Made by a program: the position numbers and the translations under genes
In this document: one piece after another, positions 1 to 64,000 of the stretch
How the letters are laid out: each line of letters starts with the position of its first letter
Numbering within the stretch: position 1 is the first letter of the stretch
Notes under the pieces: generated by a model
What the model saw: only the letters and a program-made list of their open reading frames with translations
Databases searched by the model: none
Told to the model about the DNA's origin: nothing
NCBI GenBank assembly: GCA_020624805.1
Contig: JAHKVW010000017.1
Span: 6,185-70,184, forward strand
Source: a bacterium
GTDB taxonomy: Bacteria; Bacillota; Clostridia; Oscillospirales; Acutalibacteraceae
Length of the DNA: 64,000 bases
Reading direction: 5' to 3'

Positions 1-68
1 ACACAAAGGTCGCCGTCACGATAAACGGTTTTAGCGGTTCTTACCGCGATTACTCTGTCAAGTGTCAT
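1..68 (-). CDS. 5' end of a gene running off the window (MTLDRVIAVRTAKTVYRDGDLC...), possibly phosphotransferase/kinase-like
   Basis: GGGAGG RBS then ATG at 68, 16 nt after the adhE stop; frame open to the window edge. Family guess is from recall of the N-terminus only. Confidence 0.45.
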   Translation of the reverse strand, partial: MTLDRVIAVRTAKTVYRDGDLC

Positions 69-83
69 CTTTTTGTTCCTCCC

Positions 84-2807
84 TTACAGATTTTTATGGA
101 TGCCGTTCTTTGCTCTGCGAAACGACTGCTTGATGTCTTTTTTATCGAGCTTTCCGCCGAGTTGTTTTTCGTCGGGTGTATCGGTCTCCTCAAAGGTCTT
201 GCCGTAATACGCGTTCAGATACATCTGCTTGATCTCGCTCATCAGCGGATAGCGGGGGTTAGCGCCCGTGCACTGATCGTCAAACGCCTGTACGGTCATA
301 TCGTCCAGTCTGTCGAGGAAGTCCTGTTCGTCGGGAACATATTCCTTGATGGTGGATTTGATGCCGATCTTAGCCTTGAGCTCGTCGATCTTAGCGATCA
401 GGTTCGTGAGCTTCTCGCTGTCGTCCTTGCCGCCTACGCCGAGATAATCGGCGACCTCCGCGTAACGCGCGAGGGTATGCGGATGATCGTACTGCGGGAA
501 CGTACCCATCTTTGCGGGAACCTCAGCCGCGTTGAAGCGCAGCACCTCGTCGATCATCAGGGCGTTTGCCACGCCGTGAGGCAGGTGGTGGAAGGCGCCG
601 AGCTTATGCGCCATAGAGTGGCATACGCCGAGGAAGGCGTTGGCAAACGCCATACCCGCCATTGTGGCGGCATTCGCCATCTTCTCTCTGGCTTCGGCGT
701 CGTTCAGACCGTTGTCATAGGCTCTGGGCAGATATTCAAAGATCACCTTCAAGGCTCTGAGCGCTAAGCCGTCGGTATAATCCGTCGCCAGCATGGAAGC
801 ATAAGCCTCAAGCGCGTGGGTAACGGCGTCGATACCGGAGGCGGCGGTCAGTCCCTTGGGAGCGGTCATATGGAAATCGGTGTCGACGATCGCCATATTC
901 GGCAGCAGCTCGTAATCCGCGAGCGGATACTTAACGCCGGTCTTTTCGTCGGTGATAACGGCAAAGGGAGTGACCTCGGAGCCGGTGCCGGCAGAGGTCG
1001 GAATCGCGATAAAGTAAGCCTTTTCGCCCATCTTCGGGAAGGTGTAGATCCTCTTGCGGATATCGGAGAAGCGCATCGCCATATCCATAAAGTTGACTTC
1101 GGGATGCTCATAGAGCACCCACATGATTTTTGCCGCGTCCATCGCGGAGCCGCCGCCGAGAGCAATGATGGTATCCGGCTCAAAGGACTTCATCTGCTCG
1201 GCGCCTCTGATCGCGCAGGCGAGGGTGGGATCGGGCTCAACATCCGCGAAGGAGGTGTACTGGATCCCCAGCTCGTTGAGCTTATCGGTGATGGGCTTTG
1301 TATAGCCGTTCTTATACAGGAAGCTGTCGGTTACAAGGAACACGCGCTTCTTATTCATGACATTTTTCAATTCATCGAGGGCAACAGGCATGCAGCCCTT
1401 CTTGATATAGATCTTTTCGGGTGCTCTGAACCAAAGCATATTCTCTCTCCTTTCGGCAACTGTTTTGATGTTGATCAGGTGCTTGACGCCGACATTTTCG
1501 CTGACGGAGTTTCCGCCCCACGAGCCGCAGCCGAGGGTGAGCGAAGGCGCGAGCTTAAAGTTATACAGGTCGCCGATACCGCCCTGTGAGGACGGGGTAT
1601 TTACCAGGATACGGCAGGTCTTCATGCGTGCCGCAAATTCATCGAGCTTGTCCTTTTCGTTGACAGCGTCAATATAAATGGAGGAGGTATGACCGTAGCC
1701 GCCGTCCGCGACAAGCTGCTCCGCCTTGCCGAACGCGTCCTGAATGTTCTTTGCGCGGTACATGGCGAGAACGGGGCTGAGCTTTTCGTGAGCGAATTCC
1801 TCGCTGAGATCAACGGATTCTACCTCGCCGATCAGGATCTTCGTGCCGGCGGGAACCTTTACGCCCGACAGCTCGGCGATCTTAGCCGCCTTTTGTCCTA
1901 CGATCTTCGCGTTGAGAGAGCCGTTGATGATGATGGTTTTGCGAACCTTATCCAGTTCGTCGCCCTTTAAGAAGTAACAGCCGCGCGCCGCGAATTCCTG
2001 TTTGACGGCGTCGTAGATGCTGTCGAGTACGATCGTGGACTGCTCGGAAGCACAGATCATACCGTTGTCAAAGGTTTTGGAGTGGATGATCGAGTTGACG
2101 GCAAGGGTGACGTCAGCGCTCTCGTCGATGATCGCGGGAGTGTTGCCCGCGCCGACGCCGAGTGCCGGCTTACCGCTGGAATAAGCTGCTTTGACCATGC
2201 CGGGACCGCCGGTAGCCAGAATGATGTCAACTTCCTTCATCAAAAGGTTCGTCATATCCAGTGAGGGAACGTCGATCCACGCAATGATATCTTCGGGAGC
2301 GCCTGCCGCTATCGCAGCCTCCAAGACGACCTTTGCGGCTTCGATTGTGCTTTTCTTCGCGCGGGGATGCGGGCTGATGATGATCGCGTTTCTGGTTTTC
2401 AGACAGATCAGCGCTTTAAAAATAGCGGTAGAAGTGGGGTTGGTCGTAGGAATGACCGCGCCTACTACGCCGATCGGCTCGGCGATCTTCTTTGTGCCGA
2501 ACGCCTTGTCCTCTTCTATCACGCCGCAGGTCTTGGTGTCGCGGTACTGATTGTAGATATATTCGCTGGCGTAGTGGTTCTTGATGACCTTGTCCTCTAC
2601 GATACCCATACCGGTTTCTTCCACCGCCATTTGGGCGAGAGGGATCCTTGCCTGGTTTGCCGCGGTAGCAGCCGCTAAGAAGATGGCGTCAACCTGCTCC
2701 TGCGTGTAGCCGGCAAAGATCTTCTGTGCCGCTCTGGCTCTGTCGAGCGCGGCTTCCAGTTTTTCTACGCCGTCAACGATCTCATAATTTTTCTTTTTTG
2801 TTTCCAT
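84..2807 (-). CDS. adhE: bifunctional acetaldehyde-CoA/alcohol dehydrogenase
   Basis: 907 aa; ALDH half (PTTNPTST, ATGGPGMV, GMICASEQ) plus Fe-ADH half (GGGSAMD, PTSAGTGSE, GVCHSMAHKLG). Confidence 0.97.
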   Translation of the reverse strand: METKKKNYEIVDGVEKLEAALDRARAAQKIFAGYTQEQVDAIFLAAATAANQARIPLAQMAVEETGMGIVEDKVIKNHYASEYIYNQYRDTKTCGVIEEDKAFGTKKIAEPIGVVGAVIPTTNPTSTAIFKALICLKTRNAIIISPHPRAKKSTIEAAKVVLEAAIAAGAPEDIIAWIDVPSLDMTNLLMKEVDIILATGGPGMVKAAYSSGKPALGVGAGNTPAIIDESADVTLAVNSIIHSKTFDNGMICASEQSTIVLDSIYDAVKQEFAARGCYFLKGDELDKVRKTIIINGSLNAKIVGQKAAKIAELSGVKVPAGTKILIGEVESVDLSEEFAHEKLSPVLAMYRAKNIQDAFGKAEQLVADGGYGHTSSIYIDAVNEKDKLDEFAARMKTCRILVNTPSSQGGIGDLYNFKLAPSLTLGCGSWGGNSVSENVGVKHLINIKTVAERRENMLWFRAPEKIYIKKGCMPVALDELKNVMNKKRVFLVTDSFLYKNGYTKPITDKLNELGIQYTSFADVEPDPTLACAIRGAEQMKSFEPDTIIALGGGSAMDAAKIMWVLYEHPEVNFMDMAMRFSDIRKRIYTFPKMGEKAYFIAIPTSAGTGSEVTPFAVITDEKTGVKYPLADYELLPNMAIVDTDFHMTAPKGLTAASGIDAVTHALEAYASMLATDYTDGLALRALKVIFEYLPRAYDNGLNDAEAREKMANAATMAGMAFANAFLGVCHSMAHKLGAFHHLPHGVANALMIDEVLRFNAAEVPAKMGTFPQYDHPHTLARYAEVADYLGVGGKDDSEKLTNLIAKIDELKAKIGIKSTIKEYVPDEQDFLDRLDDMTVQAFDDQCTGANPRYPLMSEIKQMYLNAYYGKTFEETDTPDEKQLGGKLDKKDIKQSFRRAKNGIHKNL

Positions 2808-2822
2808 TGTTCTCCTCCTGAT

Positions 2823-3431
2823 TTAATCAATTTGCATACTGTGCAGATGTGCTAAGGATAATGCCAGGTTTTCGTTTTGCAGCGCGATGCCCTGCGGGAC
2901 CTTCAGCATAACGGGCGAAAAATTCCATATCGCCTCGATCCCGCTTGCGATCAGCTGATCGCAAACCGATTGCGCCGCGCTTGCCGGAACGGTGATGATG
3001 CCGATTTTGACGTCCTGGATCTGACAAAACCGCCGCAGCTGCTCCATGGGATAAACGGGCTTGCCGGACGTATTCCGGCTTTTCTCCGCATCCTTGTCAA
3101 ACGCCGCTATGATCTCCATCCCGTAATCACGGAAGCCGCTGTAATCCATCAAAGCGGCTCCGAGCTTGCCCGCGCCGACTAAAACAGCCGGCGTGACTTT
3201 GTTGACGCCCAGCGCTGCTTTCAGCGAAGCCGTCAGCGCGTCGGTATCATAGCCAGTTTTGGGCTTTCCTTTTCCGCACACAAGGCTCAGATCCTTGCGC
3301 ACCAAAACCTCACCCAAGTCGAGTGCTCTTGCGATTGCCGGCGCCGAAACATGTTCGGTTGTTACGTTTTCCACATAATGCAGATAAGCCGGCAGCCGAC
3401 CGAGCGTTGCTTTTGAAATTGCGGACTGCAA
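2823..3431 (-). CDS. rex: redox-sensing transcriptional repressor Rex
   Basis: wHTH (RLPAYL...VRKDL) plus Rossmann fold (LVGAGKLG, GIEAIWNFSP); directly upstream of adhE. Confidence 0.92.
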   Translation of the reverse strand: MQSAISKATLGRLPAYLHYVENVTTEHVSAPAIARALDLGEVLVRKDLSLVCGKGKPKTGYDTDALTASLKAALGVNKVTPAVLVGAGKLGAALMDYSGFRDYGMEIIAAFDKDAEKSRNTSGKPVYPMEQLRRFCQIQDVKIGIITVPASAAQSVCDQLIASGIEAIWNFSPVMLKVPQGIALQNENLALSLAHLHSMQID

Positions 3432-3704
3432 AGACTCACCTCCTGTTTGCTGTTTATCATTATACCGATAATTTCTTCCTATTTGAATAACGAAAAAGGT
3501 ATATCGGTAATATACTTATCGATATACCATATCTCGATTGACGGAATCTGATCCTCACGCAGTCATTTTGAGCGGCTGCAAAGGGTTTCTTTCAGCGAAA
3601 TACCGCGCGTTTTGCCTGCGGTGAACGCATAGGAATAGCGCTCTGCTTCGTTCCCGTCGCAGAAAAAAACAGCAGCCGCTCCCGGAAGGGAAGGGCTGCC
3701 GCGT

Positions 3705-4628
3705 TTATTGCAGACATTTGCTTTTGGAGTTGTACAGCTCGGTCATGAATTCCCGGTCGAGCTTGCTGAGCCGGTAATCCTTGCGGCATATTAGCATATC
3801 CCGGTAGAGCTTTTGGTTATCGGGACACGGCTTTTGCACCAGACCAAAGCCCGAAATGATATCGTCGGGCAGGGGAGAGACCCACATGAACGTATCCGGA
3901 TTATGAGCGAGCAGATGGAACTGACCGCCGCGCTCAAAAACATAGATGTTGCGGGAGCAGTTGACAGTATGTTCATCCTTTTGCACCGCTGCCGCGGGCA
4001 AAGAGGGAACATACGGGTCGGCGTGTGAGATCTTGATATACGGCTCCAGATCCAAATAGCGGATTTCCTCTTTTTGCGCGAGCGGATTCTTTGCGTTTAT
4101 CACCAACACATATCGGAACTCCGCGACCAATTCATACCGCAAGCCCTTTTCATCCAGCAGTGCCTTAAAATAATGATCAAAATGGGAGGCGTAACGGATG
4201 ATCCCCAAATGATAATTGTGCTCCAGTATGTTTTTGATCGCGCTGCTGGAGTTGGTTTCCTGATAATAGATCTCCGCTGAGCCCTTGTCGATACAGTTGG
4301 TGAATTTTGAGAAAGCGTCGGCGATATAGCTGGCACGGGGAACGGAAACAGAAAAGGTCTGTTTGGCGGGCAATTCCGCTTTATACATCGTTTCCAGCTC
4401 ATCGAGCTGTCTTAAGATGTTTTGGGCGTACCCGATGAATTCTTCGCCCTTGGGCGTCAGGATCATTCCCTTCGACGTGCGCAAAAAGATCGTGATCCCC
4501 AGATCGGCTTCAAGCTCCTTGATCGAACGGCTCAGATTCGGCTGTGCCACAAGCAGTGTTTCGCTTGCCTTGTTGATCGAACCGGCTTTCGCGACCTCGA
4601 CCGCGTATTTCATATGGATTACGTTCAT
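3705..4628 (-). CDS. LysR-family transcriptional regulator
   Basis: GSINKASETLLVAQPNLSRSIKELEADLGITIFLRTSKG LysR HTH; ATG at 4628 after a GAGGGTG RBS. Confidence 0.93.
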   Translation of the reverse strand: MNVIHMKYAVEVAKAGSINKASETLLVAQPNLSRSIKELEADLGITIFLRTSKGMILTPKGEEFIGYAQNILRQLDELETMYKAELPAKQTFSVSVPRASYIADAFSKFTNCIDKGSAEIYYQETNSSSAIKNILEHNYHLGIIRYASHFDHYFKALLDEKGLRYELVAEFRYVLVINAKNPLAQKEEIRYLDLEPYIKISHADPYVPSLPAAAVQKDEHTVNCSRNIYVFERGGQFHLLAHNPDTFMWVSPLPDDIISGFGLVQKPCPDNQKLYRDMLICRKDYRLSKLDREFMTELYNSKSKCLQ

Positions 4629-4898
4629 ACCGACACCCTCTTTTTGAACTGATAAAAGAATAGCATACTTCGTATCGAATTGCAATAACAATCAAGGGTT
4701 GTCGTCAAAAAAGCGACTGCTGAGTATTTTCGCAGAATGAAGATGTTCAGTATGGAGAAAACAGAGATCATTCCAATAGCGACAAACATCACCCGCCTGT
4801 CCACACAAATGTGAGCAGGCGGGTGACTGTTTTTATAAATGATGATCGGATCAATCGAAAATCAGCGTTATGTGAAGATCTGGATGGTATCAGATTCG

Positions 4899-5345
4899 CT
4901 AATTCTTTTTCCGGTAAAAGACGAATCCATCCTCAATCTTTATGATACGATAGCCTAATCTTTTGTAAAAAGCATTTGTCCGCTCATTCCAACAGGGGGT
5001 ATCCAGATCAAACTCAGTTGCATAGGGGAATTTCTTTTCTATGCATTCCATCAAACGGATTCCGTAGCCTTTTCTATGATAGACGCTGTCAATGAATATT
5101 CTGCCGATGTATATCCTGCTGTTTGTTTCATCCGGGAATATAATGGCAGCCCCGACCAAATCGTTTTCGATCATTGCCTGATACAAATGTCCCTCCCGCG
5201 CCATTTGTTGATGCCATTCCATCGAATCAAATCCGGGCGGACAGTCACCTTTTGCTCCGCCGACATTTACATCTGTTTCAAAAGCTCTGATAGACATAGC
5301 CACGATTTTTTCTACTTGATTAACATCTGCTTTGACAAGATACAT
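4899..5345 (-). CDS. GNAT-family N-acetyltransferase
   Basis: IFIDSVYHRKGYGIRLM (motif A) and NAFYKRLGY (motif B). Confidence 0.85.
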   Translation of the reverse strand: MYLVKADVNQVEKIVAMSIRAFETDVNVGGAKGDCPPGFDSMEWHQQMAREGHLYQAMIENDLVGAAIIFPDETNSRIYIGRIFIDSVYHRKGYGIRLMECIEKKFPYATEFDLDTPCWNERTNAFYKRLGYRIIKIEDGFVFYRKKN

Positions 5346-5723
5346 TTCATTTCTCCCCACTGTCTTACCACTTCCGTTTTATTATACCAAATTGATCAAT
5401 TCATTTCAAATCGTCAACGATCAGGTTTCCCAAAAGTGAGATAAGCAACCCTTTTGTAAAAAAGGTTTCCGAAAAGTAAGCCGTATCAATCGGCGGATAT
5501 CCGTCGGCTGATACGGCAGACTGCTGATTGTTTTTGTGTCACAGCGACATTTTACGGCTGCGGACAGCGGCGTAACGATCCATATCGCCGTGCCGTAATG
5601 AGGACAAGCAAAAACCGACTCGCTCCCGGTGATTTTGGAATATGTGAAAGGAAACTACTAAAACTGCTCTCAAATGCTGAGGGCAGTTTCTGTGTATTAT
5701 GGGCAAAAAAAGAACCTGTTATT

Positions 5724-5762
5724 TTGATATAACAGGTTCTGTGTTTTTGATGCGATACCGCC
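5724..5762. terminator. hairpin cluster including a likely terminator downstream of the M50-like gene (main stem ~5711-5740)
   Basis: AGAACCTGTTAT/ATAACAGGTTCT 12-bp stem with an A-tract on + (U-tract on -); further stems nearby. Confidence 0.5.
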
Positions 5763-5812
5763 CTGACACATTATCATCAAAGCGGTATCAGAACCATAAT
5801 GATGATCTTTGA

Positions 5813-6700
5813 TCAGAACCAAATTCCCGGGCAGAGGACGAAGGCGTCGAACAGGATGACTGCGATCGCGGCGATCCACAGCACCGGTTTTTTCTCATCA
5901 CAAATAGAGAAGTAATAGACGTTGTCCTTGCGCGGCTTTACGATATGCGCAACAAACATATAACCCCAGAAGAATCCGATCATGCCGAAGATGTTGATGA
6001 TCGGGCTGATGATCAGAAAGCTCTCCATGCTCGCTTTCGCGACCGGACCTCTGAGCTCGACAAGCGTGAACACAACAGCATTACACAGATACGGAAACAG
6101 ATAGAGCGCCGAAGCGACTCGATTGCGTTCCTTTTTATCGTTGTTGTCGCTGATGAAGTGATATGCCTGCCGCCACGCGATGTAGAATACAAAGAGGATG
6201 CCGAGACTTCCGACGATCAGCATGGCGACCCGCAGCACGATATTACCGTTGAAATTTTCAAGCACCTTTGCCCAGTCGCCCTGTTCAACATTGGGGGCGG
6301 GGTCGGGATCATACAGGAAGAAGTCCCTGAGAAAATAGCCGAAGCCCATACTGTAGTGCATGAGGGTCGTCATCAGGACGAGCGGTCTGCTCAACGCTCC
6401 CAGCCTTGCCTTTTTGAGTACGATCAACAGGACGGTTCCGATCAGGATATTCATCAGCGCCGCGGAACCGGAGAACATCACTTTCCAGAAGACCGAGTCA
6501 AGGTTTGCTGTCGCCGTTCCGTCAACGGTGCCCGCACAGCCGAACGCTAATAGCTCCGGCTTTGCGCCTGCGAACATCTGGGTCAGCAGATGGGTCGCCT
6601 CGTGCACGGGAGCGGTCAGGTTCATCGCGATGATCCCTAGCGCCAGGCAGTTGAGGATCATAAAAAGTCTTTTGTGTTGTTTCGCTTTATCCATGATCAT
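5813..6700 (-). CDS. multi-pass membrane protein, putative M50-like zinc metalloprotease
   Basis: HExxH (VHEATH) after TM1, later GD motif (EQGDW), several hydrophobic helices; overlaps the upstream gene's stop. Confidence 0.6.
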   Translation of the reverse strand: MIMDKAKQHKRLFMILNCLALGIIAMNLTAPVHEATHLLTQMFAGAKPELLAFGCAGTVDGTATANLDSVFWKVMFSGSAALMNILIGTVLLIVLKKARLGALSRPLVLMTTLMHYSMGFGYFLRDFFLYDPDPAPNVEQGDWAKVLENFNGNIVLRVAMLIVGSLGILFVFYIAWRQAYHFISDNNDKKERNRVASALYLFPYLCNAVVFTLVELRGPVAKASMESFLIISPIINIFGMIGFFWGYMFVAHIVKPRKDNVYYFSICDEKKPVLWIAAIAVILFDAFVLCPGIWF

Positions 6701-7176
6701 TTCCTCTTATAGATCGTATCGTTTCCCAGTGAGTCTTTTACGTTTAAGGTATCGCCGTCGATTGTGTATTCGAGTTCCGTCGGCACATCAACGCCTTCAT
6801 CTGTATATGTGATCTTCAAGGTGGAACCGTCGGCTTCATAGGTGAATCTCATCGCCTCTCCGAACATATCATATGAACCGGTGCCGTCCGCGTTAAAGGT
6901 ATAAACCATACCGCTCAGCTCGGCAAAATCCCAGGAACCGACAAGACCGGTATCGGCAGAGGCTTTCGCTTCTGTTTCGATTACAGCCTCGGTTTTTGCA
7001 GGCGCGGGGGCTTCGGTTGTTGCAGGCGCGGGAGCTTCGGTGGCTGTTGAGACTGTCGCCGATTCAGTCGGTGCCGTTGTTTCCTTCGTGTCGTTCTTCG
7101 CGCCGCAGGACGCCAAAGAGACCATAAGGAATAACGCGCAAATCAGCGAGATGATTTTGATGATGATAGCTTTCAA
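6697..7176 (-). CDS. lipoprotein with Thr/Ala/Pro-rich linker and small C-terminal beta domain
   Basis: TTG start after GGAGGAG; lipobox LASC; repeated TEAPAP linker; GSWDF...YTFNADGTG domain. Confidence 0.8.
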   Translation of the reverse strand: MKAIIIKIISLICALFLMVSLASCGAKNDTKETTAPTESATVSTATEAPAPATTEAPAPAKTEAVIETEAKASADTGLVGSWDFAELSGMVYTFNADGTGSYDMFGEAMRFTYEADGSTLKITYTDEGVDVPTELEYTIDGDTLNVKDSLGNDTIYKRK

Positions 7177-7209
7177 GATGATACTCCTCCCTTTCATTTT
7201 TTCACCGTC

Positions 7210-7278
7210 ATTATACGATAGCCGAAATGTGTTTTCAATAAAATGGGAACAAGCGGTAGGATATTCGGCGTGAACGGT
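7210..7278 (-). promoter_or_regulatory. LytTR-type direct repeats plus sigma70 promoter of the lipoprotein/M50 operon
   Basis: Minus strand: ACCGTTCAC-N12-ACCGCTTGT, 10 nt, TTGAAA-N17-TATAAT. Confidence 0.75.
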
Positions 7279-7299
7279 TCTTTTCAAAAAAAGCAGAGC

Positions 7300-7368
7300 G
7301 CCGTTTGTTCCCTGATAACTACCGCCTGTGCCGAATCGCTTGATTTACTTTGTCACTTTTACTATAAT
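7300..7368 (+). promoter_or_regulatory. LytTR-type direct repeats plus sigma70 promoter of the LytTR/DUF3021 operon
   Basis: GCCGTTTGT-N12-ACCGCCTGT, 10 nt, TTGATT-N17-TATAAT; same geometry as the divergent promoter. Confidence 0.7.
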
Positions 7369-7438
7369 CATCACATACCATAATAATATTCTGTTCAAAA
7401 AGCAGATGAAAGAATGATAACAGGGAGGAGCTGTCGGT

Positions 7439-7666
7439 ATGAAAACAGATCATGTCATACACGGAAGCTGCTCCCGTTTTGTTTGCCGATACTGTCGGAC
7501 AAAGTTCGGCTGGCGGCATCAGGCTTGGTGTGAGATTTCCGGCAGGACAGAACCCCTGTGTCAGGACTGCGGTTATTATCATCCGCCGTCGGAAGAATGT
7601 CGGCATCCGGCGATCAAACAAGAAAGGAGGGAGTTGCCGTATGAAGAAGATGAACATCCGCTTTGA
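7439..7666 (+). CDS. small Cys-rich protein (75 aa, 7 Cys)
   Basis: GGAGGAG RBS; CxxC x2; first ORF after the promoter; 3' end overlaps the LytTR start. Confidence 0.55.
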   Translation: MKTDHVIHGSCSRFVCRYCRTKFGWRHQAWCEISGRTEPLCQDCGYYHPPSEECRHPAIKQERRELPYEEDEHPL

Positions 7667-8108
7667 GCGCGATAAAACGCAAAAGGATATTGATATCGTC
7701 ATTCGAGCGAGTGAACAGGACGCGCAGGTCAGCGCTCTGATCAAGAGCCTGACACAGCACGATTCGCAAAAGCTCACGGTACTCGACCGCGATAACTGCT
7801 CCTGCGTGATCGACGAAGAAGAGATCATCTTTGTATCCGCGGACGGCAAAAACGTCCGTATCACGGCAGCAAGCGGCATTTACCGCGCGAAGCAAAGCCT
7901 ACAAAGTATCGAGGAGATCCTCAGCCGAAAATTCCTGCGCGTATCGCGCTTTGAGTTGATCAACCTCAGTATGGTACAAAAATACGACTTCACCATTGTC
8001 GGCACCCTGCGTATCGAATTCAACAACGGCATGGAAACATGGGCGTCGCGGCGGTATATCCCGCTGATCAGACAGCGACTCTCCGGAGAGGAGGGATACC
8101 TATGTTAA
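7641..8108 (+). CDS. stand-alone LytTR-family DNA-binding regulator
   Basis: AAAGGAGG RBS; LytTR signature FLRVSRFELINL...SRRY; no receiver domain. Confidence 0.9.
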   Translation: MKKMNIRFERDKTQKDIDIVIRASEQDAQVSALIKSLTQHDSQKLTVLDRDNCSCVIDEEEIIFVSADGKNVRITAASGIYRAKQSLQSIEEILSRKFLRVSRFELINLSMVQKYDFTIVGTLRIEFNNGMETWASRRYIPLIRQRLSGEEGYLC

Positions 8109-8566
8109 TGAAAACCTTAAAGGCGGCGGGGATCGGCTTTTTGATCGGTATGGTCGTCGGTAATCTGATCGCGATCCTGACCGGAAACTCGGATACGGGC
8201 GGCGTCACCTTTGCCTCGCAGAAGCTGCTCGATATGGCGGGCGGCAACGGTACGGTCGCCATGCTTCTCCAGAGCCTTTTCTCCGGACTCTACGGCGCGG
8301 TTTGCTTTGCCGGTATGTCCTTCTATGAGATCGAGCGAATGCCGCTGGCGGCGGCTACGGCGCTGCACTGCGCGCTGATCGTCCTGCTGTTCATCCCGAT
8401 CGCGCTCCTGCTCGGATGGGTGAGCGATATCGGTACCCTGCTGATCATATCCGGTATGCAGCTCGTCGGCTTCTTCATCATCTGGCTGATCATGTATTTC
8501 GGGTATAAAAAGCAGATACGAGAGCTTAACGAGATGCAAAAAGGCTTCAACAAAAAAGACAAGTAG
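8102..8566 (+). CDS. DUF3021-like membrane protein (LRS inhibitor type)
   Basis: 4 TM helices; FYEIERMPLAAATALH and FFIIWLIMY...KKQIRELNE motifs; coupled to LytTR. Confidence 0.8.
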   Translation: MLMKTLKAAGIGFLIGMVVGNLIAILTGNSDTGGVTFASQKLLDMAGGNGTVAMLLQSLFSGLYGAVCFAGMSFYEIERMPLAAATALHCALIVLLFIPIALLLGWVSDIGTLLIISGMQLVGFFIIWLIMYFGYKKQIRELNEMQKGFNKKDK

Positions 8567-8604
8567 GTTCGTAATTGTATTGATCACCGAAAGGAGTAAT
8601 CCAA

Positions 8605-11600
8605 ATGAAAAAACGCATTTTATCCATCCTGTTGGCGCTGTGTCTGTGCCTGAGCATCATCCCCATGAGTTCGTTGAGCACGGCTGCAAAGACGGTCGAT
8701 GACGACCTTGTTGAAACCGGCTTCAGCCCGGACAACTTCAAGGCGCAGATCAAAAAGGTTTCTATCGGTGCGCCGATCACCGGCACTGATGGTAAGAAGT
8801 ATCTGCCCGTCGACGTCCATTTTTTTGCCGCAGAGAACCTCAGCGACAGCGATATGGTATATTTCTTAGAGGGCTATTTGAAGGCGCAGCTCAAGGGCGG
8901 CGGGCTCGCCGAGAGTATCAGAGGTCTCGGCATGACGCTGATGGGTCCCCTGAAGACCGACGTTCCGCTCGAAAGCAATATGTGGAACTGGGACTGGACA
9001 CCCTATGAGACCGGCGGCGGTCAGGGCGTGATCAAATATAACGTCCCGCTGCTCGAGGAAAGTGAGACTCAGAGTGTCGAGCAAAGTCAGGCGACCGGCA
9101 TGACCGAAGTCAACGGTGTCAAGGTCGGTGATGAAATCACCCTGCAAAACGAAACGGTCGTGAATACGAACAACATCCCGGAGCAGATCGTTCAGGAGCT
9201 GTTTCCTGACGGTCCGAGCGTATTCTCCGATCCGGTGACCTTTACCGTTGAGGAAGCAAGCAAATACCCCAAGGAGATCACGATCAGTACGGACGACAAG
9301 ACCGTCGCGCCTCCCCAAGAGGTCGTGCTGCCCTATACCGGTCATCCGCAGGAGTGTCCCTATAAGGCTACATCTGGCTATACGGTTTCATTAAACGATC
9401 CCCAGACCGACGCGGGTATCTATACCGCTGCTCTGATCCTTAATTCCGGCTGGAAATGGACGGACGGCACCACCGAGGCAAAGCCGGCGGTATGGGCGAT
9501 CAACAAGGCGACGATCACCTCGGTCACGCTGTCGGCAAACCAACTGACCTATAACGGCAATGATCAAACGCCCCGGATCACTTCCGTCAAGGCGGGCGAT
9601 CTCACCGTACCCGCGGGCGGTTACACCGCGACCTTCCCCGAGCCTTCAAAGTTCAGCGGCAACTACACCGTGACCGTTAAAGGTAAGGGCAACTTCACCG
9701 GCTCCGCGAGCGCGGATTATTCGATCGTTGCGATCTACGCGGACACCTGCAATCACATCGAATACCCCAGAGAATATGTGGACAACAAGGATAACGCGAC
9801 GCACAAGGCGTTTTGCACACATTGCGGCGGCTGTCTTGCCAACGCCGAGAAGCATGATCTCAAAAACGAGCCGGTCAACGATCCCGAGACCGGAAAGCCC
9901 GCCGGAAAGTATCGCACAGTCTGCACCAAGTGCGGTTACGCGGTCGACGGCGACTGTGACCACAGCGTGCCGCGTGAATATGTGGATAACGGCAACGGCA
10001 CCCATGACGAGCGCTGCAGCCGCTGTCATGTCGTTTTCAAAACAAATGAAGCGCACGACCTCAAGGCGACTGCTGTCCTGTCCAATGTCAGCGGCTATGA
10101 GATCTATAACGGCGAGGTCTCCGTCGACTGCACCAAGTGCAGCTATCACGAGGATCAGCTCTGTTCCCATGCGGGCACCGGCAGGGACGATTATGTCCCC
10201 GCCAAAGGCTCTTATCCCAACTTTACCCACAGAAGCCACTGCGCGAGATGCAAGAAGCTGATGTTTGAAGAAGAGGAAGCCTGTATCCCCGGCGAATGGG
10301 AGCCGAAAGGCTTAGCTGCTCACCACACGCATTGCACCAAATGCGGACAGGAGATGACGGGATATCACGATTTCAAGGGAACGCGTAAGATCACCAAGTT
10401 CGAAGCGACTCCCTATAAGGGCGGTCTGTTCAATCTGTTCACCCGCTACAACTACCGCTGTTATTACACCGAGACCTGTAAGGACTGCCAAGGTGTGCGG
10501 CAAGGTTACTTTGATTATCCTATTATTGACGTCGAGCGTTGGGCGGACTACCGAGCCGCGTTCGAATCGATCGTCAAAATGAACCCCGAGGAGCTGCAGA
10601 GCTTCAGCGAGCACGATTACCTGGAGGGCTATAAATACTACTTGATGATCCCTTCATGGTTTATCAGCTCCGTCTATGAAGCGACAGGAACGAATGAGAT
10701 GAATTTCGCCAATCTGCAGTCCGGCTGGCTGACCAAGCTGACGAATACCAATGAAGCCGGAAGCTGTAAGATGTTCGACAAGAACGGCAAGGAGATCGCA
10801 AGCTACAAGCCTAAGGATAAGAAATCTACCGCTCCAACCGGGAGCGACGGAATTGCCGCGACAGGCGACGATGAGGGTATCTCCGAGGACGAGATCGAGA
10901 CATGGCGCTTCACCGAGGACGACGGCGCTGTGGTCGCGCTCAGCACCGACTATCTGATGTCGCTCGATGACGGCGAATACAGCTATACCGCCTGCTTCTC
11001 CAATGAGAACGGGGATAAAGCGGCGATCACGATGGTGTTCAACATCGTAAGCGACGAGCACGGCAAGAAGGTGACGAATCTTCATCCGCTCGGCACAATG
11101 GTCAACGCCGACGGCGGTATCGTCAGCATGAATCTTTCCGATCAGTATGTTCCGTATACCGGCGAGCCGATCACCCCGCCCGCCGTTACCCTGACGAGCG
11201 AGATGGGCGTCGAATACGCTGAGGGCGAGGACTACACCCTGACCTACTATCAGGTCGTCGACGGAGTGGAAGGCGAGCCGGTCGAGGTCGAGATCGCAAA
11301 AGAGGAACTCAAGGATATCGGTACCTATAACGTTGTGGCGACTCCCACACGAAACGGTGTGCTCTCCGGCGAAGCATGGGCGCAGTTCTGCGTTGCAGAA
11401 AACCTACCCGCCATCTTAGGCGACGTTGACGGCGACGGAGAGGTTACGATCCTTGACGCGACAGTTATCCAACGTCATTTAGCGGATATCCCGATCCCGT
11501 TTGAATTCAATGAAGCTGTCGCGGATGTCGACGGCGAGGACGGCGTGACGATCGTTGACACGACGTATATCCAGCGTTGGCTCGCATTCATGAACGCGCC

Positions 11601-11631
11601 GAAGGGCATCGGACAGCCGTTGTCGATATAG
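8605..11631 (+). CDS. secreted 1008-aa protein with Ig-like segments, Cys/His-rich repeats and C-terminal dockerin
   Basis: Signal peptide MKKRILSILLALCLCLS; 7 CxxC motifs; duplicated dockerin loops GDVDGDGEVTILDAT and ADVDGEDGVTIVDTT. Confidence 0.88.
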   Translation: MKKRILSILLALCLCLSIIPMSSLSTAAKTVDDDLVETGFSPDNFKAQIKKVSIGAPITGTDGKKYLPVDVHFFAAENLSDSDMVYFLEGYLKAQLKGGGLAESIRGLGMTLMGPLKTDVPLESNMWNWDWTPYETGGGQGVIKYNVPLLEESETQSVEQSQATGMTEVNGVKVGDEITLQNETVVNTNNIPEQIVQELFPDGPSVFSDPVTFTVEEASKYPKEITISTDDKTVAPPQEVVLPYTGHPQECPYKATSGYTVSLNDPQTDAGIYTAALILNSGWKWTDGTTEAKPAVWAINKATITSVTLSANQLTYNGNDQTPRITSVKAGDLTVPAGGYTATFPEPSKFSGNYTVTVKGKGNFTGSASADYSIVAIYADTCNHIEYPREYVDNKDNATHKAFCTHCGGCLANAEKHDLKNEPVNDPETGKPAGKYRTVCTKCGYAVDGDCDHSVPREYVDNGNGTHDERCSRCHVVFKTNEAHDLKATAVLSNVSGYEIYNGEVSVDCTKCSYHEDQLCSHAGTGRDDYVPAKGSYPNFTHRSHCARCKKLMFEEEEACIPGEWEPKGLAAHHTHCTKCGQEMTGYHDFKGTRKITKFEATPYKGGLFNLFTRYNYRCYYTETCKDCQGVRQGYFDYPIIDVERWADYRAAFESIVKMNPEELQSFSEHDYLEGYKYYLMIPSWFISSVYEATGTNEMNFANLQSGWLTKLTNTNEAGSCKMFDKNGKEIASYKPKDKKSTAPTGSDGIAATGDDEGISEDEIETWRFTEDDGAVVALSTDYLMSLDDGEYSYTACFSNENGDKAAITMVFNIVSDEHGKKVTNLHPLGTMVNADGGIVSMNLSDQYVPYTGEPITPPAVTLTSEMGVEYAEGEDYTLTYYQVVDGVEGEPVEVEIAKEELKDIGTYNVVATPTRNGVLSGEAWAQFCVAENLPAILGDVDGDGEVTILDATVIQRHLADIPIPFEFNEAVADVDGEDGVTIVDTTYIQRWLAFMNAPKGIGQPLSI

Positions 11632-12057
11632 CCGGAGCTTTCTCTATGCAAAACCGCCCCCAATATTTATGGGTACTTTCCAAAAACTGCCGTCCCTTCA
11701 TTGTTCCATCACATAAGTGCATTGGCGGGATAAAATAGTTTCAAATAAACAAAAAGCCGCAAGTCCGAAATGTCGGGCTTGCGCCTTCAAGTTACTCACA
11801 TTGTTTTGGATTGTTTCGCATTTATACTCTTAAATCATCCGCTCAAGTCCACTCTTTTTCTCTGCTTTTGATATCCTTGCGGAACAAAAGCGTGAAGATC
11901 TTTCTGACAAGCGGCCGCATAAACAGGTGTTGCGATAAAACCCATCGCAGGGCACATGATCGCAACCGTTACGGTGATGATTGCGCTCTCAAAGATAACA
12001 GGACTTGTCATTTCTCGAAATGTCATTGAGCGATAAAAAAATCACGGAATGGATTAA

Positions 12058-12150
12058 CATATAAAAAGAAGCCTGACAACAAAAGCAACTCGGAAGGGAC
12101 TTTGCGACAAGGCACAAAATCGGACTCATACTTTTGCTGTCAGGCTGAAC
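12058..12150 (-). terminator. long-stem terminator downstream of pyrG
   Basis: AGCCTGACAGCAAAAG ... CTTTTGTTGTCAGGCT followed by TCTTTTT on the minus strand. Confidence 0.6.
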
Positions 12151-12192
12151 GGAAGACGGCCGGAGAGTTAACGACCGTCGTACCGACAAAAA

Positions 12193-12238
12193 GGTTGATT
12201 GCCACGGGATGACAAGTGTGTCATTCCCTCGCAACGAC
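12193..12238. repeat. REP-like palindromic unit, family 1 (GATTGCCACG...CCTCGCAAYGAC)
   Basis: Matches the units at 13854, 20008, 26431 and 36780. Confidence 0.7.
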
Positions 12239-13831
<1,593 letters not shown>

Positions 13832-13853
13832 ACGTACACCTTCTTCTATGAAT

Positions 13854-13943
13854 GTCATTGCGAAGCCGCAAAGCGGCTGTGGCAATCTCAACCGATTATC
13901 AAACAGGGAGATTCCCACGTCGGCAAAGCCTCCTCGGAATGAC
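13854..13943. repeat. two REP-like family 1 units in inverted arrangement
   Basis: GTCATTGCGAAG...GTGGCAATCTC and GAGATTCCCACGTCG...CTCGGAATGAC. Confidence 0.8.
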
Positions 13944-13950
13944 TGTTTAT

Positions 13951-15435
13951 TTATAGATTTGTATATCCCATCAGGCTTTCATCCACCTCGCGGGCACAAT
14001 CTCTGCCCTCGCGGATCGCCCATACCACCAGCGACTGTCCGCGGTGCATGTCGCCCGCCGTGAATACTCTGTCGACTGAGGTCTGATGACTGCCTGTTTC
14101 TGTCTGCACATTCGTCCTGCCGTCGACCGCTACGCCGAACGCTTCGGTGACATAGCTCTCACTGCCCAAGAAGCCTGCCGCAATCAGCAGGAGATCGGCG
14201 TCTACCGTGTATTCACTGTCCTCGATCGTTACCATCCGCAGTCTGCCGGTCGCTTCATCCTTCTCGGCGTTCAGCTTCACGAGCACCGCCTGTTTGAGCT
14301 TTCCGTTTTCATCGCTGATCAGTTTTTTCACGGTCGTCTGATACACTCTCGGATCACTTCCGTAGACCGCCGCCGCTTCCTCCTGACCGTAATCGGTTTT
14401 GCAGACACGCGGCCATTCCGGCCACGGATTGTTCTCGGTACGGGTATCGGGGAGCTTGGGCATCATCTCGAGCTGGATGACGCTTTTCGCGCCGTGACGA
14501 ACACAGGTGCCGACGCAGTCGTTGCCTGTATCACCGCCTCCGACGATCAGGACGTTCTTGTCTTTTGCGGAGATATACGTATCTTCCTGCAAGCCGTTGT
14601 CGAGCAGCGCCTTGGTAGTGGATCGCAAAAAGTCGACCGCAAAGTACACGCCGTCCGCTTCTCGTCCTTCGACCGCGATATCGCGCGGATGTGAAGCGCC
14701 GCACGCGAGGATCACACGGTCATACTCGGCGAGCAGTTCTTCGGCAGATACATCGACGCCGACGTTGACATTTGTTTTGAATGCAACTCCCTCGGCTTTC
14801 ATCACGTTGATCTTGCGCTCTATGATGTGCTTTTCGAGCTTCATATTCGGGATGCCGTACATCAGCAGTCCGCCGACACGGTCGCTTCGCTCATACACCG
14901 TGACAGAATGACCGCGGCGGTTGAGCTGATCGGCGGCGGCAAGTCCCGAAGGACCCGAGCCGATGACGGCGATCTTTTTCCCTGTCCGCTGTTTCGGCGG
15001 TTGCGGAGCAGCCCAGCCTTCTTGATATGCCGTTTCGATGATATCATATTCATTGGCGCGGACCGTGACAGGATCGCCGTTTGCGCCGCAGGTACACGCC
15101 TTTTCACATAAGGCAGGACACACGCGTGAGGTGAACTCGGGAAAGCTGTTGGTCATTTTCAGCCGATGGTACGCCTGTTTCCATGCGCCGAGACTGACAA
15201 GATTGTTCCACTCGGGGATCAAGTTGTTCAGCGGACAGCCCGACACCATCCCGCTGATCGGCACGCCTGCCTGACAGAACGGCACGCCGCAGTGCATACA
15301 ACGCTCGCCCTGGCGTTTGCGATCCGCTTCACTGATCGGGGTGTGGAACTCGTTATAGTTTTTGATACGTTCTTCCACAGTCGACGCGGGATTATCCTGT
15401 CGTGTATATTCCATAAATCCGTTGGGATTTCCCAT
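13951..15435 (-). CDS. gltD: glutamate synthase small subunit (acidic residue in QLE suggests NADH; inference)
   Basis: [10 protein letters not shown]...[28 protein letters not shown]. Confidence 0.95.
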
Positions 15436-15448
15436 ACTGCACTCCTCC

Positions 15449-18400
15449 TTATCTCGAGTGGATCAGCTGATAGAAGGCTTCGATCTTGGCGCTGTCCTCG
15501 TCAAGACCGCTTCTCTTGCCTTCCTCGATCGCTTCGGTGATGATCCTGTAATCGTGGGGGATGATCCTTTTGAACTTCGGCAGATACGCGTCAAAGTCAC
15601 TGAGGATCCGTTTGCCCTTTTCGGAGCCTGTCGCCTCCACGTGCTCCGTGATCAGCGCTCTGAGCTCGTCGATATCCTTCTGCTCACTCAGCTCGGAGCA
15701 CTCGACCAGTTCCTTGTTCAGCCGCTTGTACAGGTGATGATGCTCGTCCAGTACATAGGCGACGCCGCCCGACATACCGGCGGCAAAATTCTTGCCCGTA
15801 CTGCCGAGGATGACGACCTTGCCGCCTGTCATATATTCGCATCCATGCTCGCCGACGCCCTCGACGACGGCTGTCGCGCCAGAATTGCGCACACAAAAGC
15901 GCTCGCCCGCGATACCGTTGATAAAAGCCTTGCCGCTTGTCGCGCCATAGAGAGCGACGTTGCCTATAATGATGTTCTCCTCCGCTTTGAAGCGGCTGTT
16001 TTCATCGGGATAAACGATCAGCTTACCGCCCGATAAGCCTTTTCCGAAATAGTCGTTGCTGTCGCCTCTGAGCGCCATCGTCAAGCCCTTGGGGATAAAC
16101 GCGCCGAAGCTCTGACCGCCCGAGCCGTTACAGATGATCCGATAGGTATCGTCATTGAGATCCTCGCCGTACTTTTTGGTGATCTCGGAGCCGAACGCCG
16201 TACCGAGGGAGCGATCGGTATTGCGGACGTCGATCTCGATCTTTGCCGGCTTACCCTCGCGGAATGCCTTTTTGAACCCTTTGATGATGACCTTTTCATC
16301 CAATGTATCGGAGAGCTTGAAGTCATATGGGTCTTTCTCATCATATCTGATCGATGATTCATCAAGATGATGGTCGAGAATCGCGGACACATCGATCTGC
16401 TGTTCGCGTTCAGAGAGATCGGCTCGCTTCTTCAAAAGATCCTTTCGACCGATCAGCTCGTCGATGGTACGCACGCCCAGCCGCGCCATATACTCGCGCA
16501 GTTCTTCGGCGATGAAGCGCATGAAATTGACGACATATTCCGGCTTACCCATGAAGCGTTTTCTCAGTTCGGGATTCTGCGTCGCCACACCGAAGGGGCA
16601 GGTGTCGAGGTTGCAGACGCGCATCATCGCGCAGCCTAAGGTAACCAGCGGCGCGGTCGCAAAGCCGAATTCCTCCGCGCCGAGGATCGCCGCGATCGCG
16701 ACGTCACGGCCTGTCATCAGCTTGCCGTCCGTTTCGATGACGACCTTGTTCCTCAGCCCGTTGAGCAGGAGCGTTTGGTGCGCTTCGGCAAGACCGAGCT
16801 CCCACGGCAGTCCCGCGTTATAGATCGAGCTGCGCGGCGCGGCGCCTGTACCGCCGTCATAGCCTGAGATCAGGATGACCTGCGCTCCTGCCTTCGCTAC
16901 GCCCGCGGCTACGGTTCCTACGCCCGCTTCGGATACGAGCTTGACGGAGATACGCGCCTTTTTATTCGCGCTTTTCAGATCGTAGATCAGCTGAGCCAGA
17001 TCCTCGATCGAATAGATATCGTGATGCGGCGGCGGTGAGATCAGCGACACGCCCGGGGTGGAATGGCGGGTTTTCGCGATCCACGGATAGACCTTCATCC
17101 CCGGCAGATGGCCGCCCTCGCCGGGCTTTGCGCCCTGTGCCATTTTGATCTGGAGCTCGTCGGCGGAGTTGAGATAGGTCGAGGTCACGCCGAAGCGGCC
17201 GGACGCCACCTGTTTGATCGCCGAGCAACGGTTGTGCTTGGTGCCCTTTGTCGCTAACCGCTCGGGGCTTTCACCGCCCTCGCCGGAGTTGCTTTTGCCG
17301 CCCAGCATATTCATCGCGAGCGCCAGCGCTTCATGCGCCTCCTGAGAGATCGAGCCGTAGGACATGGCGCCCGTTTTGAAGCGCTTCACGATACTGTCGA
17401 CGCTTTCGACCTCGTCGAGCGGGATCGGCGAATCGACGTAATTGAAATCAAATAATCCGCGGATACTGACCGGCTGCATTTCTTCATCAAGCATACGGGA
17501 GTATTCCTTGAACAGTCTGTAATCGCTGTTCCTTGTCGCCGCCTGTAACGCGTGGATCGTCTGCGGATTGTAGAGGTGCTGTTCCTTACCGCTGCGGCTC
17601 TTATGACTGCCGCGCGATTCAAGTTCCTCGCTCACCGCCAGTCCGAGCGGATCGAATGCCGCCGAATGCAGACGGTCGACATTCCGCTCGATATCCTCGA
17701 GCGTGATACCGCCGATACGGCTGACCGTACCGGTAAAGTATTCATCGATCAGCTTGTCGCTCAGTCCCAGCGCCTCAAAGTTCTTGGAGCCCTGATAGGA
17801 TTGCAGGGTCGAGATACCCATTTTGGACGCGATCTTGACGATACCGTGCAGCACGGCGTTGTTGTAATCCTCGATCGCCGCGTAGTAATCCTTGTCCAGC
17901 AAATCGTCGTGGATCAGTTCATGGATCGTTTCGAGCGCCAGATACGGATTGACCGCGCTCGCGCCGTAGGCGAGCAGGGTCGCGAAGTGATGCACCTCTC
18001 TCGGTTCACCGCTTTCGAGCACGATGGAGAGGGCGGTTCTGCGCTTTGTGGCAACCAAATGCTGGTGCAGCGCCGATACCGCGAGCAGTGACGGGATCGC
18101 CAGATGATTTTCATCCACGCCCCTGTCGGAAAGGATCAGGATATTCGCGCCCGCGGCGCTTGCCTTATCCGCCTCGACATACAGCCGCCTGATCGCCTTG
18201 CTCAGCTTGGTGTTCTTATAATACAGGATAGGGATCTCCGCGACCTTGAAGCCCGGCAGGTTCATCCTTTTTAGCTTGAGCAGTCCGGTGGAGGTCAGGA
18301 TCGGGTTGACGACCTTGATGACCTTGCAGTTATCCGGCTTTTCCTCCAGCAGATTGCCGTCCTTACCGATATAGATCGTGGTAGAGGTGACGATCTTTTC

Positions 18401-19978
18401 ACGCAGCGCGTCGATCGGCGGATTGGTCACCTGCGCGAAATTCTGCTTGAAATAATCGAACAGCGGCTGCGGTTGGTCGGACAAGACCGCGAGCGGCTTA
18501 TCAGATCCCATCGCGGCGATCGGCTCCGCGCCGTTCTGCGCCATCGGCAGGATGGACGTCATCACATCCTCATAGGTGTAGCCGAACGCCTTTTGCAGGC
18601 GGCGGCGTTCCTCTCTGTGATGCTCCTCCACCTTTGCGTTAGGCACCTTCAGGTATTTCAGACGCGTCAGGTTGCTGTCGAGCCATTCACCGTAGGGCGC
18701 TTTTGAGGCGTAATGCCGCTTGACTTCTTCATCGCTTAATAATATTCCCTGTACGGTGTCCACGAGCAGCATCTTGCCCGGATGGAGGCGCTCCTTCTTC
18801 ACGATTCTTTCAGAGGGGATCGGAAGGGCTCCGACCTCAGAGCTCAGGATCAGATGATCGTCGTCGGTGATATAGTATCTGGACGGCCTCAGACCGTTTC
18901 TGTCGAGCACCGCGCCCATCATATCGCCGTCGGAGAACAGGATCGACGCGGGGCCGTCCCACGGCTCCATCATCGTGGCGTAGTACTGATAAAAATCGCG
19001 TTCCTTCTGCGAGATCGCGTCGTTGTGATCCCACGGTTCGGGAATGGTGATCATCACGGCGAGCGGCAGATCCATTCCGCTCATCACCAAAAATTCCAAG
19101 GTATTATCCAGCCGCGCGGAATCCGAGCCGTCGGGGTTCACGACCGGCAGCACCTTATCCATATCACCCATCAGGTATTGCGACGCCATGTTTTCTTCAC
19201 GCGCGAGCATCTTATCGCTGTTGCCGCGGATGGTGTTGATCTCGCCGTTATGCACGATCATGCGGTTGGGATGCGCCTTCTGCCAGCTCGGAAATGTGTT
19301 GGTCGAGAAGCGCGAGTGTACCAGCGCGATCGCGCTCTCATAATCTTCATCCTCTAAATCGAGGTAAAACCGCCTGAGATCGCCGACGAGGAACATGCCT
19401 TTGTACACGATCGTTCTCGATGACAGTGACACGACATAAGTATCCTCGTTGCTCTGTTCAAAGGATCGCCGTACCACATACAGCTTGCGGTCAAAATCGA
19501 TCCCGCGCTTGATATCCTGCGGGCGGTTAATGAAGCACTGCTCGATATCAGGCATACACGCGAGCGCTTTGCTGCCGATCGCGTTCGGATCACAGGGAAC
19601 TTCACGCCAGCCCAAAACGGATAAGCCTTCTTTTTCGGCGATGATCTCAAACATCTTCTTTGCCTGATTGCGTCTGAGCTCATTTTGCGGGAAGAAGAAC
19701 ATTCCGACCGCGTAATCACGCTTTGCGCCGATCGGGATATTCTGTTCCTTTGCGGCTTTTTGAAAAAAGCGATCCGAGATCTGGAGCAGGATGCCGACGC
19801 CGTCGCCTGTCTTGCCCTCTGCGTCCTTACCGGCACGGTGCTCTAAGGTCTCGACGATCGTCAGGGCGTTGTCGACCGTTGTATGGGATGGGTTGCCCTT
19901 GATATTGACGACTGCGCCGATACCGCAGTTATCGTGTTCAAATTCACTTCGATAGAGCGAGTTTTCGTTTGTTTTCAT
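15449..19978 (-). CDS. gltB: glutamate synthase large subunit
   Basis: 1509 aa; EHDNCGIG N-terminal Cys, HSRFSTNT, IKMAQGAKPGEGG, CAMMRVCNLDTC. Confidence 0.97.
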   Translation of the reverse strand: MKTNENSLYRSEFEHDNCGIGAVVNIKGNPSHTTVDNALTIVETLEHRAGKDAEGKTGDGVGILLQISDRFFQKAAKEQNIPIGAKRDYAVGMFFFPQNELRRNQAKKMFEIIAEKEGLSVLGWREVPCDPNAIGSKALACMPDIEQCFINRPQDIKRGIDFDRKLYVVRRSFEQSNEDTYVVSLSSRTIVYKGMFLVGDLRRFYLDLEDEDYESAIALVHSRFSTNTFPSWQKAHPNRMIVHNGEINTIRGNSDKMLAREENMASQYLMGDMDKVLPVVNPDGSDSARLDNTLEFLVMSGMDLPLAVMITIPEPWDHNDAISQKERDFYQYYATMMEPWDGPASILFSDGDMMGAVLDRNGLRPSRYYITDDDHLILSSEVGALPIPSERIVKKERLHPGKMLLVDTVQGILLSDEEVKRHYASKAPYGEWLDSNLTRLKYLKVPNAKVEEHHREERRRLQKAFGYTYEDVMTSILPMAQNGAEPIAAMGSDKPLAVLSDQPQPLFDYFKQNFAQVTNPPIDALREKIVTSTTIYIGKDGNLLEEKPDNCKVIKVVNPILTSTGLLKLKRMNLPGFKVAEIPILYYKNTKLSKAIRRLYVEADKASAAGANILILSDRGVDENHLAIPSLLAVSALHQHLVATKRRTALSIVLESGEPREVHHFATLLAYGASAVNPYLALETIHELIHDDLLDKDYYAAIEDYNNAVLHGIVKIASKMGISTLQSYQGSKNFEALGLSDKLIDEYFTGTVSRIGGITLEDIERNVDRLHSAAFDPLGLAVSEELESRGSHKSRSGKEQHLYNPQTIHALQAATRNSDYRLFKEYSRMLDEEMQPVSIRGLFDFNYVDSPIPLDEVESVDSIVKRFKTGAMSYGSISQEAHEALALAMNMLGGKSNSGEGGESPERLATKGTKHNRCSAIKQVASGRFGVTSTYLNSADELQIKMAQGAKPGEGGHLPGMKVYPWIAKTRHSTPGVSLISPPPHHDIYSIEDLAQLIYDLKSANKKARISVKLVSEAGVGTVAAGVAKAGAQVILISGYDGGTGAAPRSSIYNAGLPWELGLAEAHQTLLLNGLRNKVVIETDGKLMTGRDVAIAAILGAEEFGFATAPLVTLGCAMMRVCNLDTCPFGVATQNPELRKRFMGKPEYVVNFMRFIAEELREYMARLGVRTIDELIGRKDLLKKRADLSEREQQIDVSAILDHHLDESSIRYDEKDPYDFKLSDTLDEKVIIKGFKKAFREGKPAKIEIDVRNTDRSLGTAFGSEITKKYGEDLNDDTYRIICNGSGGQSFGAFIPKGLTMALRGDSNDYFGKGLSGGKLIVYPDENSRFKAEENIIIGNVALYGATSGKAFINGIAGERFCVRNSGATAVVEGVGEHGCEYMTGGKVVILGSTGKNFAAGMSGGVAYVLDEHHHLYKRLNKELVECSELSEQKDIDELRALITEHVEATGSEKGKRILSDFDAYLPKFKRIIPHDYRIITEAIEEGKRSGLDEDSAKIEAFYQLIHSR

Positions 19979-20007
19979 ACTATCCTTCCCTTCCGAAATA
20001 ATAATAT

Positions 20008-20154
20008 GTCATTGCGAGGAGTCGGTAAATTTGACTCCGCGGCAATCTCAACCGAATATAAATAGTTAATGCGAAAAAAGACGCACGCGTCCAATCTCAA
20101 CCGAATCAAAGGTTGAGATTCCCACGTCGGAGCGTTGCTCCTCCTCGGAATGAC
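20008..20154. repeat. two or three REP-like family 1 units upstream of gltB
   Basis: GTCATTGCGAGG...GCGGCAATCTCAACC and GGTTGAGATTCCCACGTCGG...CTCGGAATGAC; a third partial ...CCAATCTCAACC. Confidence 0.8.
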
Positions 20155-20160
20155 GAAAAC

Positions 20161-20203
20161 TAAAAAGACAGGCTGCCTCACCTGATCGGTGAGACAGCCT
20201 CGG
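20161..20203 (-). terminator. intrinsic terminator after the Stn-like operon
   Basis: AGGCTGTCTCACC/GGTGAGGCAGCCT stem then GTCTTTTT on the minus strand. Confidence 0.7.
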
Positions 20204-20210
20204 TCGTTTG

Positions 20211-22412
20211 TTATTGCAACTTTGCAAGGAGCTGCTCGCGAGTTAGGTTCGCGTTGCGTGAAATCTCGTCATTGGGAATCACTCTGAGGATCTTGCCGTT
20301 ATATCTGGATACCAGCAGGCTCGCCTGTTGATCATCTATCTCGACTTTGACCTCTGTGTACTCTTCGTTGAGGGGTACCTGCTTTTTGAGGTTGGCTTTT
20401 TCTGTTAAAGCGCCGGTCGGACAGAGCTGTACGCACAGTCCGCAGTTGTTGCACTTGGTCTGATCGAGCGGTAACGCGAACGCGGGGGAGGGTTCGGTGG
20501 TGAAGCCTCTGCCCATCAAGCCGAGCGCGTGGATGTCCATGACCTCGCGGCAGGAGCGCACGCACAGTCCGCACAAAATACATTTTGCCGTGTTGCGCTC
20601 GATGAAGGCGTTTGCGTCATGTGTATACTGCTGCGGCATCTCGCCTTGGAAACGGCTCGGATCGATGTCATAGCGTTGCGCGACATTCAAGAGCTTGCAC
20701 TTGTAATACTCGCGGCAACCGCACTCTAAGCATCGTGATGCTTCTTCTTTGGCTTCTTCTTCGGTGAAGCCGAGAGATACCTCGTCGAAGTTCTTATTCC
20801 TGACTTCGGGAGCTAAAACGCGCGGCGTTTTTCTCGCTTCTTTTTTACGATCCGAATAATCGATCGTCGCTTCATCACGTTTGGAGATATAGGGGACACG
20901 TGTGTCCATTTTCTGATTATTCAGATAAGCATCAACAGCTTTTGCGCAGCGGTCAGCCTCGCCGATCGCCTCGATCGCGATACTTGCGCCGCGATTTGTC
21001 GCGTCACCGATCGCAAAAACGCCGTCCATGTTGGTGGTGAACCAATCGGGATCTGCCTCAATGTTGCCGCGCTCATTCAGCTGTAATTCGCTAACGTCAC
21101 CCTGCACGAGCTTCTGACCAATCGCGAGGATGACGGAATCAAGCGGGATCTCCTCGGTCTTGCCCTCGACGGGAACAGGTCTGCGCCTGCCCGAAGCGTC
21201 GGGTTCGCCGAGCTCCATGATCTGGAGCGTGACAGATTTGAGCTTGCCATTCTCACCGTTGAAGGAGATCGGATTGGTCAGGAACTTGTAGATCACGCCC
21301 TCTTCTTCCGCTTCGTCGATCTCCAAAGCGTCGGCGGGCATTTCCGCGCGGGTGCGGCGATAGATCACATAGACTTCCTTTGCACCCAGCCTTACCGCCG
21401 TTCTGCAAGCATCCATCGCGGTGTTGCCGCCGCCGCAGATCGCGACGCGCTCACCTATTTCGGGAGGATTGCCCTTGATGACCGCGCGCAGGAAGTCGAT
21501 ACCGCCGTATACGCCCTCTAAATCTTCGCCGGGAGTGCGCATGGAGCTTGATTGCCACGCGCCGACAGCGACGATGACCGCGTCATTCTCGGTTTTCAGC
21601 GATTCGATGGTAAAGTCTTTTCCTAACTTTACATTGTTGACGAGCTTCACACCGCTCTTTTCGATGATGGCGATCTCTTTGTCGAGCACCTCTTTCGGCA
21701 GTCGGTACTGCGGGATGCCGTAACGGAGCATACCGCCCATCTTCTCCATCATATCATAAACGGTCACGCTGTGACCCATGATGTTCAGGTAGTACGCGGC
21801 TGTCAGACCGGCAGGGCCGCCGCCAATGATCGCGACCTTTTTACCCGTGCGCACCATAACGTCCGGTAAATAACTGTCTTTATTGAGGTCAATATCTGCC
21901 GCGAACGCTTTGAGTTGGGCGATATTGATGGGCTCTTCCACGTTCTTGCGTCGGCATGCCTTCTCGCACGGATGCGGGCACACTCTGCCGATGGACGCGG
22001 GGAGCGGGATCTTGTTTTTAATGAGCTTGATCGCACTGTCATACTCGCCGTTCGCGATCAGTCCGACGTAGCCTTGACAGTCGGTGCGAGCAGGGCAGTT
22101 GAGCTGACACGGCGCGACGCAGTCGCCGTCATGCGCGGACATCAGGAGTTCCATCGCGATCTTGCGGGATTGCACCACTCTGTCACTTTCGGTATTGATG
22201 ACCATGCCCTCGGTGCATTTCGCGGAGCAGGATCGGAGCAGCTTCGGGATACCTTCGGCTTCTACCACGCACAGTCCGCACGCGCCGTAGATCTCGACAG
22301 CCTTGTCATAGCAAAGGGTGGGGATGTCGATACCGTTCGCTCTCGCGGCTTCTAAGATTGTCGCGCCCTCGGGGGCTTGAATCGCTTTTCCGTTGATTGT
22401 CAGATTAATCAT
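20211..22412 (-). CDS. Fe-S flavoprotein: NuoG-like [2Fe-2S] + GltD-like NADPH module + [4Fe-4S] clusters (StnC-like)
   Basis: PTLC...GACGLC...C; CQLNCP/RVCPHPCE; GGGPAG; GGGNTA...YRR; RCLECGC; two CxxCxxCxxxC motifs; no H-cluster or Mo domain. Confidence 0.85.
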   Translation of the reverse strand: MINLTINGKAIQAPEGATILEAARANGIDIPTLCYDKAVEIYGACGLCVVEAEGIPKLLRSCSAKCTEGMVINTESDRVVQSRKIAMELLMSAHDGDCVAPCQLNCPARTDCQGYVGLIANGEYDSAIKLIKNKIPLPASIGRVCPHPCEKACRRKNVEEPINIAQLKAFAADIDLNKDSYLPDVMVRTGKKVAIIGGGPAGLTAAYYLNIMGHSVTVYDMMEKMGGMLRYGIPQYRLPKEVLDKEIAIIEKSGVKLVNNVKLGKDFTIESLKTENDAVIVAVGAWQSSSMRTPGEDLEGVYGGIDFLRAVIKGNPPEIGERVAICGGGNTAMDACRTAVRLGAKEVYVIYRRTRAEMPADALEIDEAEEEGVIYKFLTNPISFNGENGKLKSVTLQIMELGEPDASGRRRPVPVEGKTEEIPLDSVILAIGQKLVQGDVSELQLNERGNIEADPDWFTTNMDGVFAIGDATNRGASIAIEAIGEADRCAKAVDAYLNNQKMDTRVPYISKRDEATIDYSDRKKEARKTPRVLAPEVRNKNFDEVSLGFTEEEAKEEASRCLECGCREYYKCKLLNVAQRYDIDPSRFQGEMPQQYTHDANAFIERNTAKCILCGLCVRSCREVMDIHALGLMGRGFTTEPSPAFALPLDQTKCNNCGLCVQLCPTGALTEKANLKKQVPLNEEYTEVKVEIDDQQASLLVSRYNGKILRVIPNDEISRNANLTREQLLAKLQ

Positions 22413-22425
22413 TCTTACCCCTCCT

Positions 22426-24159
22426 TTACGCTTTTACTACCGCGTCAAAGCGGCAGATGGAATAGCACTTGCCGCACTTGATGCACTTGTCGATGTTGAT
22501 GACATGGGGATTCTTTACTGTACCAGAAATAGCCTCAACAGGGCAATTTCTCGCGCATAAGGTACAGCCCTTACATTTCTCAGCATTGATGCTGTATTCA
22601 ATGAGGTCGGAGCATTCGCCCGCGGGACACTTTTTGTCCTTGATGTGAGCTTCATACTCGTCACGGAAATATTTGATGGTGGTGAGAACGGGGTTCGGCG
22701 CCGTCTGACCGAGACCGCAGAGCGCGCCGTCCTTGATGGCGTAGCACAGTTCTTCGAGCAGTTCGATATCTCCTTCTTTGCCCTCGCCCTTGGTGATGCG
22801 CTCGAGCATCTCGAGCATCCTCTTGGTGCCGATCCTGCAATGCACGCATTTGCCGCAGCTCTCTTTCGCGGTGAAATCGAGGAAGAACTTCGCCATCCCG
22901 ACCATGCAGGTGCTTTCATCCATGACGACCATACCGCCCGATCCCATGATCGCGCCGGTAGCGCCGAGCGCCTTGTAGTCGATCACGGTGTCGATGAGCG
23001 AAGCCGGGATACATCCTCCGGAGGGACCGCCCATCTGGACAGCTTTAAAGGGCTTGTCGGATTTCATGCCGCCGCCGATGTCGAAGATGACGTCACGCAG
23101 GGTTTTACCCATCGGGATCTCGACCAGACCGCTTCTCTTGACCTTGCCGGTAACGGCGAATACCTTGGTGCCTTTACTGCCCTCGGTACCCATTGCGGCG
23201 AAGGCTTCTCCGCCGTTGTTGATGATCCACGCGACATTAGCGAAGGTCTCGACGTTGTTGATATTACTGGGCTTTCTCCAAAAACCGCTTTGTGCAGGGA
23301 ACGGAGGCTTCAATCTCGGCATACCGCGATGACCCTCTAAGGATTCGATCAGCGCGGTTTCCTCACCGCAGACGAACGCGCCCGCGCCCGCCTTGATCAT
23401 GAAGTCGCAGGAGAAGTCGGTGCCGAAAATGTTGTTGCCGATGATGCCCTTTTCACGCGCTTGTTCCAGTGCGTTCTTTAAACGCTTGATCGCGAGCGGA
23501 TACTCCGCTCTGACGTAAACGACCGCGTGCTTTGCGCCGATAGCGTACGCGCCGATGAGCATACCCTCGATCAGGTTGTGCGGATCGGATTCGATGACCG
23601 CGCGATCCATGAACGCGCCGGGGTCGCCCTCGTCGGCGTTACAGATCAGATACTTTTCCTCGCCCTCGCTCTGTCGCGCCGCGTTCCACTTGAACCATGT
23701 CGGGAAGCCCGCGCCGCCGCGACCCGCTAAGCCTGAGGTCTTGATGATCTCGATGACCTCCTCGGGTGTTTTTTCTGTAAGGCAGGATTTCAGCGCGGTG
23801 TAGCCGTCTTTTTCAATATATTCTTCGATCTTCTCAGGGTTGATGATACCGCAATTGCGTAACGCAATACGAGTCTGCTTGTTGAGAAACTCGCTGTCCT
23901 CGTCCGAAACTACCAAATTCTCGATCTTGGAACGATCGCCTGTGTTGATGTACTCCGCGATCGCGGGAGCGTCGCTCTCGGAAACCTTGACCAATCTGGT
24001 GAGCTTATCCTCGTCATAGATATCCACGATCGGCTCTAAGTAGCACATACCGATACAACCTGCAACGCTGGCGTTGATGTTTTCTTTTAGGAGTGCCTGA
24101 CGTACTTTTTCCGCGCCCGCGGCGATACCGCAGGAGCCCTGTCCGATGACGATCCTCAT
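22426..24159 (-). CDS. NuoF/HydB-like NADH-binding flavoprotein subunit
   Basis: GRGGAGFPT, CNADEGDPGAFMDR, FVCGEETAL, ESCGKCVHCRIG, C-terminal 2x[4Fe-4S]. Confidence 0.92.
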   Translation of the reverse strand: MRIVIGQGSCGIAAGAEKVRQALLKENINASVAGCIGMCYLEPIVDIYDEDKLTRLVKVSESDAPAIAEYINTGDRSKIENLVVSDEDSEFLNKQTRIALRNCGIINPEKIEEYIEKDGYTALKSCLTEKTPEEVIEIIKTSGLAGRGGAGFPTWFKWNAARQSEGEEKYLICNADEGDPGAFMDRAVIESDPHNLIEGMLIGAYAIGAKHAVVYVRAEYPLAIKRLKNALEQAREKGIIGNNIFGTDFSCDFMIKAGAGAFVCGEETALIESLEGHRGMPRLKPPFPAQSGFWRKPSNINNVETFANVAWIINNGGEAFAAMGTEGSKGTKVFAVTGKVKRSGLVEIPMGKTLRDVIFDIGGGMKSDKPFKAVQMGGPSGGCIPASLIDTVIDYKALGATGAIMGSGGMVVMDESTCMVGMAKFFLDFTAKESCGKCVHCRIGTKRMLEMLERITKGEGKEGDIELLEELCYAIKDGALCGLGQTAPNPVLTTIKYFRDEYEAHIKDKKCPAGECSDLIEYSINAEKCKGCTLCARNCPVEAISGTVKNPHVINIDKCIKCGKCYSICRFDAVVKA

Positions 24160-24632
24160 ACTGCCGCCTCCCTTAATTCTTTCAAAATCTTCTTGGTCTT
24201 GTCGGGGGTCAGCGAGCCGTAGGTGTCCTCATTTACCATCATGACAGGGGAGAGGGAACAGCAACCCAGACACGCCACGCATTTGAGTGAGAACAAGCCG
24301 TCCTCGGTGGTCTGACCGTCGTCGATGCCCAGCTCATCCTTGATGGTCTGTAAGATCAGCTCACTGCCGTTGACATGGCACGCCGTACCCTGACACAGCA
24401 TGATCAGGTACTTGCCGACAGGCTCAAAGCGGAACTGGGTGTAGAAGGTGCCGACGCCCATGATCTCACTCGTCGCGATGCCCGTTCTCTCCGAGATCAG
24501 CTCGATCGCTTCCTTCGGCAGATAGCCGTAGATGTCCTGCGTGTGCTGTAAAATAGTGATCAGACTGCCCTTGACCGCGGCGTATTCATCGAGCACGCCG
24601 CTAAGCAGGGAAAGGTCGATATTATCATTCAT
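24156..24632 (-). CDS. NuoE/HydC-like [2Fe-2S] subunit
   Basis: CQGTACHVNG...CVACLGCCSLSP; GGAGGA RBS before ATG 24632. Confidence 0.92.
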   Translation of the reverse strand: MNDNIDLSLLSGVLDEYAAVKGSLITILQHTQDIYGYLPKEAIELISERTGIATSEIMGVGTFYTQFRFEPVGKYLIMLCQGTACHVNGSELILQTIKDELGIDDGQTTEDGLFSLKCVACLGCCSLSPVMMVNEDTYGSLTPDKTKKILKELREAAV

Positions 24633-24748
24633 AAAGTTCCTCCAAATGCTGATTCCGCATGATCGAATCAGCCCATAATAATACGCCAAAAGCGCACTCT
24701 CACATGTTCGGAGAGCGCGCTTATTGTTCTGTCAAAAATCGCTTACGA

Positions 24749-26113
<1,365 letters not shown>

Positions 26114-26129
26114 TTATATGTTGCACTGC

Positions 26130-26227
26130 AAAAAAAACGCAAAAAAATAAAGGCACCTCGGACTATGTGTCCGAGACGCCTTTGTCTCAACAGCACGAAT
26201 TATACGCCCAAATTGTTCGTTTGTCAA
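26130..26227 (-). promoter_or_regulatory. gdhA promoter plus ANTAR-type hairpin/terminator
   Basis: TTGACA-N17-TATAAT, then GAGAC[AAAGGC]GTCTC inside the terminator 5' arm (...GGTGCCTTT ATTTTTTT). Confidence 0.85.
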
Positions 26228-26328
26228 GCAATTGAATGAAATTTAACAAAACTTACTAATTGGTTTTGCAGGATTTCCGTTCTTTTCTTGCAAAATGTGA
26301 AAAGATCGGGCTCACTCAAAATGAGGGA

Positions 26329-26420
26329 TTGACATCAAAAAATAATTATGTTAAAGTGTTAGCGGAACAAAGGCGTTCATTTGAGGCAGTATTCTGCGCT
26401 GCCCCAAATGGCGCTTTTTT
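26329..26420 (+). promoter_or_regulatory. GS-like 1 promoter plus ANTAR-type attenuator, copy 1
   Basis: TTGACA-N17-TAAAGT; GAAC[AAAGGC]GTTC; terminator ending GGCGCTTTTTT. Confidence 0.85.
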
Positions 26421-26430
26421 ATCTTTCATA

Positions 26431-26474
26431 ATCATTGCGAGGGCTCGGCACGATTGTCGGCTCGCGGCAATCAC
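26431..26474. repeat. REP-like family 1 unit between the tandem attenuators
   Basis: ATCATTGCGAGG...CGCGGCAATCAC. Confidence 0.75.
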
Positions 26475-26489
26475 AACTGATCTCGATAT

Positions 26490-26539
26490 GAACAAAGGCG
26501 TTCATCTAGACTGTTCCGGGTCTAAGTGTCGCCTTTTTT
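26490..26539 (+). promoter_or_regulatory. ANTAR-type attenuator, copy 2, before GS-like 1
   Basis: GAAC[AAAGGC]GTTC; terminator ending TCGCCTTTTTT. Confidence 0.85.
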
Positions 26540-26591
26540 ATATTTATATGTTTTTATATGGCATTACCTCTGAAAAGGAGCGAGTGAGAGC

Positions 26592-27800
26592 ATGAATCAT
26601 ACAGAGCAGGAATTGATGAAGCAGATCGAAGAAGAGGACGTCAAATTCATCCGTCTTTCCTTCTGTGATATCTACGGCGTTCAAAAGAATATTTCGATCC
26701 AGCGCAGCGAACTGCCCAGAGCCTTTGAGAAAGGCATCGGGATCGACGCTTCCTACATCAACGGCTTCGGCGGCGATTACGGCAAGGATATCTGGCTCCA
26801 TCCCGAGACGGATACGATCACGGTTCTGCCGTGGAGACCCGAGCACGGCAAGGTCGTCAGGATGTTCTGTACGCTGACCTACGAGGACGGTACTCCTGTC
26901 GAGACCGACACCCGCGCGGTATTAAAGGACGCTGTCAAATACGCCCAATCAAAGGGCTATCGCTTCCACTTCAAGTCCGAGCTGCAGTTCTATCTGTTCA
27001 AGACGGACGGCGACTCGGAGAATACCGGCGTTCCCTATGACAACGCAGGGTATATGGACATTGCGCCTCTCGACAAGGGCGAGAACGTGCGCCGTGAGAT
27101 CTGTCTGACGCTCGAACAGATGGGGATCGATCCCGAAAGCTCCCACCATGAGGCAGGACCCGGACAGAACGAGATCGACTTCCGCTATTCCGATCCGATC
27201 ACTGCCGCGGACAATACCGTGACTTTTCTCAGCGTCGTGCGCACTATCGCCGCACGCAACGGGCTTTATGCCGACTTCTCCCCAAAGCCGATCAAGGATA
27301 AGACCGGCTCGGCGCTGCATATTTCCGTATCGACAAAGGCAAAATCAGGAGAGGATGTGACCGACGCCGCGATCGCGGGCATCCTGCATAATATCGCCGG
27401 TATGACGGTATTCCTCAACCCGAAGGCGGAATCCTTTGAGCGCTTCGGCAAGCACAAAGCTCCGAAGTATATCACATGGTCACAGACGAATCGTTCTCAG
27501 CTTGTATTCTCGCGGCATACCGAAAGCGGCAGCCGCTGTGCTCAGCTGCGTTCACCCGACCCTCAGGCGAATCCGTATCTGGCATACGCCCTGATGATCT
27601 ACGCGATCATGGACGGTATCGAAAACGGCAGAACGTTACCGCAGCCCACGGATGAAAACGTCTTACAGCTCATCACCGATTCAGCAGAACCCCAAAAGCT
27701 GCCCGACAGTCTGGAGAAGGCGCGTATCGAAGCAACAAATTCACCGCTTGTACAGCGGTTCATCCCCTCGGCAGTGACCATGGTTTACTGTGCAGATTAA
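26592..27800 (+). CDS. glutamine synthetase type I-like protein, catalytically degenerate (paralog 1)
   Basis: GS fold motifs (VKFIRL.FCDI.G, HHEAGPGQNEIDF, RSPDP.ANPY), but ELQF, HKAP, LVFS and QLRS replace EPEF, YEAP, IRIP and EVRS; 402 aa. Confidence 0.85.
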   Translation: MNHTEQELMKQIEEEDVKFIRLSFCDIYGVQKNISIQRSELPRAFEKGIGIDASYINGFGGDYGKDIWLHPETDTITVLPWRPEHGKVVRMFCTLTYEDGTPVETDTRAVLKDAVKYAQSKGYRFHFKSELQFYLFKTDGDSENTGVPYDNAGYMDIAPLDKGENVRREICLTLEQMGIDPESSHHEAGPGQNEIDFRYSDPITAADNTVTFLSVVRTIAARNGLYADFSPKPIKDKTGSALHISVSTKAKSGEDVTDAAIAGILHNIAGMTVFLNPKAESFERFGKHKAPKYITWSQTNRSQLVFSRHTESGSRCAQLRSPDPQANPYLAYALMIYAIMDGIENGRTLPQPTDENVLQLITDSAEPQKLPDSLEKARIEATNSPLVQRFIPSAVTMVYCAD

Positions 27801-27874
27801 CAGCGTAGTAACCACTGCATTTTACCATATTATTGTTTACCTGATAACAAAAATCATCGAAAGGAGAGCGCACC

Positions 27875-28456
27875 TTGGACTTTACAGAGCACCGGTACAG
27901 AATACTGATCGTATCCTCGGACGACAGGTTCGGCAGAGAAGTCAGCACTCTCCTGCAGGGCGACCAATTTCAGCAGGATTTTTCCCGCAGCGCGTCGGAC
28001 GCCCGCTGTAAGCTGCTCGAAAACCAATACGATTTTGTGATCGTCAACGCGCCGTTGAGGGATGAGTTCGGCTCCCGTCTGTGTATCGATATCAGCCGCA
28101 ACAACGGCACCATCGCCGCGATCTTTGCGGCAACCGATACCTATGACGAGATCTACGCGAAGGTGTCCGTGCACGGCGTTTTCGCGCTCCATAAGCCGAC
28201 CTCCAAAACACTGGTCTCTCAGGCGGTGTCGCTGATGGTGTGCGCCAGAGAACGTCTGCGGTCGTTGGAAAAGAAGGTCGGCAACACCGAGAGCAAGCTC
28301 GACGAGATCCGCATCGTCAACAAAGCCAAATGGCTGTTGATCGATCAGGAAGGGCTGAGCGAGGCGGACGCGCATAAGTATATCGAGAAGTCCGCGATGG
28401 ATGCCGGTATCACCAAACGGCTTGCCGCTCAAATGATCATTGACAAATACCTGTAA
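27875..28456 (+). CDS. ANTAR antiterminator with pseudo-receiver domain (paralog 1)
   Basis: C-terminal RIVNKAKWLLI...SEADAHKYIEKSAMD ANTAR domain; phospho-Asp position is Asn (FVIVNAP). Confidence 0.9.
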   Translation: MDFTEHRYRILIVSSDDRFGREVSTLLQGDQFQQDFSRSASDARCKLLENQYDFVIVNAPLRDEFGSRLCIDISRNNGTIAAIFAATDTYDEIYAKVSVHGVFALHKPTSKTLVSQAVSLMVCARERLRSLEKKVGNTESKLDEIRIVNKAKWLLIDQEGLSEADAHKYIEKSAMDAGITKRLAAQMIIDKYL

Positions 28457-28497
28457 TAGGCGTATTTTCTAAGAGAGAATACGTCTTTGTCTTTTTC
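28453..28497 (+). terminator. terminator between ANTAR1 and glmS resembling a degenerate ANTAR element
   Basis: AGGCGTATTTTCT/AGAGAATACGTCT stem plus TTTTT; 3' arm ACGTCTTTGTC is complementary to GACAAAGACGT. Confidence 0.6.
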
Positions 28498-28535
28498 GGG
28501 CAGTTGACATATTATATTAGTAAAGGAGAACACTT

Positions 28536-30362
28536 ATGTGCGGAATAGTAGGATATGTCGGACCGCGTGACTGCGCGGATGTGCTGGTATCGGCTCTGAC
28601 AAAGCTGGAATATCGCGGATATGACTCCGCCGGTATCGCCGTGTTTGAAAACGGAAAGATCGAAGTCGCCAAAACCAAGGGCAGACTGGCTGATCTGACC
28701 GAGAAGATGGAGAAAGAAGGCAAGCCGCAGGGTCACGCCGGAATCGGCCATACGCGCTGGGCGACCCACGGCGAGCCGCGCGATATCAACTCTCACCCCC
28801 ACTCGGGGCGCAGGGTCACCATCGTCCATAACGGCATCATCGAGAACTACAAACAGCTCAAGCAATTCCTGATCGAAAACGACCGCACCGAGTTCCTCTC
28901 CGATACCGACACCGAGGTCGTGGCGCAGCTGCTTGACTTCTACTATGAGGGCGATCCCATTCGCTGTATCCGCCGTACGCTCCACGAGCTGCGCGGTTCC
29001 TTTGCGCTGGGGATCGTTTTCGCCGACCGTCCCGAGACCGTTTACGCGGTACGGTGTGAAAGCCCGCTGATCGTCGGTCAGGGTCAGGACGAGGTGTTCA
29101 TCGCCTCCGATGTGCCCGCCATCATCAAATATACCAAGGAATACTATCTGCTGGAGCAGGGCGAGATCGCGATCCTGAAAAACGGCAGTGTAGATTTTTG
29201 CACCCTGCACGGCAGAAAACTGAAGAAGGAACTGCTCTTTGCCGACTGGGATGAGGACAGCGCCGAAAAGGGCGGTTATCCGCACTTTATGCTCAAGGAG
29301 ATCCATGAGCAGCCCACCGCCGTCAAAACGACGGTCACGCCGCGCATCGAGGACGGTCTGCCCGATCTGTCCGAGTGCGGCATCATTTTCGGCACGCTGA
29401 GAAATCTGAAAAACATCTTCATCGTCGCCTGCGGTACCGCTATGCACGCCGGTATGGTGGGCAAATATGTCATCGAAAAGCTCGCGCGTGTACCCGTAAC
29501 AGTCGATATCGCCTCCGAGTTCCGCTATCGCGATCCGCTGTTGACGCACGACGACCTGATCATCATTATCAGCCAGAGCGGTGAGACCGCCGACAGTAAG
29601 GCAGTACTGAGTCTCGCCAAGTCGCGCGGCGCCAAAACGCTCGCGATCGTCAACGTCAAGGGCAGCTCCATTGCCAGAGAAGCCGATATGGTCATCTACA
29701 CCCACGCGGGTCCCGAGATCGCCGTCGCCTCCACCAAGGCGTATATGGTCCAGCTCGCGGTCATGTATCTGTTCGCCTTTGAAACAGCGCTCGCCAAGGG
29801 TAAGCTCGAGGAGAAGGAGTGCCGCAGACTGACTGCCGCGCTGCTCAAAATGCCCGATGTGATCGAGAAAACCATCGACAAGGTCATGGATATGTGCCAG
29901 TATGTTTCCACCAAGCTGATCACCGCCGACAGCCTGCTGTATATCGGCAGGGGGCTTGATTACGCGCTGTCGATGGAGGGCTCCTTAAAGCTCAAGGAGA
30001 TCAGCTATATTCATTCCGAAAGCTACGCCGCGGGTGAGCTCAAGCACGGTACGATCTCGCTGATCACCGAGGGGATGCCCGTGATCGCTGTCGCGACGCA
30101 GAACACCCTGCTCGAAAAGACCGTCAGCAACATCAAAGAGGTCAAGGCGCGCGGCGCGATGACCATCGTGATCTGTGACGAAGAAGCGGATATCGACGCG
30201 GACGCGGTCGACTACATGATCCGCATCCCGAAGATCAATGAGACGCTGATGCCGATGGTCGCCACAGTGCCCATGCAGCTCCTCGCGTACTACACCTCGG
30301 TCAACAAAGGCAACGACGTCGATAAGCCCCGCAATCTCGCCAAATCCGTCACGGTTGAGTAA
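28536..30362 (+). CDS. glmS: glutamine--fructose-6-phosphate aminotransferase
   Basis: MCGIVG, EYRGYDSAG, GHTRWATHG, SQSGETAD, ELKHG, PRNLAKSVTVE. Confidence 0.97.
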   Translation: MCGIVGYVGPRDCADVLVSALTKLEYRGYDSAGIAVFENGKIEVAKTKGRLADLTEKMEKEGKPQGHAGIGHTRWATHGEPRDINSHPHSGRRVTIVHNGIIENYKQLKQFLIENDRTEFLSDTDTEVVAQLLDFYYEGDPIRCIRRTLHELRGSFALGIVFADRPETVYAVRCESPLIVGQGQDEVFIASDVPAIIKYTKEYYLLEQGEIAILKNGSVDFCTLHGRKLKKELLFADWDEDSAEKGGYPHFMLKEIHEQPTAVKTTVTPRIEDGLPDLSECGIIFGTLRNLKNIFIVACGTAMHAGMVGKYVIEKLARVPVTVDIASEFRYRDPLLTHDDLIIIISQSGETADSKAVLSLAKSRGAKTLAIVNVKGSSIAREADMVIYTHAGPEIAVASTKAYMVQLAVMYLFAFETALAKGKLEEKECRRLTAALLKMPDVIEKTIDKVMDMCQYVSTKLITADSLLYIGRGLDYALSMEGSLKLKEISYIHSESYAAGELKHGTISLITEGMPVIAVATQNTLLEKTVSNIKEVKARGAMTIVICDEEADIDADAVDYMIRIPKINETLMPMVATVPMQLLAYYTSVNKGNDVDKPRNLAKSVTVE

Positions 30363-30556
30363 AGGCCCCCTTTCCTAAGGAGATTCCCCTGTTAGGGGAA
30401 ATGTCCGCAAAGCGGACAAAAGGGTCTGCAGCCTCCGCTGAGGAGTGCTGGCGCCGATAGGCGACTGGGGGTTGATACTTTTTAAGTCATATATTTCAAT
30501 AAAGATTGCAGGCAACCCTCCGCCCCTGCGGGGCACCTCCCTTAGAAAAGGGAGGC
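30363..30556. repeat. REP-like family 2 cluster (CCCCT...AGGGG hairpins)
   Basis: Short GC hairpins (TGTCCGCAAAGCGGACA, CCTCCCCTTAGAAAAGGGAGG) similar to 32192-32460 and 33777-33802. Confidence 0.6.
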
Positions 30557-30800
30557 AAAAAAGTACAGACCCCGTCGCAAGGCGGAGTCTGTAAACCAAA
30601 GGGGAGTGTGTGCAATTTTCTTTTGGCAATAAATAATGTTGATGAAGTATATATTGTTATAAGAAATCTCCCCTAAAGTCCGTTTTTGATCCTGATTTGA
30701 ATAGATCAAGATCACGAAAAAAGAAGGGTTTTGGGATTCCAAAACAGCAAAAAAGCGCCTTGAACCCCCTTGGGGGATTCAAGACGCCTTTGTCTTTACT
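30557..30800 (-). ncRNA. candidate ANTAR-controlled small RNA (~245 nt)
   Basis: Strong promoter plus attenuator with no RBS-led ORF downstream; two internal hairpins; ends at a hairpin plus U6 at 30557-30592. Confidence 0.5.
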
Positions 30801-30835
30801 GAGTGCATTATACGCTCCGATAACCAAATTGTCAA
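30749..30835 (-). promoter_or_regulatory. orphan promoter plus ANTAR-type attenuator
   Basis: TTGACA-N17-TATAAT; AGAC[AAAGGC]GTCT; terminator ...GGGGGTTCAAGGCGCTTTTTT. Confidence 0.85.
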
Positions 30836-30874
30836 GTGTTTTCAAAATATTTTAACGCTTTGATGTGCGAAAGA

Positions 30875-30903
30875 TTGACACGGCACGCCGATAATGATAT
30901 GAT
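30875..30903 (+). promoter_or_regulatory. sigma70 promoter of GS-like 2 (no ANTAR hairpin in the leader)
   Basis: TTGACA-N17-TATGAT. Confidence 0.65.
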
Positions 30904-30941
30904 ACAGAAGAAGATTTCACTTCTGAAAAGAGGGTGTCACC

Positions 30942-32150
30942 GTGACAACGGAAGAAAACCAGATCATGCAGTATATCGAGGAAGAGGACGTCAAGTTCAT
31001 CCGTCTTGCTTTCTGCGATATTTTCGGCGCGCAAAAGAATATCTCCGTCCAGCCCACCGAGCTGCAAAGGGCATTTGAAAGGGGCTATCCGATCGACGCT
31101 TCTTATGTGTCGGGCTTCGGCGGCGATTACGGCGTCGACGTTTGGCTGCGTCCCGAAGCGGATACCGTTTCCGTTCTCCCGTGGCGGCCGGAGCACGGCA
31201 AGGTGATCCGGATGTTCTGCGCACTGTGCTACTCAGACGGCAGACCGATCGAGGCGGATACGCGCTCTTTGTTGCGCGGCGCTGTGGAATATGCCCGCCA
31301 AAAGGGCTATCGCTTCCACTTCAAGTCCGAGATGCAGTTCTATCTTTTCAAGACCGATGAAAACGGAAACCGAACCGCTATTCCCTACGATCACGCGGGT
31401 TATATGGATATCGCGCCGCTGGATAAGGGCGAGAATATCCGCCGCGAGGTATGCCTGACGCTCGAGCAGATGGGCGTCATGCCCGAAAGCTCGCATCATG
31501 AAGCGGGACCCGGTCAGAATGAGATCGACTTCAAGTATGCTCAAGCTCTCCCTGCCGCCGATAATACAAGCACCTTTATCTCCGTCGTCCGCACGATCGC
31601 CGCGCAAAGCGGCTTGTATGCCGATTTTTCGCCGAAGCCGATCTCCGATAAGCCCGGCTCGGCGCTCCATATCCGTATGTCTGTCAAAGCAAAGGACGGC
31701 GAGGACGTCACCGAACGCGCTATCGCGGGTATCCTGAAGAACATCGCGGACATGACCATTTTTCTCAATCCGACCGAAAAATCCTTCAAGCGATTCAACA
31801 AGATGAAAGCGCCTAAATTTATCACATGGTCGGACAAAAACCGCGCTCAGCTGATTTTTGCGACCCGTACCGAGAGCGGCGGCAGATGCTTACAGCTTCG
31901 CTCTCCCGACCCCAACGCCAATCCCTATCTCGCGTTCGCGCTGATGATATACGCGGCGGTCGACGGCATCCAAAACGACTATCCGCTTTCTCCTTCGATC
32001 GATACAGAGCTGCAATACCTCTCCTCATCCGAGCAAAACGAGATAGAGCTTTTGCCCGATACTATCGTCAGGGCGCAGAACGCGGCTCTGAACAGCGACT
32101 TCATCAAGCGGTTTGTCCCCGACAGCATCATCAAAGCATATTGTAACTGA
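30942..32150 (+). CDS. glutamine synthetase type I-like protein, catalytically degenerate (paralog 2)
   Basis: Same length (402 aa) and the same substitutions as paralog 1 (EMQF, MKAP, LIFA, QLRS). Confidence 0.85.
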   Translation: MTTEENQIMQYIEEEDVKFIRLAFCDIFGAQKNISVQPTELQRAFERGYPIDASYVSGFGGDYGVDVWLRPEADTVSVLPWRPEHGKVIRMFCALCYSDGRPIEADTRSLLRGAVEYARQKGYRFHFKSEMQFYLFKTDENGNRTAIPYDHAGYMDIAPLDKGENIRREVCLTLEQMGVMPESSHHEAGPGQNEIDFKYAQALPAADNTSTFISVVRTIAAQSGLYADFSPKPISDKPGSALHIRMSVKAKDGEDVTERAIAGILKNIADMTIFLNPTEKSFKRFNKMKAPKFITWSDKNRAQLIFATRTESGGRCLQLRSPDPNANPYLAFALMIYAAVDGIQNDYPLSPSIDTELQYLSSSEQNEIELLPDTIVRAQNAALNSDFIKRFVPDSIIKAYCN

Positions 32151-32191
32151 TAATACGAAAGGCAGTCTGTTTTCGTGACCGATAGAGCACC

Positions 32192-32460
32192 AAGCCTTCC
32201 CCTCGGGGGGAAGGTGGGCAATTTGCTCTGTGCAAATTGGTCGGATGAGGGGCTGACTTATCCGACTGTTCTTCTTAACAAAGAGAGTAATGTTTTTCCT
32301 TTATTCTCGGTATACTTTTCGCCTCACCGAGTCCGACATCACCGGGAAAGGCTATCCCCCTCATCCGTCACCCTACGGGCGACACCTTCTCCTCGCCGGA
32401 AGCGGCTCCCCCCTTGTCCTTCGGACATTCCCCCAACGGGGGTACCCCGAGGGGAAGGCT
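32192..32460. repeat. REP/MITE-like family 2 cluster between convergent genes
   Basis: Termini AAGCCTTCCCC...GGGGAAGGCT; internal CCCCTCATCCG/CGGATGAGGGG inverted copies. Confidence 0.65.
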
Positions 32461-32559
32461 TTTTGGCGACATATGACAATAAAAGATTTATCTTTTGGAC
32501 GAAAGTTCAAGGGACTGTGGAAACAAAGCATGACGCTTTATTTCCACAGTCCCTTCATT

Positions 32560-33738
32560 TTATCTCAATAACTTTTTGATTCTCTCTACCGCTTCTACGG
32601 TGTTCTCTCTGTCGCCGAAGGAGGTCAGTCGAAAATAGCCTTTTCCCTGACTGCCGAAGCCCTCGCCGGGGGTTCCGACCACCTGCGCGTTTTCGAGAAG
32701 GTAATCGAAGAACTCCCAGCTTCCCATGCCTTTGGGGCACTCCAGCCAGATATACGGTGAGTTTTTACCGCCCGTATAGAATATCCCCAGCTCGTCGAGC
32801 GCCGCGGAGATAATCCGCGCGTTCTCTTTATAGTATTCGATATTTGCTTTGAATTCTTTTTGTCCCTCTTCGGAGAATACGGCGGCCGCGGCGCACTGCA
32901 CGGGATAGGACACGCCGTTGAATTTGGTCGCCTGACGGCGGTACCAAAGGGCATGGATATTGTGACCGTCGCGGACAAGCTCCTTCGGGATCACCGTATA
33001 GCCGCAGCGCACACCGGTAAAGCCCGCTGTCTTTGACAGAGAGCAGAATTCGATCGCACATTCTCTTGCCCCGTCGATCGCAAAGATCGAGCGCGGACAA
33101 TCATCCTCGATAAACGCCTCATATGCCGCGTCGTACAGGATGACCGCGTCATTTTTAATGGCGTAATCCACCCACGCCTTGAGCTGATCGGTACTGTAAG
33201 CCGCGCCGGTGGGATTATTCGGCGAGCAAAGATAGATGATATCCGCATGGATGCTCTCGTCGGGCATGGGCAGAAAACGATTCTCCCGCGTACCCGGCGC
33301 GTATACGATCTTCCTGCCCGCCATGATGTTCGCGTCGACATAGACGGGATAGACGGGATCGGGCACCATCACGGTGTTATCGGCGCCGAAAATATCGCCG
33401 ATATTGCCCGTGTCGGACTTTGCGCCGTCGCTGATAAAGACCTCATTCGCTTCGATCTTAACGCCGAAGCCGTCATAGTATCGGGCGACCGCCTCACGTA
33501 CAAAATCATAGCCCTCATATTCGGGATAACCCTTGAAGGTCTCTTTGAAGCTCAGCTCTCCCGCGCCGACCTTCATCGCCTGTACGGCAGTGCGCGGCAG
33601 CGGGAGCGTAACGTCGCCGATGCCGAGCCGGATGAGCTTTTGCTCAGGATGCGCGGCGGCATACGCCGAAGTCTTTTTCGCTATCTCGGCAAAGAGATAG
33701 TTTGGGACTAAATTATCAAAATTTCGGTTGATCTTCAT
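32560..33738 (-). CDS. dapL: LL-diaminopimelate aminotransferase
   Basis: NYLFAEIAKK, LGIGDVT, SDGAKSD, CSPNNPTG, SLSKTAGFTGVRCG, FRLTSFG. Confidence 0.95.
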   Translation of the reverse strand: MKINRNFDNLVPNYLFAEIAKKTSAYAAAHPEQKLIRLGIGDVTLPLPRTAVQAMKVGAGELSFKETFKGYPEYEGYDFVREAVARYYDGFGVKIEANEVFISDGAKSDTGNIGDIFGADNTVMVPDPVYPVYVDANIMAGRKIVYAPGTRENRFLPMPDESIHADIIYLCSPNNPTGAAYSTDQLKAWVDYAIKNDAVILYDAAYEAFIEDDCPRSIFAIDGARECAIEFCSLSKTAGFTGVRCGYTVIPKELVRDGHNIHALWYRRQATKFNGVSYPVQCAAAAVFSEEGQKEFKANIEYYKENARIISAALDELGIFYTGGKNSPYIWLECPKGMGSWEFFDYLLENAQVVGTPGEGFGSQGKGYFRLTSFGDRENTVEAVERIKKLLR

Positions 33739-33800
33739 ATCGTTTCCTTCCTTGGCAGGTTGAGATACAGTTATTCAAGGCTCCCTTTGGTAAAGGGGAG

Positions 33801-34382
33801 CTATAGATATCTGTCGATCACGATCTGAGCCGCCTGACGCTTGGTGATCCCCGCCGCCATCGCCTGCTGTTCGATATACCGATGAGCATCGATCTCGCTC
33901 ATATCCTCATTATCGATCAAAAACCATTTTGCTTTGTTGACGATGCGGATCTCCTGCAGTTTATCCTCGGCTTTGCCCGCCTTTTTCTCTACGGTTCTCA
34001 ACATCTCGCGCGCGGAGATCAAGAGAGATAACGCCTGTATGATCGTCTGCTGTGAGGACGGCTTGCGAATGACAAAAACGCCGTAAGACACGGTTCTTTG
34101 CATGATGTCCTCGTACACATCCGAGGGCGCGAAGATGACCGCCAGCGTGCCGACATGATCCGTCACGTCGATGCACAGGTGCGAGCCGAACTCGTCGCTG
34201 AGCGGCGCGTTGACGATCACAAAATCATAGCTCTTTTCCGTCAGAACGCGTCTTGCCTCGCCCGCGTTCGTCACATGATCGGTGTGAAAATGTCTTTCGC
34301 GCAGAAGGGAGCTTATCTCTTGCATGAACCTTTCAGACAGCGAGACCACCAACGCATGATAGCGAACCTGTTCTAAAGTCAT
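33801..34382 (-). CDS. ANTAR antiterminator with pseudo-receiver domain (paralog 2)
   Basis: YDFVIVNAPL (Asn at the phospho-site); RIVNKAKWFLI...SEIDAHRYIEQQAM. Confidence 0.9.
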   Translation of the reverse strand: MTLEQVRYHALVVSLSERFMQEISSLLRERHFHTDHVTNAGEARRVLTEKSYDFVIVNAPLSDEFGSHLCIDVTDHVGTLAVIFAPSDVYEDIMQRTVSYGVFVIRKPSSQQTIIQALSLLISAREMLRTVEKKAGKAEDKLQEIRIVNKAKWFLIDNEDMSEIDAHRYIEQQAMAAGITKRQAAQIVIDRYL

Positions 34383-34431
34383 ATTCTCCCTTCACCTCTT
34401 TTCGATCCGTACACGGAAGTACGATCAACGT

Positions 34432-34516
34432 AAAAAGGCGCTATTCGGGCACAAGCTCCCAAATAAACGCCTTTGTTTATCGAGGCTATTATAGCATTAT
34501 TCGCATATTATGTCAA
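34432..34516 (-). promoter_or_regulatory. ANTAR2 promoter plus ANTAR-type attenuator (autoregulation)
   Basis: TTGACA-N17-TATAAT; AAAC[AAAGGC]GTTT; terminator ...CCCGAATAGCGCCTTTTT. Confidence 0.85.
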
Positions 34517-34570
34517 TCGTTTAAAACGTCAAAGCGTTAAATTTTTTTGATAATTTTTTCACGATTACCC

Positions 34571-34663
34571 TTGACAAATGAAAATTCGCGTCGTATAATG
34601 CGTGCTGTAAAGACAAAGGCGTTTTGAACCTGCGTGGTTTGAAACGCCTTTGTCTATTTCTTT
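34571..34663 (+). promoter_or_regulatory. glnN promoter plus ANTAR-type attenuator
   Basis: TTGACA-N17-TATAAT; AGAC[AAAGGC]GTTT; 3' arm AAACGCCTTTGTCT then ATTTCTTT. Confidence 0.88.
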
Positions 34664-34682
34664 ACGAAAAGGAGAAGGTATT

Positions 34683-36776
34683 ATGGCAAACGTAGCAGAA
34701 TATTTCGGAAGTCTGGTATTTGACGACAAGACGATGAAAGAGCGGCTGGATCCCAAAATCTACAAGCAGCTCCGCAAAACGATCGACGACGGCGAGCAGC
34801 TGAATATTCAGGTAGCGAACGCCGTAGCCGCCGCGTTAAAGGAATGGGCGGTAGAAAAGGGCGCGACCCACTATACCCACTGGTTCCAACCGCTGACCGG
34901 TATCACCGCCGAAAAGCATGACAGCTTTATCACTCCCTCGCCCGACGGCAGAGTGATCATGGAATTCTCCGGCAAGGAGCTGATCAAGGGCGAGCCTGAC
35001 GCGTCCTCGTTCCCCTCGGGCGGTCTGCGCGCGACCTTTGAAGCAAGAGGCTATACCGCGTGGGACCCCACCTCCTACGCTTTCATCAAGGGCAAGACCC
35101 TTTGTATCCCCACCGCGTTCGCTTCCTACAGCGCCGACGCGCTGGATAAAAAGACGCCGCTTTTGCGCTCCATGCAGGCGCTGAACATTCAGGCAACGCG
35201 CGTCTTGAAGCTCTTCGGCAACGAGGACGTCAAGCGTGTCGTCACCTCTGTCGGACCCGAGCAGGAATACTTTTTGGTTCCCAAGGAGCTGTACGCGAAG
35301 CGCAAGGATCTGATCTATACGGGACGAACCCTCTTCGGCGCGCGTCCTCCCAAGGGTCAGGAGCTCGACGATCACTATTTCGGTACCATCAAGCCGCGTG
35401 TGCTCGCCTATATGGAGGATCTCAACGACGAGCTGTGGAAGCTCGGCATCCTCGCGAAAACCCAGCATAACGAGGTCGCGCCCGCTCAGCATGAGCTGGC
35501 TCCCATCTACACGACGACCAATGTCGCGACCGATCACAACCAGCTGACGATGGAGATCATGCAGAAGGTCGCGGAGCGTCACGGTCTGGTATGTCTGCTG
35601 CACGAAAAGCCCTTTAAGGGCGTGAACGGCTCGGGCAAGCACAACAACTGGTCGATCGGCACGGATACCGGCGTCAACCTGCTCACTCCCGGTGAGACGC
35701 CGTTTGAGAACGTCCAGTTCCTGCTGTTCCTCGTAGCGGTCATCAAGGCGGTCGACGAGTATCAGGATCTGCTGAGACTGTCCGTCGCGACCGCCGGTAA
35801 CGATCACCGTCTGGGCGCGAATGAAGCGCCGCCCGCCGTCATCTCCATCTTCCTCGGCGACGAGCTGACTGCCGTTCTGGACGCGATCGAGAACGATACC
35901 GAGTATGAGGGCACCAAGAAGAAATATATGAAGCTCGGCGTTGACGTTCTGCCGCGTTTCAGACGCGACACCACCGACCGCAACCGTACCTCGCCCTTTG
36001 CGTTCACGGGCAACAAGTTCGAGTTCCGTATGCTCGGTTCCTCCAACTCCATCGCCTGCTGCAATATGATGCTCAACTCCGCTGTCGCGGAAGTCTTGAA
36101 GCAGTTTGCGGATGTGCTGGAGAATTCCGAGAACTTTGAAAATGATGTTCACAACCTGATCCGCAAGACGATCAAGGATCACAAGCGGATCATCTTCAAC
36201 GGCAACGGTTATGACGACGCTTGGATCGAAGAAGCCGAAAAGCGCGGACTCTCCAATCTCAGAACCACCGCCGACGCGATGCCGCATCTGCTGGATGAAA
36301 AGAACGTCGCGATGCTGACCTCTCATAAGGTGTTCACCAAAGCGGAGCTGGAAAGCCGCATGGAGATCATGTTGGAAAACTACGTCAAGCAGGTCAACAT
36401 CGAAGCACTGACGATGGTGGATATGACCGGCAAACAGATCATCCCCGCGATCGAAACCTATCTGATGAAGCTTTTGAAGAATGTTTCTATGAAGAAGGCG
36501 ATCTCGCCCGATATCAGCTGCGCCTATGAGACCGCGAACATCGAGAAGCTCTCCGCTGCCTGTGACGAGATGAGCGCCAACGCGGGTATCCTCGAGCGCT
36601 TGGCGGAGCACCTCGCTCATATCGATGATATCGTGGAGCAGGCGAACTTCGTCCGCGACGAGCTCCTGCCGCAGATGGATACGCTGCGCAGCTATGCCGA
36701 CGCCGCGGAAGCGGTCGTTGACGCGGAGATCTGGCCGCTGCCGACCTACGGCGAGCTGCTCTTCGGCGTAAGATAA
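34683..36776 (+). CDS. glnN: glutamine synthetase type III
   Basis: [75 protein letters not shown]; catalytic motifs intact. Confidence 0.96.
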
Positions 36777-36779
36777 ATA

Positions 36780-36825
36780 GGTTGAGATTGCCACAGCATT
36801 GACAGATCAATGCTTCGCAATGACG
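36780..36825. repeat. REP-like family 1 unit
   Basis: GGTTGAGATTGCCACAGC...GCTTCGCAATGAC. Confidence 0.8.
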
Positions 36826-36835
36826 ATTGATAAAA

Positions 36836-36876
36836 GTACAAAGGCGTACTCTGCTTTCGCGGGGTACGCCTTTATT
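36836..36876 (+). promoter_or_regulatory. intercistronic ANTAR-type attenuator before amt
   Basis: GTAC[AAAGGC]GTAC inside the AAAGGCGTACTCTGC/GCGGGGTACGCCTTT stem. Confidence 0.82.
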
Positions 36877-36900
36877 AGTGGTCAGTGGTTAGTGGTCAGT
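36877..36900 (+). repeat. heptamer tandem repeat AGTGGTY x3
   Basis: AGTGGTC AGTGGTT AGTGGTC AGT. Confidence 0.8.
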
Positions 36901-36979
36901 TAACCGATGACCGAAACAAAATAAACAATGCTAATGACCGGCAATATGCAGCCGGTTACTCAATTTGGAAGGTGAAACT

Positions 36980-38707
36980 ATGACTATGACAGTAGAATTC
37001 TGGTTCCTGATCGGAGCCGCGCTGGTGTTCTGGATGCAGGCAGGCTTTGCCATGGTAGAGGCGGGCTTTACCCGCGCCAAGAACGCCGGAAACATCATCA
37101 TGAAAAACCTGATGGACTTTTGTATCGGCACGGTCGTGTTCGCTCTCTTGGGCTACACGATCATGATGGGCGAGGATACCCTGTTCGGACTGATCGGTAT
37201 CCCGAACATGGACTTGTTCGGTCACTTCAAGGAGTTCATCGCGTCTCCCGGGAACGGCGACTTTACCGCCGCTTCCACATTCGTATTCAACCTCGTTTTC
37301 TGCGCCACCACCGCGACCATCGTATCCGGCGCGATGGCGGAAAGAACGAAATTCTCCGCTTACTGTATCTACTCGGGCGTTATCTCGCTGTTCATCTACC
37401 CGATCGAAGCGCACTGGATCTGGGGCGGCGGCTGGCTCTCTCAGCTGGGCTTCCATGACTACGCAGGTTCCTGCGCGATCCACATGGTCGGCGGCATCGC
37501 GGCATTGATCGGCGCGGCGGTGCTCGGACCCCGTCTCGGAAAATACGAGCGTGATGAAAACGGCAAGGTCGTCAAGGTCAACGCATTCCCCGGTCACAAC
37601 ATCGTCATCGGCGCGTTGGGCGTATTCATCCTGTGGCTCGGTTGGTACGGCTTCAACGGCGCGGCGGCGACTACTCCGAGTGAGCTTGCTTCTATCTTTT
37701 TGACTACCACCATCGCTCCCGCGGTCGCCACCTGCGTCACGATGGCATTCACATGGATTAAAAACGGCAAGCCCGATGTATCCATGTGCCTGAACGCATC
37801 CTTGGCAGGCTTGGTCGGAATCACCGCAGGCTGCGACGCGCTTGACGCGATCGGCGCGACCGTCGTCGGCGTTGTCAGCGGTATTCTGGTTGTCGTCGTG
37901 GTCGAGGTGCTTGACATGAAGCTGCACATCGACGATCCCGTCGGCGCGGTCGGCGTTCACATGGCAAACGGTATCTGGGGCACGATCGCGGTCGGTCTGC
38001 TCGCGAATCCCGACGCTCCCGCAGGGCTCAGCGGCTTGCTGTATACAGGAGATTTCCGTCAGCTCGGCTTACAGCTCTTAGGCTTCGGCTCCGTTGCGGT
38101 ATACGCGGCGATCATGATGGTCATCACCTTTGTGATCATCAAAAAGACGATCGGACTGCGCGCAACGGCTGAGGAAGAGATCATGGGTCTCGACATCACC
38201 GAGCACGGCCTGCCGTCGGCATACGCGGGCTTTGCGGCGACATCGGAGGACTATTCCGTATACGGCGAGGACGTCGCCGTCGTCGCGGGTGAAACGCCCG
38301 TGGCAGAAGCTGTCGAGGTCAAGAGCGTTCCGTCCTTTGATAACGGCGAGCAACGGTTCACAAAGATCGAGATCATCTGTAAGGAAGCTCGGTTTGAAAA
38401 GCTCAAGAGAGCGATGGCACAACTCGGCATCACCGGCATGACCGTTACCCATGTCATGGGCTACGGCTCACAGAAGGGCAAGCCCGAGTATTACCGCGGT
38501 GTTTTGGTCGATACCAACCTGCTGCCGAAGATCCAGGTCGAGATGGTCGTATCCGCGATCCCTGTCCGCGACGTGATCGAAGCGGCAAAGAGAGCGCTCT
38601 ATACCGGACACATCGGCGACGGCAAGATCTTCGTTTACAACGTAGATAATATTGTCAAGGTGCGCACCGGAGAAGAAGGCTATGCCGCCTTGCAGGATGT
38701 GGAATAA
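36980..38707 (+). CDS. amtB: ammonium transporter fused to a C-terminal P-II (GlnK-like) domain
   Basis: MQAGFAMVEAG, HWIWGGGWL, DYAGSCAIH, WLGWYGFNG, DDPVGAVGVH; P-II GITGMTV...YRG...TGHIGDGKIFV...VRTGE. Confidence 0.95.
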   Translation: MTMTVEFWFLIGAALVFWMQAGFAMVEAGFTRAKNAGNIIMKNLMDFCIGTVVFALLGYTIMMGEDTLFGLIGIPNMDLFGHFKEFIASPGNGDFTAASTFVFNLVFCATTATIVSGAMAERTKFSAYCIYSGVISLFIYPIEAHWIWGGGWLSQLGFHDYAGSCAIHMVGGIAALIGAAVLGPRLGKYERDENGKVVKVNAFPGHNIVIGALGVFILWLGWYGFNGAAATTPSELASIFLTTTIAPAVATCVTMAFTWIKNGKPDVSMCLNASLAGLVGITAGCDALDAIGATVVGVVSGILVVVVVEVLDMKLHIDDPVGAVGVHMANGIWGTIAVGLLANPDAPAGLSGLLYTGDFRQLGLQLLGFGSVAVYAAIMMVITFVIIKKTIGLRATAEEEIMGLDITEHGLPSAYAGFAATSEDYSVYGEDVAVVAGETPVAEAVEVKSVPSFDNGEQRFTKIEIICKEARFEKLKRAMAQLGITGMTVTHVMGYGSQKGKPEYYRGVLVDTNLLPKIQVEMVVSAIPVRDVIEAAKRALYTGHIGDGKIFVYNVDNIVKVRTGEEGYAALQDVE

Positions 38708-38802
38708 CAGATTTATGAGGAGCCGCAGTTCCCTTCAAATAGTCAAAAACCCTGAATAACAACTCTCATTAAGTTGCCAAAAAGACAGGCTCCCCTAAGT
38801 CA

Positions 38803-38835
38803 CAGACCCCGAGGACATATTCCCCGGGGTCTGCA
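38803..38835 (+). terminator. terminator after amt-PII
   Basis: CAGACCCCG...CCGGGGTCTG hairpin then CATTTT. Confidence 0.6.
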
Positions 38836-38842
38836 TTTTATC

Positions 38843-39136
38843 TTATATACTGTTTTCCAAATCTCTCTTGCCGTACATTACTCTCAGGATAGAAACAGTT
38901 CCGGCGCTCTCTTCTACCGAATAGAACACAAGATAATTGTCAACAGGCATCAATCGAATATCATTTTTATAGACAGGAAACCGCTTTGGCAGTTGATCGA
39001 GATTTTCGATCCTGTTCTCCAATCGGGATAACTGTGCTTCGGCGTTTTCCGGTGACAGCAATGACAAGGCGATATACTCATAGATTGCGCGGATATCTTT
39101 ATCTGCCTGTGAAGAGATGTTTACCGAATAATTCAC
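38843..39136 (-). CDS. type II toxin, RelE/ParE family
   Basis: YSVNISSQADKDIRAIYEYIA...VDNYLVFY...ILRVMYGKRD. Confidence 0.88.
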   Translation of the reverse strand: MNYSVNISSQADKDIRAIYEYIALSLLSPENAEAQLSRLENRIENLDQLPKRFPVYKNDIRLMPVDNYLVFYSVEESAGTVSILRVMYGKRDLENSI

Positions 39137-39438
39137 AGTTTATAATCCTTTCTGATATCGGCAAACGCTTGCTTTGACTCTTTGACCTTGCCGCTCTTGA
39201 CGTCATCGATCCCCTTTTGCAGTTCAAGGTCGATCTCCTGCTCGGTGAGCTGATTGAAGTTCAATACACTTTGTTCAGGCAATTTCAGTTCAAACGGCAT
39301 TCCTCTTTGCAATATGATCTGTTTGTAAAACATATTGATCGCATTGGATGCGGGGATTCCGAGTGCGGATAGTATACTTTCTGCTTGCTCTTTTAATTCC
39401 GGTTCGATCCTCACATAAAGATTTGCGGTTTTTGACAT
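39133..39438 (-). CDS. type II antitoxin, RelB/DinJ family
   Basis: LYVRIEPELKEQAESILSALGIPASNAINMFYKQIILQRGMPF; GTGA overlap with the toxin. Confidence 0.9.
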   Translation of the reverse strand: MSKTANLYVRIEPELKEQAESILSALGIPASNAINMFYKQIILQRGMPFELKLPEQSVLNFNQLTEQEIDLELQKGIDDVKSGKVKESKQAFADIRKDYKL

Positions 39439-39531
39439 TTTCAATGCTCCTTTCCGTGTGTTCTGTATCTATTATACACAATTGTAAGCACAAACGCAAT
39501 ACATCTGACCGAAATAGTACCGGATCATTTC

Positions 39532-39609
39532 TTGACAAACATCATGACAAGTAATATAATACTTGATGGCAAAGACGCCTTGAATCTCCAAAGCGTCTTT
39601 GCCTTTTTT
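39532..39609 (+). promoter_or_regulatory. purF-carAB promoter plus ANTAR-type attenuator (AAAGAC loop variant)
   Basis: TTGACA-N17-TATAAT; GGC[AAAGAC]GCC; 3' arm GCGTCTTTGCC then TTTTTT. Confidence 0.8.
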
Positions 39610-39627
39610 ATGTAAAAAAGAGGTTTT

Positions 39628-41061
39628 ATGATGAACAATATCCATGAAGAATGCGGCGTGTTCGGCATCTACAGCACGGATGATGACGATTTAGCGGCGT
39701 TGACCTATTACGGGCTGTATGCCTTACAGCACCGCGGACAGGAAAGCGCCGGTATTGCCGTGAACGATGACGGCGTGTTCCGCTGTATCAAAGGCGAAGG
39801 CTTGGTCAGCGAGGTGTTCAGCGGCGACAAGCTCCGATCCCTCGGGACGGGTCATATCGCTGTCGGTCATGTGCGTTATGCCACCACCGGCAGCAACGCC
39901 GCCCAGAATATCCAGCCGCTCTTGGTCAACCACCACAAGGGCAGGATGGCGCTGTGCCATAACGGCAATCTGTCCAATTCCTATCTGCTGAGAACAAGGC
40001 TGGAGGAAAACGGCGCGATCTTCCATACCACCACCGATTCCGAGGTTATCTCCTATATGATCGTACAGGAGCGACTGCGGCAGGGCTCGATCGAAAAGGC
40101 TGTCAGCTCGGCGATGGATACGATCGAGGGTGCGTATTCCCTCGTGATCTGCTCCCCGCAAAAGCTGATCGCCGTTCGTGATCCGCACGGTTTTCGTCCG
40201 CTGTGCTACGGCGTGACCGACAGCGGCAGTGTGGTATTCGCCTCGGAATCCTGCGCGCTGGACGCGGTCGGCGCCAAGCTCGTCAGAGATTTGATGCCGG
40301 GGGAGATGGCGATCGTCGACAAAAACGGTCTGCGATTCGATACGACGCACTGCGGCAAAGTGCCGAAACACTTTTGCGTGTTTGAATACATTTATTTTGC
40401 GCGTCCCGATTCGGTGATCGACGGCGCGTCTGTCAGTCTATGCCGCCAGCGAGCGGGCAGATTTCTGGCAAAAGAACACCCTGTGGACGCGGACATCGTG
40501 ATCGGTGTTCCCGATTCGGGGTTAGAGGCGGCGATCGGGTACTCGTATGAATCGGGGATACCATACGCTATCGGCTTCACCAAGAACAAATATATCGCCC
40601 GCACGTTTATCACTCCGGGACAGGGCTCGCGTGAAGCGGGCGTGGGGATCAAGCTCAATCCGATCCGTGAGATCGTCAGGGATAAGCGCGTCGTGCTGAT
40701 CGATGATTCGATCGTGCGTGGCACCACCTGCCGCCGTATCGCCGATCTCTTGTGGCAGGCGGGGGTCAAAGAGATCCATATGCGCGTCAGCGCCCCGCCC
40801 TTTGTCGCGCCGTGCTACTACGGTACCGACATCGACTCCGCCGATGTGCTGATCGCCAATCGAATGAGCACAGATGAGATCGCAAAGGAGATCGGCGTGA
40901 CTTCGCTCGGTTACCTCAGTATTGAAAATGTCAGACTGCTGACGGGAACGGACAGCGGCTTTTGTACCGCTTGTTTCGGCGGCAATTATCCGACCGCGAT
41001 CCCCGACAAAACAGCGAAGAATCGCTTTGAAACCAAAATCAGTGAACAGCAAAAGGGATGA
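39628..41061 (+). CDS. purF: amidophosphoribosyltransferase
   Basis: EECGVFG, LQHRGQESAG, VGHVRYAT, VLIDDSIVRGTT. Confidence 0.96.
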   Translation: MMNNIHEECGVFGIYSTDDDDLAALTYYGLYALQHRGQESAGIAVNDDGVFRCIKGEGLVSEVFSGDKLRSLGTGHIAVGHVRYATTGSNAAQNIQPLLVNHHKGRMALCHNGNLSNSYLLRTRLEENGAIFHTTTDSEVISYMIVQERLRQGSIEKAVSSAMDTIEGAYSLVICSPQKLIAVRDPHGFRPLCYGVTDSGSVVFASESCALDAVGAKLVRDLMPGEMAIVDKNGLRFDTTHCGKVPKHFCVFEYIYFARPDSVIDGASVSLCRQRAGRFLAKEHPVDADIVIGVPDSGLEAAIGYSYESGIPYAIGFTKNKYIARTFITPGQGSREAGVGIKLNPIREIVRDKRVVLIDDSIVRGTTCRRIADLLWQAGVKEIHMRVSAPPFVAPCYYGTDIDSADVLIANRMSTDEIAKEIGVTSLGYLSIENVRLLTGTDSGFCTACFGGNYPTAIPDKTAKNRFETKISEQQKG

Positions 41062-42170
41062 ATGGAATGAATGACAATTCACAATTCGATCGCAAATTGA
41101 TTTTAGAAAACGGCGCCTTGTTCTACGGAAAAGGGTTCGGCTGTACGGACGATAAGGTCGTTGAGATCGTGTTCAATACTTCGCCTGTCGGTTATCAGGA
41201 GATCCTCTCCGACCCGTCCTATACCGATCAGGGCGTCGTGATGGCGTATCCGCTCATCGGCAACTACGGCATGGCGGAGGATGACTACGAGTGCGACACG
41301 CCGACGATCGGCGCGCTGATCGTGCGCGAATATAACGGCGAGCCGTCCAACTTCCGCAGTAAGGAGCCCTTGGAGGATGTGATGAAGCGTTACGGTATCG
41401 TCGGCGTCAGCGAGATCGATACCAGACGGTTGATCCGACATATCCGTGATTACGGCTCATGCAAGGCGCTGATCACCTCCGCAAATACTCCGGCAGAGGT
41501 TGCCGAAAAAGCGATAAAAGAAGCCTCGCTCCCGCATGACGCTGTCAGCCGCGTCAGCAGGAATCGCTTTCAAAAATACGATTCAACCGAGCATTTGTAT
41601 CATGTCGTCGCGATCGACTGCGGCATGAAAATGAACATCGTGCGCTCACTCACACAAAGAGGCTGTGATGTGATGGTCGTTCCGTGGGACGCACGCGTGC
41701 GTGATATCCTTTCGCTCGATCCGGACGGTATCTTTTTATCTAACGGCCCCGGCAACCCGGAGGATGTTCCCGAGGTGATCGACGCTGTGAAGGAGCTGAT
41801 CGGCACTGTTCCGATTTTCGGTATCTGTCTGGGACATCAGATCCTGTCACTCGCCTACGGAGCGAAAACCTATAAGCTGAAATTCGGTCATCGCGGCGGC
41901 AATCATCCCGTCAAAAATCTGCTGACAAATCAAATCGAGATCACCTCGCAAAATCATTCTTACGCGGTCGACGCGGAAAGTCTGAAAAAAACGCCGCTCA
42001 CCGCGACGCATATCAATCTTCTGGACAACACGGTCGAAGGCGTCGAGTGCGCGAAAGACGCCGTCTTTGGTGTGCAGTATCATCCCGAATCCGCTCCGGG
42101 GCCGCAGGACAGCTCCTATCTGTTTGACCGGTTTATCGATTGGATGAAGGAGGCGAAAGACAATGCCTAA
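41058..42170 (+). CDS. carA: carbamoyl-phosphate synthase small subunit
   Basis: [43 protein letters not shown]. Confidence 0.96.
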
Positions 42171-45100
42171 GAGAACGGATATACACAGGATCATGGTCAT
42201 CGGCTCGGGCCCGATCGTCATCGGTCAGGCGGCGGAGTTCGACTACGCGGGCACACAGGCTTGCTTAGCGCTCAGAGAAGAGGGCTACGAGGTCATCCTG
42301 TGCAACAGTAATCCCGCGACCATCATGACGGATACCATGATCGCGGACAAGGTCTATATGGAGCCGCTGACCCTTGAATATATCGCGAAGATCATCCGCA
42401 AGGAGCGTCCCGACGCGATCCTGCCCGGCATCGGCGGTCAGACGGGGCTGAACCTCGCGATGGAATTGGAACGCAAAGGCGTTCTGAAAGAATGTCAGGT
42501 CGAGCTGCTCGGCACATCCTCCGAGAGCATCGAGCGTGCCGAGGACAGAGAGCTGTTCAAGGAGATGTGTGAGAGTATCGGTGAGCCCGTCATCCCGTCA
42601 CAGATCACCTATAACCTGGAAGAAGCAAAAGAAGCTGCCGCGGCGGTCGGATATCCCGTTGTACTCCGTCCGGCGTTTACCCTCGGCGGTACAGGCGGCG
42701 GGTTCGCGGACAATGAAGCGGAACTCTCGGAGATCGGCAGACAGGCGTTTGCCCTGAGTCCCGTTCATCAGGTGCTGATCGAAAAGTCCGTTAAGGGCTA
42801 TAAGGAGATCGAGTATGAGGTCATCCGTGACGCGAACGATACCGCGATCACCGTCTGCAATATGGAAAACCTCGACCCGGTCGGTGTGCATACCGGCGAC
42901 AGCATCGTTGTCTGTCCGTCCCAGACTTTGACTAACAAGGAATACCATATGCTGCGTGACAGCGCGTTGAAAATTATCCGCACCTTGAAGATCGAGGGCG
43001 GTTGTAATGTGCAGTTCGCGCTTGATCCGCAGTCCTTTCAATACTATGTGATCGAGGTCAACCCTCGTGTGTCGCGTTCCTCAGCGCTCGCCAGTAAAGC
43101 CTCAGGCTATCCGATCGCCCGCGTCAGTGCGAAGATCGGCGTCGGACTGCGGCTCGAGGAGATCCCCCTCGCCAATACGCCCGCGTCATTCGAGCCCGCA
43201 CTCGACTATGTCGTGACGAAGCTGCCGCGCTTTCCGTTTGACAAATTTGCCTCCGCTCCCAACACCCTCGGCACCCAGATGAAGGCGACAGGCGAGATCA
43301 TGAGCGTCGGCAGGACGCTGGAAGAAAGCCTGCTCAAAGGCATCCGCTCACTGGAAACAGGCGTGGATCATCTGTATCTCGAGAAGTTCGATGGTATGGC
43401 GACAGATGAACTCCTCTGCTATATTCGACAGGGCACCGACGACCGCATCTTCGCGATCGCCGAACTGCTCAGGAAAAATATCGACATAGACACGATTTTT
43501 GAGCAGACGGAGATCGACCGCTTCTTTCTCCGCAAGCTAAAAAATATTATCGATACAGAGCGTGAGTTGAGCGCTCATATTAATGATAAAGCCGCGTTGT
43601 ATCACGCAAAACGGATGGGCTTTTCAGACAAAGCGATCGCGCGCTTGTGGAGCACCGATGAACTGACGATCTATCATACCCGAAAGGAAAACGGGATCGT
43701 TCCGATCTTCAAGATGATCGACACCTGCGCCTCCGAGTTCAAGAGCTATGTGCCGTACTTTTACTCCACATATGAGGAAGAGAATGAGAGTGTCCGCACC
43801 GATAAGAAAAAGATCATCGTGCTCGGCGCGGGTCCGATCCGTATCGGTCAGGGCGTAGAGTTCGACTACAGTACCGTCCACGCGGTACAGACCATTCGTC
43901 GCGCGGGTTATGAGGCGATCATCATCAACAACAACCCCGAGACCGTTTCCACAGACTACACCACCGCCGATAAGCTCTACTTTGAGCCCCTCACTCCCGA
44001 GGACGTCATGGCGATCATCGACTTTGAACAGCCCGAGGGCGTTATCGCTTCCTTAGGCGGTCAGACTGCGATCAACCTTGCTCAGCCGCTGATGGACAGA
44101 GGCGTGAAGATTATCGGCACCGACTGTGCCGCGATCGAAAGAGCGGAGAATCGCGACAGCTTCAACGCGATCATCAAGGAGCTCGGCATCCCGCAGCCCG
44201 CGGGTCAGGCGGTCACCTCGATCGAGGAAGGCGTGAAAGCCGCTGCTGAGATCGGCTACCCCGTGCTCGTCCGCCCGTCCTTCGTACTCGGCGGCAGAGC
44301 GATGCAGATCGTCAGCAAAGAGGAAGACCTCAGACATTATTTAAAGACTGCGGTTGAGATCGACGAGGATAAGCCTGTACTGGTCGATAAATACATCATG
44401 GGTAAAGAGGTCGAGGTCGACGCCATCTGCGACGGCGTAGACGTATTCGTGCCCGGTATCATGGAGCTGGTCGAGCGTACAGGCGTTCATTCGGGCGACT
44501 CTATCTCCGTTTATCCGTCCTTCTCCATCTCCGATAAGGTCAAGGGTATCATCCTGCAATACGCGAAGAAGCTCGGTAAAGCGATCGGCATCATCGGTCT
44601 GTACAACATCCAGTTCATCGTTGACGAAAACGACGATGTTTACATTATCGAAGTCAATCCCCGTTCTTCCAGAACCGTTCCGTTCCTGTCTAAATCCACA
44701 GGTTATTCATTGGCGGATATCGCGACCGAGGTCATCCTCGGCAAGTCGCTCAAGGAGCAGGGCATCTTCCAGCTCTATCCCGAGGAGAAGAAGCGTTACT
44801 ACGTCAAGGTTCCGGTATTCTCGTTCCAGAAGATCAAGGGTCTGGATGCTTACCTTTCTCCCGAAATGAAGTCGACCGGTGAAGCCATCGGTTATGATAA
44901 GAAGCTGTCGCGCGCCATGTATAAGGCGCTCGTCGCGGCAGGCACCAAGGTGCAGAACTACGGCACCGTCATCGTCACCCTCGCCGACGAGGACAAGGAA
45001 GAGGCTGTTCCGCTGGTACGCCGCTTCTACAACCTCGGCTTCAACATCGAGGCGACCGACCTGACCGCAAAGGTCATGCGCGCGAACGGCATCAAGACCC

Positions 45101-45342
45101 GCAAGCTGGGTAAGATCAGCGAGGGCAGCACCGAGATACTCGACGCGATCCGCGCAGGCTACGTCAGCTATGTTATCAACACCCGCGCCATCATGTCGGG
45201 CGTCCACTATGAGGACGGCACTGCCATCCGTCAGACGGCTGTCGAGAACGGCGTGACCATCTTCACATCATTAGATACCGTTCGTGTTCTGCTCGATGTA
45301 CTCGAAGAAACCACGCTGACGATCTCGACGATAGATGCGTGA
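42163..45342 (+). CDS. carB: carbamoyl-phosphate synthase large subunit
   Basis: [22 protein letters not shown], duplicated ATP-grasp domains. Confidence 0.97.
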
Positions 45343-45490
45343 CGCACGCGTCAGAGTAAATCCGGTGTAAACAGTGAAGTGATAAATAATAAAAAGCGTC
45401 GGGCAAAGGTGGTTTGTGCCATCTTTGCCCGACGCTGATATATTTGACTAATATGTCATCTTTATCTCGTAACGCATAAGAATACGTTCG

Positions 45491-46261
45491 TTATCTGATC
45501 GCATCCTTCATGGATTTCACATATTCTCCTACGTATTCGGACGCGTTTTTGCCGTGCTTTTCGAGCAGCTTGACGATCGCGGAGCCGACGATCGCGCCGT
45601 CGGAGAGATCCGCCATCTTCTTCGCTTGTTCAGGTGTGGAAATGCCGAACCCGATCGCGCAGGGTGTGTCTGTGTTCTCCCGAATGACCTTGATAATGGA
45701 TGTAAGATCGGTTTTGATCTCACTGCGCATACCCGTCACGCCTAAGCTGGATACAACATAGATGAATCCCTCCGCTTCTTTGGCGATCATTGCGATACGA
45801 TTTTCGGAGGTGGGCGCGATCAGAGAGATCAGATCAACATCGTATTGAAGACAAATCGGGAGAAATTCATCTTTTTCTTCAAACGGAAGATCGGGCAGGA
45901 TCAGTCCGTCGATCCCGATCTCGTGACAGGTCGAGATGAATCTTTCTGCGCCGTAGGAGAATACGACGTTCGAGTAGGTCATGAACACCATCGGCACGCT
46001 GACGTCGCGGCGCAGCTCCTTGACGAGTGAAAAGACCTTGTCGGTCGTGACGCCGCCGGAAAGCGCTCTGAGATTTGCTCCTTGGATCACGGGTCCTTCC
46101 GCGGTAGGATCGGAGAAGGGGATACCCAGCTCGATCAGGTCGGCGCCGTTTTCCACCGCGGAACGCACGACCGCCGCTGTCGTTTCCAAATCGGGATCGC
46201 CGCAGGTGATGAAGGCGATGAAGGCTTTTCCGTTAGTAAAAGCTTTGCGGATATTACTCAT
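45491..46261 (-). CDS. trpA: tryptophan synthase alpha
   Basis: [33 protein letters not shown]. Confidence 0.95.
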
Positions 46262-47447
46262 AGATATCCTCCCCTCTGTAGCGCGCGATAGCGGCACAGT
46301 CCTTATCTCCTCTGCCGGAGATCGTGATCACGATGATTTTGTCCCGATCCATCGTCGGCGCAAGCTTGATCGCGTGCGCAACGGCGTGCGCCGATTCGAT
46401 CGCGGGGATGATCCCCTCTGTTTTCGCGAGGTATTCAAAGGCGCATACCGCCTCTTCGTCGGTGATCGGCACATACTCCGCTCTGCCGATATCATGCAGA
46501 TGAGCGTGCTCGGGTCCCACACCGGGATAATCCAATCCGGCTGAGATCGAATAGACGGGGGCGATCTGGCCGTATTCATCCTGACAGAAATAGGATTTCA
46601 TGCCGTGGAAGATGCCGAGCTTGCCGGTAGCGATGGTCGCGGCTGTCTCAAAGGTGTCGACGCCTCTGCCTGCCGCCTCACAGCCGATCAAGCGAACCTC
46701 CTCATCATCGATGAAATGATAAAAGCTGCCGATCGCGTTGGAGCCGCCGCCGACGCACGCGATCACGGCGTCGGGCAGTCTGCCTTCCTTTTGCAGCATT
46801 TGTTCCTTGATCTCCTTGGAGATGACCGCCTGAAAATCGCGGACGATGGTCGGGAACGGATGCGGCCCCATCACCGAACCGAGGCAGTAGTGGGTGTCGC
46901 TGATGCGTGACGTCCACTCGCGCATGGCTTCGGATACCGCGTCCTTGAGGGTCGCGGTACCGCTTTTGACAGGGATGACCTCTGCGCCTAAAAGCCGCAT
47001 ACGGTAGACGTTCAGCGCCTGTCTTATCGTATCCTCTTCGCCCATAAAAACCACACACTCCATCCCCATCAGGGCGGCGGCTGTCGCGGTGGCGACGCCG
47101 TGCTGACCGGCTCCCGTCTCGGCGATCAGGCGAGTCTTGCCCATCTTTTTCGCAAGGAGCGCCTGTCCGAGAACGTTGTTGATCTTATGCGCGCCGGTGT
47201 GATTCAGATCCTCGCGCTTGAGATAGATCTTCGCGCCTCCGAGGTCGTTCGTCATCTTCTCTGCAAAATAGAGCCTTGACGGTCTGCCGGCGTATTCGTT
47301 GAACAACTCCCCGAGTTCTCTGTTGAATTCGGGGTCGTTTTTATAGTGATCGTACGCTTTTTCCAGCTCGATCACGGCGTTCATCAGCGTTTCGGGGATA
47401 TACTGACCGCCGTGGATGCCGAAGCGTTCGTTTGGATTCGTCATCAT
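46254..47447 (-). CDS. trpB: tryptophan synthase beta
   Basis: [40 protein letters not shown]. Confidence 0.97.
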
Positions 47448-48049
47448 TTCTCTTCCTTTCTGACGGCGGCGATAAATGCCGCCGCTTTTTCTTCGTCTTT
47501 ACGTCCGTCCGTTTCGATGCCGGAGCTGACGTCTACCGCGTATGGATGCAGTCGCTTTACTGCTTCTCTGACGTTATCGGGTGACAGCCCTCCTGCAAGA
47601 AAATACGGTCTTTTGACCTCCCGCAATACCGACCAATCGAATACATTACCTGTTCCCGCGCCGGAGTCCAGCAGGATATGATCGGCGGTGCAGGCTTTTG
47701 CCTCGGCGAGATCATGAGGGGATTTGATCTGAAACGCCTTGATGATCGGCTGATCGGTACGCTGTCTTAACCTTTGTATATAGGCTTCATCCTCGCCGCC
47801 GTGAAGCTGAGCGATATCAATGATACCGCTGTTCAGAAGCGCGGCAACCGTATCGGGCGCTTCATCGACAAACACGCCGACCGCCCGGATATCGGACGAC
47901 AGCAGTTCTTTTAACTGAGCCGCTTTTTGCGGATCGATATACCGCTTGCTTTTCGGTGCAAACACAAAGCCGATATATTCCGGCATTAATTCATTTGCCG
48001 TTTGGATATCGCACGGACGTGACAGCCCGCACAGCTTGATCTTTGTCAT
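47444..48049 (-). CDS. trpF: phosphoribosylanthranilate isomerase
   Basis: [23 protein letters not shown]. Confidence 0.94.
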
Positions 48050-48828
48050 AGCATACTCCGTAATTCCGCGAGCTTCGCCTTTTTGTCGGGCGCTTTCATC
48101 AGCGCTTCGCCGATCAGTACCGCGTCCGCCCCGAACTCACACAGACGCTTGACGTCCTCTGCGTCTTTGACGCCGCTTTCGGAGACGAAAAGGATATCCT
48201 GCGGGATCAGCTCTCTGAGCCTTGCGCTGTTATCGGTATCAACCGAAAAATCCTTCAGATTGCGGTTGTTGACGCCGATGATCCGTGCACCGGAGCGGAT
48301 TGCCGCGTTGACCTCCTGCTCATCATGTGCCTCTACCAGCGCCGACAGTCCGAGTTCGTCACAGACAGCGATGTATTCTTTGATCTGCGTTTCGCTCAGG
48401 ATGGAGCAAATCAGCAGCACCGCGGACGCGCCGAGGAGCTTTGCCTCATAGATCATGTATTCGTCAACGGTGAAATCCTTGCGCAGGCAGGGGATCGAAA
48501 CAGTGTTCGCGATCTCTCTGAGATAGTCATCACTGCCCAAAAACCACTTCGGCTCGGTCAGCACGGAGATGCAGTCCGCACCCGCCGCCTCATAATCCAT
48601 CGCGATCCGCGCATACGGAAAATCCGGAGCGATCAAGCCCTTGGAGGGAGAGGCCTTTTTGCATTCGCAGATAAAGGAGATCCCCGGCTTTTTCAGCGCG
48701 GTTTCAAAAGCGAAAGCTCCCCTCGGCAGATTCTCCGCCTGTCGCCGAATGGCGGATAAAGACGTCGCCTTTTTGGCTTCACATACCCGTTCCTTCGCGT
48801 GTTCCGCGAGACGGTCGAGGATCGTCAT
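48046..48828 (-). CDS. trpC: indole-3-glycerol phosphate synthase
   Basis: [35 protein letters not shown]. Confidence 0.95.
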
Positions 48829-49859
48829 GCTTCCACCTCGGGACGGTTGCTGACCTCGATCAGCTTTTCCAGCGTCGCGAGCGCCTTACCGGAGTCGATG
48901 ATCTGAGCGGCAAGTGCAATGCCGTCCTTCATGCTGTCCGCTTTGCCGCCGATATACAGCGCCGCGCCGGCATTCATCAGCACGGCGTTGCGCTTATGGC
49001 CCTTTTCTCCGTTCAGGATCGCAAGGGTGATCTGCGCGTTTTCTTCGGGTGTACCGCCTCTCAGATCGTCCTTAGTACAGCGCTCAAAGCCGAACTTTTC
49101 GGGCGTGATCACCGAGGATTTGAACCATCCGTCCTTGATCTCACAGATCGTGGTCGGTGCGCTCAAGGAGATCTCGTCCAGCTTTTCCTGACCGTACACG
49201 ACCATACCGCGGCGGATGCCGAGGTTGACGAGCACCTGTGCCAATGGCTCCACCAGATAGTCGTCATACACGCCTAAGAGCTGCATGGTCGGCGAGCCGG
49301 GATTGGTGAGCGGTCCGAGGATATTGAAGACGGTCCTGAAGCCGAGCTCTCTGCGGATCCCGCCGACATATTTCATCGAGGTATGATACTTTTGCGCGAA
49401 GAAGAAGCACATACCGACCTCGTTCAACAACTCGACACATCTTGCGGGACTTTGGTTGATGTTCACGCCGAGCGCCTCCAGACAATCCGCCGTACCGCAA
49501 AGGGAAGACGCGGCGCGGTTGCCGTGCTTCGCGACCTTCATACCGCCTGCCGCCGCGACAAGCGCGGTGGTGGTGGAGATGTTGAAGCTGTGGGCGTTGT
49601 CGCCGCCCGTGCCGACAACCTCAAAGAGCTCCATGCCGGTATCGACCTTGGTAGCGTGATCACGCATCGCCGCGGCACATCCCGCGATCTCATCCGTTGT
49701 TTCCGCTCTGGCGCTCTTCGTGGACAGTGCCGCCAAAAAAGCGGCGTTTTGGGTCGCTGATGTTTCTCCGCTCATGATCTCGTTCATGACGGCATATGCC
49801 TCGTCATAGGTGAGATCCTCCTTACTGACTATTTTTTCGATTGCTTCTTTGATCATCAT
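48825..49859 (-). CDS. trpD: anthranilate phosphoribosyltransferase
   Basis: [20 protein letters not shown]; ATG at 49859 after AAGGAAGG. Confidence 0.95.
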
Positions 49860-49891
49860 AAACCTTCCTTTGTATCTGAATGACGACTGTA

Positions 49892-50458
49892 TCAGCCGAC
49901 TAAAAAGTTTTTCAATATGGTTTTTCCGTCCGGCGTCAAAATGGATTCGGGGTGGAACTGGACGCCGTAAACAGGAAAGATCTTGTGCTGTACCGCCATG
50001 ACCTCGCCGTCCTTTGTCGTCGCGGTAACGCGCAGACAGTCGGGCATGGTGTCGGGATCGGCGGCAAGTGAATGGTAACGCGCAACGAGGGAGTTCTCGG
50101 GGCAGCGGCTGAACAGCGGACAGGCGGCGTCGAAATGCACCTCGCTTTGCTTGCCGTGCATGAGCTGCTTGGCATAGGTGATCGTCGCGCCGTACACGGC
50201 ACAGATCGCCTGATGACCGAGACATACGCCGAGGATCGGGATCTCTATGCCGAGCTTTCGGACGACCTCGATGATGTTGCCGGCGTCCTCCGGCCTGCCC
50301 GGTCCCGGAGAAAGGATGATACGGTCGGGCGCCAGCGCGCGGATCTCCTCGACGGTCAGTTCATCGTTGCGGATGACCTTGATATCGGGATCGATCTCTC
50401 CGATGTACTGGTAAAGATTGTAGGAAAAGCTGTCGTAATTGTCGATCAATAATACCAT
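49892..50458 (-). CDS. trpG: anthranilate synthase component II (glutamine amidotransferase)
   Basis: [35 protein letters not shown]; TAATG coupling to trpE. Confidence 0.95.
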
Positions 50459-51921
50459 TATTCCACCTCCTGCGCGATCCGGAGCGCCGCGAGCGAGGCT
50501 TTCGCTTTGTTCAGGCACTCCTCATATTCCTTTTCGGGGTCGGAGTCGGCGACGATCCCCGCGCCGCTGCGGACAAACACCTTTCCGTTCTTCTTATAGG
50601 CGATACGGATGGCGATGCAGGTGTCCATGTTGCCGGTGAAATCGATGTAGCCGATCGCGCCGCCGTAGATGCCGCGCTTGTTGTTCTCTAACTCTCCGAT
50701 CAACTGACAGGCTCGTATCTTCGGCGCTCCGGACAGCGTTCCCGCGGGCAGTACCGCTTCGATCGCGTCCAGCGCATCCTTATCGTCGCGTATTTCGCCG
50801 CGTACCGTTGAGCCGATATGCATGACGTGGGAGAACCGTTCGACGGAGTGCAGCTTTTCGACCGCTACGGTGCCGAATTTGCTGATCTTGCCCAGGTCGT
50901 TGCGTCCGAGATCGACCAGCATATTGTGCTCGGCAAGCTCCTTTTCATCACACAGCAGCTCCGCTTCCAGCGCCCTGTCCTCCTCTTCTGTTTTTCCTCT
51001 GGGTCTGGTGCCGGCGAGCGGAAAGGTATGGAGCACACCGTCCTCCAGCTTGACCAAGGTTTCCGGTGAAGCGCCCGCGACCTCAACATCCGTGCCGGAG
51101 AAATAGAACATATACGGCGAGGGATTGATGGTTCTGAGCACGCGGTAGGTATTGAACAGGCTGCCTTCAAACGGAGCGGATAAACGATTTGACAGCACGA
51201 TCTGGAAGATATCGCCCTCACGGATATGGTGCTTTGCCTTTTCCACCATCGCGCAGAACTTCTTTTGATCAAACAGGGGTGTGACCTCACCTGTCAGCTT
51301 TCCGGCGGGTTCACTCTTCTTAGCGCCGTTTTTCAGAAGATCGCTGAGCTGGGAAAGCTCCATGACCGCCTTGTTGTAGCCGACCTCTACGTCATTGAGA
51401 GGCATATTGACGATGAGGATGATCTTTTGTTTCAGGTGATCAAAGGCGATCACCTTGTCAAACAGCATCAGATCAACGTCCTTGAAGTTCTCTGTATCCT
51501 CCGTGTCACGTTTTACGCTCGGCTCGCTGTAGGTAAGATAATCATAGGAAAAATAGCCGACCAGACCGCCCGTGAAGGGAGGCAGATAATCAAAACGAGG
51601 ACTCTTGTATTCGCTGAGGATCTGCCGCAGATATGCAGAAGGATCATCGGTACGGACCTTGAGGTTTCCGAGCTTCATTTCCCCTTCTATGCAGGTGATC
51701 TCCATCTTCGGCTCAAAGCCGAGAAAGGTATACCGCCCCCATGTTTCGTTTGATTGCGCGGATTCCAGCATATAGCAATGTGTCGAAACATTTTTCAGGA
51801 TCCTCATGGCCTCGATGGGCGTGGTGAAATCCGACAGGATCTCCGTGCTCACCGGAAGTACATTGTATTGAGCCGATGCCGCGATCTCTTTGACCCGAGA
51901 ATAGTCCGGCAGTATTTTCAT
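50458..51921 (-). CDS. trpE: anthranilate synthase component I
   Basis: GDIFQIVLS, GASPE, KELAEHNMLVDLGRND, PAGTLSGAPK. Confidence 0.96.
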   Translation of the reverse strand: MKILPDYSRVKEIAASAQYNVLPVSTEILSDFTTPIEAMRILKNVSTHCYMLESAQSNETWGRYTFLGFEPKMEITCIEGEMKLGNLKVRTDDPSAYLRQILSEYKSPRFDYLPPFTGGLVGYFSYDYLTYSEPSVKRDTEDTENFKDVDLMLFDKVIAFDHLKQKIILIVNMPLNDVEVGYNKAVMELSQLSDLLKNGAKKSEPAGKLTGEVTPLFDQKKFCAMVEKAKHHIREGDIFQIVLSNRLSAPFEGSLFNTYRVLRTINPSPYMFYFSGTDVEVAGASPETLVKLEDGVLHTFPLAGTRPRGKTEEEDRALEAELLCDEKELAEHNMLVDLGRNDLGKISKFGTVAVEKLHSVERFSHVMHIGSTVRGEIRDDKDALDAIEAVLPAGTLSGAPKIRACQLIGELENNKRGIYGGAIGYIDFTGNMDTCIAIRIAYKKNGKVFVRSGAGIVADSDPEKEYEECLNKAKASLAALRIAQEVE

Positions 51922-51949
51922 ATTTGACCCTCCGTTTATAAAAATTAAA

Positions 51950-52240
51950 AATAAAAACGCCATCGGCAGAATTGACTTCTGCCAAGGACGAATAACAGCT
52001 TATCCGCGGTGCCACCTTGATTTCACAGCATGACCTGTGCGCTTAGCGGGATACCAGCATATCCCCGGCAAATGACGTCTGCCTGCAACGTCGCAGAATA
52101 CTCTGTGACAAAAGCCACATTTGACTGCGCCCTCCGCGGTCCATTTGACGACTTGTTTCTGACCCGACTCTCAGCAATGCGGGTTCTCTGTACAGGCATC
52201 ATCGCCGTTATCTCCGCTTCAACGGTTTGATGTGTTAAAT
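51950..52240 (-). ncRNA. T-box riboswitch (Trp specifier)
   Basis: Minus strand: AGAGA box, GCTGAGA, specifier UGG (52141-52143), T-box AAGGTGGCACCGCG (52005-52018), terminator GGCAGAA/TTCTGCC; promoter TTGACA-N17-TATAGT at 52277-52249. Confidence 0.93.
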
Positions 52241-52319
52241 TATTTCATACTATAGCATAACAAAAAACCATTGTCAATAGTTTTTTGCATAATCATCTGA
52301 ACAACGTATATAATTTCAC

Positions 52320-52603
52320 TGTTGTAATCGGCGGCATCATAAAGCGGTTTAGTCCTGCCTCGTTTCTAACCGCCTCGAATTGCACACGGTCAAATTCGGA
52401 TTGTGGAGTTCTTCCCGGACTCCCGGATATTCTATTGTATTTCTGTTTCTCATCTAGTTTTGAATGACAAACCGAGGGTCGTCTGAATTTCGATAATTGG
52501 CAATATCGGTTAATGAGATGAACTCAGTTTCAAAGTCAGTTGTGTAGATTCCGATAGCAATACCTTTAGCGCGAATAGTTTCTTTTACTGTTTTCTTTGG
52601 CAT
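52320..52603 (-). pseudogene. KilA-N domain protein remnant
   Basis: MPKKTVKETIRAKGIAIGIYTTDFETEFISLTDIANYRNSDDPRFVIQN*MRNRNTIEY...HNPN, then a frameshift to DRVQFEAVRNEAGLNRF; truncated. Confidence 0.75.
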
Positions 52604-52777
52604 AAATCCCACCTCATTATGGAGGAAACAAAGAATATTCCGATTACGGCATATAATTAACTCGCCTGTTCACAATGAGCAGGCGGTTCTTTATGTTGCT
52701 ATATTATCTTGTAAATGTAAAGATTCTGCCATCGATTATCGACAAACACAAAAAATAATGTTCCCTCCGTGTGAATG

Positions 52778-53398
52778 CTATTTTTTCGTTAGTATGCGCA
52801 TTTTTATGAATTGATAAACAGCCTCGTACAAAGCCCGGTGACCGCTTTCTGTCAAATGCTCCCCGTCGATCCTGCTCGCCTTGGCAACCTCCGACGCCGC
52901 CAGAAAGCCGACGCCGTAAAGCTTAGCCGGCTGTTGATACGCTTGGCTGAGCTCTCTGCTGACCGCAAGAGAGCGATCGTTATAGGAAGTCCCGAGAGCG
53001 ACTTCTTCCAGACAAATCGGAGAGATGAGCAAGATGTTTTCCGCCTTCACATATTCCGAGATTTCGGCAAGGCAAAGCGCCATCCCCGCCGCGATTTCTT
53101 GTGATGACGCGCCGAACACCTGTTTGCAGTCGTTGGTACCCAGCATGATGATCGCCGCGTCGAGCGGCTCGCTCCTTCTCAGTACGGAGGGCAGGGCGGC
53201 AAGACCGTTCCTTCCGACGCGGTCGGTATCTTCAAAAACGGTCGTCCTTCCGCACAGCCCTTCCTCGAGGATCAGCGCTTGTCCCCTGAGCGCTTTTTGC
53301 AGCAAGCCTGTCCAGCGGATAGTTTCGTCATAACGTTGTCCTGTCGCGGGATCATAACCCCATGTGTTGGAATCGCCAAAGGCGAGGATTCTTTTCAT
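52778..53398 (-). CDS. SGNH/GDSL hydrolase
   Basis: FGDSNTWG, EEGLCGRTT, MLGTND, DGEHL. Confidence 0.92.
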   Translation of the reverse strand: MKRILAFGDSNTWGYDPATGQRYDETIRWTGLLQKALRGQALILEEGLCGRTTVFEDTDRVGRNGLAALPSVLRRSEPLDAAIIMLGTNDCKQVFGASSQEIAAGMALCLAEISEYVKAENILLISPICLEEVALGTSYNDRSLAVSRELSQAYQQPAKLYGVGFLAASEVAKASRIDGEHLTESGHRALYEAVYQFIKMRILTKK

Positions 53399-53407
53399 TT
53401 CGCTTCC

Positions 53408-54628
53408 TCACTTTATCACATCATCATATTTTTCGGAAAAATCCTTGATCACCCTTTCGGCGTATCGTCTGCCGGGGGGGTTCAGCTTGTCGTGCTGGTA
53501 TTGCAGCAAAGCGGCCGCCCTTTGATCCTCGCCGTAGTAGGTCAGCATTTCATCGAGAACACGATTGCCTGCTTCTCTGACGGTCAGGCGTTCCCCCTGC
53601 GGGGTGAGCACGGTCGCGCTGTCGATGTCCAACAGCGCGGCTGTTTTGAAATTCCCGACCGCACGGCGTTGGTTTTCTTCGGATAAGGCGTCGGCGTATG
53701 TATGATAAACCCAAAGGCACAGCAGTTCAATAAATTCCAGATCGCGCACATCGACCCCTGATTCGGCAAACGGATTGACGTCGATGTTGCGCAGCTCAAT
53801 ATGATTCACGCCGTATTGCGTGAGGAGCTCCAGCCGGTTTTCTCCCCTGGGCTTGAGACGGATCGGGTAATACAGCTCGCTGACGCCGGCAAGCACATCG
53901 TCATCGAGGTACTTCTGGATGCTTTGCGCGTAAGCTTGTACGCTGTCGTAGCAAAGGATCGGCGTAAAATCATTCCAGTAGCCGTCCTTGCCGCAGCGCA
54001 GCGAGGCATAGTCTGTCACAATCGTCTCACCAGATCGTGCGGGATCAAAGTAGGAGCCGTCACAGATCGGGGAGGCAGACAAAAGGAGGTTGAGTAAAAA
54101 GCCGTATTCCGTCATTCCCTGCGCCAAGCGAAGATAAGCGGCGTTTTTATATTCGGAATACTCCATTGCGGCGGAGGAAGCAAACTGCGCCCGGAGCAGC
54201 TCTTCGGGCAGGGAATAATTGACATGGATACCCGAAAGCGTCATGATGTATTTTCCGTATTTTTCGGCAAGGTATAAGCGGTAATCATACTTGCTTTTCT
54301 GTTCGCCGTGAAAGACGGCTACGGGGATATCGTCAGCGTTTTTTATTTTCGGAGGGTTGGAATACAGCCAGAGCCGTTCTCCGCGCCCACGGATCGCCGC
54401 GCATAAGCGCTCCGACTGCTCAAGAAGCTCATCGACCGCGCCCTGTGCCGCAGCATGGACGCCGGTGTTGATCTCCGCCTGATTCTCGCAAAAATCCTTG
54501 ACGATATGCGCGTCCTCAGGGAAAGGATGCGGCGTATGCGCCATCCTTCCGTCAGAGGTGACGCGGAGCGTTTCGCGTTCAATCCCGAAGGTACCGCCCG
54601 ATGATGGAATATGGGTTGCGTTGTTCAT
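53408..54628 (-). CDS. glutamate--cysteine ligase (GshA)-like protein
   Basis: GIERETLRV, DFCENQAEI, SGIHVNYS, SELYYPIRLKP, HIELRNIDVNP. Confidence 0.8.
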   Translation of the reverse strand: MNNATHIPSSGGTFGIERETLRVTSDGRMAHTPHPFPEDAHIVKDFCENQAEINTGVHAAAQGAVDELLEQSERLCAAIRGRGERLWLYSNPPKIKNADDIPVAVFHGEQKSKYDYRLYLAEKYGKYIMTLSGIHVNYSLPEELLRAQFASSAAMEYSEYKNAAYLRLAQGMTEYGFLLNLLLSASPICDGSYFDPARSGETIVTDYASLRCGKDGYWNDFTPILCYDSVQAYAQSIQKYLDDDVLAGVSELYYPIRLKPRGENRLELLTQYGVNHIELRNIDVNPFAESGVDVRDLEFIELLCLWVYHTYADALSEENQRRAVGNFKTAALLDIDSATVLTPQGERLTVREAGNRVLDEMLTYYGEDQRAAALLQYQHDKLNPPGRRYAERVIKDFSEKYDDVIK

Positions 54629-54644
54629 GATCGTCGTCCTTTCC

Positions 54645-56021
54645 CTACAGCGCGGCATATTCTCGGATCACGCTGTCGAGGTCGCCGCCGTGCCGCAGCA
54701 GGCGCAGCGACGGAGAGGTCAGCGTTTTAGCGCGTTCAAATAAGGGCTCCAAATAGAGTTCCTCCGCATAGCCGCGTTCGCGTAAGCCCTCGGCACACAG
54801 TGTCAGCACGTTGAGAAGCAAGACCTTTAATGCTTCCGGCTCGACAGCGGACAGATAATCCACGCGGTTCATTTTGCGGCGCAGCAGATCGGGATCTCCG
54901 CCCTCACGATACAGGAAGGAGCGTGACAGCAGCTCCGTCAACGCTTCGATCCGGTTCATCAGTCCGAGGTGGAACGCCGCCACAGTCATCGCCTGATGCA
55001 GCGGCTGGGTACAGGCGGAGCGGAATTCCAGCGTGCCGCGCGCGGTCAGGTCGATCTGCTTGTAGGTTCTGAGATACGCGACGTCCTCCGCCTCGGGAGA
55101 AAAGCGGAAGGGATGATATGCGCCGTCATAATACTCTCCCTCGATCCTGTCGCGATTCAGATATTCATCAAAGGGGATAGGGTAGAAGAACAGGTATTTA
55201 CCGTCCCGTTCGGCACAGAAGATGCTCGCCTTGCTCAGATAGTCCGTGATCTCACCGATCGATTTCGGAAAAGGCTTAAAGAACCCGACATTTCTCGGAT
55301 TGATCCCGTGAGCCGACCGCTCCCAAAAGTAATCCCGTACACACAGCAGCTCCGGCAGCTCGGGCAGCGTAGAGTTGGCGAACAGCACCGACTTCAGCGG
55401 CTCGACCAGCGAAAATGCCTCGATGGCTTGACAGACATTTTCTTCATTCACATCAAGCTGTACCTGAGAGGCGCTCGAGAATGTACCGAAGCCGTAGTAG
55501 GGATGAAAGTCGCTGCCTGCCGGGGAGATGCTTCGCCACACCTCCGCCTTTTTTAAGTAGCCCGCCAGCATCCTGTAGCGCGGCGAGGGTACGAAGTTGA
55601 AGTCGTTGATCAGGTAGTTCGGATTAACGCCCAACCCTGTCAGCGTATGCTGATTTTGATACAGCTCGGCGTTGATGAAGCTCACATAATCTCTGAACCG
55701 CGCCTGTGCTTCGTGAAGTGTACGAACGCGCCCGAGGGCGATCTCGAAGTTGTTGTAGGAGCAGTCAAAGGAAAATATATCGCAGGTATCGGGGCAGACG
55801 GCTTCATGACAGACGCCGTCGTCATCGAACTTTTGCGGCGTGAAGCCAAAGTGCTCGATCGCCTTTTTCATGGCGGCGATACCGGCCGTCTTATCGGTCT
55901 TTTCGCCGTTCAAATTGACGATGGGCATTTCAATTTCAATGCCGATGTAATTGGCGCGGGGCTTTTGCAGGGGCGCGATAAAGCGATCGAAGATCAGTTC
56001 TTTTGCAGTTTTCATATTCAT
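54645..56021 (-). CDS. GCS2-family carboxylate-amine ligase (EgtA-like)
   Basis: IGIEIEMP, SASQVQL, LFANS, RGTLEFRSAC. Confidence 0.75.
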   Translation of the reverse strand: MNMKTAKELIFDRFIAPLQKPRANYIGIEIEMPIVNLNGEKTDKTAGIAAMKKAIEHFGFTPQKFDDDGVCHEAVCPDTCDIFSFDCSYNNFEIALGRVRTLHEAQARFRDYVSFINAELYQNQHTLTGLGVNPNYLINDFNFVPSPRYRMLAGYLKKAEVWRSISPAGSDFHPYYGFGTFSSASQVQLDVNEENVCQAIEAFSLVEPLKSVLFANSTLPELPELLCVRDYFWERSAHGINPRNVGFFKPFPKSIGEITDYLSKASIFCAERDGKYLFFYPIPFDEYLNRDRIEGEYYDGAYHPFRFSPEAEDVAYLRTYKQIDLTARGTLEFRSACTQPLHQAMTVAAFHLGLMNRIEALTELLSRSFLYREGGDPDLLRRKMNRVDYLSAVEPEALKVLLLNVLTLCAEGLRERGYAEELYLEPLFERAKTLTSPSLRLLRHGGDLDSVIREYAAL

Positions 56022-56045
56022 TCTCCCTTTTGTCCGGATATGAGT

Positions 56046-56819
56046 CTACAGTCCTGAGTAAGCCATAAACAGCGGCTTGTAGCTCTCGGCGTTGAAGAAA
56101 TACTCGTTGTGATGAACATATCCCGTGAACGCAAGCTCCCCCGCGCGCCAGCCTGTCAGCGTTGTGAACGGAGCAGGCTCCCAGTTGCCTTCTGACAGCG
56201 GTTGTGTCGAAAAGGTCACACCGGCATTGTCCCGACGCAGATACAGCGAACCGCGAAAGTTGGTATGCGCATACAGCAGCTCTCCATCGTCAATAAGCAG
56301 ATTCAGCTTGTTCTTCGGTGAGCTGTCGCTGACAAACCGATCCAATATGCTGAACCGTTCCTGCGCGTTCAGCGAACGTCCGCGTTTTTCGGTCAATTCA
56401 TTCACACAGTCGAGGAGGTGCAAAAGGATCCGTTCGCTGTCGGTCTCGCCTTTTTGTACATAGATATATTTGTTCAGCCTGTCGTTTTCAAAGACTGTAC
56501 CGTTATGGATCAGCGTCCAGCGTCTGCCGCTGTGATCCGTCCCGAAAAAGGGGTGGCAGTTCTCGTACTCCACATGACCGATCGTCGCCAAACGGATATG
56601 CGCCAGGGCGTGTTTTGCGATGATCGGCTCATTCAACAGACCTTTGAGCGTGTCGCTTTGATCGGCGCGAACAGCCTCACGGCAGAGGCGTATGTTATCC
56701 GGATCAAGAAGCGCCAGCCCCCAGCCGTTGGGGTGTTCCTCGGCGTGAGAATAGAATTCACGCAGATCGGTATTCAGTTCTCTTTTTCGGCAGCCCGAGA
56801 AGCCGTATATTTCACACAT
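56046..56819 (-). CDS. class II glutamine amidotransferase / Ntn hydrolase (EgtC/YafJ-like)
   Basis: N-terminal MCE (Cys nucleophile), HPNGWG, AHIRLAT, NCHPF, HNG, GETDSE. Confidence 0.88.
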   Translation of the reverse strand: MCEIYGFSGCRKRELNTDLREFYSHAEEHPNGWGLALLDPDNIRLCREAVRADQSDTLKGLLNEPIIAKHALAHIRLATIGHVEYENCHPFFGTDHSGRRWTLIHNGTVFENDRLNKYIYVQKGETDSERILLHLLDCVNELTEKRGRSLNAQERFSILDRFVSDSSPKNKLNLLIDDGELLYAHTNFRGSLYLRRDNAGVTFSTQPLSEGNWEPAPFTTLTGWRAGELAFTGYVHHNEYFFNAESYKPLFMAYSGL

Positions 56820-56971
56820 CTGTTATCACCGCAGTCACTTAACCCTATTAACATAGTAGGTTGATTATATAATATACATCACATTTTGTCAAGTGCCTGA
56901 TCTGAATCTCGGATGAAAAGCGGATAATCGGTAAGGATGGCTTTTGCCCTCGGCGTTCGTTACGTGCTTTT

Positions 56972-57171
56972 GCGCAATTAAAAATCCACCGACTTAGCCG
57001 GTGGATTTTTAATTGCGCCTTAAAGGCTATTGTATTAGCCGCGCCTCAAGGCGCATTGCGGTCCGACACTTGCGTTTGTTACTTGCTACCTGTAAACGGG
57101 TCGTCCCACCCTCGTATCGTCGTTTGATCGTTGATTTGATCTTTTTTGAGTTGGTTTTGGATATACTCTGC
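56972..57171 (-). mobile_element. IS200/IS605-family remnant: TnpA C-terminus plus terminal hairpin
   Basis: AEYIQNQLKKDQINDQTTIRGWDDPFTGSK* resembles Firmicute IS200 TnpA tails (recalled, not searched); perfect 20-bp inverted repeat at 56972-57018. Confidence 0.65.
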
Positions 57172-57321
57172 TACCAAGCATAGAGCCCAACGACATGGGT
57201 TGCGAAGATGAACAACATCCATAATTTGGCAACAGAAATCGCCAACAATGAAATCATCTATCAATAAGCACAGCCTGCTGATCAAATCGGTCAGCAGGCT
57301 GTTGTCAAATGAGCAATTCAA

Positions 57322-58608
57322 TTAATGCTTCGGAAAGGTACAGATGATTTGCAATTTATCGTCATCAACGATCTTCGCCTTGATGGTTCCGTTGTGCTTT
57401 TCGGTGATGGCGCGAGCTACGGACAGTCCGATTCCGAAGCCGCTGTTCTCTTCCTTGGAGCGGGATTCGTCACCGCGGTAGAAGCGGTCGAACAGGTGCG
57501 TCAGCGCCTCCTCGCTCAAAGGCTCTTTCATGGTGTTTTCTGTTTGGAAAATAATGTTCTTTCCCGATTGACGGAGCGATACATGGATATCGCAGTCCTC
57601 GGGTGCGTATTTGACGGCATTGTCGCACAGGATACCGATGAGCCTTCTGACAGCAGCCTCGTCGCCGTTGAATATCAGTTTATCTTCCGCGTTGACGATC
57701 AGGTTTTTGCCGTTGAATTCTGCCATGCCGACGAACGGATCGACGGTATCACGCACGGCGTTTGAAAGGTTGAATTCATGCATTTCCAAAGCGGAATCCG
57801 CTTCATCCATGCGCGAGAGGTAGACCAGCTCGTTCACAAGCTTGCGCATATTGGCCGCCTGTTTTTGAGTGCTCTGTATCCACTCGTTTGGCCCGATATC
57901 CATCGACAGCACATCCATGTTAGTGGAGATGACCGTCAGCGGTGTTTTCAGCTCATGTCCCGCGTCGGTGATGAATCGCTTTTGCCGTTCGATGTTATCC
58001 ATCATCGGCTGTATCGCTCTTTTGCTGAGCAGCGATACCAACAGCAACGACAGCAAAATACCGACCGCGCAGGCGATCAGCGAGATCACGGCGAGCGACA
58101 CGATCTCTGAACGCTTGGATTCGATGTTGAGGAACATTGCGGACTTTGAACCATCAGTATTCTGTGTCACCTGATACAGATAGTTGTCGACATAACCCGA
58201 GGCTTTGCCCGAAGCAAAAATGTTTTCCGCGATCAACAAAAGATCCTCTTTCGCGTACTCGGTTTCCTTAGTGCCTGTACCGAGAAAGGCTTCACCGTCC
58301 GCACTTTGGATCGCGATAAAATACCGTGATTCTTCAAGTTTGGTATTCATGCGGTGATCGCTGCCCTTGTGACGATACAGCTGTGCACTGTCGTCGGTCG
58401 AGAGAGCCTCTTCTTTTTCAATATCAAATTTCCCCTGCTTTTTCTGTGTATTGTTGTTCTCGCTTTCGACAAGGTAGTTCAGCGTTTCTTTTAATTCACT
58501 TGTCGTGTTGACATAATGAACAGCATTGATGACGCCTGCCACTAACAGCATAGCAAGCGCCAGCGCGAGTAACGCAATCTTGATAAAGCGTTGTCTGATC
58601 TGTTTCAT
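57322..58608 (-). CDS. sensor histidine kinase
   Basis: 2 TM; FITDAGHELKTPL; DNAVKY; FDRFYRGD; GFGIGLS. Confidence 0.94.
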   Translation of the reverse strand: MKQIRQRFIKIALLALALAMLLVAGVINAVHYVNTTSELKETLNYLVESENNNTQKKQGKFDIEKEEALSTDDSAQLYRHKGSDHRMNTKLEESRYFIAIQSADGEAFLGTGTKETEYAKEDLLLIAENIFASGKASGYVDNYLYQVTQNTDGSKSAMFLNIESKRSEIVSLAVISLIACAVGILLSLLLVSLLSKRAIQPMMDNIERQKRFITDAGHELKTPLTVISTNMDVLSMDIGPNEWIQSTQKQAANMRKLVNELVYLSRMDEADSALEMHEFNLSNAVRDTVDPFVGMAEFNGKNLIVNAEDKLIFNGDEAAVRRLIGILCDNAVKYAPEDCDIHVSLRQSGKNIIFQTENTMKEPLSEEALTHLFDRFYRGDESRSKEENSGFGIGLSVARAITEKHNGTIKAKIVDDDKLQIICTFPKH

Positions 58609-59282
58609 AACGTACTCTCCAAAGAATAACCGACTCCGCGGACTGCCTTGATCTTAACATGCGCGCCCAGCTCCGATAGCTTCTTGCGTAAAAAAGAGAT
58701 GTTCACCCATACGACGTTGACCTCTGCGTCGCTGTCCCAGCCCCAGACGCGTTCCATGATCTGCGAGATGCTCAGCACCGCTCCGGGATGTTCAACGAGC
58801 ATTTCCATCAGCTGAAACGCCTTGTTGGTCAGACTGACACTTTTGTGATCACAGCGGATGGCCATCGCCGATTTGTCCAGTTCGATGTCGGCGAATTTGA
58901 TTACATCATGTTTATAATCCTCCTTACGCCGCAGCATGGCGCGAATACGGGCGAGCAGCTCTGAGGCGGCGAAGGGCTTGGGCAGATAATCGTCTGCACC
59001 GGTATCCAGCCCCTCCACTCTGTCCTCGATCGCGTCTCGGGCGGTGAGCATGAGTACGGGCGTTGTGATCCCATTGGAGCGCATTTGCGCGAGCACCTCG
59101 ATACCGCTGAGCCCCGGCATCATCCAGTCGAGGATCACGCCGTCGTAGCCGCCCTGTTCGATATAGTCGATCGCGTCCCGACCGTTATAGACCGTGTCAA
59201 CGGAATAGCCCGAACGCGTGAGAAGTGTTTGCACCGCTTTGGAGATATCGCGGTCATCTTCCGCAAAGAGTATACGCATCAT
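58605..59282 (-). CDS. OmpR-family response regulator
   Basis: ILFAEDD, ILDWMMP, GADDYLPKPF, VRGVGYSL. Confidence 0.95.
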   Translation of the reverse strand: MMRILFAEDDRDISKAVQTLLTRSGYSVDTVYNGRDAIDYIEQGGYDGVILDWMMPGLSGIEVLAQMRSNGITTPVLMLTARDAIEDRVEGLDTGADDYLPKPFAASELLARIRAMLRRKEDYKHDVIKFADIELDKSAMAIRCDHKSVSLTNKAFQLMEMLVEHPGAVLSISQIMERVWGWDSDAEVNVVWVNISFLRKKLSELGAHVKIKAVRGVGYSLESTL

Positions 59283-59302
59283 AAACACCTCCGGTGTTTT
59301 TT

Positions 59303-59337
59303 AGTGGTTAGTGGTCAGTGGTTAGTAGTTAGTGGTT
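59303..59337. repeat. heptamer tandem repeat AGTRGTY x5
   Basis: AGTGGTT AGTGGTC AGTGGTT AGTAGTT AGTGGTT. Confidence 0.85.
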
Positions 59338-59997
59338 TTAATTATACCAAAACAGCGATACGACTGCAAGGATCAAAAACAGGATATATACCGTTAACTG
59401 CACATACGGCATCGCCTTGCCGAGCTGTTTGTTGATCTTGCCGCTGAGCGCTCCCGATAAGCCGAAAACAACCAGCATGGGCGTCAGGGAGCTTGCCAGT
59501 GCAAACGCGGCGCCGAGCAGAACAGCCGCAGGCAGCGACAACAGCATCGCGTAACCGGCTACCATCGTCAGCGGAACACACGGATAAGCGCCGTAGGCCA
59601 GCCCGACAGAGAAGGATGGGATCAGGCGAGTCTTGTGCTTTGCAGAGCACTTGCCGCCGCATTTTTTGCAGTCGGGTTTGCGATTGCGAAACCACCGATA
59701 GATCAAAAACAGTGCCGATACGATCATCACCCAAGACACCAGATGATGCAGGTTGAAGCCGCCGACCATGCCGTTATCGTCGATGAATACCTTGCCGATC
59801 GCAGATGTCAGCGCGCAGATCGCACAGACCGCGAGGATCTTGCCGAGAAAGTAACTGCCGACATGTTTCATCGAGCTTTTGAAGCCGCCGCCCTCGGTAA
59901 GTATGTAGACAGCCAGAAAGGATGACGCCGACGAGCCGCAGCAGGTACCGCAGCCCAAGCCCACCGATACCGACGCCGCCAATGCTTCCATCAACAT
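59338..59997 (-). CDS. Cys-containing multi-pass membrane protein (TauE/DsbD_2-like)
   Basis: GLGCGTCCG, YGAYPCVPL, about 6 TM helices, internal CKKCGGKC. Confidence 0.65.
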   Translation of the reverse strand: MLMEALAASVSVGLGCGTCCGSSASSFLAVYILTEGGGFKSSMKHVGSYFLGKILAVCAICALTSAIGKVFIDDNGMVGGFNLHHLVSWVMIVSALFLIYRWFRNRKPDCKKCGGKCSAKHKTRLIPSFSVGLAYGAYPCVPLTMVAGYAMLLSLPAAVLLGAAFALASSLTPMLVVFGLSGALSGKINKQLGKAMPYVQLTVYILFLILAVVSLFWYN

Positions 59998-60001
59998 ACG
60001 C

Positions 60002-60781
60002 TCAACCCCTTTCGCTTGCGAGCAGCGCCGCACCGATCGCTCCGTTGAACTGCGGATGATTCGCGACAAAGATATCGCGCATCAGCTCATCCTCAAACGC
60101 CTTGCGCAGTCCGATATTCAATGCGCCGCCGCCCGTCATCAGAACGTCGCCGTTCTTCTCGCTCTTTTTCATCATCTTGATGATGCGCTTCGCCATCGAC
60201 AGGTGCATGCCGGAGAGGATGTCGCGGCGGTCGAATTTGCGCGCGATCAGAGAAATGACCTCCGACTGCGCAAACACCACGCAGGTGCTGTTGATATCGC
60301 AGGGCGCGGTGCTTTCCAGCGAAAGCGGCCCGACTTGGTCGATGGTGGTTTCCAAAATCTGCGCGATGACCTCCATAAACTTGCCGGTTCCCGCCGCGCA
60401 TTTATCATTCATGCTGAAATTCTTAACGGAATAGTTGGCGTCCAGATAGATAATCTTGCTGTCCTGACCGCCGATATCGACGATCATGCCGGGACGATAA
60501 TCGCGCGGAGCCGTCACGCGCACACCATAGGCGTGAGCGGTGATCTCGCTGACGTCGTCGTCCGCTACCTCCAGTATCTTGCGGCTGTAGCCTGTTGCCA
60601 TCGTATAGTCGACGCGGGAAACACCGACCTCACCCATCAGCTTTGCAAGCAGCTTTTGTGCCGCGCCGTTGTTGTCGATACCGGTATTGGTAACGCCGGT
60701 GCGCAGCACCCTGCCGCGTTCGTCCAATAAAGCGGCTTTCAGATAGGTGGAGCCGCCGTCTAATCCTGCATATATTTTCAT
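60002..60781 (-). CDS. ATP-dependent [4Fe-4S] activase (HgdC/BcrAD family)
   Basis: GLDGGSTYLK, ATGYSR, DIGGQDSK, MNDKCAAGTG, STCVVFAQSE. Confidence 0.93.
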   Translation of the reverse strand: MKIYAGLDGGSTYLKAALLDERGRVLRTGVTNTGIDNNGAAQKLLAKLMGEVGVSRVDYTMATGYSRKILEVADDDVSEITAHAYGVRVTAPRDYRPGMIVDIGGQDSKIIYLDANYSVKNFSMNDKCAAGTGKFMEVIAQILETTIDQVGPLSLESTAPCDINSTCVVFAQSEVISLIARKFDRRDILSGMHLSMAKRIIKMMKKSEKNGDVLMTGGGALNIGLRKAFEDELMRDIFVANHPQFNGAIGAALLASERG

Positions 60782-60874
60782 GGTTGTTACTCCTTCTCGT
60801 TTTCAGAAAAATGCTGCGTTATAGCCCGCCGTTAATCAGGCTATTTAATTATTGTTAACTTTCCAGAAGGCGGA

Positions 60875-62167
60875 TTACTTGTCGCCGCGGCGACCGTATT
60901 TGATCAGCTCTATAAACGCTTCCACGCGGATGCGGAGCTGTTCGACGTCCTCTTCGTTATAATCGCTCTCGACGCGGATAATAGGAATACCGAGCTTTCC
61001 GAGCTCTTCCTCCATCACCTGATACTCATAGTCATAGACGAGGCATCCGCGCAGAACGTGATAGATCACGCCCTGCACCTTGTAATCCTCCAGCATCTGC
61101 ATGATCCTGTAAAGACGACGTTTGTTATCCACAAAGGTCGGACAGGTGCAGGGACGGGTGCTTTTGTTCGCCAGTGCCCGCATGATCCCGTCGGTGCTTT
61201 GATCGACGATGGCGGGCGGATCATATGCGCCGCGCTCACCCATGCAGGTCTCGTCTGCCACCAACGCGCCGCCCCTTTCTTCGCTCAGCAGCGGCAGCTT
61301 GAAGTTAGGGAATACGATCGGTGAGCCTGTGATCAGGATGCGCGGACGATTTTCTTTGGAAGCCATCTCGCCGTGCTTTGCTTTTTGCTCTATTTCATCG
61401 CATAGGTCGTGCATATATTTCGTCCATAGCGTGATGTGGGTGTAGCTGATCGCGTTCATCGCCGCCATGTAGTGCGTTCCCTTGATGGCGAGCGGATATT
61501 TGCGTCTGAGCTCGATGAAGCGGGACAGCTCATACTGCGCCGCAGCGGTCATGCCGCAAGCCCATGACAGACGCTCATAGCTGAGTTCGATTCCTGTTAC
61601 TTCTGTCAGCTTTTGGCTGAACAGATACAGCTCTCTGACGTACTGCTCCATATCCTCGTCGCGGTCGCGTCCGGAGGGGACATGCAGTGTAACGGTCTTG
61701 CGGTGTTCGGCAAGGTAGCCGGCGAGCTTCTTTTTGCAGTCACAGGTGATCGGCACCGCCATCAACTGACACTCCTGATACACCGGCATCACGCCGATGC
61801 TCTCAAAGCCCATGATCGCCTTGACCAGCGGACAGGCGTCGCGCGGCGCGATATCGTCGCCGACGTTGAACGCGGTATAACTGCCGCCGCAGAGCTTGAC
61901 GGGCATCGCGCCCGCCGCGTAGATCAGCTCGGGCGGTACCATCACGCAGTAGGTGCCGACGGACGGGACGCCCTTGGGCTTCACCGCGCCCTGCATATCG
62001 ACGAAAACGTGTTTTAAAACATCCGTGAACGGCTTCAGCGCTTCCGGCTTATGCGGAAGATCTTCGATTTTTCTGAGATACTTGATCGCGGTCGCGGAAG
62101 ATTTATTGAGAAAACGCGCTTTCCTGCGCTCCTCCGGGGTACCCTGTCGGGTGTAAATCTCACTCAT
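60875..62167 (-). CDS. HgdAB-family protein, double-cubane-cluster reductase type
   Basis: GTYC, KLCGG, ACPLVK, ITCDCKKK, ETCMG, CTC, RGCLVY, RVESDY...QLRIRVEAFIE; ATG at 62167. Confidence 0.8.
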   Translation of the reverse strand: MSEIYTRQGTPEERRKARFLNKSSATAIKYLRKIEDLPHKPEALKPFTDVLKHVFVDMQGAVKPKGVPSVGTYCVMVPPELIYAAGAMPVKLCGGSYTAFNVGDDIAPRDACPLVKAIMGFESIGVMPVYQECQLMAVPITCDCKKKLAGYLAEHRKTVTLHVPSGRDRDEDMEQYVRELYLFSQKLTEVTGIELSYERLSWACGMTAAAQYELSRFIELRRKYPLAIKGTHYMAAMNAISYTHITLWTKYMHDLCDEIEQKAKHGEMASKENRPRILITGSPIVFPNFKLPLLSEERGGALVADETCMGERGAYDPPAIVDQSTDGIMRALANKSTRPCTCPTFVDNKRRLYRIMQMLEDYKVQGVIYHVLRGCLVYDYEYQVMEEELGKLGIPIIRVESDYNEEDVEQLRIRVEAFIELIKYGRRGDK

Positions 62168-62312
62168 TCTTATCACTCTTTTCTCGTCCTCATCGGCTGA
62201 ACTCGGTAGGCGTATCCGGTAGGTACGCCTTGACCTCGTATCGCCGTTCGTCCTCTCCCCAACACGCAGGCGTGTCGGGGACCCCATATTGACCTCGCAA
62301 CAACTGCGATAG

Positions 62313-63998
62313 TTATCGGTGCTTTTCATTATCATAAAACGATGCGTATTTGTCGGGTTTCGGTGCGTATTGTTTCATGAACTTCATGCGGTCTGCGTTG
62401 TAGACCTTCTTTCCGCAGAAGGTAATAGCTAGAGCGTTGTTTTCCGGGCATCGGCGCACACATTCGCCGCACATAATGCAGTCGGCGGTGGTAACGTCTA
62501 CCCGGCGAACGTCCTTGCCCTTGCGCTCGGTAAAGATCGACTTGATCCCCATCGGGCAAGCCTCATAGCACGCGCCGCACTCGGTACAGGCAACCGCGTC
62601 CTTTTTGAGCTTAAACAGCGACGCCTTATGCGTCATCCCGATGATATAGCCCAGCGGACAGATATTGCAGAAAGCTCTGCGCTTGAAAAAGCCCGCGACG
62701 ATCACGACGATCATGAAGAAGCCACCGAGACCCAGACTCAATTTAAAGCCCGCCAGTGCCGGTGAGATCGCCGCCGCGGGACAGAAGTCGCAAAAATTGC
62801 CGCCGATAAAGCCGATCGCGAGGAAGATGATCAGCATGATCCACTTGACCAGCCTGAGGACGGCGTACATCTTCTCGTTGAGGGAGATCCCCTCGATATG
62901 TAACGCCTGTCTTGCTTCATGCGCGACGTCCTGCACAAATCCCAGCGGACAGATAAAGCCGCACAGAACGCGTCCGAGCAGGACGGCGCAGATGATGAAG
63001 CTGCCGAAGAAGGAGAGGATCTCCTGCCAGCCTTCGCTGAATAACACGTCGAGATGGCTGAAATAGTAGCAACCGGCGCTTGTCAGCTGATCGAGGTTGT
63101 ACGGACAGGCGAGCACCGGGAGCTGGACGTTGGTGAACACCGTTCCCGTCAGTCTGCTGCCGAAGATCAACAGCGCGAAGCTGAGAATCATGATGATCCA
63201 TCTGACCGTCTGAAATCCGAATACAAATCGCTTTTTGCGTGTATCTTTGGAAGTGATCGCTGTTTTGCCGATCGGCATCTTTTCCTTTTTGTACAACAGC
63301 TTTCTCAGCAACACATCCAGCGCGATACAGATGATTGAAATCAGAATGATGATACCGAACGGCAGCATCGCCGACAGCCATCGCGCGGTGAAGATCGTAT
63401 CCGCCTCCACCTGATAGCGGAGTGTATAGGTGTTGTGCGCATCGGGTATATAGGTAAAGGTAAGACCGTTGCGTACATCGTTAAGGTTCAGTTCGTTGAT
63501 GTTTCCGTTTTCGTCGGTCGTGACCTGCTTTGTCGTGCCGTCCGCAAGCGTTACGGTGATGGTTGCGTCAGGTATGGTTTCGCCTTCGAGATAGACGGTG
63601 AAATGATCTCTGTCGACATATGCGACTTCAAAGGGTATCTCGTCGCTGAGGAACACGTTTGCCGAGGTAGTATATCCCTGCGTGTACTCCATATCGGTCT
63701 TGGCGATATGGTAAAACTTCTCGATGATCACATCACCGTCATCGTTCGACTCATCGACCCGTACAGCGGCAAAGCTGCCGAGGAAATCAGACGGTAAGGA
63801 TTCCGTATAAGCTCCCTCAACGGTTTTGACACCCTCGACCGTCAACGCGTAAACGGTCGAATCCTCCGCACCGTGCAGGGTGATCGCGTCGTTATCATAG
63901 GTGAAAGATAAATCTTTGTCGTCGTTTTCAACGGTCAGGGAGGCGCGTGCTAAGGGATCGTCATATTGAAAGAACGCCAGATCTGCCGCAAAGTATGC
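62313..63998 (-). CDS. membrane 4Fe-4S-binding protein (NapH/MauN-like) with large N-terminal domain; 5' end beyond the window
   Basis: GRVLCGFICPLG, FCNICPLG, CTECGACYEAC, CIMCGECVRRC; frame open to the window edge. Confidence 0.85.
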   Translation of the reverse strand, partial: AYFAADLAFFQYDDPLARASLTVENDDKDLSFTYDNDAITLHGAEDSTVYALTVEGVKTVEGAYTESLPSDFLGSFAAVRVDESNDDGDVIIEKFYHIAKTDMEYTQGYTTSANVFLSDEIPFEVAYVDRDHFTVYLEGETIPDATITVTLADGTTKQVTTDENGNINELNLNDVRNGLTFTYIPDAHNTYTLRYQVEADTIFTARWLSAMLPFGIIILISIICIALDVLLRKLLYKKEKMPIGKTAITSKDTRKKRFVFGFQTVRWIIMILSFALLIFGSRLTGTVFTNVQLPVLACPYNLDQLTSAGCYYFSHLDVLFSEGWQEILSFFGSFIICAVLLGRVLCGFICPLGFVQDVAHEARQALHIEGISLNEKMYAVLRLVKWIMLIIFLAIGFIGGNFCDFCPAAAISPALAGFKLSLGLGGFFMIVVIVAGFFKRRAFCNICPLGYIIGMTHKASLFKLKKDAVACTECGACYEACPMGIKSIFTERKGKDVRRVDVTTADCIMCGECVRRCPENNALAITFCGKKVYNADRMKFMKQYAPKPDKYASFYDNEKHR

Positions 63999-64000
63999 TG

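Follow-up and report, generated by a model that had tools for sequence, protein, structure and literature searches.

The question raised by this region of a rumen Ruminococcus genome is why genes for glutamine synthetase (GS) look-alikes, genes for ANTAR antiterminators, leaders with hexaloop hairpins and a gene for an intact type III glutamine synthetase (GSIII) occur together. Our analysis of the window, which is the whole 64,000-nucleotide stretch of DNA, suggests that the GS look-alike is the missing nitrogen sensor for the antiterminator. We consider it moderately probable that a NitR-type (glnA-nitR) nitrogen antitermination regulon has its core here and that its GS-derived partner no longer acts as an enzyme but as a sensor or adaptor for the ANTAR protein. 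Regulatory systems of the NitR type are widely distributed in gut Clostridia.

Two genes encode GS-like proteins of 402 aa each, GSL1 (26592..27800, + strand) and GSL2 (30942..32150, +), the latter under a promoter of its own (30875-30903) and lacking an attenuator. The two proteins share 67% identity and contain the Gln-synt_N plus Gln-synt_C fold (Pfam E-values 6.5e-72 and 4.4e-18). An AF2 model of GSL1 (pLDDT 87.5) has an intact GS-I-alpha fold and a TM of about 0.92 to GS-I-alpha structures, with about 0.9 to GS enzymes that partner GlnR, TnrA and GlnK. Against TIGR00653, the type I GS equivalog, GSL1 and GSL2 score 265.7 and 275.2 bits, below the cutoff of 429.15, and comparison with S. 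aureus GS (7tdv) demonstrated that catalytic residues are replaced in both, as the first-pass annotation had stated: EPE is changed to ELQ/EMQ, GYEAP to KHKAP, IRVP to VFSR, TRIEVR to RCAQLR and NGSGMH to TGSALH. When six metal ligands were scored (E132, E134, E189, E196, H245 and E333 in B. subtilis numbering), GSL1 and GSL2 turned out to have glutamine at both E134 and E333, as does every one of the 42 sequences of the Ruminococcus type. Throughout this clade the arginine of IRVP is Phe, Ser or Ala and the first arginine of TRIEVR is Cys; the catalytic flap glutamate (E304 in B. subtilis, E327 in Salmonella) is lysine in 88 of 89 sequences. One ligand per metal site, two ATP-site arginines and the flap glutamate are gone together in GSL1 and GSL2. 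The GS-like proteins are 396-405 aa long, against about 440-450 aa for full-length GS-I. GSL1 and GSL2 lack about 40 residues at the C-terminus; measured against the 439-aa relatives the C-terminal loss is about 24 residues, and an internal stretch of 13 residues, missing against 7tdv too, is absent as well. A change of GQHE to GQNE was rejected as a catalytic loss, being the normal GS-I-beta state, as in the E. coli sequence. Several substrate-site residues are kept (the arginine of SYKR, the arginine of NRS, the last arginine of TRIEVR and D50'), and the GS-like protein probably retains an amino acid pocket for glutamine or glutamate. Judging from their residues, the Ruminococcus forms are probably catalytically dead, although glutamine remains a weak metal ligand and may permit residual or altered catalysis.

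The history of the pair was followed in 79 species-level genomes with 88 GS-like genes. An ANTAR gene lies 14-278 nt downstream of the GS-like gene in 76 of the 88, and the adjacent pair spans Ruminococcus, Lachnospiraceae, Blautia, Anaerotignum, Christensenellaceae and Desulfotomaculum. A 439-aa intact GS-I followed by an ANTAR gene occurs in Desulfotomaculum, with the layout of C. thermocellum, and in one Oscillospiraceae genome. The catalytically intact Desulfotomaculum form begins a decay series that continues through forms of about 400 aa in which the flap glutamate alone is lost (Lachnospiraceae and others) and ends with the Ruminococcus forms, which lack two metal ligands, the flap glutamate and two arginines. 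Even in the Ruminococcus forms the GS-like gene is under strong purifying selection, at dN/dS values (0.05-0.10) that gdh and glmS also show. Loss of metal ligands is confined to the Ruminococcus clade, with a third ligand also gone in some relatives; the non-Ruminococcus half of the family of about 400 aa keeps all six ligands, and these forms may still be enzymes.

This conservation bears on a different explanation, in which the GS-like proteins have kept an enzymatic role, be it weak GS activity or ligation or hydrolysis of some other gamma-glutamyl compound, and stand beside ANTAR only by descent from glnA-nitR, while ANTAR senses nitrogen otherwise, for example through a small ligand on its pseudo-receiver or through the P-II domain of Amt-PII. 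Adjacency could indeed be inherited from glnA-nitR without regulatory contact, and the complete ligand sets outside Ruminococcus, the conserved fold and substrate-site residues, and weak GGputSyn matches in NCBIfam would all fit an enzyme, GS-I paralogues elsewhere being gamma-glutamyl-amine ligases. The joint loss of one ligand per metal site, two ATP-site arginines and the flap glutamate, extended to a third ligand in some relatives, argues against it, as does the persistence of ANTAR adjacency across families while the catalytic site decayed. Genuine GS activity also has another source in GSIII (glnN; 34684..36776, +, with its true start at the ATG at 34684), which was already described as intact and does retain all catalytic motifs of B. 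fragilis GSIII (3o6x). In rumen metatranscriptome contigs, which are weak evidence, GSIII is the highly expressed GS, and GS-like and ANTAR genes lie far below GSIII, gdh and amt. We consider this enzymatic explanation unlikely on balance and favor the non-catalytic sensor or adaptor.

The presumed partners are two 193-aa proteins of 55% identity, ANTAR1 (27875..28456, +), which is NitR-type, and ANTAR2 (33801..34382, -), each composed of a pseudo-receiver and an ANTAR domain. ANTAR1 follows GSL1 on the same strand after a gap of 74 nt; GSL2 and ANTAR2 are not adjacent in this region. The output domains match PF03861 with 50 and 42.9 bits (cutoff 27.3), the receiver domains match Pfam under the cutoff, and the best PDB sequence match is Rv1626 (1s8n), AmiR (1qo0) being a weak match. 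Asn58 aligns to the phospho-aspartate of Rv1626 and is invariant in 85 of 85 relatives, the acidic pair is replaced by Ser-Ser/Ala, Lys107-Pro108 is retained, and a conserved NAPLxD[ED]xG loop follows the phospho-site asparagine. Because the acceptor residue is an invariant asparagine, the ANTAR proteins cannot be phosphorylated. No kinase was found among the neighbors of ANTAR1 and ANTAR2, which are GS-like genes, glmS (glutamine-fructose-6-P aminotransferase; 28536..30362, +), a class I/II aminotransferase gene downstream of ANTAR2 on the same strand (32560..33738, -) and GSIII. The asparagine at the phospho-site and the lack of an adjacent kinase had been described correctly beforehand; the asparagine pseudo-receiver characterizes the whole NitR-type family, members beside an intact GS included.

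A regulatory GS-like protein might act on a target other than ANTAR, controlling GSIII, Amt-PII or GOGAT through mixed oligomers or protein-protein inhibition. GSIII or GOGAT genes adjoin the pair in most loci and for GS-I-alpha enzymes there are known complexes with small regulatory proteins, GlnK1 in 8tge being an example. Among the relatives, however, the constant neighbor is ANTAR, while the positions of GSIII, GOGAT and Amt vary, and the ANTAR proteins have no other input visible in their sequence. Individual loci depart from strict pairing, one having two ANTAR genes with one GS-like gene (L013) and another a GS-like gene without adjacent ANTAR (L014). We rate such an alternative target as improbable, more so than persisting enzyme activity, and retain ANTAR as the likely target.

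The sites at which the antiterminator would act were recognized by the motif CAAAGRCG, which occurs 21 times against 5.1 expected, a number reached in 0 of 100 shuffles. Eight copies lie in leaders in sense orientation, within terminators of -22 to -36 kcal/mol, and agree with the eight terminator-embedded hairpins reported earlier ahead of nitrogen genes, except that the one at 30785(-) precedes no protein gene. Each forms a P1 hairpin (-1.7 to -7.1 kcal/mol alone) with the hexaloop AAAGGC or AAAGAC, and its loop and 3' arm make up the 5' arm of the strong terminator. Transcripts begin about 7-10 nt 5' of the hairpin. Besides the regulators themselves, the genes with an attenuator ahead of them are GSIII, amt-PII, gdh and purF. 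The gdh leader (26139..26227, -) has a perfect sigma-70 promoter (26227-26199), P1 GAGAC-AAAGGC-GUCUC (26188-26173, motif 26177) and a terminator at 26183-26149 with a U-run; gdh itself (24749..26095, -; glutamate dehydrogenase, Pfam ELFV_dehydrog) is the first gene behind it, with NuoE/F-like genes downstream on the same strand. The GSL1 leader (26329..26539, +; promoter 26329-26357) carries tandem attenuators at about 26365-26421 and 26489-26539 (motifs 26368 and 26493), each a P1 with AAAGGC plus a terminator. Perfect promoters also drive the ANTAR2 leader (34430..34516, -; promoter 34516-34488; P1 UAAAC-AAAGGC-GUUUA plus terminator; motif 34468), the GSIII leader (34571..34663, +; promoter 34571-34599; P1 AAGAC-AAAGGC-GUUUU; terminator 34611-34655; motif 34614) and the purF leader (39532..39606, +; promoter 39532-39560; P1 GGC-AAAGAC-GCC plus terminator; motif 39570), the last ahead of the glutamine amidotransferase genes purF-carA-carB (39628..45342, +). 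The amt-PII attenuator (36835..36880, +; P1 GUAC-AAAGGC-GUAC plus terminator; motif 36839) precedes a gene for an ammonium transporter fused to a P-II domain (36981..38707, +). Finally, beyond the orphan leader (30745..30835, -; perfect promoter 30835-30807; P1 AAGAC-AAAGGC-GUCUU; terminator 30791-30751) lies a stretch of about 125 nt (30557..30683, -) that is conserved, does not code for protein and closes with a terminator (30593-30564). It is a candidate small RNA whose transcription the orphan attenuator would control. A motif match at 28482(-) was rejected as an attenuator since it is on the wrong strand; on the + strand there is a plain terminator between ANTAR1 and glmS (28458..28496) without a hexaloop hairpin.

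Could these hairpins be ordinary terminators or a dispersed repeat without ANTAR-dependent attenuation? In favor of this, no Rfam family matches the leader hairpins, and an unrelated REP-like repeat is also present in the window. Against it, all eight are directly downstream of promoters, in sense orientation and in 5' leaders. Across 41 distinct sites neither the hexaloop (A at 1, G at 4) nor the closing pairs C-G and R-U vary. The P1 stem covaries: cells with changes on both sides number 58, shuffles give 19.9, and 0/500 shuffles reach the observed count; the P1 pairs left out of site selection give AU20/GC17 and AU18/UA12. The A1, G4 and closing pairs conform to the ANTAR recognition rules (PMC3369931). 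In the related loci 137 such sites precede GSIII, gdh, amt and operons of the GOGAT-GS-like-ANTAR type, and the same leader design precedes nitrogen genes in distant ANTAR-bearing families. We therefore regard ordinary terminators as a highly improbable explanation and treat the hairpins as probable attenuators. Adjacency, stepwise catalytic decay under purifying selection and the conserved leader motif together support a putative functional coupling of GS-like protein and ANTAR, the part of the original sensing interpretation that stands.

In the mechanism that we propose, near-consensus constitutive promoters would produce short leaders for which termination is the default outcome. As an alternative, a leader could fold a weak hairpin of 4-6 bp with the hexaloop AAAGGC, and ANTAR bound to it would keep the terminator from forming and let transcription continue into gdh, GSIII, amt-PII, purF-carAB, GSL1-ANTAR1, ANTAR2-aminotransferase and the small non-coding RNA. 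Binding of ANTAR to the hairpins is inferred by homology to EutV and NasR. ANTAR would be controlled by contact with the neighboring GS-I-derived protein, which in this lineage has probably surrendered catalysis, with GSIII supplying it. The complex, its ligand and the sign of control are parts of the model that we infer: most likely, ligand-bound GS-like protein would sequester ANTAR when nitrogen is plentiful. The sign is less certain because the glutamine users purF, carAB and glmS share the switch with assimilation genes.

Comparison with known systems elaborates on these assignments. The hairpins resemble the RNA targets of EutV, NasR and AmiR (Ramesh et al. 2012) in the A1/G4 hexaloop, the closing pairs and mutual exclusion with a terminator. 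In canonical ANTAR RNA a short linker joins two tandem hexaloop hairpins, the second of which (P2) overlaps the terminator, and known ANTAR dimers need two; here a single hexaloop hairpin lies at the extreme 5' end of the transcript with its loop within the terminator stem. The leaders were found to have no further conserved hexaloop, each terminator having one such hairpin and an apical loop of 3 to 9 nt without conservation. Unlike response regulators of the EutV/Rv1626 type, ANTAR1 and ANTAR2 lack the phospho-acceptor aspartate, the acidic pair and a nearby histidine kinase. In AmiC/AmiR and NasS/NasT, the ligand-binding product of the adjacent gene restrains an unphosphorylated ANTAR protein, which is then released to antiterminate (PMC3795266). 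AmiC and NasS, which respond to amides or nitrate, are built on a periplasmic-binding-protein fold; the partner here has a GS fold, and its complex with ANTAR is putative. The feedback-inhibited GS-I-alpha of B. subtilis signals glutamine status to TnrA and GlnR by protein contact (PMC9249791). GSL1 models onto these structures (TM about 0.9), but the B. subtilis sensor is a working enzyme with MerR-type DNA-binding partners, and the output here would be RNA antitermination. R62 and E304, which are central to the B. subtilis sensing mechanism, are Gly/Asp and Lys in the GS-like proteins.

The closest precedent is glnA-nitR. Classical glnA encodes an active GS that complements E. coli glnA, and the C. 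thermocellum GS mutant of Rydzak 2017 reportedly has nitrogen assimilation genes up despite high glutamine. A GS-I plus ANTAR operon is not new: C. saccharobutylicum and C. thermocellum both have this gene order, as glnA-nitR (PMC6316151, PMC4676874, PMC9888227). In these clusters, glnA-nitR(-gltAB) of C. saccharobutylicum NCP262 among them, nitrogen co-regulates the assimilation genes of GS/GOGAT type (PMC6316151, citing Stutz 2007; PMC4676874; PMC9888227). In C. thermocellum the type I GS gene Clo1313_2031 adjoins the ANTAR gene Clo1313_2030 and a GOGAT cluster (PMC4676874, PMC9888227), and its deletion, by the title of Rydzak 2017 as cited in PMC9888227, 'deregulates nitrogen metabolism'. 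As in the glnA-nitR and Clo1313_2030-2036 clusters, a type I GS gene is followed here directly by an ANTAR antiterminator gene, and Lachnospiraceae relatives have the same GOGAT-GS-ANTAR order. In contrast to glnA-nitR, the partner here is apparently not an active glutamine synthetase: it is cut to about 400 aa and has lost the flap glutamate, in Ruminococcus together with two metal ligands and two arginines. GSIII takes over assimilation, the GS-like/ANTAR pair is present in two copies, and the putative targets, known here from sequence, are single-hexaloop attenuators.

Proteins encoded by the region are 98-99% identical to those of rumen Ruminococcus/Clostridiales MAGs, such as RUG641. Two of its genes, GS-like 1 (26592-27800) and GS-like 2 (30942-32150), encode proteins (GSL1 and GSL2) of 402 aa each that share 67% identity and have the Pfam domains of type I glutamine synthetase (GS-I). 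Against the NCBIfam GlnA profile the two score 266 and 275 bits, far under the cutoff of 429. Structure prediction for GSL1 gave a confident GS-I-alpha fold (pLDDT 87.5, pTM 0.91), with a TM of about 0.9 to the glutamine synthetases of M. mazei, S. aureus, L. monocytogenes and B. subtilis. Alignment to S. aureus GS (7tdv), using B. subtilis numbering, demonstrated that E132, E189, E196, H245 and D50' are retained in both proteins, together with the SYKR and NRS arginines and the final TRIEVR Arg. Metal ligands E134 and E333 are both replaced by Gln, and each metal site therefore lacks one ligand. Furthermore, Lys stands in place of the flap Glu, Phe in place of the IRVP Arg, Cys in place of the first TRIEVR Arg, Thr or Pro in place of the NGSGMH Asn and Gly in place of R62. 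In addition, 13 residues are deleted, and the C-terminus is about 24 residues shorter than in 439-aa relatives and about 40 shorter than in canonical GS-I. The change of GQHE to GQNE is what we take to be the ordinary GS-I-beta state, and hence no catalytic loss. The alignment and the sub-cutoff scores bear out the first-pass annotation, which had described two GS-I-like proteins with replaced catalytic residues. Its intact type III glutamine synthetase (GSIII, 34684-36776) likewise holds, as every motif is present in comparison with B. fragilis GSIII.

The putative antiterminators ANTAR1 (27875-28456) and ANTAR2 (33801-34382, minus strand) are 193 aa each and share 55% identity. In both, the ANTAR domain is clear, and the receiver-like N-terminus falls under the Pfam cutoff. 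Asn58 aligns with the phospho-Asp of Rv1626 and is invariant among relatives (85/85) within a conserved NAPLxD[ED]xG loop, while the usual acidic pair of receivers is Ser-Ser/Ala. No kinase gene adjoins ANTAR1 or ANTAR2 in the region. The Rv1626 alignment, the invariance among relatives and the gene neighbours thus uphold the earlier description of two ANTAR proteins with Asn at the phospho-site and no neighbouring kinase; one of the genes does lie directly 3' of GS-like 1, as had been noted (end at 27800, start at 27875).

The motif CAAAGRCG occurs 21 times in the window against 5.1 expected, and eight copies lie in 5' leaders, all in sense orientation. Five of these eight are immediately 3' of perfect 12/12 TTGACA-17-TATAAT promoters, so that the transcript begins just ~7-10 nt ahead of the hairpin. 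The hairpin (P1) has a stem of 3-7 bp and the hexaloop AAAGGC (AAAGAC in the purF version), and its loop and 3' arm open a long terminator stem with GCCUUU and a U-run at its end. Predicted folding energies are -1.7 to -7.1 kcal/mol for the small hairpins and -22 to -36 kcal/mol for the terminators; because the terminators fold far more strongly, the default is predicted to be termination. Orientation, leader position and folding energy all agree with the initial report of eight C-AAAG[G/A]C-G hairpins within terminators ahead of nitrogen genes. Ahead of GSL1 stand two complete tandem attenuators; GSL2 has its own promoter without an attenuator. EutV substrates need A at position 1, G at position 4 and conserved closing pairs (PMC3369931), and the present hairpins share all of these features; unlike EutV-type targets, which have two hairpins, they number one per terminator. 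A second conserved hexaloop hairpin was sought upstream and downstream of P1, and none was found. An ACAGAU-loop hairpin before the amt attenuator was discarded as a second hexaloop, being part of a REP-like repeat and probably coincidental, and a CAAAGACG match at 28482 (minus strand) was discarded as an attenuator, being on the wrong strand and merely a plain plus-strand terminator. Nothing relevant came up in Rfam, whether searched at the gathering threshold or at E<=5. Single-hexaloop leaders, which escape Rfam, would widen the definition of an ANTAR target.

The surrounding genes comprise gdh (24749-26095, minus strand), glmS (28536-30362), a 580-nt non-coding gap between glmS and GS-like 2, an aminotransferase gene (32560-33738, minus strand), an ammonium transporter with a C-terminal P-II domain in one polypeptide (amt-PII, 36981-38707) and purF-carA-carB (39628-45342), with a ParE toxin/RelB antitoxin pair (38843-39444, minus strand) inserted between amt-PII and the purF leader. 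A comparable Amt/P-II fusion, Clo1313_2260, is mentioned for C. thermocellum (PMC4676874). NuoE/F-like genes, gltB, gltD and pyrG lie upstream on the minus strand. There, 20211-26095 holds gdh and, after short gaps, genes for a thioredoxin-like 2Fe-2S protein, a Nuo51-like protein and a 733-aa Fe-S/flavin oxidoreductase, followed by a terminator near 20190 and then gltB-gltD-pyrG. Since the redox genes trail gdh on the same strand, the gdh attenuator may govern this module too. ORF134 (32175-32579, 134 aa) was rejected as a gene, since it matches no family and its translation is of low complexity, rich in Arg/Pro/Ser; RNA contigs from two sheep-gut runs peak at 31871-32437, overlapping it, and either a non-coding transcript or a repeat may lie here.

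Scanning species-representative genomes yielded 412 GSL1 relatives, of which the best 79 loci were analysed. In these loci, an ANTAR gene (~193 aa) lies on the same strand 3' of the GS-like gene in 76 of 88 cases, at a distance of 14-278 nt (median 48). Three of the 88 GS-like genes are at contig ends, and eight of the remaining nine are copies of GSL2 within the species group to which the window belongs, with ANTAR2 1.6 kb away. Carriers include Ruminococcus, Lachnospiraceae, Blautia, Mediterraneibacter, Anaerotignum, Acutalibacteraceae and Christensenellaceae. Two close relatives are arranged differently: L013 has two ANTAR genes and one GS-like gene, and in L014 the GS-like gene is followed directly by glmS, the sole ANTAR gene, of ANTAR2 type, being elsewhere. 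The same 79 loci contain 137 attenuators of the same design (69 distinct cores), which precede GSIII, gdh and amt; in Lachnospiraceae they also stand before a GOGAT(5 genes)-GS-like-ANTAR operon. Across 41 distinct cores the P1 stem covaries, with 58 cells changed on both sides versus 19.9 in shuffles (0/500); two stem pairs not used in site selection are AU20/GC17 and AU18/UA12. In metatranscriptomes, contigs of GS-like and ANTAR genes are low and those of GSIII, gdh and amt high; the public RNA runs are assembled contigs that report rough abundance, not termination or read-through, and the pattern weakly fits regulators versus enzymes.

Comparison of the family demonstrated a graded loss of catalytic residues. 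C-terminal truncation is present in all 89 members of ~400 aa and the flap Lys in 88 of them; replacement of the two Glu by Gln, like the loss of the Arg residues, is confined to the Ruminococcus loci (42 sequences), a few of which have also lost a third metal ligand. A sister family of 439-440 aa (Desulfotomaculum and one Oscillospiraceae genome) retains all catalytic residues, the flap Glu and the C-terminus, and its gene belongs to a GOGAT-GS-ANTAR-carAB operon, where the ANTAR protein encoded next (189 aa) likewise has Asn at the phospho-site. As this intact GS is also paired with an Asn-ANTAR, the Asn pseudo-receiver and the GS-ANTAR pairing are old; catalysis was probably lost at a later point, stepwise. 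The dN/dS values are 0.05-0.07 for GSL1 and 0.07-0.10 for GSL2, with gdh and glmS in the same range (some GSIII values, frame artefacts, were left out), and such low values indicate that the probably dead copies are not decaying genes. Among P0122-P0270, GSL1-related 50%-identity cluster representatives of 380-440 aa, many have heavily scrambled metal-ligand and Arg positions, which hints at a radiation of GS-I pseudoenzymes wider than the clade studied. Two giant proteins, P0121 (4424 aa) and P0151 (2757 aa), contain 12 and 6 GS-like stretches with ~29% identity to GSL1, and could be multi-GS fusions or assembly artefacts.

Two further elements were noted. At 30557-30835 on the minus strand, no protein gene follows a perfect promoter and its ANTAR-type attenuator; 3' of this orphan attenuator, beyond a variable spacer, a ~125-nt block is nearly invariant in nine related MAGs. 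Internal indels of 1, 2 and 6 nt argue that the block is non-coding. It has a predicted long stem (AGGGGAG/CUCCCCU) and its own terminator, has no Rfam match, and is a candidate for a small RNA under nitrogen control, which would converge on the 3' end of glmS. A ~45-nt palindromic repeat, GGTTGAGATTGCC-[variable hairpin]-TCGCAATGAC, occurs upstream of gltB (20008-20053, minus), in the gltD/pyrG gap (13854-13893, minus), before the amt attenuator (36780-36824, plus) and, inverted, between the two GSL1 attenuators (about 26431-26483). The sequence GGTTGAGATTG has 6 matches versus 1.1 expected, and the element is REP-like or else serves as a second regulatory site.

In the mechanism we propose, promoters would be constitutive and leaders would terminate unless ANTAR stabilised the hexaloop hairpin, to which, judging by homology, it probably binds. 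The ANTAR protein has no phospho-switch, and its proposed controller is the GS-like protein encoded beside it, which would read glutamine or glutamate. The sequences and comparisons establish the anatomy, the conservation, the catalytic-site loss and the selection; we infer the GS-like/ANTAR complex, its ligand and the sign of control. The proposed parallels are feedback-inhibited GS with TnrA/GlnR, AmiC with AmiR and NasS with NasT. The earlier interpretation of a dead GS as a sensor gating an ANTAR regulon is partly supported. More broadly, and with a likelihood we place slightly short of even, a large clostridial GS-I-derived family, ranging from active enzymes to fully dead pseudoenzymes, may supply dedicated non-catalytic receptors for glutamine (or glutamate/nucleotide) that dock onto the Asn pseudo-receiver of NitR-type ANTAR proteins, thereby gating a regulon of single-hexaloop attenuators with a nitrogen-gated small RNA among its members. 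In Ruminococcus the GS partner stays under strong purifying selection after the loss of its catalytic residues, which argues for a conserved regulatory job. If the proposal is true, these genomes are a natural separation-of-function experiment, and the clade makes a clean setting for the study of sensing apart from catalysis. Many Clostridia of gut and rumen carry the module (412 matches in species representatives), and it therefore probably shapes ammonia assimilation in these environments.

The GS-like/ANTAR arrangement is that of the clostridial glnA-nitR system. NitR of C. saccharobutylicum is an ANTAR protein that switches on GS/GOGAT genes when nitrogen is limiting, by a mechanism called 'not fully understood' (PMC6316151). 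A GS-like receptor, if real, would provide clostridial NitR-type antiterminators with their long-missing input. The type I GS of C. thermocellum, Clo1313_2031, sits between the ANTAR gene Clo1313_2030 and a GOGAT cluster (PMC4676874, PMC9888227), and its deletion, by the title of Rydzak 2017 (cited in PMC9888227), 'deregulates nitrogen metabolism'. A regulatory GS would explain this deregulation. In a mutant lacking this GS, nitrogen-assimilation genes are reportedly up despite high glutamine, which fits GS-I as a negative regulator. The literature searched contained no description of a catalytically dead GS as partner of an ANTAR protein. The present system is a variant of known NitR/glnA antitermination and offers a testable answer on how nitrogen is sensed.

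Follow-up and report, generated by a model that had tools for sequence, protein, structure and literature searches.

Single hexaloop hairpins as predicted ANTAR attenuators of nitrogen-assimilation genes in a Ruminococcus-like bacterium

Nitrogen genes and regulators at the locus

The window, by which we mean the whole 64,000-nucleotide stretch of DNA that was analysed, comes from a rumen Ruminococcus-like bacterium. It carries gdhA, encoding glutamate dehydrogenase (24749-26095, -), glnN, encoding a type III glutamine synthetase (34650-36776, +), an ammonium transporter fused to a P-II domain (amt; 36965-38707, +) and the purF-carA-carB operon of glutamine-consuming enzymes (39628-45342, +). 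Two further genes encode ANTAR regulators that are 55% identical, ANTAR1 (27875-28456, +) and ANTAR2 (33801-34382, -), with PF03861 (ANTAR) E-values of 2.6e-13 and 4.2e-11. ANTAR2 is followed by dapL, the LL-diaminopimelate aminotransferase gene (32560-33738, -). A conserved non-coding RNA of ~125 nt with its own terminator (30564-30593) lies at 30555-30690 (-).

Directly before ANTAR1 is the gene for GS-like protein 1 (26592-27800, +), a GSI-alpha-like protein of 402 aa. GS-like protein 2 (30942-32150, +) is 67% identical to it and has its own promoter but no attenuator. An assignment of these proteins as GlnA (TIGR00653) was rejected: they scored 266 and 275 bits, below the equivalog cut-off of 429, with 402 aa against a model of 462 positions. 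Their closest solved structures are firmicute GSI-alpha enzymes. Across the related loci described below, the GS-like gene stands immediately 5' of the ANTAR gene in nearly all loci having both, and GS-like protein 1 is a candidate sensor partner of ANTAR1.

Each regulator consists of a receiver-like domain, a long helix and the ANTAR domain. An AlphaFold model (pLDDT 86.7) superimposed on RNA-bound EutV (6WW6_B) with a TM-score of 0.78, and the fold resembles EutV, AmiR and Rv1626. N58, K152, E163 and H167 are invariant in the family (Asn58 in 16 sequences); the last three align to K149, E160 and the aromatic Y164 of EutV, and AmiR likewise has His at the third position. Asn58 stands where Rv1626 and ArlR have the acceptor Asp at the end of beta-3, and Ser-Ser replaces the acidic pair after beta-1. 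Because of these two substitutions the receiver is, judged from its residues, an AmiR-like pseudo-receiver. A phosphorylated two-component response regulator was ruled out on the same substitutions.

Hairpins, terminators and promoters

Eight same-strand copies of a hairpin with a short stem, a closing C-G pair and the hexaloop AAAG(G/A)C occur in the region 26130-39609, all at the positions and on the strands given in the original prediction. A at loop position 1 and G at position 4 are present in 8/8 copies. Stems had been described as 3-5 bp long, which holds for most copies; in three they reach 6-7 bp. The hairpin had also been described as the 5' arm of a terminator, and folding agreed for every copy: in the minimum-energy fold (8/8) the loop and 3' arm pair with a GCCUUU-type downstream arm, which is followed by a U-tract. 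Hairpin and intrinsic terminator are mutually exclusive in 8/8 copies, with the loop and 3' arm forming the terminator base. Over the eight copies, folding energies were -20 to -31 kcal/mol for the terminators versus -0.6 to -7 for the hairpin alone.

The gdhA hairpin (26171-26190, -; UUGAGAC-AAAGGC-GUCUCGG) follows a promoter at 26199-26227 (-; TTGACA-17-TATAAT, 12/12), and its loop and 3' arm are used by the stem of a terminator at 26141-26183 (-; stem 26149-26183, then U-tract; -24.1 kcal/mol). The GS-like operon promoter (26329-26357, +; TTGACA-17-TAAAGT, 10/12, extended TG) precedes two hairpins, hairpin 1 (26365-26378, +; GAAC-AAAGGC-GUUC) with a terminator at 26369-26421 (+; -25.1 kcal/mol) and the internal hairpin 2 (26488-26505, +; AUGAAC-AAAGGC-GUUCAU) with a terminator at 26494-26539 (+; -19.8 kcal/mol). 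The ANTAR2 leader has a promoter at 34488-34516 (-; TTGACA-17-TATAAT, 12/12), a hairpin at 34462-34481 (-; GAUAAAC-AAAGGC-GUUUAUU) and a terminator at 34428-34477 (-; -23.0 kcal/mol).

On the forward strand, the glnN promoter (34571-34599, +; TTGACA-17-TATAAT, 12/12) is followed by a hairpin at 34610-34625 (+; AAGAC-AAAGGC-GUUUU) and a terminator with a 20-bp stem (34611-34665, +; -31.4 kcal/mol). The amt copy (36835-36850, +; AGUAC-AAAGGC-GUACU), with its terminator at 36840-36876 (+; -25.3 kcal/mol), is internal to glnN-amt. The purF leader has a promoter at 39532-39560 (+; TTGACA-17-TATAAT, 12/12), a hairpin at 39568-39579 (+; GGC-AAAGAC-GCC) built like the Geobacter GnfR site GGC-AANGGC-GCC, and a terminator at 39568-39609 (+; -22.2 kcal/mol). 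The eighth copy (30781-30796, -; AAGAC-AAAGGC-GUCUU), with a promoter at 30807-30835 (-; TTGACA-17-TATAAT, 12/12) and an overlapping terminator at 30745-30791 (-; -30.2 kcal/mol), had been labelled an orphan. Instead it precedes the conserved ~125-nt RNA, which makes that RNA a candidate for ANTAR control.

Six copies had been predicted to place the loop only 10-15 nt past the -10 box, and the measured distances from -10 box end to loop start were 15, 11, 15, 13, 15 and 10 nt. The two other copies, amt and GS-like hairpin 2, are internal and do not belong to this promoter-proximal set. Five of the six sigma-70 promoters are perfect TTGACA-17-TATAAT and the sixth is near-consensus; by the starts predicted from them, 0-5 nt of leader is left before the stem. 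One metatranscriptome contig starts at 26364/26365, the 5' edge of GS-like hairpin 1, and contig ends, few and of low depth, fall at or slightly inside the predicted 5' ends. The ANTAR2-glnN intergenic region had no coverage in three RNA runs. Consensus promoters and these few low-depth contig ends thus tentatively place the transcription start sites.

Copies in related genomes

Related loci of rumen and gut Clostridia, 76 in all, contain 173 unique copies, and A1, G4 and the closing C-G are fixed in these. Loop positions 2, 3, 5 and 6 vary there (AAUGGC, AAGGGC, AGAGAC and AAAGGU), in line with the emphasis that had been laid on A1 and G4. Among 817 terminator-overlapping ANNGNN hairpins in 1.05 Mb, 144 had the loop AAAGGC, and variants of AAAGGC retain A1 and G4. 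A promoter lies directly upstream in 128/184 unique copies, 84 of these promoters being perfect consensus, and the distance from -10 end to loop is mostly 11, 13 or 15 nt. The set of genes downstream of the copies is the same across genomes.

Identity to known ANTAR hairpins

Comparison with published ANTAR models, which had been proposed as a check, yielded sequence-identical hairpins in the published seed alignment. GUAC-AAAGGC-GUAC is shared by Listeria eutG P1 and the amt copy, GC-AAAGGC-GC is E. faecalis eutA P2 and GC-AAAGAC-GC is eutG P2. Letter-for-letter matches to validated ANTAR hairpins extend to the E. faecalis and Listeria eut sites, K. oxytoca nasF and the Geobacter GnfR site.

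ANTAR binding is a prediction here, and the regulon also holds P-II and GS-like proteins and a conserved small RNA, so we considered recognition by another RNA-binding protein, by a small RNA or, as in a minimal riboswitch, by a small molecule. We regard this as quite unlikely. The hairpins are letter-identical to those bound by EutV, NasR and GnfR, the positions that never vary, A1 and G4, are precisely the ANTAR determinants, and ANTAR genes follow the motif both in the window and at almost all loci. A hairpin of 14-20 nt is also too small for a metabolite pocket of known type. At gathering score Rfam gave no match in the window, and in 25900-40000 a cut-off relaxed to E = 10 brought up nothing relevant.

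One hairpin rather than two

The dual-hexaloop motif (Ramesh 2012, Mehta 2021) comprises an A1/G4 hexaloop, a stem in which pairing is kept with a conserved closing pair, and exclusivity with a terminator, all of which are present here, and tandem hairpins joined by a linker of ~2-25 nt, which are not. A partner ANNGNN hairpin 2-25 nt away was found upstream of 9/173 copies (5.2%) and downstream of 12/173, versus 8.7% by chance, and the upstream ones overlap the -10 box. With partner hairpins at a frequency that does not exceed chance, these sites lack the feature that defines the dual-hairpin motif. The claim that no room is left for an upstream P1 hairpin therefore stood, with consensus promoters leaving 0-5 nt and partners at or below chance.

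It is very unlikely that the sites are canonical dual hairpins whose P1 was missed, whether as a degenerate or non-hexaloop form or because the real start lies further upstream. EutV requires P1, published dual-hairpin searches match leaders in other Clostridia, among them GS+ANTAR leaders in Alkaliphilus and Caldicellulosiruptor as well as the C. thermocellum amt leader, and in run X1, which possibly contains DNA, one contig begins 42 nt upstream of the predicted glnN start and so upstream of the glnN promoter. Against these points stand the five perfect and one near-consensus promoters that end 10-15 nt before the loop, a geometry repeated in 128/184 copies of relatives, and the rarity of upstream partners noted above. 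The internal copies argue in the same direction: in locus L020 the amt copy comes no more than 8 nt after the glnN stop codon, and the second GS-like copy is in several genomes only ~16 nt past the preceding U-tract.

In EutV, deletion of P1 or a longer linker abolishes antitermination. The crystal structure with RNA shows the dimer contacting one hexaloop at a time. That structural study had reduced the minimal ANTAR site to a single hexaloop; its authors asked about natural single-hexaloop sites and expected them only where the transcribing polymerase sets no time limit. Given this expectation and the need of EutV for P1, a single site working co-transcriptionally would contradict the one well-studied case, EutV.

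Enrichment and covariation

The octamer CAAAGRCG occurs 21 times in the window versus 5.1 expected. Counting only hairpins that have this core and a stem of 3 bp or more, there are 12; 200 dinucleotide shuffles gave 0.81 on average and never more than 4. The symmetric glnN and purF terminators account for two of the 12, as their reverse-strand images. Stem compensation around a fixed loop, the basis of the claim for an RNA structure, was confirmed at two scales. Among the eight paralogous window copies, 95% of stem cells pair and both sides change in 4/5 pairs, with slid controls at 35-47%. In 46 distinct hairpins from the window and the 76 loci, pairing was 96.9% (slid controls 38-49%), with covariation in 4/5 pairs and no change in the closing C-G. 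The large covariation count comes from a CM-derived alignment that was chosen by and fitted to the model itself.

These patterns bear on two readings that do without a regulatory RNA hairpin. Six copies sit just downstream of promoters, a frequent repressor position, so that the inverted repeat might be a protein-binding palindrome, a DNA operator spanning +1 to +20 to which a nitrogen regulator binds. This is hardly credible: the arms vary yet stay complementary around a fixed asymmetric centre, the opposite of a palindromic operator, and the copies are always on the transcribed strand, always overlap a terminator and include conserved internal ones far from any promoter. The likelihood that these are ordinary leader terminators, alike by descent or chance, is negligible: terminators are common and the glnN and purF motifs lie wholly inside the terminator stem, but the motif is ~15-fold enriched over shuffles, its small stem covaries independently of the terminator, and CAAAGGCG, a fixed sequence that stems do not need, is invariant across unrelated leaders and orders of Clostridia.

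Proposed mechanism

We favour, at a probability of roughly 0.74, default-off attenuators that are opened by an ANTAR antiterminator acting on one 5'-terminal hexaloop hairpin. A strong sigma-70 promoter would start the RNA 0-5 nt before a weak, C-G-closed hairpin of 3-7 bp with the loop A-A-A-G-G/A-C. Without protein, loop and 3' arm would pair 20-35 nt later with the GCCUUU-containing arm to form a strong terminator base, and transcription would stop. A free ANTAR1 or ANTAR2 dimer would instead clamp the hexaloop; by homology with EutV, G4 would be flipped out and stacked on His167, with contributions from Lys152 and Glu163. The clamped hairpin would keep the bottom 6-10 bp from the terminator and let RNA polymerase read through into gdhA, GS-like-ANTAR1, ANTAR2-dapL, glnN-amt/P-II, purF-carAB and the small RNA. 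Since the regulators have Asn at the acceptor position and are not phosphorylatable, they would be AmiR-like. Glutamine or nitrogen status would most likely act through the co-encoded GS-like protein, which would hold or release them, as AmiC does with AmiR and NasS with NasT.

Relation to known systems

The architecture is a new variant of a known ANTAR system. The eut leaders controlled by EutV/EutW in E. faecalis and Listeria (Ramesh 2012 PMC3369931; Walshe 2022 PMC8934654) share the short stem, the C-G closure, the loops AAAGGC, AAAGAC and AAUGGC with A1 and G4, the overlap with a terminator and the regulator architecture. They differ in being P1-linker-P2 rather than one hairpin at the RNA 5' end, and in serving ethanolamine genes rather than central nitrogen assimilation; unlike EutV/EutW, the regulators here have no phospho-acceptor Asp and no histidine kinase nearby.

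GnfK/GnfR of Geobacter sulfurreducens (Ueki & Lovley 2010, PMC2995071) likewise controls a nitrogen regulon by antitermination, through CAGGCAANGGCGCC in the nifH, nifEN and glnK-amtB leaders, an element that overlaps the terminator and has the form of the purF copy. It was described in 2010 as a single conserved element and bound by the ANTAR regulator in vitro by gel-shift (PMC2995071). That paper does not address P1 for GnfR sites, and a later paper reported dual hairpins in Pelobacter, a Geobacter relative. GnfR differs in being a phosphorylated two-component regulator with RpoN-dependent promoters and longer leaders, in a different phylum.

AmiR of P. aeruginosa AmiC/AmiR shares the non-phosphorylatable receiver-like domain and His at the G4-stacking position. 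AmiC/AmiR, NasS/NasT and NasR have a nitrogen theme and control by a ligand-binding partner or domain, as proposed here, whereas the partner proposed here is GS-like rather than a sensor of periplasmic-binding-protein type. In publications the RNA targets of AmiR, NasT and NasR are drawn as dual hairpins, in contrast to the single ones here. BglG/SacY with RAT resembles our sites in that one hairpin, stabilised by a protein, competes with a terminator that it overlaps, but has an unrelated CAT/PRD fold, a hairpin of 29-30 nt in place of the hexaloop, and PTS control.

A nitrogen-ANTAR link is already known. Bioinformatic nitrogen regulons of Desulfotomaculum and Pelobacter, together with C. 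acetobutylicum nitR and the C. thermocellum Clo1313_2030/2031 pairs, share the themes of GS, GOGAT, amt and P-II and the GS-ANTAR gene pair. Such regulons were found by a dual-hairpin model, unlike the sites here. That model gave only single hits in Oscillospiraceae and Lachnospiraceae genomes, which would fit most sites there being single hairpins that it misses.

For the widespread ANTAR regulators, both the definition of the RNA site and the searches for it have used two hexaloop hairpins in tandem. The regulon described here supplies many natural single-hexaloop sites directly against terminators and therefore makes the 'recruitment hairpin' model directly testable. It also suggests that a large part of the clostridial ANTAR regulon escapes covariance models built on dual hairpins, and it offers a candidate circuit for ammonia assimilation in abundant rumen and gut fibre degraders, whose parts would be a sensor resembling GS, an ANTAR protein with a pseudo-receiver, the hairpin and a small RNA. 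Taken jointly, it is possible, though we lean slightly towards doubt, that one 5'-terminal hexaloop suffices co-transcriptionally with P1 dispensable, that non-phosphorylatable ANTAR proteins with GS-like sensors are the main nitrogen-assimilation switch of rumen and gut Oscillospiraceae and Lachnospiraceae, and that the switch drives a trans-acting small RNA that may repress gdhA.

One point against the proposed mechanism is that gdhA, glnN and amt share a loop, which would be unexpected if nitrogen supply drives GDH and GS in opposite directions.

Hairpin copies in the nitrogen-assimilation island

Gene calls from Pfam and NCBIfam placed a nitrogen-assimilation island at 24.7-45.3 kb of the window. 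It comprises gdhA (24749-26095, -), a first gene for a short glutamine synthetase-like (GS-like) protein (GS-like 1, 402 aa; 26592-27800, +) with the gene for the ANTAR antiterminator protein ANTAR1 directly 3' (27875-28456), glmS, GS-like 2 (30942-32150), an LL-diaminopimelate aminotransferase gene listed alongside that for a second antiterminator, ANTAR2 (33801-34382, -), glnN for a type III glutamine synthetase (34650-36776), an ammonium transporter fused to P-II (amt; 36965-38707) and purF-carA-carB (39628-45342). By protein identity (94-99%) the nearest genomes come from the rumen, as MAGs carrying the label Ruminococcus sp. or Clostridiales. A RelB-family antitoxin gene lies between amt and purF (39133-39444, -). 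The glmS gene, listed between ANTAR1 and GS-like 2, is preceded by the ordinary terminator after ANTAR1 and by only weak promoter-like matches (28457-28535); Rfam gave no hit for a glmS ribozyme.

All eight hairpins of the original prediction were present at the positions and strands proposed: before gdhA (26173-26188, -), GS-like 1 (26365 and 26490, +), ANTAR2 (34465-34478, -), glnN (34611, +), amt (36836, +) and purF (39568, +), and at a supposed orphan site (30781-30796, -). The hexaloop is AAAG(G/A)C as described, reading AAAGGC in all copies but that at purF, which has AAAGAC. Closure by C-G was borne out, but stems span 3-7 bp rather than 3-5 bp. The core CAAAGRCG occurred 21 times against 5.1 expected, and 12 occurrences formed hairpins with a stem of at least 3 bp, whereas 200 dinucleotide shuffles averaged 0.81 such hairpins and never gave more than 4. 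Symmetric terminators account for two of the 12, which are their mirror images. Compensating stem changes around a fixed loop were likewise seen: in the eight unrelated leaders, pairing holds for 95% of stem cells and four of the five pairs are altered on both sides, and pairing fell to 35-47% when the partner was slid by 1-3 columns. Three covariance-model matches were rejected. One (28476-28495, -) belongs, as its 3' arm, to the ordinary terminator that follows ANTAR1; the other two (34639-34658, - and 39588-39607, -) are the symmetric terminators of glnN and purF read on the reverse strand.

All copies overlap a terminator, as predicted. In each minimum-energy fold the loop and 3' arm are paired to a downstream arm that ends in GCCUUU and precedes a U-tract. 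Terminators had folding energies of -20 to -31 kcal/mol, compared with -0.6 to -7 kcal/mol for the isolated hairpins; they are far stabler, and termination is therefore the default state of the leaders. A consensus scan of 13.8 kb, independent of the hairpin search, found five perfect TTGACA-17-TATAAT promoters, all directly 5' of a copy (gdhA, the small-RNA unit at the supposed orphan site, ANTAR2, glnN and purF). The GS-like leader promoter matches the consensus at 10 of 12 positions.

Copies in related genomes

An ANTAR protein profile retrieved 76 loci from species-representative genomes, mostly of rumen or gut Ruminococcus-like bacteria, Oscillospiraceae, Lachnospiraceae, Acutalibacteraceae and Eubacterium. 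A scan of this 1.05 Mb for ANNGNN hairpins with loops captured by a terminator further downstream gave 817 matches, 144 of them AAAGGC; the next commonest loops were AAUGGC, AAAGAC, AAAGGU, AAGGGC and AAGGGU, and AGAGAC was seen in loci L049 and L050. Loop positions 1 and 4 are constant in the relatives while the remaining positions drift. C-G closure was present in 173 of 184 unique copies and a recognisable promoter directly upstream in 128, with 84 perfect consensus promoters; the loop mostly lay 11, 13 or 15 nt past the end of the -10 box. The same gene set lies 3' of the copies across genomes: GS-like/ANTAR operons, glnN, gdhA, purF and amt.

The covariance-model check proposed earlier was also run. 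A 20-nt model built from the window copies returned 169 matches comprising 46 distinct sequences, with 96.9% pairing and four of five pairs covarying in an alignment biased to structure, its sequences having been chosen by the model itself; that selection does not affect the slid controls (38-49%) or the count from the window copies alone.

One ANTAR hexaloop or two

No relevant Rfam family matched, either at gathering score or at E up to 10. Comparison with the published ANTAR alignment, as originally suggested, found identical hairpins in the Fig. S1 seed of Ramesh 2012 (PMC3369931). The first hairpin (P1) of Listeria eutG, GUAC-AAAGGC-GUAC, has the same letters as the amt copy of the window. 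The seed also holds second hairpins (P2) in E. faecalis eutA (GC-AAAGGC-GC) and eutG (GC-AAAGAC-GC), E. faecalis eutP P1 (CAC-AAUGGC-GUG) and an AAAGGC loop in K. oxytoca nasF (PMC3369931). In Geobacter, the GnfR site CAGGCAANGGCGCC overlaps nif and glnK-amtB leader terminators and was bound in vitro by phosphorylated GnfR (Ueki & Lovley 2010, PMC2995071); read as GGC-AANGGC-GCC, it shares its form with the purF copy. The letter-identical seed hairpins and the form of the GnfR site argue that the single hairpin is, by sequence, a bona fide ANTAR hexaloop.

In the canonical ANTAR motif a spacer of 2-25 nt joins two hexaloop hairpins, and EutV requires P1. We scanned around the 173 C-G-closed copies for any ANNGNN hairpin of at least 3 bp with a linker of 2-25 nt. 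Partners were no more frequent than chance, with 9 upstream and 12 downstream of 173 copies against about 15 (8.7%) expected from the density of ANNGNN hairpins in the same DNA. The few upstream candidates overlap the -10 box. The predicted spacing of 10-15 nt between -10 box and loop was confirmed; it leaves 0-5 nt of RNA before the stem, and P1 has no room. Internal copies lacked a partner hairpin as well. At the related locus L020 only 8 nt separate the glnN stop codon from the amt copy, and the second GS-like copy of several genomes begins about 16 nt past the preceding U-tract. The two copies of the GS-like leader lie 70-125 nt apart, each with its own terminator, and are serial attenuators rather than a dual motif. 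Because partner frequency was at chance and promoter-proximal copies leave no room for P1, the defining feature of the dual-hairpin site, which was tested directly, is absent.

Transcript ends were assessed from assembled rumen metatranscriptome contigs of low depth and mixed strains. One contig starts at 26364/26365, exactly at the GS-like leader's first stem, and spans both attenuators. ANTAR2 contigs from two independent runs stop at 34468 and never reach the promoter, a glnN contig begins at 34618, and the divergent promoter region between them (34469-34617) was without coverage in three RNA runs. A contrary contig, from a run possibly containing DNA (X1), begins at 34564, 5' of the -35 box. 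The contig ends are compatible with the predicted start sites, short of proof.

Regulators and a candidate GS-like partner

ANTAR1 and ANTAR2 are 55% identical and share a layout of receiver-like fold, 49-residue helix and ANTAR domain. An AlphaFold model (pLDDT 86.7) gave its best full-length superposition on RNA-bound EutV (6WW6_B, TM 0.78), compared with TM 0.63 for AmiR. Asn58 replaces the phospho-acceptor Asp and is invariant in 16 family members, and Ser-Ser occupies the acidic-pair position of the receiver-like domain. Both proteins are, as judged from these residues, AmiR-like pseudo-receivers. Lys152, Glu163 and His167, all three invariant, align to EutV Lys149, Glu160 and Tyr164, the last being the residue that stacks on G4 (Walshe 2022, PMC8934654). 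AmiR, like ANTAR1 and ANTAR2, has His at the position equivalent to Tyr164.

The GS-like proteins are short and GSI-alpha-like, scoring 266-275 bits against a GlnA equivalog cut-off of 429. Because the ANTAR gene has a GS-like gene immediately 5' in nearly every locus in which both were found, the GS-like protein would be the obvious candidate for a sensor holding or releasing the ANTAR protein. In AmiC-AmiR and NasS-NasT a partner protein holds or releases the ANTAR regulator, and in Bacillus feedback-inhibited GS serves as a regulatory partner. Deleting a type I GS beside an ANTAR gene in C. thermocellum reportedly deregulates nitrogen metabolism, to go by a paper's title. Two sensor-regulator pairs are suggested, which could explain the shared loop of gdhA and glnN. 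The GS-like paralogs (402 aa, 67% identical) are additional to the type III GS, and there are two ANTAR paralogs; an ANTAR gene adjoins GS-like 1 only, and GS-like 2 has its own promoter and no attenuator.

Proposed mechanism

Under the single-hexaloop model the RNA would begin at the stem, and the weak hairpin would be the first structure formed. A free ANTAR dimer would clamp the loop and so block the base of the terminator 20-35 nt later, giving read-through; with no clamp, the far stabler terminator would prevail. Both ANTAR domains of the EutV dimer engage one hexaloop (Walshe 2022, PMC8934654), so that by analogy one loop would be a full ANTAR binding site. EutV P1 presumably contributes early recruitment. 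In the present leaders the hairpin would be the first RNA out and the terminator would close only once the long apical stem is transcribed, a delay that may give the time P1 otherwise buys.

Nitrogen genes under ANTAR control are already known (GnfR, NasR, NasT, AmiR, and bioinformatic regulons in Desulfotomaculum and Pelobacter), and GS and ANTAR gene pairs were listed in earlier literature. Walshe 2022 (PMC8934654) posed the existence of single-hexaloop sites as an explicit open question, expecting such sites only at a distance from transcribing polymerase. A full-text literature search found no description of single-hexaloop antitermination regulons or of ANTAR control in Ruminococcus. What appears new is the architecture of one 5'-terminal hexaloop directly against a terminator, its breadth over Oscillospirales-like and Lachnospirales-like genomes, and its pairing with pseudo-receiver ANTAR proteins beside GS-like proteins.

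A candidate small RNA

The copy at 30781-30796 (-) was correctly located but is not an orphan, since a conserved RNA sequence of about 125 nt lies downstream (about 30555-30690, -). The unit has a perfect promoter (30807-30835), the attenuator (30745-30796) and two further hairpins (-). The sequence, which ends in its own strong terminator, has a mean identity of 86% over ten genomes with differing flanks, and no plausible ORF was found in it. A long GGGGAG/CUCCCC stem encloses an invariant unpaired stretch, UACUUCAUCAACAU, and a 189-nt X1 contig spans 30555-30727. This RNA is a candidate for an ANTAR-controlled, nitrogen-regulated small RNA. An 84-aa ORF (30375-30629, -) was rejected as the gene of this unit; it has no Pfam match and covers repeats and the conserved non-coding RNA.

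The unpaired stretch (30640-30653, -) is complementary to gdhA mRNA +8 to +21 (26075-26088, -) over 13 bp with one mismatch (-14.7 kcal/mol). Extended over the ribosome-binding site, the duplex reaches -26.5 kcal/mol; among 133 window start regions this ranks second best and is stronger than the mean by about 3 standard deviations. By complementarity gdhA may be a target, though this is suggestive only. The segments concerned in the candidate pairing are UACUUCAUC and GAUGAAGUA.

The stretch between glmS and the small RNA carries short palindromic repeats rich in GC (CCCCTnnnAGGGG type; 30379-30426 and 30511-30556). They have many different flanks on both sides in metatranscriptome contigs and are therefore multi-copy REP-like elements.

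A structured element in relatives

An element of about 130 nt (GCGYCGAG..CCGGAGCCCUCRGAUAACGACGG...GGAGUUAUAYGAGGR..AGCGGAGG..ACGAGGCGUGAU) is not present in the window and has no Rfam match. It was seen at related loci L034 (2970-3124, -), L010 (13090-13228, -), L081 (around 4000-4170 in + strand coordinates, -) and L030 (3452-3579 and 3584-3715, +, a tandem pair), with a remnant at L011. A metagenome scan gave 40 matches, mostly by chance, of which only two were real. The element resembles a mobile structured RNA more than it does a nitrogen riboswitch. It contains a 12-bp helix with compensatory changes and sits in transcribed non-coding DNA just past ANTAR attenuators, with a single instance of tandem duplication; in one metagenome contig it lies directly past the 16S rRNA 3' end.

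Follow-up and report, generated by a model that had tools for sequence, protein, structure and literature searches.

The window, i.e. the whole stretch of 64,000 nucleotides analysed here, raises the question of which function is served by two glutamine synthetase (GS)-like proteins that share one set of active-site losses. GSL1 and GSL2 from this rumen Ruminococcus are most likely nitrogen-status sensors, which switch nitrogen-assimilation genes via antiterminators. More specifically, with a probability of about 65% as judged from sequence comparison, they may be described as GS-derived pseudoenzymes, the signal-sensing partners of the antiterminators ANTAR1 and ANTAR2, with 2-oxoglutarate as the candidate signal.

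Active sites of the two paralogues

GSL1 (26592..27800, + strand, ATG start) is derived from GSI-alpha, and GSL2 (30942..32150, + strand, GTG start) is its paralogue; both have 402 residues, in line with the preliminary description. Gln-synt_N and Gln-synt_C domains were found in both, and Firmicute GSI-alpha enzymes are their best solved relatives (E ~1e-85). The identity between the two proteins amounts to 67%, higher than the roughly 60% estimated at first, with 71-76% at the DNA level, in register. Aligned to B. subtilis GlnA, the reference sequence being validated as 100% identical to PDB 4s0r, they have in common R62G, E134Q, G243A, E304K, R321F, R331C and E333Q (B. subtilis numbering). 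Five of these correspond to motif changes noted beforehand, all present in the alignment: EPEF to ELQF/EMQF (E134Q), NGSG to TGSA/PGSA (G243A), YEAP to HKAP/MKAP (E304K), LIRIP to LVFSR/LIFAT (R321F) and VEVRS to AQLRS/LQLRS (E333Q); the losses of R62 and R331 come in addition. A metal ligand is thereby replaced by glutamine at both n1 (E134) and n2 (E333), the Glu-flap is gone through E304K, and two ATP-phosphate arginines are gone through R321F and R331C. From these exchanges we infer a loss of catalysis, and both proteins are probably enzymatically dead. The other ligand residues (E132, E189, E196, H245, R298, R316, R335) are kept, as had been claimed; since n1 retains E189 and E196, and n2 retains E132 and H245, the proteins may still bind metals or nucleotides to some degree and retain residual activity.

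The C-terminal helix that was described as missing, with a length of ~40 residues, is indeed truncated, by 24 residues only (Bs 421-444), and a 12-residue internal deletion after H245 makes up most of the remaining difference in length to B. subtilis GlnA. The expectation that automated annotation would call these genes glnA holds insofar as relatives are publicly named 'glutamine synthetase' or 'glutamine synthetase family protein'; it fails with the GlnA equivalog model, where the two proteins reach 266 and 275 bits and the cut-off is 429. The AlphaFold model of GSL1 is of low confidence (pLDDT 58).

Nine more distant GS-like families were surveyed, all of which precede an ANTAR gene. Their active sites are damaged in various ways, namely E132S/E333I in one case, E132A/R316S/R321T/E333K in another, and E304L, E304G or E304R elsewhere, and some members keep the catalytic residues (P0503, P0167, P0146 and P0124 look intact). 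E189, E196, H245, R298 and R335 are kept in all nine, R62 in none. Lineages of one ANTAR-linked family are expected to lose the active site differently when the protein is needed but its catalysis is not, and this is what is seen.

ANTAR partners and leader hairpins

ANTAR1 (27875..28456, + strand), located 75 nt downstream of GSL1, is a protein of 193 residues, comprising a pseudo-receiver, a long helix and the ANTAR domain. Its structural model (pLDDT 88) matches Rv1626, EutV (TM 0.79) and AmiR. In the receiver, the counterpart of CheY D57 is Asn, and D12/D13 are replaced by Ser/Ser. It is followed by glmS, coding for glutamine-fructose-6-P amidotransferase (28536..30362, + strand), which in relatives comes directly after the GS-like gene. 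ANTAR2 (33801..34382, - strand), likewise a 193-residue pseudo-receiver/ANTAR protein, shares 55% identity with ANTAR1 and presumably pairs with GSL2. The two genes are not adjacent, a point against the sensor reading; they lie on opposite strands, separated by a class I/II aminotransferase gene (32560..33738, - strand), which follows ANTAR2 in the same orientation, an arrangement kept in relatives.

The pairing can be read directly from the gene order. In 79 related loci, an ANTAR gene lies directly downstream of 74 of the 89 GS-like genes, with a median gap of 36 nt; for a further five of the 89 the downstream sequence was too short to be scored. Eight of the ten unpaired genes are GSL2 orthologues arranged as in the window, with the ANTAR gene two genes away wherever the contig extends far enough, and the other two are the gene of locus L014 (ANTAR three genes off) and one canonical GSI-alpha. 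Close relatives (L014, L080-82) possess one GS-like and one ANTAR gene per locus, with the exception of L013, which has one GS-like gene and two ANTAR genes. The phospho-acceptor Asp is Asn in 76/76 partner receivers, and D12 is Ser in 74/76; in the distant families the phospho-acceptor position is occupied by Asn or Ser. Phosphorylation of these ANTAR proteins is not possible, so that a protein partner has to govern their activity, in the manner of AmiC-AmiR and NasS-NasT. The receiver-like domain of AmiR is not phosphorylated either. The conserved pairing with pseudo-response regulators suits a regulatory role, the ANTAR proteins having been hinted at in the preliminary description, and the GS-like proteins are very plausibly regulatory partners of their ANTAR neighbours.

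The RNA side of the system consists of seven leaders in the window, each with a covarying hairpin P1, an invariant AAAGGC hexaloop and an overlapping intrinsic terminator. Two of them precede GSL1-ANTAR1 (+ strand): attenuator a (26329..26421) has a sigma70-like promoter (26329-26357), P1 (26365-26378) with the AAAGGC loop, and an overlapping terminator with a U-tract, and in attenuator b (26488..26543) P1 (26488-26505, 6-bp stem, loop AAAGGC) is located within the terminator hairpin, with a U-tract thereafter. On the - strand, the ANTAR2 leader (34432..34516) comprises a consensus promoter (34516-34488), P1 (34462-34481, 7-bp stem, loop AAAGGC) and a terminator. The leader (34571..34665, + strand) of GSIII, a type III GS (34683..36776, + strand), likely the real assimilatory GS and a target of the attenuation system, comprises a consensus promoter (34571-34599), P1 (34610-34625) and a 20-bp terminator (34611-34655). 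Upstream of amt-PII, a target gene coding for an ammonium transporter fused to a PII domain (36965..38707, + strand), P1 (36835-36850, loop AAAGGC) is part of a strong hairpin with a poor U-tract (leader 36835..36877, + strand). The glutamate dehydrogenase gene gdhA (24749..26095, - strand), likewise a target gene and followed on its strand by NuoE/NuoF/GltD-like genes, has a leader (26139..26227, - strand) with a consensus promoter (26227-26199), P1 (26171-26190, 7-bp stem, loop AAAGGC) and a terminator (26183-26149) followed by a U-tract. gdhA usually encodes an enzyme of nitrogen excess, and its sharing the leader type of the other nitrogen genes is a point against the sensor reading. The seventh leader, an orphan (30741..30835, - strand, P1 30781-30796), has a promoter and an AAAGGC attenuator but is followed by no ORF; its sequence repeats the GSIII promoter/leader in inverted orientation. 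GSL2 has a promoter of its own (30875..30903, + strand; TTGACA-17-TATGAT with TG), and no attenuator was found between this promoter and the GTG start.

The motif ACAAAGGCG occurs eight times in the window (0.5 expected), in all cases within nitrogen-gene leaders just past the promoter. Among AxxGxx hexaloop hairpins in the loci, AAAGGC is by far the commonest, with 122 occurrences compared to <=22 for any other loop. In the P1 stem 85.7% of cells are paired, versus 39-50% in slid controls, and the observed values were reached by 0/500 shuffles. The terminators overlapped by P1 amount to -21 to -35 kcal/mol, P1 by itself being weak. The hexaloop fits the published ANTAR signature, in which loop positions 1 and 4 are A and G, respectively (PMC12591593). 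On the other hand, characterised ANTAR targets carry two hexaloop hairpins, whereas each attenuator in the window has one that is conserved, which counts against the assignment.

The 2-oxoglutarate pocket and competing explanations

The inter-subunit 2-oxoglutarate pocket is formed by F18', R20', R88', R174, R175 and S191 in M. thermolithotrophicus GS (PMC10799026), and by F24, R26, S38, R87, R172, R173 and S189 in M. mazei GlnA1 (PMC11957540). In GSL1 the site is intact (F19, R21, S35, R82, R167, R168, S184), including the loop residue Arg88/R87, which is absent from Bacillus GS. Across all 84 GS-like proteins the equivalent positions do not vary, save one Ala at the S38 position, and the distant families and the 120 profile-search hits retain them with minor R/K and S/A changes. 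Against this, the B. subtilis enzyme, which shows no response to 2-oxoglutarate, shares four of the seven residues (R22, R169, R170, S186), so that F20, S36 and R83 are the only discriminating ones. M. thermolithotrophicus GS furthermore has Gly in place of R62, as do GSL1 and GSL2. In these archaeal GSI-alpha proteins, which are catalytically active, 2-oxoglutarate drives both assembly and catalysis, whereas the putative output of the GS-like proteins is antiterminator control. 2-Oxoglutarate as the ligand of the GS-like proteins is a tentative assignment, with somewhat less than even odds.

The physical contact between GSL and ANTAR proteins and the sign of regulation are what we infer in the following scheme, with GSL1 acting on ANTAR1 and GSL2 on ANTAR2; the odds are slightly in favour of the GS-like protein being a negative regulator. 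When nitrogen is plentiful, it would keep the ANTAR protein inactive, and transcripts from the strong, constitutive-looking promoters would end at the leader terminators, thus stopping gdhA, GSL1-ANTAR1, ANTAR2-aminotransferase, GSIII and amt-PII. When nitrogen is scarce, 2-oxoglutarate would build up and occupy the allosteric pocket, retained intact from 2-oxoglutarate-activated GSI-alpha enzymes, whereupon the GS-like protein would change its conformation or its oligomeric state. The released ANTAR dimer might then bind nascent P1, with its variable stem and invariant AAAGGC hexaloop, and P1 would consume the 5' arm of the terminator to permit read-through.

An AmiC-like amino-acid sensor with the same ANTAR-directed role, binding glutamine or glutamate in the remnant of the active site, with 2-oxoglutarate taking no part or serving only as a second, antagonistic signal, appears rather unlikely. 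No family varies in the amino-acid-binding half of the site (D53, E189, E196, G241, H245, R298, R335), and PMC9249791 and PMC4335299 present glutamine-loaded B. subtilis GS as the form which carries the signal in the control of TnrA and GlnR. However, R62, the residue that reads glutamine in the GS of B. subtilis, M. mazei and M. shengliensis (PMC10799026, PMC11957540), is missing in every GS-like protein examined and in 119 of the 120 profile-search hits, and the Ruminococcus clade has, in addition, lost the Glu-flap, which closes over the ligand.

It is improbable that the proteins have remained enzymes and merely changed their chemistry (e.g. to that of a gamma-glutamyl-amine ligase or a transferase/hydrolase), found near ANTAR genes merely as members of regulated operons. 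GSI paralogues such as GSI-gamma did become gamma-glutamyl-polyamine synthetases (PMC10799026), and the intact-looking members named above belong to the ANTAR-linked clade, but two metal ligands and two ATP-binding arginines were exchanged for residues unfit for the job, the loss of different catalytic residues in different lineages argues against one new conserved chemistry, the gamma-glutamylputrescine synthetase model gives 156-158 bits (cut-off 650), and GSL2 lies outside any ANTAR-controlled operon. GSIII, GOGAT and glmS or pyrG are often neighbours of GS-like genes, as would suit a role as inactive subunits or chaperones modulating some other enzyme (such as GSIII, GOGAT or GlmS) instead of ANTAR; this is highly improbable given that ANTAR is the sole near-universal, immediately adjacent neighbour, that the subunit architecture of GSIII differs, and that the invariant pseudo-receiver would be left unexplained. 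Decaying glnA duplicates, to which the lost catalytic residues and C-terminal helix might point, are ruled out for practical purposes by purifying selection (median dN/dS 0.08, range 0.03-0.15, 177 pairs of the clade with the Q/K/F/Q pattern), by a substitution set fixed in almost all of 37 Ruminococcus-clade sequences (position 321 varies between F, S and A), and by 85 invariant columns across 48 sequences. Between GSL1 and GSL2 dN/dS is 0.20. Neither reading frame is disrupted, and transcription is seen: GSL1 and GSL2 were both found in rumen metatranscriptome contigs, one RNA contig running from the GSL1 stop into ANTAR1, and GSIII was very high. The substitution pattern common to GSL1 and GSL2 is, from this conservation, not chance. 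The dN/dS comparison across homologs proposed at the outset bears out the suggestion of selection for a non-catalytic or altered function.

Relation to known systems

By analogy, the GSL-ANTAR system is best read as the clostridial glnA-nitR module in a pseudoenzyme form. The glnA of this module encodes a working enzyme and was cloned by complementation. According to PMC6316151 (citing Stutz et al. 2007), C. saccharobutylicum and C. acetobutylicum likewise have a GSI-alpha gene followed by an ANTAR gene, and an ammonium-assimilation regulon under antitermination control during nitrogen limitation. For the ANTAR protein NitR of C. saccharobutylicum, induction of GS/GOGAT genes has been reported when nitrogen becomes limiting, the mechanism being 'not fully understood' (PMC6316151). 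The GS of that module is treated as target, not sensor, whereas GSL1 and GSL2 have lost metal ligands, flap and ATP-binding arginines, and the type III GS probably assimilates instead.

AmiC-AmiR (P. aeruginosa) and NasS-NasT (Paracoccus) also have a separate ligand-binding protein encoded beside the ANTAR protein, the antiterminator being released by ligand, as outlined in PMC3795266; their sensors have the periplasmic-binding-protein fold and amide or nitrate ligands, in contrast to the putative GS-fold oligomer. With B. subtilis GS the GS-like proteins would have in common that a GSI-alpha nitrogen sensor controls a gene regulator (TnrA, GlnR) by protein-protein contact. That enzyme is fully active, senses glutamine via R62 and targets DNA-binding MerR-type factors, whereas the GSLs are without R62 and catalytic residues and their partner is RNA-binding. 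GS-fold pseudoenzymes are otherwise represented by vertebrate lengsin and plant/fungal NodGS/FluG, with a class I GS fold, lost GS activity and a non-catalytic role; these are eukaryotic, functionally unrelated and not known to be linked to RNA-binding regulators.

A matching gene position is found in C. thermocellum, whose sole type I GS, Clo1313_2031, adjoins the ANTAR gene Clo1313_2030 and the GOGAT cluster (PMC9888227, PMC4676874, PMC5887222), in the order GOGAT cluster, GS, ANTAR; it has been described as a GS isoenzyme, not as an ANTAR sensor. A locus carrying the A. straminisolvens protein P0464 has a matching gene order, and P0464 shows R62N and E304R; this Acetivibrio protein differs in its length of 438 residues and in keeping all metal ligands and the C-terminus. 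Judged from this congener and the gene order, Clo1313_2031 would belong to the GS-like group. On deletion of the C. thermocellum type I GS, nitrogen-assimilation genes reportedly go up while glutamine rises. In the words of the study's title, the deletion 'deregulates nitrogen metabolism' (Rydzak 2017).

Two glutamine-synthetase-like paralogues with altered active sites

The preliminary description had recognised two type I glutamine synthetase (GS) paralogues of 402 amino acids each, and both open reading frames, GSL1 (26592-27800, plus strand) and GSL2 (30942-32150, plus strand), are present as described, with both GS domains (Pfam Gln-synt_C, E 6.5e-72 and 2.8e-74; Gln-synt_N, E 4.4e-18 and 1.1e-16). 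The closest solved structures in the PDB are GSI-alpha enzymes from Firmicutes (E ~1e-85). The identity of the two proteins, previously put at roughly 60%, was computed to be 67%. The source of the window is a rumen Ruminococcus; the nearest loci, 92-99% identical, come from MAGs named Ruminococcus sp. or Clostridiales. Alignment to B. subtilis GlnA (identical to PDB 4s0r), whose numbering agrees with that of the preliminary description and is used unless stated otherwise, confirmed the substitutions E134Q, G243A, E304K, R321F and E333Q in both paralogues as well as the retention of the other ligand residues said to be kept, and added two losses absent from the earlier list, R62 to Gly and R331 to Cys.

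As a consequence of E134Q and E333Q, the set of six metal ligands (E132, E134, E189, E196, H245, E333) is incomplete in both proteins, and the Glu-flap residue E304 is lost together with the ATP-phosphate arginines R321 and R331. The C-terminus, from which a helix of about 40 residues had been reported missing, is indeed truncated, the alignment stopping at position 420, but only the last 24 residues are gone, and the remaining difference in length is mostly due to a 12-residue internal deletion after H245; the C-terminal helices which lock the two hexamer rings are not present. With the GlnA equivalog model TIGR00653, GSL1 and GSL2 reach 265.7 and 275.2 bits, below the cut-off of 429.15. Taking score, metal ligands, flap and ATP residues and C-terminus together, neither protein would qualify as a catalytically competent GSI-alpha. 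Both also appear to fall outside the gamma-glutamyl-amine ligases (PuuA/GlnA3-like), given the lost metal and ATP residues and the 157.8 and 156.3 bits obtained with model NF045547 (cut-off 650). The expectation that automated annotation would call them glnA holds in so far as relatives are publicly named 'glutamine synthetase' or 'glutamine synthetase family protein', although the scores lie far under the GlnA cut-off. An AlphaFold2 model of GSL1 was set aside at a pLDDT of 57.8 (shallow alignment of 36 sequences, at least 66% identical).

The comparison set, drawn from 79 related genome loci and the window, holds GS-like sequences of two classes. Class A, the Ruminococcus clade, comprises 37 sequences including the two copies in the window, and almost all of its members carry the full GSL1/GSL2 substitution set, E134Q and E333Q among them, with Phe, Ser or Ala at position 321. 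The 47 sequences of class B, 55-60% identical to GSL1, come from Lachnospiraceae, Oscillospiraceae, Acutalibacteraceae, Christensenellaceae, Anaerotignum and others; their changes are limited to the loss of R62 and E304K, with the metal and ATP residues intact. Many class B proteins (loci L033-L079) have Asp at the R62 position and Lys at the E304 position, which may represent a charge swap of the R62'-E304 contact known from feedback-inhibited GS. Mere decay would account for lost catalytic residues; it does not agree with the low pairwise dN/dS (median 0.08 in class A and 0.06 in class B; 0.20 for GSL1 versus GSL2), with 85 invariant columns across 48 sequences, or with a substitution set kept across class A, and the earlier suggestion of selection rather than decay is upheld.

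Contigs from rumen metatranscriptomes cover both genes, GSL1 more than GSL2, which is weak evidence of expression as such contigs may contain DNA; one contig of 811 nt spans the end of GSL1 into ANTAR1. Contig depth over 24500-38800 (runs X1-X3 and X5) was very high for gdhA, type III GS (GSIII) and amt, moderate for GSL1-ANTAR1 and glmS, and low for GSL2 and ANTAR2; related species probably contribute to this depth at the 93% identity threshold.

ANTAR partners and leader attenuators

The presumed RNA-binding antiterminator partners of GSL1 and GSL2 are encoded by ANTAR1 (27875-28456, plus strand) and ANTAR2 (33801-34382, minus strand). An ANTAR gene (~194 aa) is the next gene downstream on the same strand for 74 of 89 GS-like genes, with a median gap of 36 nt (75 nt between GSL1 and ANTAR1). 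Five of the 89 have too little downstream sequence, and the ten others can be accounted for singly: eight are GSL2 orthologues arranged as in the window, where the ANTAR gene lies two genes off if the contig extends that far; at locus L014 glmS directly follows the GS-like gene and the ANTAR gene is three genes away; and the gene at L072 encodes a canonical GSI-alpha whose catalytic signature is complete, a separate GS-like/ANTAR pair being present in that genome. Close relatives (L014, L080-82) have one GS-like and one ANTAR gene per locus, the window two of each, and L013 departs with one GS-like and two ANTAR genes. With CheY as reference, the receiver domains of the ANTAR proteins have Asn for D57 in 76 of 76 cases and Ser for D12 in 74 of 76, while K109 is kept. 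By these residues the partners are pseudo-response regulators, whose receivers are predicted not to be phosphorylatable, and no kinase gene was found beside the ANTAR genes in the loci examined. The best full-length structural matches of the predicted ANTAR1 model (pLDDT 88) were Rv1626, EutV (TM 0.79, RNA-bound form) and AmiR, in agreement with the sequence.

Many GS-like families whose active sites are degenerate came out of an exhaustive representative search, and in the genomic context of nine distant families the GS-like gene was upstream of an ANTAR gene in all nine, often after a split GOGAT cluster or beside GSIII and amt-PII; in these ANTAR partners, too, the phospho-acceptor Asp is replaced by Asn or Ser. 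The active-site losses are diverse, with E132S, E304L, R316Y and E333I in the P0123 family, D53N, E132A, R316S, R321T and E333K in the P0125 family, E132S and E333I in the P0128 family, E304G in P0136 and E304R in the proteins of Acetivibrio straminisolvens and A. mesophilus; all catalytic residues are present in P0503 (Clostridium), P0167 (Eubacteriaceae), P0146 and P0124. R62 is absent from the nine distant families, from all 84 GS-like proteins of the comparison set and from 119 of 120 profile-search proteins, among which position 304 is Glu in 96, Lys in 20 and Arg in four; E189, E196, H245, R298 and R335 are kept throughout. Varied active-site losses with constant ANTAR pairing form the pattern expected if the indispensable job of these proteins is non-catalytic, and it can be rationalized that catalysis would be retained where still useful and lost where GSIII takes over. 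Two giant predicted proteins, P0121 (4424 aa) and P0151 (2757 aa), contain 12 and six GS-like stretches, respectively.

The 14 kb around GSL1 and GSL2 constitute a nitrogen island with gdhA on the minus strand, GSL1, ANTAR1 and glmS on the plus strand, GSL2 on the plus strand, an aminotransferase gene and ANTAR2 on the minus strand, and the genes for a type III GS and an amt-PII fusion on the plus strand. The motif ACAAAGGCG is found at eight sites in the window, where 0.5 would be expected. In seven cases it lies in sense orientation within a leader, 8-12 nt past a near-consensus sigma70-type promoter, and the eighth is an antisense copy within the palindromic GSIII terminator. The seven leaders belong to gdhA, GSL1 (two in tandem), an orphan (minus strand, 30835-30741), ANTAR2, GSIII and amt-PII; in relatives the motif is also found in GOGAT leaders. 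Each leader can form a hairpin, P1, with a variable stem, a C-G closing pair and the invariant hexaloop AAAGGC, whose loop and 3' arm double as the 5' arm of a strong intrinsic terminator (-21 to -35 kcal/mol). By itself P1 reaches only -1.7 to -7.4 kcal/mol, so that a protein would be needed for it to win.

Among AxxGxx-hexaloop hairpins across the loci, AAAGGC was counted 122 times and every other loop at most 22 times; distant families have AAAGGT, AAAGGG or AAGGGC. Covariation was assessed in 76 instances selected by the 8-mer and a downstream T-run only, plus the amt leader of the window. Stem cells were paired in 85.7% of cases versus 39-50% in slid registers, and 142 stem cells showed double changes versus 55 +/- 12 in shuffles, counts which overstate the number of independent events because two stem types dominate. 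The loop agrees with the ANTAR recognition signature of A at position 1 and G at position 4 (PMC12591593), and in Firmicutes, Ramesh et al. had already found leaders of the ANTAR type in front of the genes for glutamine synthetase and related nitrogen functions. The targets of EutV, NasR and AmiR have two hexaloops, whereas the leaders described here have a single conserved one each: a second conserved hexaloop hairpin, as in the canonical ANTAR dual motif, was not found in the attenuators (e.g., 34610-34655), and the apical loops of the terminators vary in sequence and length (3 to 9 nt) without the A1/G4 signature. In each attenuator, one covarying AAAGGC hairpin overlaps the terminator. Rfam gave no match at gathering threshold in the whole window and chance-level matches only in a permissive scan of 25900-37100, hence the motif is not a curated family. 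Matches to CAAAGGCG at 42474, 51441 and 53377 were taken as chance, being inside ORFs and without promoter or terminator context.

The GSL1-ANTAR1 operon is preceded by two complete tandem attenuators, 125 nt apart (26329-26543). GSL2 is preceded by a plain promoter without any attenuator, so the two regulators are wired differently; an attenuator-free GSL2 would suit a sensor needed before induction.

A candidate nitrogen sensor for NitR-type antiterminators

The allosteric 2-oxoglutarate pocket of GS was located by crystallography in M. thermolithotrophicus (F18', R20', R88', R174, R175, S191; PMC10799026) and by cryo-EM in M. mazei GlnA1 (F24, R26, S38, R87, R172, R173, S189; PMC11957540). 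Mapped through the numbering offsets in the two papers and HMMER coordinates, the equivalents in GSL1 are F19, R21, S35, R82, R167, R168 and S184. These residues are invariant in 84 of 84 GS-like proteins save for one Ala at S35, with no clashing Tyr or Glu, and distant families keep the pocket with minor R/K and S/A changes. The B. subtilis enzyme, which has Tyr, Glu and Thr at three pocket positions, does not respond to 2-oxoglutarate, and the glutamine-insensitive M. thermolithotrophicus GS has Gly at the R62 position (PMC10799026); in M. mazei, assembly is driven by 2-oxoglutarate, which plays the part of a molecular glue (PMC11957540). The conserved pocket, the contrast to B. subtilis, the Gly at position 62 and the glue role together favour 2-oxoglutarate as the candidate ligand of the GS-like proteins.

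Ruminococcus, Lachnospiraceae and Oscillospiraceae are the dominant fermenters of rumen and gut, and to our knowledge little has been established about nitrogen sensing in these bacteria. Although the glnA-nitR pair dates back to the 1990s, we know of no signal input identified for NitR. A more far-reaching reading, to which a probability of about 0.4 is given, is that a large GSI-alpha clade of Clostridia constitutes the missing nitrogen sensor of the NitR-type ANTAR antiterminators. The clade may be delimited by the loss of R62, the archaeal-type 2-oxoglutarate pocket and the downstream ANTAR gene; 2-oxoglutarate may serve the GS-like oligomer as a molecular glue, upon which the oligomer would set free or activate its RNA-binding partner; and the enzyme half may have been lost repeatedly and independently in lineages assimilating through GSIII, leading to pseudoenzyme receptors such as GSL1 and GSL2. 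In the mechanism proposed for the pair, the GS-like protein would, in nitrogen excess, bind the pseudo-receiver of its partner and hold the ANTAR protein off; binding of 2-oxoglutarate, and perhaps also glutamine or glutamate leaving the remnant active site, would alter the oligomer and release an ANTAR dimer, which would stabilise P1 and prevent termination. As GSL1-ANTAR1 and ANTAR2 are themselves under attenuators, positive feedback would result.

The rivals considered are glutamine as the ligand, altered enzymology, modulation of another enzyme and decay. Glutamine as the ligand would have a precedent in the B. subtilis GS-TnrA/GlnR type, which shares with the present case the use of GS as a nitrogen sensor; in feedback-inhibited GS, glutamine is read by R62, an arginine of the Asp50' loop (PMC10799026, PMC11957540), and with Gly at this position GSL1 and GSL2 are unlikely to be feedback-inhibited regulators of the Bacillus type. 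Altered enzymology might be argued from the distant families with complete active sites, and has to be set against the diversity of losses elsewhere under one constant pairing. That pairing, with an RNA-binding partner next downstream, must also be weighed where modulation of another enzyme is proposed, and purifying selection where decay is.

With regard to known systems, the arrangement resembles AmiC-AmiR and NasS-NasT: the candidate sensor is a protein of its own, and the ANTAR regulator is predicted not to be phosphorylated. The GS-like proteins could work like these, yet they are not members, since the sensors of AmiC-AmiR and NasS-NasT have a periplasmic-binding-protein fold and the candidate here has the GS fold; nor do they belong to the B. 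subtilis type, given the missing R62 and the different partner. The clostridial glnA-nitR module is homologous: a GSI-alpha gene is followed by an ANTAR gene, and the regulon is one of ammonium assimilation. There the GS is the working enzyme of the organism, whereas in the window the GS of the pair has lost catalytic residues and a type III GS, highly represented in metatranscriptome contigs, is present; the departure would thus lie in a GS turned pseudoenzyme. A search of open-access text, including 2025 reviews on antiterminators and on GS, found neither a GS-derived partner of ANTAR regulators nor a bacterial GS pseudoenzyme described.

In C. thermocellum, the only 'type I-alpha GS' is Clo1313_2031; the ANTAR gene Clo1313_2030 flanks it on one side and the GOGAT cluster Clo1313_2032-2036 on the other, and Clo1313_2038 is a type III GS (PMC9888227, PMC4676874, PMC5887222). 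The A. straminisolvens and A. mesophilus proteins stand in for Clo1313_2031 here, with the gene order taken from one locus: GSIII, asnA, five GOGAT genes, the GS-like gene P0464 (A. straminisolvens) and then ANTAR, matching C. thermocellum. P0464 has R62N, E304R and an intact 2-oxoglutarate pocket, and the order GOGAT, GS-like, ANTAR recurs at the Ruminococcus locus L021. Deletion of the C. thermocellum type I GS reportedly raises the expression of nitrogen-assimilation and urea genes although glutamine rises. This derepression, a puzzling engineering result, would be explained by the sensor model, as the phenotype fits a negative regulator of an antiterminator and not an assimilatory enzyme. 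According to Rydzak et al. (2017), the deletion 'deregulates nitrogen metabolism'. In C. saccharobutylicum, the ANTAR protein NitR is stated in a review to switch on GS/GOGAT genes when nitrogen is limiting, the mechanism being not fully understood (PMC6316151).

A presumed repeated loss of catalysis, a kept 2-oxoglutarate pocket and an obligatorily unphosphorylatable partner receiver together provide a concrete, testable model for the NitR input. If true, major Firmicutes of gut and rumen would sense carbon and nitrogen through a primary pathway separate from PII/NtrBC, GlnR/TnrA and NtcA. The model would also mark thousands of 'glutamine synthetase' entries in databases as probable regulators, and bacteria would offer a clear example of an enzyme that became a receptor.

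Other features of the nitrogen island

The GS-like/ANTAR pair is habitually followed by a gene for an amidotransferase that consumes glutamine: glmS in the window (28536-30362), for which no glmS ribozyme was detected with Rfam, glmS 3 nt past the GS-like gene in L014 and L080, and pyrG in L021, L085, L087, L089 and L090. The spacers flanking GSL2 (30363-30740 and 32151-32560) are ORF-poor and rich in GC-rich hairpins, with a terminator-like element at 30593-30564; no match to a repeat family was made here. The amt-PII gene (36965-38707) encodes an ammonium transporter with a fused C-terminal PII domain (580 aa), and its leader hairpin lacks a clean U-tract. Downstream of gdhA, genes for NuoE-like and NuoF-like proteins and a 733-aa ferredoxin/GltD-like flavoprotein (20211-24689, minus strand) are conserved in L080-82 and may encode a complex which supplies NAD(P)H and is transcribed together with GDH under the ANTAR-type leader. 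Finally, the orphan consensus promoter and AAAGGC attenuator (30741-30835, minus strand) have no ORF behind them and, together with the GSL2 promoter region (30839-30903), repeat in inverted orientation the region of the divergent ANTAR2 and GSIII promoters (30778-30839 matching 34567-34628, and 30839-30866 matching 34526-34553), which looks like a rearrangement scar splitting an ancestral layout with GSIII divergent from GSL2-ANTAR2.

Follow-up and report, generated by a model that had tools for sequence, protein, structure and literature searches.

The 64-kb stretch of DNA analysed here (the window), from a rumen Ruminococcus-like bacterium, encodes two paralogous ANTAR regulators whose receiver domains lack the phosphorylatable Asp, which raises the question of what these proteins control and how they are themselves controlled. 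We favor, with a probability of roughly 0.55, the reading in which ANTAR1 and ANTAR2 act as nitrogen antiterminators of the NitR type and each is governed through contact with its partner from the glutamine synthetase (GS) family (Table 1).

Table 1. Genes and leader elements in the window
Feature	Position	Strand	Description
gdhA leader	26140..26227	-	consensus promoter, hairpin UUGAGAC-AAAGGC-GUCUCGG, terminator
GS-like1/ANTAR1 leader	26329..26545	+	promoter 26329-26357; two tandem attenuators
GS-like1 attenuator hairpins	26365; 26488	+	GAAC-AAAGGC-GTTC; ATGAAC-AAAGGC-GTTCAT; each overlapped by a terminator
GS-like1	26592..27800	+	402-aa GS-family paralog; proposed sensor partner of ANTAR1
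ANTAR1	27875..28456	+	193 aa; Asp-less receiver, coiled-coil, ANTAR domain
Terminator-like hairpin	28458..28496	+	past ANTAR1, ahead of glmS
Small-RNA unit	30555..30835	-	consensus promoter, ANTAR attenuator 30796-30745, RNA's own terminator 30593-30564
GS-like2 promoter	30875-30903		separate promoter of GS-like2; no attenuator
GS-like2	30942..32150	+	402-aa paralog, 67% identical to GS-like1; proposed partner of ANTAR2
dapL-like class I/II aminotransferase	32560..33738	-	downstream of ANTAR2, 62 nt apart
ANTAR2	33801..34382	-	193-aa paralog; first gene of ANTAR2-dapL unit
ANTAR2-dapL leader	34432..34516	-	promoter, hairpin, terminator
ANTAR2 promoter	34516-34488	-	perfect TTGACA-17-TATAAT
ANTAR2 hexaloop hairpin	34481-34462	-	GATAAAC-AAAGGC-GTTTATT, then terminator
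GSIII leader	34571..34665	+	consensus promoter, hairpin AAGAC-AAAGGC-GUUUU, 20-bp terminator
amt-PII leader attenuator	36835..36878	+	AGTAC-AAAGGC-GTACT, then stem with weak U-tract
purF-carAB leader	39532..39612	+	consensus promoter, 3-bp hairpin GGC-AAAGAC-GCC, terminator
Histidine kinase	57322-58608	-	HisKA and HATPase_c; overlaps OmpR-type regulator gene
OmpR-type regulator	58605-59288	-	overlaps histidine kinase gene; 23 kb from ANTAR pair

The receivers of ANTAR1 and ANTAR2 lack the phosphorylation site

An earlier note on this DNA had reported that both ORFs contain YDFVIVNAPL, with Asn where the phospho-Asp lies, and alignments to ArlR and Rv1626 agreed, placing Asn58 at this position in both proteins. 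In the same alignments, the acidic pair is replaced by Ser14-Ser15 in ANTAR1 and Ser14-Leu15 in ANTAR2, Phe84 occupies the position of the conserved switch Thr/Ser, and Lys107-Pro108 is retained. The ANTAR domains scored 50.0 (ANTAR1) and 42.9 (ANTAR2) bits against Pfam ANTAR (cut-off 27.3), and the receivers scored 21.9 and 29.8 bits against Pfam Response_reg, below the cut-off of 30.2, compared to 107.4 bits for the genuine OmpR-type regulator in the window. The two proteins are 55% identical overall, with 48% identity in the receivers, 47% in the coiled-coil linkers, and 74% in the ANTAR domains, whose first helix is almost the same (IRIVNKAKW[LF]LID). An AlphaFold model of ANTAR1 (pLDDT 91.6), which has an extended, EutV-dimer-like form, locates N58 where strand beta3 ends on its C-terminal side and resembles RNA-bound EutV (TM 0.74) and also Rv1626 and AmiR (TM 0.63). 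Judged from their sequences, acceptance of phosphate at the canonical site is impossible for both receivers, as the note had claimed.

The note also described a degraded acidic pocket. The acidic pair is indeed replaced, but this is not local decay, as the Asn is the hallmark of a conserved family. Asp58 was found in 0 of 105 genes from related loci, and 113 of 128 distant representatives carry Asn at this position. The family shares the motif S-x...N-x-P-L-x-D-E-x-G, with S14, N58, P60, L61, D63, E/D64, G66, K107, and P108 present family-wide, and the residues of the receiver pocket and beta3-alpha3 loop are invariant across relatives that are only 33-58% identical. This distribution of residues indicates that the Asp-less ANTAR family is large and old and not a product of decay. 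Asp-less receivers are over-represented on ANTAR outputs, and constitutive activity is known for some Asp-less regulators (PMC4395418).

The sole histidine kinase is paired with its own OmpR regulator, as the note stated, and a motif screen of long ORFs, as distinct from a Pfam scan of every ORF, detected no second histidine kinase in the window. Likewise, no conserved kinase gene lies beside the ANTAR gene among the more than 80 loci examined. An orphan kinase encoded outside the window could modify another residue, or the Asn could be irrelevant; the genome is known here over just 64 kb, leaving room for orphan kinases, and Lys107 is kept. We consider such cryptic phosphorylation highly improbable, because the whole family lacks the acidic pair, the phospho-Asp, and also the switch Thr, and because of the counts given above for Asp58 and for neighboring kinase genes.

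Putative terminator switches precede nitrogen-metabolism genes

In each leader attenuator, a single C-AAAGRC-G hexaloop hairpin is embedded in an intrinsic terminator, within its 5' arm. In 8/8 leaders, AAAGGCG lies within this arm, with the loop reading AAAGAC at purF only and AAAGGC at all others. The sequence CAAAGGCG occurs 14 times compared to 2.8 expected, and the terminators of all eight leaders folded with z-scores of -3.5 to -7.7, implying a leader pattern beyond chance. All genes here are transcribed in rumen metatranscriptomes. ANTAR1 and ANTAR2 appear to jointly control at least eight terminator switches ahead of nitrogen-metabolism genes, among them GSIII, which is likely a working glutamine synthetase and probably starts at ATG 34683 rather than TTG 34650. 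The small non-coding RNA is structured and conserved over ≈190 nt, about 130 nt of it highly so.

The C-AAAGGC-G hairpin and terminator also precede GS-like, GSIII, gltB, gdhA, purF, dapL, and amt genes in other loci, whose ANTAR proteins are just 40-76% identical. Moreover, the hairpin covaries, with 79.7% of cells paired compared to 67.2% in shuffles (0 of 500 as good) and 35-52% in slid controls. A minimal ANTAR site consists of one hexaloop (PMC8934654).

In the target leaders, a C:G-closed hairpin capped by AAAGGC (AAAGAC at purF) lies right after a strong sigma-70-type promoter, and its hexaloop and 3' half double as the bottom of the terminator 5' arm. In the proposed mechanism, the terminator would form by default, and an ANTAR dimer holding the hexaloop hairpin would leave the terminator base unpaired and allow RNA polymerase readthrough. 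The controlled units would be gdhA, GS-like1-ANTAR1 (through two serial attenuators), ANTAR2-dapL, GSIII, amt-PII, purF-carAB, and the small RNA. Two features argue against this mechanism: each target has one hexaloop, compared to the two that EutV needs in vivo, and the U-tract of the amt terminator is poor. In addition, the regulon combines assimilation genes (GSIII, amt) with gdhA and with genes that consume glutamine (purF, carAB), which makes it hard to see in which direction control would run.

The placement of ANTAR1 behind the tandem attenuators of GS-like1, which the note had described, was borne out by its start 75 nt past GS-like1 with no intervening terminator, as was the position of ANTAR2 behind an attenuator of its own and at the head of dapL. 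By contrast, the note's claim that one paralog is autoregulated was too narrow, because attenuators precede both ANTAR genes; both are probably autoregulated, and each regulator would boost its own production by positive feedback. The attenuator that the note assigned to ANTAR2 is present, but its origin lies elsewhere: in the relative L018, which carries a single copy, a matching hairpin sits 89 nt ahead of dapL, implying that the ANTAR2 attenuator is the ancestral dapL leader.

The note further suggested that the paralogs may form heterodimers or read different loops or signals. Two loop sequences (AAAGGC and AAAGAC) occur in the window, which would fit a split of the regulon by loop, and the relatedness of the coiled-coil linkers makes heterodimers conceivable, perhaps as the main active form. 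However, both loops occur in L018, including GGC-AAAGAC-GCC before carA, where the syntenic region has one ANTAR gene, and both stem classes (ATGARC../GTTCAT and AAGRC/GTCTT) are likewise found in loci showing one ANTAR gene. Together with the near identity of the first helix in otherwise 74% identical ANTAR domains, these results do not support a division by loop. We regard the combined reading, division by loop or mainly heterodimeric action, as quite improbable. It is plausible that the two paralogs read different signals.

GS-like proteins as candidate sensor partners

The gene immediately preceding ANTAR encodes a GS-like protein of ≈402 aa in 81/87 cases, among them an Erysipelotrichaceae locus at 31% identity. 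Two GS-like/ANTAR pairs are present in the window and one in the syntenic region of L018, a pattern indicating that the unit duplicated was the pair and not the regulator alone. ANTAR and GS-like pairwise identities are correlated (r = 0.94), as shared ancestry alone would predict. The GS-like proteins scored 265-275 bits on TIGR00653 (cut-off 429), and the nearest sequences to GS-like proteins are GSI-alpha enzymes, most of whose substrate-binding residues are retained. In GS-like1 and GS-like2, the catalytic flap Glu is Lys, two metal-ligand Glu are Gln, and Arg344 is Phe; the flap Lys is found in 85/85 and 120/120 GS-like proteins, and the window's clade adds E131Q, E357Q, and R344F. GS-like1 and GS-like2 are probably catalytically inactive, whereas most of the family retains all metal ligands and may therefore still be enzymes.

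The anatomy, conservation, gene pairing, and RNA fold with covariation are established, whereas binding to RNA, contact between the GS-like protein and ANTAR, the ligand sensed, and the regulatory direction are inferred, as is the role of the GS-like protein as sensor partner. The input would be not phosphorylation but protein-protein contact of GS-like1 with ANTAR1 and GS-like2 with ANTAR2. The GS-like protein would sense glutamine, glutamate, or adenylate status, hold ANTAR inactive in nitrogen excess, and release it upon nitrogen limitation. This interpretation is supported by the 81/87 pairing, duplication within the clade, the flap Lys, and divergence of the receivers (48% identical) unlike that of the ANTAR domains (74%). 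Against it, a plain glnA-nitR operon with GS as a mere regulated enzyme gives the same adjacency, most relatives keep their metal ligands, and GS-like2 and ANTAR2 are non-adjacent in this window and transcribed separately.

The same facts allow a doubtful but tenable reading, in which no sensor partner exists and the receivers are locked active and dimeric. The amount of protein alone would set activity, depending on leaky attenuators, on positive feedback, and perhaps on abundant short leader RNAs or the small RNA titrating the regulators, and GS-like1 and GS-like2 would be regulated enzymes or enzymes with an altered reaction. The attenuators before both ANTAR genes, the EutV-dimer-like model of ANTAR1, the precedent of constitutive Asp-less regulators (PMC4395418), the intact metal ligands of most GS-like relatives, and production of a short terminated RNA with an ANTAR site from a consensus promoter all fit this reading. 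However, pure positive feedback would not link these proteins to nitrogen status, and strict selection on the surface motif N-x-P-L-x-D-E-x-G is hard to square with a mere dimerization scaffold. The 81/87 pairing and joint duplication also speak against it, as does the Clostridium thermocellum glnA deletion (Rydzak 2017, as summarized in PMC10967112), which deregulates nitrogen genes and elicits a nitrogen-starvation response despite raised glutamine.

The receivers might instead sense directly, with a remodeled pocket of Ser14, Asn58, Asp63-Glu64, and Lys107 binding a metabolite that reflects nitrogen status (for example glutamine, 2-oxoglutarate, or a nucleotide) and thereby shifting the monomer/dimer balance or helix register, and GS-like proteins unneeded for signaling. 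We regard this as unlikely, as metabolite binding at this receiver site is rare, no analysis result indicates a ligand, and the near-obligate GS-like neighbor, the joint duplication, and the glnA-deletion phenotype are left unexplained. In its favor are the invariance of the pocket and beta3-alpha3 loop across divergent relatives and the binding of c-di-GMP by NasT, a precedent for a small ligand on an ANTAR regulator (PMC10783516).

Relation to known systems

Among known systems, NitR (Clostridium), AmiC-AmiR, and NasS-NasT come closest to the proposed sensor-antiterminator pairs. NitR adjoins glnA, and GS/GOGAT are controlled by antitermination (PMC6316151), which is nitrogen-responsive and includes non-coding or antisense RNAs in the circuit (PMC6316151, PMC4676874). 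The C. thermocellum gene order is GOGAT, type I GS (Clo1313_2031), and REC-ANTAR (Clo1313_2030) (PMC4676874, PMC9888227). As for NitR of Clostridium saccharobutylicum NCP262 and C. acetobutylicum, the ANTAR gene here directly follows a type I GS gene. Unlike NitR, as described, the neighboring GS is a 402-aa paralog with a flap Lys and two metal-ligand Gln, GSIII likely serves as the working enzyme, the GS-like/ANTAR pair is present in two copies, and the proposed regulon reaches gdhA, amt-PII, dapL, and purF-carAB.

AmiR of Pseudomonas aeruginosa is also an antiterminator of the ANTAR type whose pseudo-receiver is not phosphorylated, and it is sequestered by a neighbor-encoded ligand-binding partner, whereas the equivalent complex here is only proposed, the partner would belong to the GS family rather than the periplasmic-binding-protein fold, and the pocket motif differs. 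In NasS-NasT of Paracoccus denitrificans and relatives, a sensor holds the receiver-ANTAR protein until ligand frees it to act in nitrogen assimilation (PMC3795266), but NasS binds nitrate/nitrite and NasT targets nas genes. EutW-EutV of Enterococcus faecalis and PdtaS-PdtaR (Rv1626) of Mycobacterium tuberculosis share the REC, coiled-coil, and ANTAR architecture and give the best sequence and fold matches; there, as here, the hexaloop starts with A, has G as its fourth nucleotide, and overlaps a terminator. By contrast, EutV and PdtaR each receive phosphate from a cognate kinase, and EutV depends on a dual hexaloop, whereas phospho-Asp and a nearby kinase are absent here and hexaloops are single.

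In Bacillus subtilis and other Firmicutes, type I-alpha GS senses glutamine and signals to TnrA/GlnR by direct contact (PMC9249791, PMC6316151), and it is this feedback-inhibited class that the GS-like proteins most resemble in sequence. The Bacillus GS is also a working enzyme and TnrA/GlnR are MerR-type DNA binders, whereas the GS paralog here is probably non-catalytic and its regulator would bind RNA.

The two ANTAR genes lie in an island of nitrogen and glutamine genes

The two 193-aa receiver-like ANTAR proteins (ANTAR1 and ANTAR2) and two 402-aa paralogs of the glutamine synthetase family (GS-like1 and GS-like2) are encoded at the centre of an island of nitrogen and glutamine genes, with gltB, gltD, and pyrG upstream and the trp operon downstream. 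Close relatives of the locus are in genomes of uncultured rumen Ruminococcus/Clostridiales. In rumen metatranscriptomes, GSIII was strongly represented and the GS-like and ANTAR genes were low, as judged by contig depth, which is a rough measure.

Genes and hexaloop hairpins of the island
Feature	Position	Strand	Remark
gdhA	24749-26095	-	
GS-like1	26592-27800	+	402 aa
ANTAR1	27875-28456	+	193 aa
glmS	28536-30362	+	
Small RNA	30555-30835	-	
GS-like2	30942-32150	+	402 aa
dapL-like aminotransferase	32560-33738	-	
ANTAR2	33801-34382	-	193 aa
Type III glutamine synthetase (GSIII)	to 36776	+	
Amt-PII fusion	to 38707	+	
ParE/RelB pair	38843-39444	-	
purF, carA, carB	from 39628	+	
Hexaloop hairpin	26190	-	gdhA leader
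Hexaloop hairpins	26365 and 26488	+	GS-like1 leader; tandem, two complete attenuators 123 nt apart
Hexaloop hairpin	30796	-	Small RNA leader
Hexaloop hairpin	34481	-	ANTAR2 leader
Hexaloop hairpin	34610	+	GSIII leader
Hexaloop hairpin	36835	+	amt-PII leader
Hexaloop hairpin	39568	+	purF leader; 3-bp version with AAAGAC

The receiver domains lack the phospho-acceptor Asp, a trait of the family

Both 193-aa proteins passed the cut-off of the Pfam ANTAR model (PF03861; 50.0 and 42.9 bits versus 27.3) and fell below that of the Response_reg model (21.9 and 29.8 bits versus 30.2), on which the true OmpR-type regulator encoded in the window scored 107 bits. HMMER alignments to ArlR and Rv1626 placed Asn58 (YDFVIVNAPL) at the position of the phospho-acceptor Asp, and Ser-Ser or Ser-Leu at that of the acidic pair after beta1 (the Mg2+ site). 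The switch Thr/Ser after beta4 is replaced by Phe84, and the conserved Lys after beta5 is retained (Lys107-Pro108). An AlphaFold model with 52 family members as input (pLDDT 91.6) has a regular five-stranded receiver with N58 ending beta3, and a C-terminal part made of a 49-residue helix and then a three-helix ANTAR bundle (helices 111-159, 163-177, and 181-192); its best full-length fold matches are RNA-bound EutV (TM 0.74), Rv1626, and AmiR. The alignments, the sub-threshold Response_reg scores, and the model bear out the claim of an earlier note that both proteins have Asn for the phospho-Asp and a degraded acidic pocket. A motif screen of long ORFs likewise agreed with its statement about kinases: the sole histidine kinase found in the window lies 23 kb away and shares an operon with an OmpR-type regulator of its own. 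Moreover, no kinase gene is conserved beside the ANTAR gene in the related loci examined. Judged by these residues, phosphorylation at the canonical site is excluded for ANTAR1 and ANTAR2. Cys-based redox control as in RitR was rejected, because ANTAR2 has Cys70 only and the family consensus is without a conserved Cys there.

The absence of Asp, correctly observed for the pair, extends further than the earlier note supposed. Of 118 close homologs, 117 have N58 and 116 have S14; P60, L61, D63, and G66 show little or no variation, and position 64 is E or D. A search of 1.84 billion cluster representatives returned 1845 ANTAR relatives, 909 of them below 1e-10. Position 58 is Asn in 113 and Asp in 7 of the best 128 full-length representatives (33-58% identical), whose family motif is S-[SAG] ... 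N-x-P-L-x-D-[ED]-x-G ... K-P; across 105 ANTAR genes of the fetched loci, it is N in 96, S in 8, Q in 1, and D in none. By this distribution, Asn58 is a family trait rather than decay. AmiR is the classic case of an ANTAR protein with an Asp-less receiver, and we know of no earlier description of the S...N-x-P-L-x-D-[ED]-x-G motif, although the Asp-less class itself is known. ANTAR outputs have already been reported to be enriched in Asp-less receivers (PMC4395418).

Nitrogen gene leaders carry single-hexaloop attenuators

The tabulated hairpins have an AAAGGC cap (AAAGAC in purF), a C:G closing pair, and a terminator after them. In every listed leader, the 5' arm of the terminator starts from the loop sequence (AAAGGCG...), and the 3' arm closes with ...CGCCUUU(U). 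Perfect TTGACA-17-TATAAT promoters start five of the leaders, the terminator is the default fold in 8/8 (z-scores of -3.5 to -7.7), and CAAAGGCG occurs 14 times compared to 2.8 expected. With A as its first and G as its fourth base, the AAAGGC loop conforms to the ANTAR rule for hexaloops (PMC3369931); eight leaders have C-AAAGRC-G hairpins lying within the 5' arm of a terminator, an arrangement in which hairpin and terminator would be mutually exclusive. When 31 distinct hairpins of the window and of related loci were compared, neither the loop nor the closing pair varied, and the next four pairs covaried (A:U, G:C, U:A, and G:U); 79.7% of cells are paired compared to 67.2% in shuffles, none of 500 shuffles equalled this value, and slid controls gave 35-52%. 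The C-AAAGGC-G hairpin with its terminator also lies 5' of GS-like, GSIII, gltB, gdhA, purF, dapL, and amt genes in related loci whose ANTAR proteins are only 40-76% identical. Rfam returned no known RNA family for the whole window at the gathering threshold or for 19900-40000 at E <= 1, and within those scopes no glmS ribozyme (including upstream of glmS), glutamine riboswitch, or ANTAR-target model matched.

The eut, nasF, and amiE leaders contain dual hexaloops (P1 and P2 with a short linker). By contrast, each attenuator of the window has one hexaloop hairpin, which begins ≈10 nt past the -10 box and leaves no space for an upstream P1, and inspection by eye revealed no second ANNGNN hexaloop hairpin upstream of or inside the terminators. 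These attenuators depart from the dual-hexaloop model yet are compatible with the minimal ANTAR site of one hexaloop, which is a structural finding (PMC8934654). If RNA binding is as predicted, the data would show that one hexaloop is enough for an ANTAR attenuator to work, and they yield a compact promoter-plus-attenuator part and a nitrogen regulon map for rumen fibre degraders. Besides assimilation genes, the predicted regulon includes gdhA and consumers of glutamine. In the proposed mechanism, the leader terminator would form by default, and an ANTAR dimer would hold the 5'-proximal hexaloop hairpin, thereby removing the base of the terminator and allowing read-through. This RNA side of the mechanism appears well supported by the anatomy of the leaders.

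Both ANTAR genes stand behind attenuators

ANTAR2 has a promoter, hairpin, and terminator immediately 5' and is the first gene before dapL. In L018, a relative whose syntenic region has only one ANTAR gene, GATGAAC-AAAGGC-GTTTATT, which matches the ANTAR2 leader hairpin, is located 89 nt 5' of dapL, implying that ANTAR2 was inserted into a dapL leader that was already controlled by ANTAR. ANTAR1 follows GS-like1 after 75 nt without an intervening terminator, and two attenuators stand in series ahead of it. The earlier note had placed both genes correctly, ANTAR2 behind its own attenuator and leading dapL and ANTAR1 behind the tandem attenuators of GS-like1, but had counted only one of them as autoregulated. 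Because both stand behind attenuators, ANTAR1 and ANTAR2 are each expected to promote their own production. GS-like2 is preceded by a strong promoter of its own (11 of 12) and by no attenuator, and ANTAR2 would activate itself, whereas GS-like1 and ANTAR1 would be made together behind a double gate; we speculate that this asymmetry makes one pair the trigger and the other the amplifier.

It is unlikely that the paralogs read different loops, as had been suggested, because both AAAGGC and AAAGAC occur in L018, where the syntenic region has one ANTAR gene, and the RNA-binding domains of the paralogs are nearly the same. The companion suggestion that they respond to different signals is consistent with their diverged receivers and two proposed GS-like partners.

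GS-like genes adjoin ANTAR genes, and the pair was duplicated

A 402-403-aa GS-family gene directly precedes the ANTAR gene in relatives that are 76%, 62%, and 59% identical, and such a gene is again directly upstream in an Erysipelotrichaceae genome whose ANTAR is 31% identical. The single-protein scan of the genome collection gave close relatives and one distant locus, and distant context came from a metagenome scan, in which almost all of 80 loci (39-47% identity) have a GS-family gene directly before ANTAR. In total, a GS-like gene lies directly upstream of 81 of the 87 ANTAR genes having enough upstream DNA; of the others, one is on a rearranged contig and the rest are this clade's ANTAR2 orthologs, where GS-like2 is beyond dapL. 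Such modules are very common, with at least 909 clusters of ANTAR relatives at E < 1e-10; proteins of 402 aa annotated as 'glutamine synthetase family protein' number many hundreds in Eubacterium, Lachnospiraceae, Ruminococcus, and Erysipelotrichaceae. The sole distant locus with enough upstream DNA and no GS-like gene before ANTAR (L097:1-3882) has membrane-protein-like ORFs instead, which is probably a rearrangement.

The gene order of L018 (gdhA, GS-like-ANTAR-glmS, dapL, GSIII, amt-PII, carA) is that of the window minus GS-like2 and ANTAR2, which implies that the GS-like/ANTAR pair was duplicated and not the regulator alone. GS-like1 (82%) and ANTAR1 (76%) are nearest to the L018 pair, and GS-like2 (70-71%) and ANTAR2 (61-63%) to the adjacent pairs of two other related loci (L016 and L017). 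ANTAR1 and ANTAR2 are 48% identical in the receiver, 47% in the linker, and 74% in the ANTAR domain, identities indicating that the output side was kept and the input side diverged. A mirror-tree correlation between ANTAR and GS-like proteins (r = 0.94) was dropped as evidence, because adjacent genes share ancestry regardless.

GS-like proteins have altered catalytic residues

The GS-like proteins are nearest in sequence to Firmicute GSI-alpha enzymes, but scored well below the cut-off of the NCBIfam equivalog TIGR00653 (265.7 and 275.2 bits versus 429), and NCBI names their relatives merely as members of the glutamine synthetase family. Aligned to a solved GSI-alpha structure (S. typhimurium numbering), the flap Glu (E327) is Lys in 85/85 ANTAR-linked proteins and in 120/120 further family members. 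GS-like1 and GS-like2 carry E131Q, E327K, R344F, and E357Q, and thus lack the full type I catalytic set (E129, E131, E212, E220, H269, E327, R344, and E357); D50', E129, E212, E220, H269, R321, R339, R359, and Y179 are retained. E131Q and E357Q, which remove one ligand per metal site, and R344F are additional changes in the clade of the window (27/85). By established GS enzymology, such changes should abolish or cripple catalysis while sparing much of the substrate pocket, so that both GS-like proteins are predicted to be catalytically lost or impaired.

GS-like proteins are candidate sensors for the ANTAR regulators

Canonical phosphorylation is excluded, the GS-like gene is the only universally linked gene, the pair was duplicated together, and the receivers diverged; on these grounds we propose the GS-like protein as a sensor of nitrogen status that would control its ANTAR partner by direct contact. 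We assign this hypothesis a probability of roughly 0.4-0.5. A broader reading, which we consider somewhat less likely than not, is that a pseudo-enzyme GS-like protein, as dedicated sensor, and a pseudo-receiver ANTAR protein form a signalling pair, that such pairs are the chief regulators of nitrogen in many Clostridia of gut and rumen, which lack NtrBC, and that two of them run in one circuit here. It is pure speculation that the acidic beta3-alpha3 loop of the receiver (D63-E64) and the flap Lys of the GS-like protein, both invariant, touch each other.

Partner control of a pseudo-receiver ANTAR by the product of an adjacent gene is found in AmiC-AmiR; here too an Asp-less receiver is accompanied by an adjacent gene for a candidate ligand-binding partner (81/87), although the partner family, GS, is unlike AmiC. 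The proposal also resembles NasS-NasT, in which a sensor protein controls an ANTAR protein by contact. NitR has been known since the 1990s. As described for NitR (PMC6316151), the ANTAR gene is directly 3' of a type I GS-family gene here, and nitrogen-assimilation genes have terminator leaders. By gene order and this description of NitR, ANTAR1 and ANTAR2 belong to a NitR-like, Asp-less ANTAR branch of a known kind. There is also a conceptual likeness to Bacillus, where feedback-inhibited GS acts on TnrA and GlnR (PMC9249791). Three features appear to be new: the family-wide coupling to a flap-Lys GS paralog together with metal-ligand loss in this clade, the duplication of the whole pair, and the consistent use of single-hexaloop attenuators. 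Nitrogen sensing in strictly anaerobic gut and rumen Firmicutes is poorly understood, and an established input signal for NitR was not found in the literature searched; the altered GS paralog is a concrete proposal for the sensor.

In C. thermocellum, the REC-ANTAR gene Clo1313_2030 adjoins the type I-alpha GS gene Clo1313_2031 and a GOGAT cluster (PMC4676874, PMC9888227), and deletion of glnA (Clo1313_2031), as relayed by a later paper, leads to a nitrogen-starvation response despite rising glutamine and 2-oxoglutarate (Rydzak 2017 via PMC10967112). By analogy, this phenotype would be expected on loss of a negative sensor and may provide independent support. If true, a GS-like sensor would explain this puzzling engineering result, in which glnA deletion deregulates nitrogen metabolism.

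A small RNA and other elements of the island

The small RNA has a perfect TTGACA-17-TATAAT promoter, an ANTAR attenuator, a strong fold (z = -7.0), and its own terminator, and it is conserved in 7/7 clade relatives. No convincing ORF and no Rfam match were seen in it, and when start-codon regions of the window were searched for sites with which it could pair, the only matches were trivial ones to U-tracts or RBSs. It may be a nitrogen-regulated small RNA, or an ANTAR decoy like EutX. Antisense control of glmS from its minus-strand promoter at 30835 was rejected, because the transcript stops at a conserved terminator ≈200 nt short of the glmS 3' end.

A second recurring element occurs at 13850-13935 (-), 19990-20160 (-), and 36775-36830 (+), just upstream of pyrG, gltB, and amt. 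Its layout is GTCATTCCGAGGAGG...CCGACGTGGGAATCTC...GGTTGAGATTGCC-hairpin-TCGCAATGAC, with ends able to pair, and the amt copy is the 3' half only; GGTTGAGATTG occurs 6 times compared to 1.1 expected, and the gltB and amt copies had no Rfam match. This element could be a small repeat or, alternatively, another control element linked to nitrogen that acts as RNA or DNA.

Nearly all genes of the ≈40-kb stretch 12239-51963 make or use glutamate or glutamine (pyrG, gltBD, gdhA, glmS, GSIII, amt-PII, purF, carAB, trpE/G, and the remaining trp operon), which makes it a nitrogen island of unusual density. The ParE toxin/RelB antitoxin pair sits between amt-PII and purF, and a DUF6290/ParE pair lies between GSIII and GOGAT in L017, so that toxin-antitoxin modules recur within these nitrogen loci. 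The intergenic stretches after glmS (30363-30545) and GS-like2 (32150-32560) are GC-rich with many hairpins and vary in length and content among close strains, with insertions of 100-300 nt in the related loci L002 and L010. Immediately 5' of glmS (28456-28536) there is a terminator-like hairpin with only weak promoter matches, and glmS may be expressed from transcripts that run on from ANTAR1. As called mechanically, the GSIII ORF begins with TTG at 34650, within the leader terminator; the true start is probably ATG at 34683, behind a good ribosome-binding site. Finally, metatranscriptome contigs (runs X1, X2, and X4) fuse 33755-33808, at the ANTAR2/dapL junction, to 36779-36797, at the end of GSIII, which suggests related strains with another gene order around ANTAR2.
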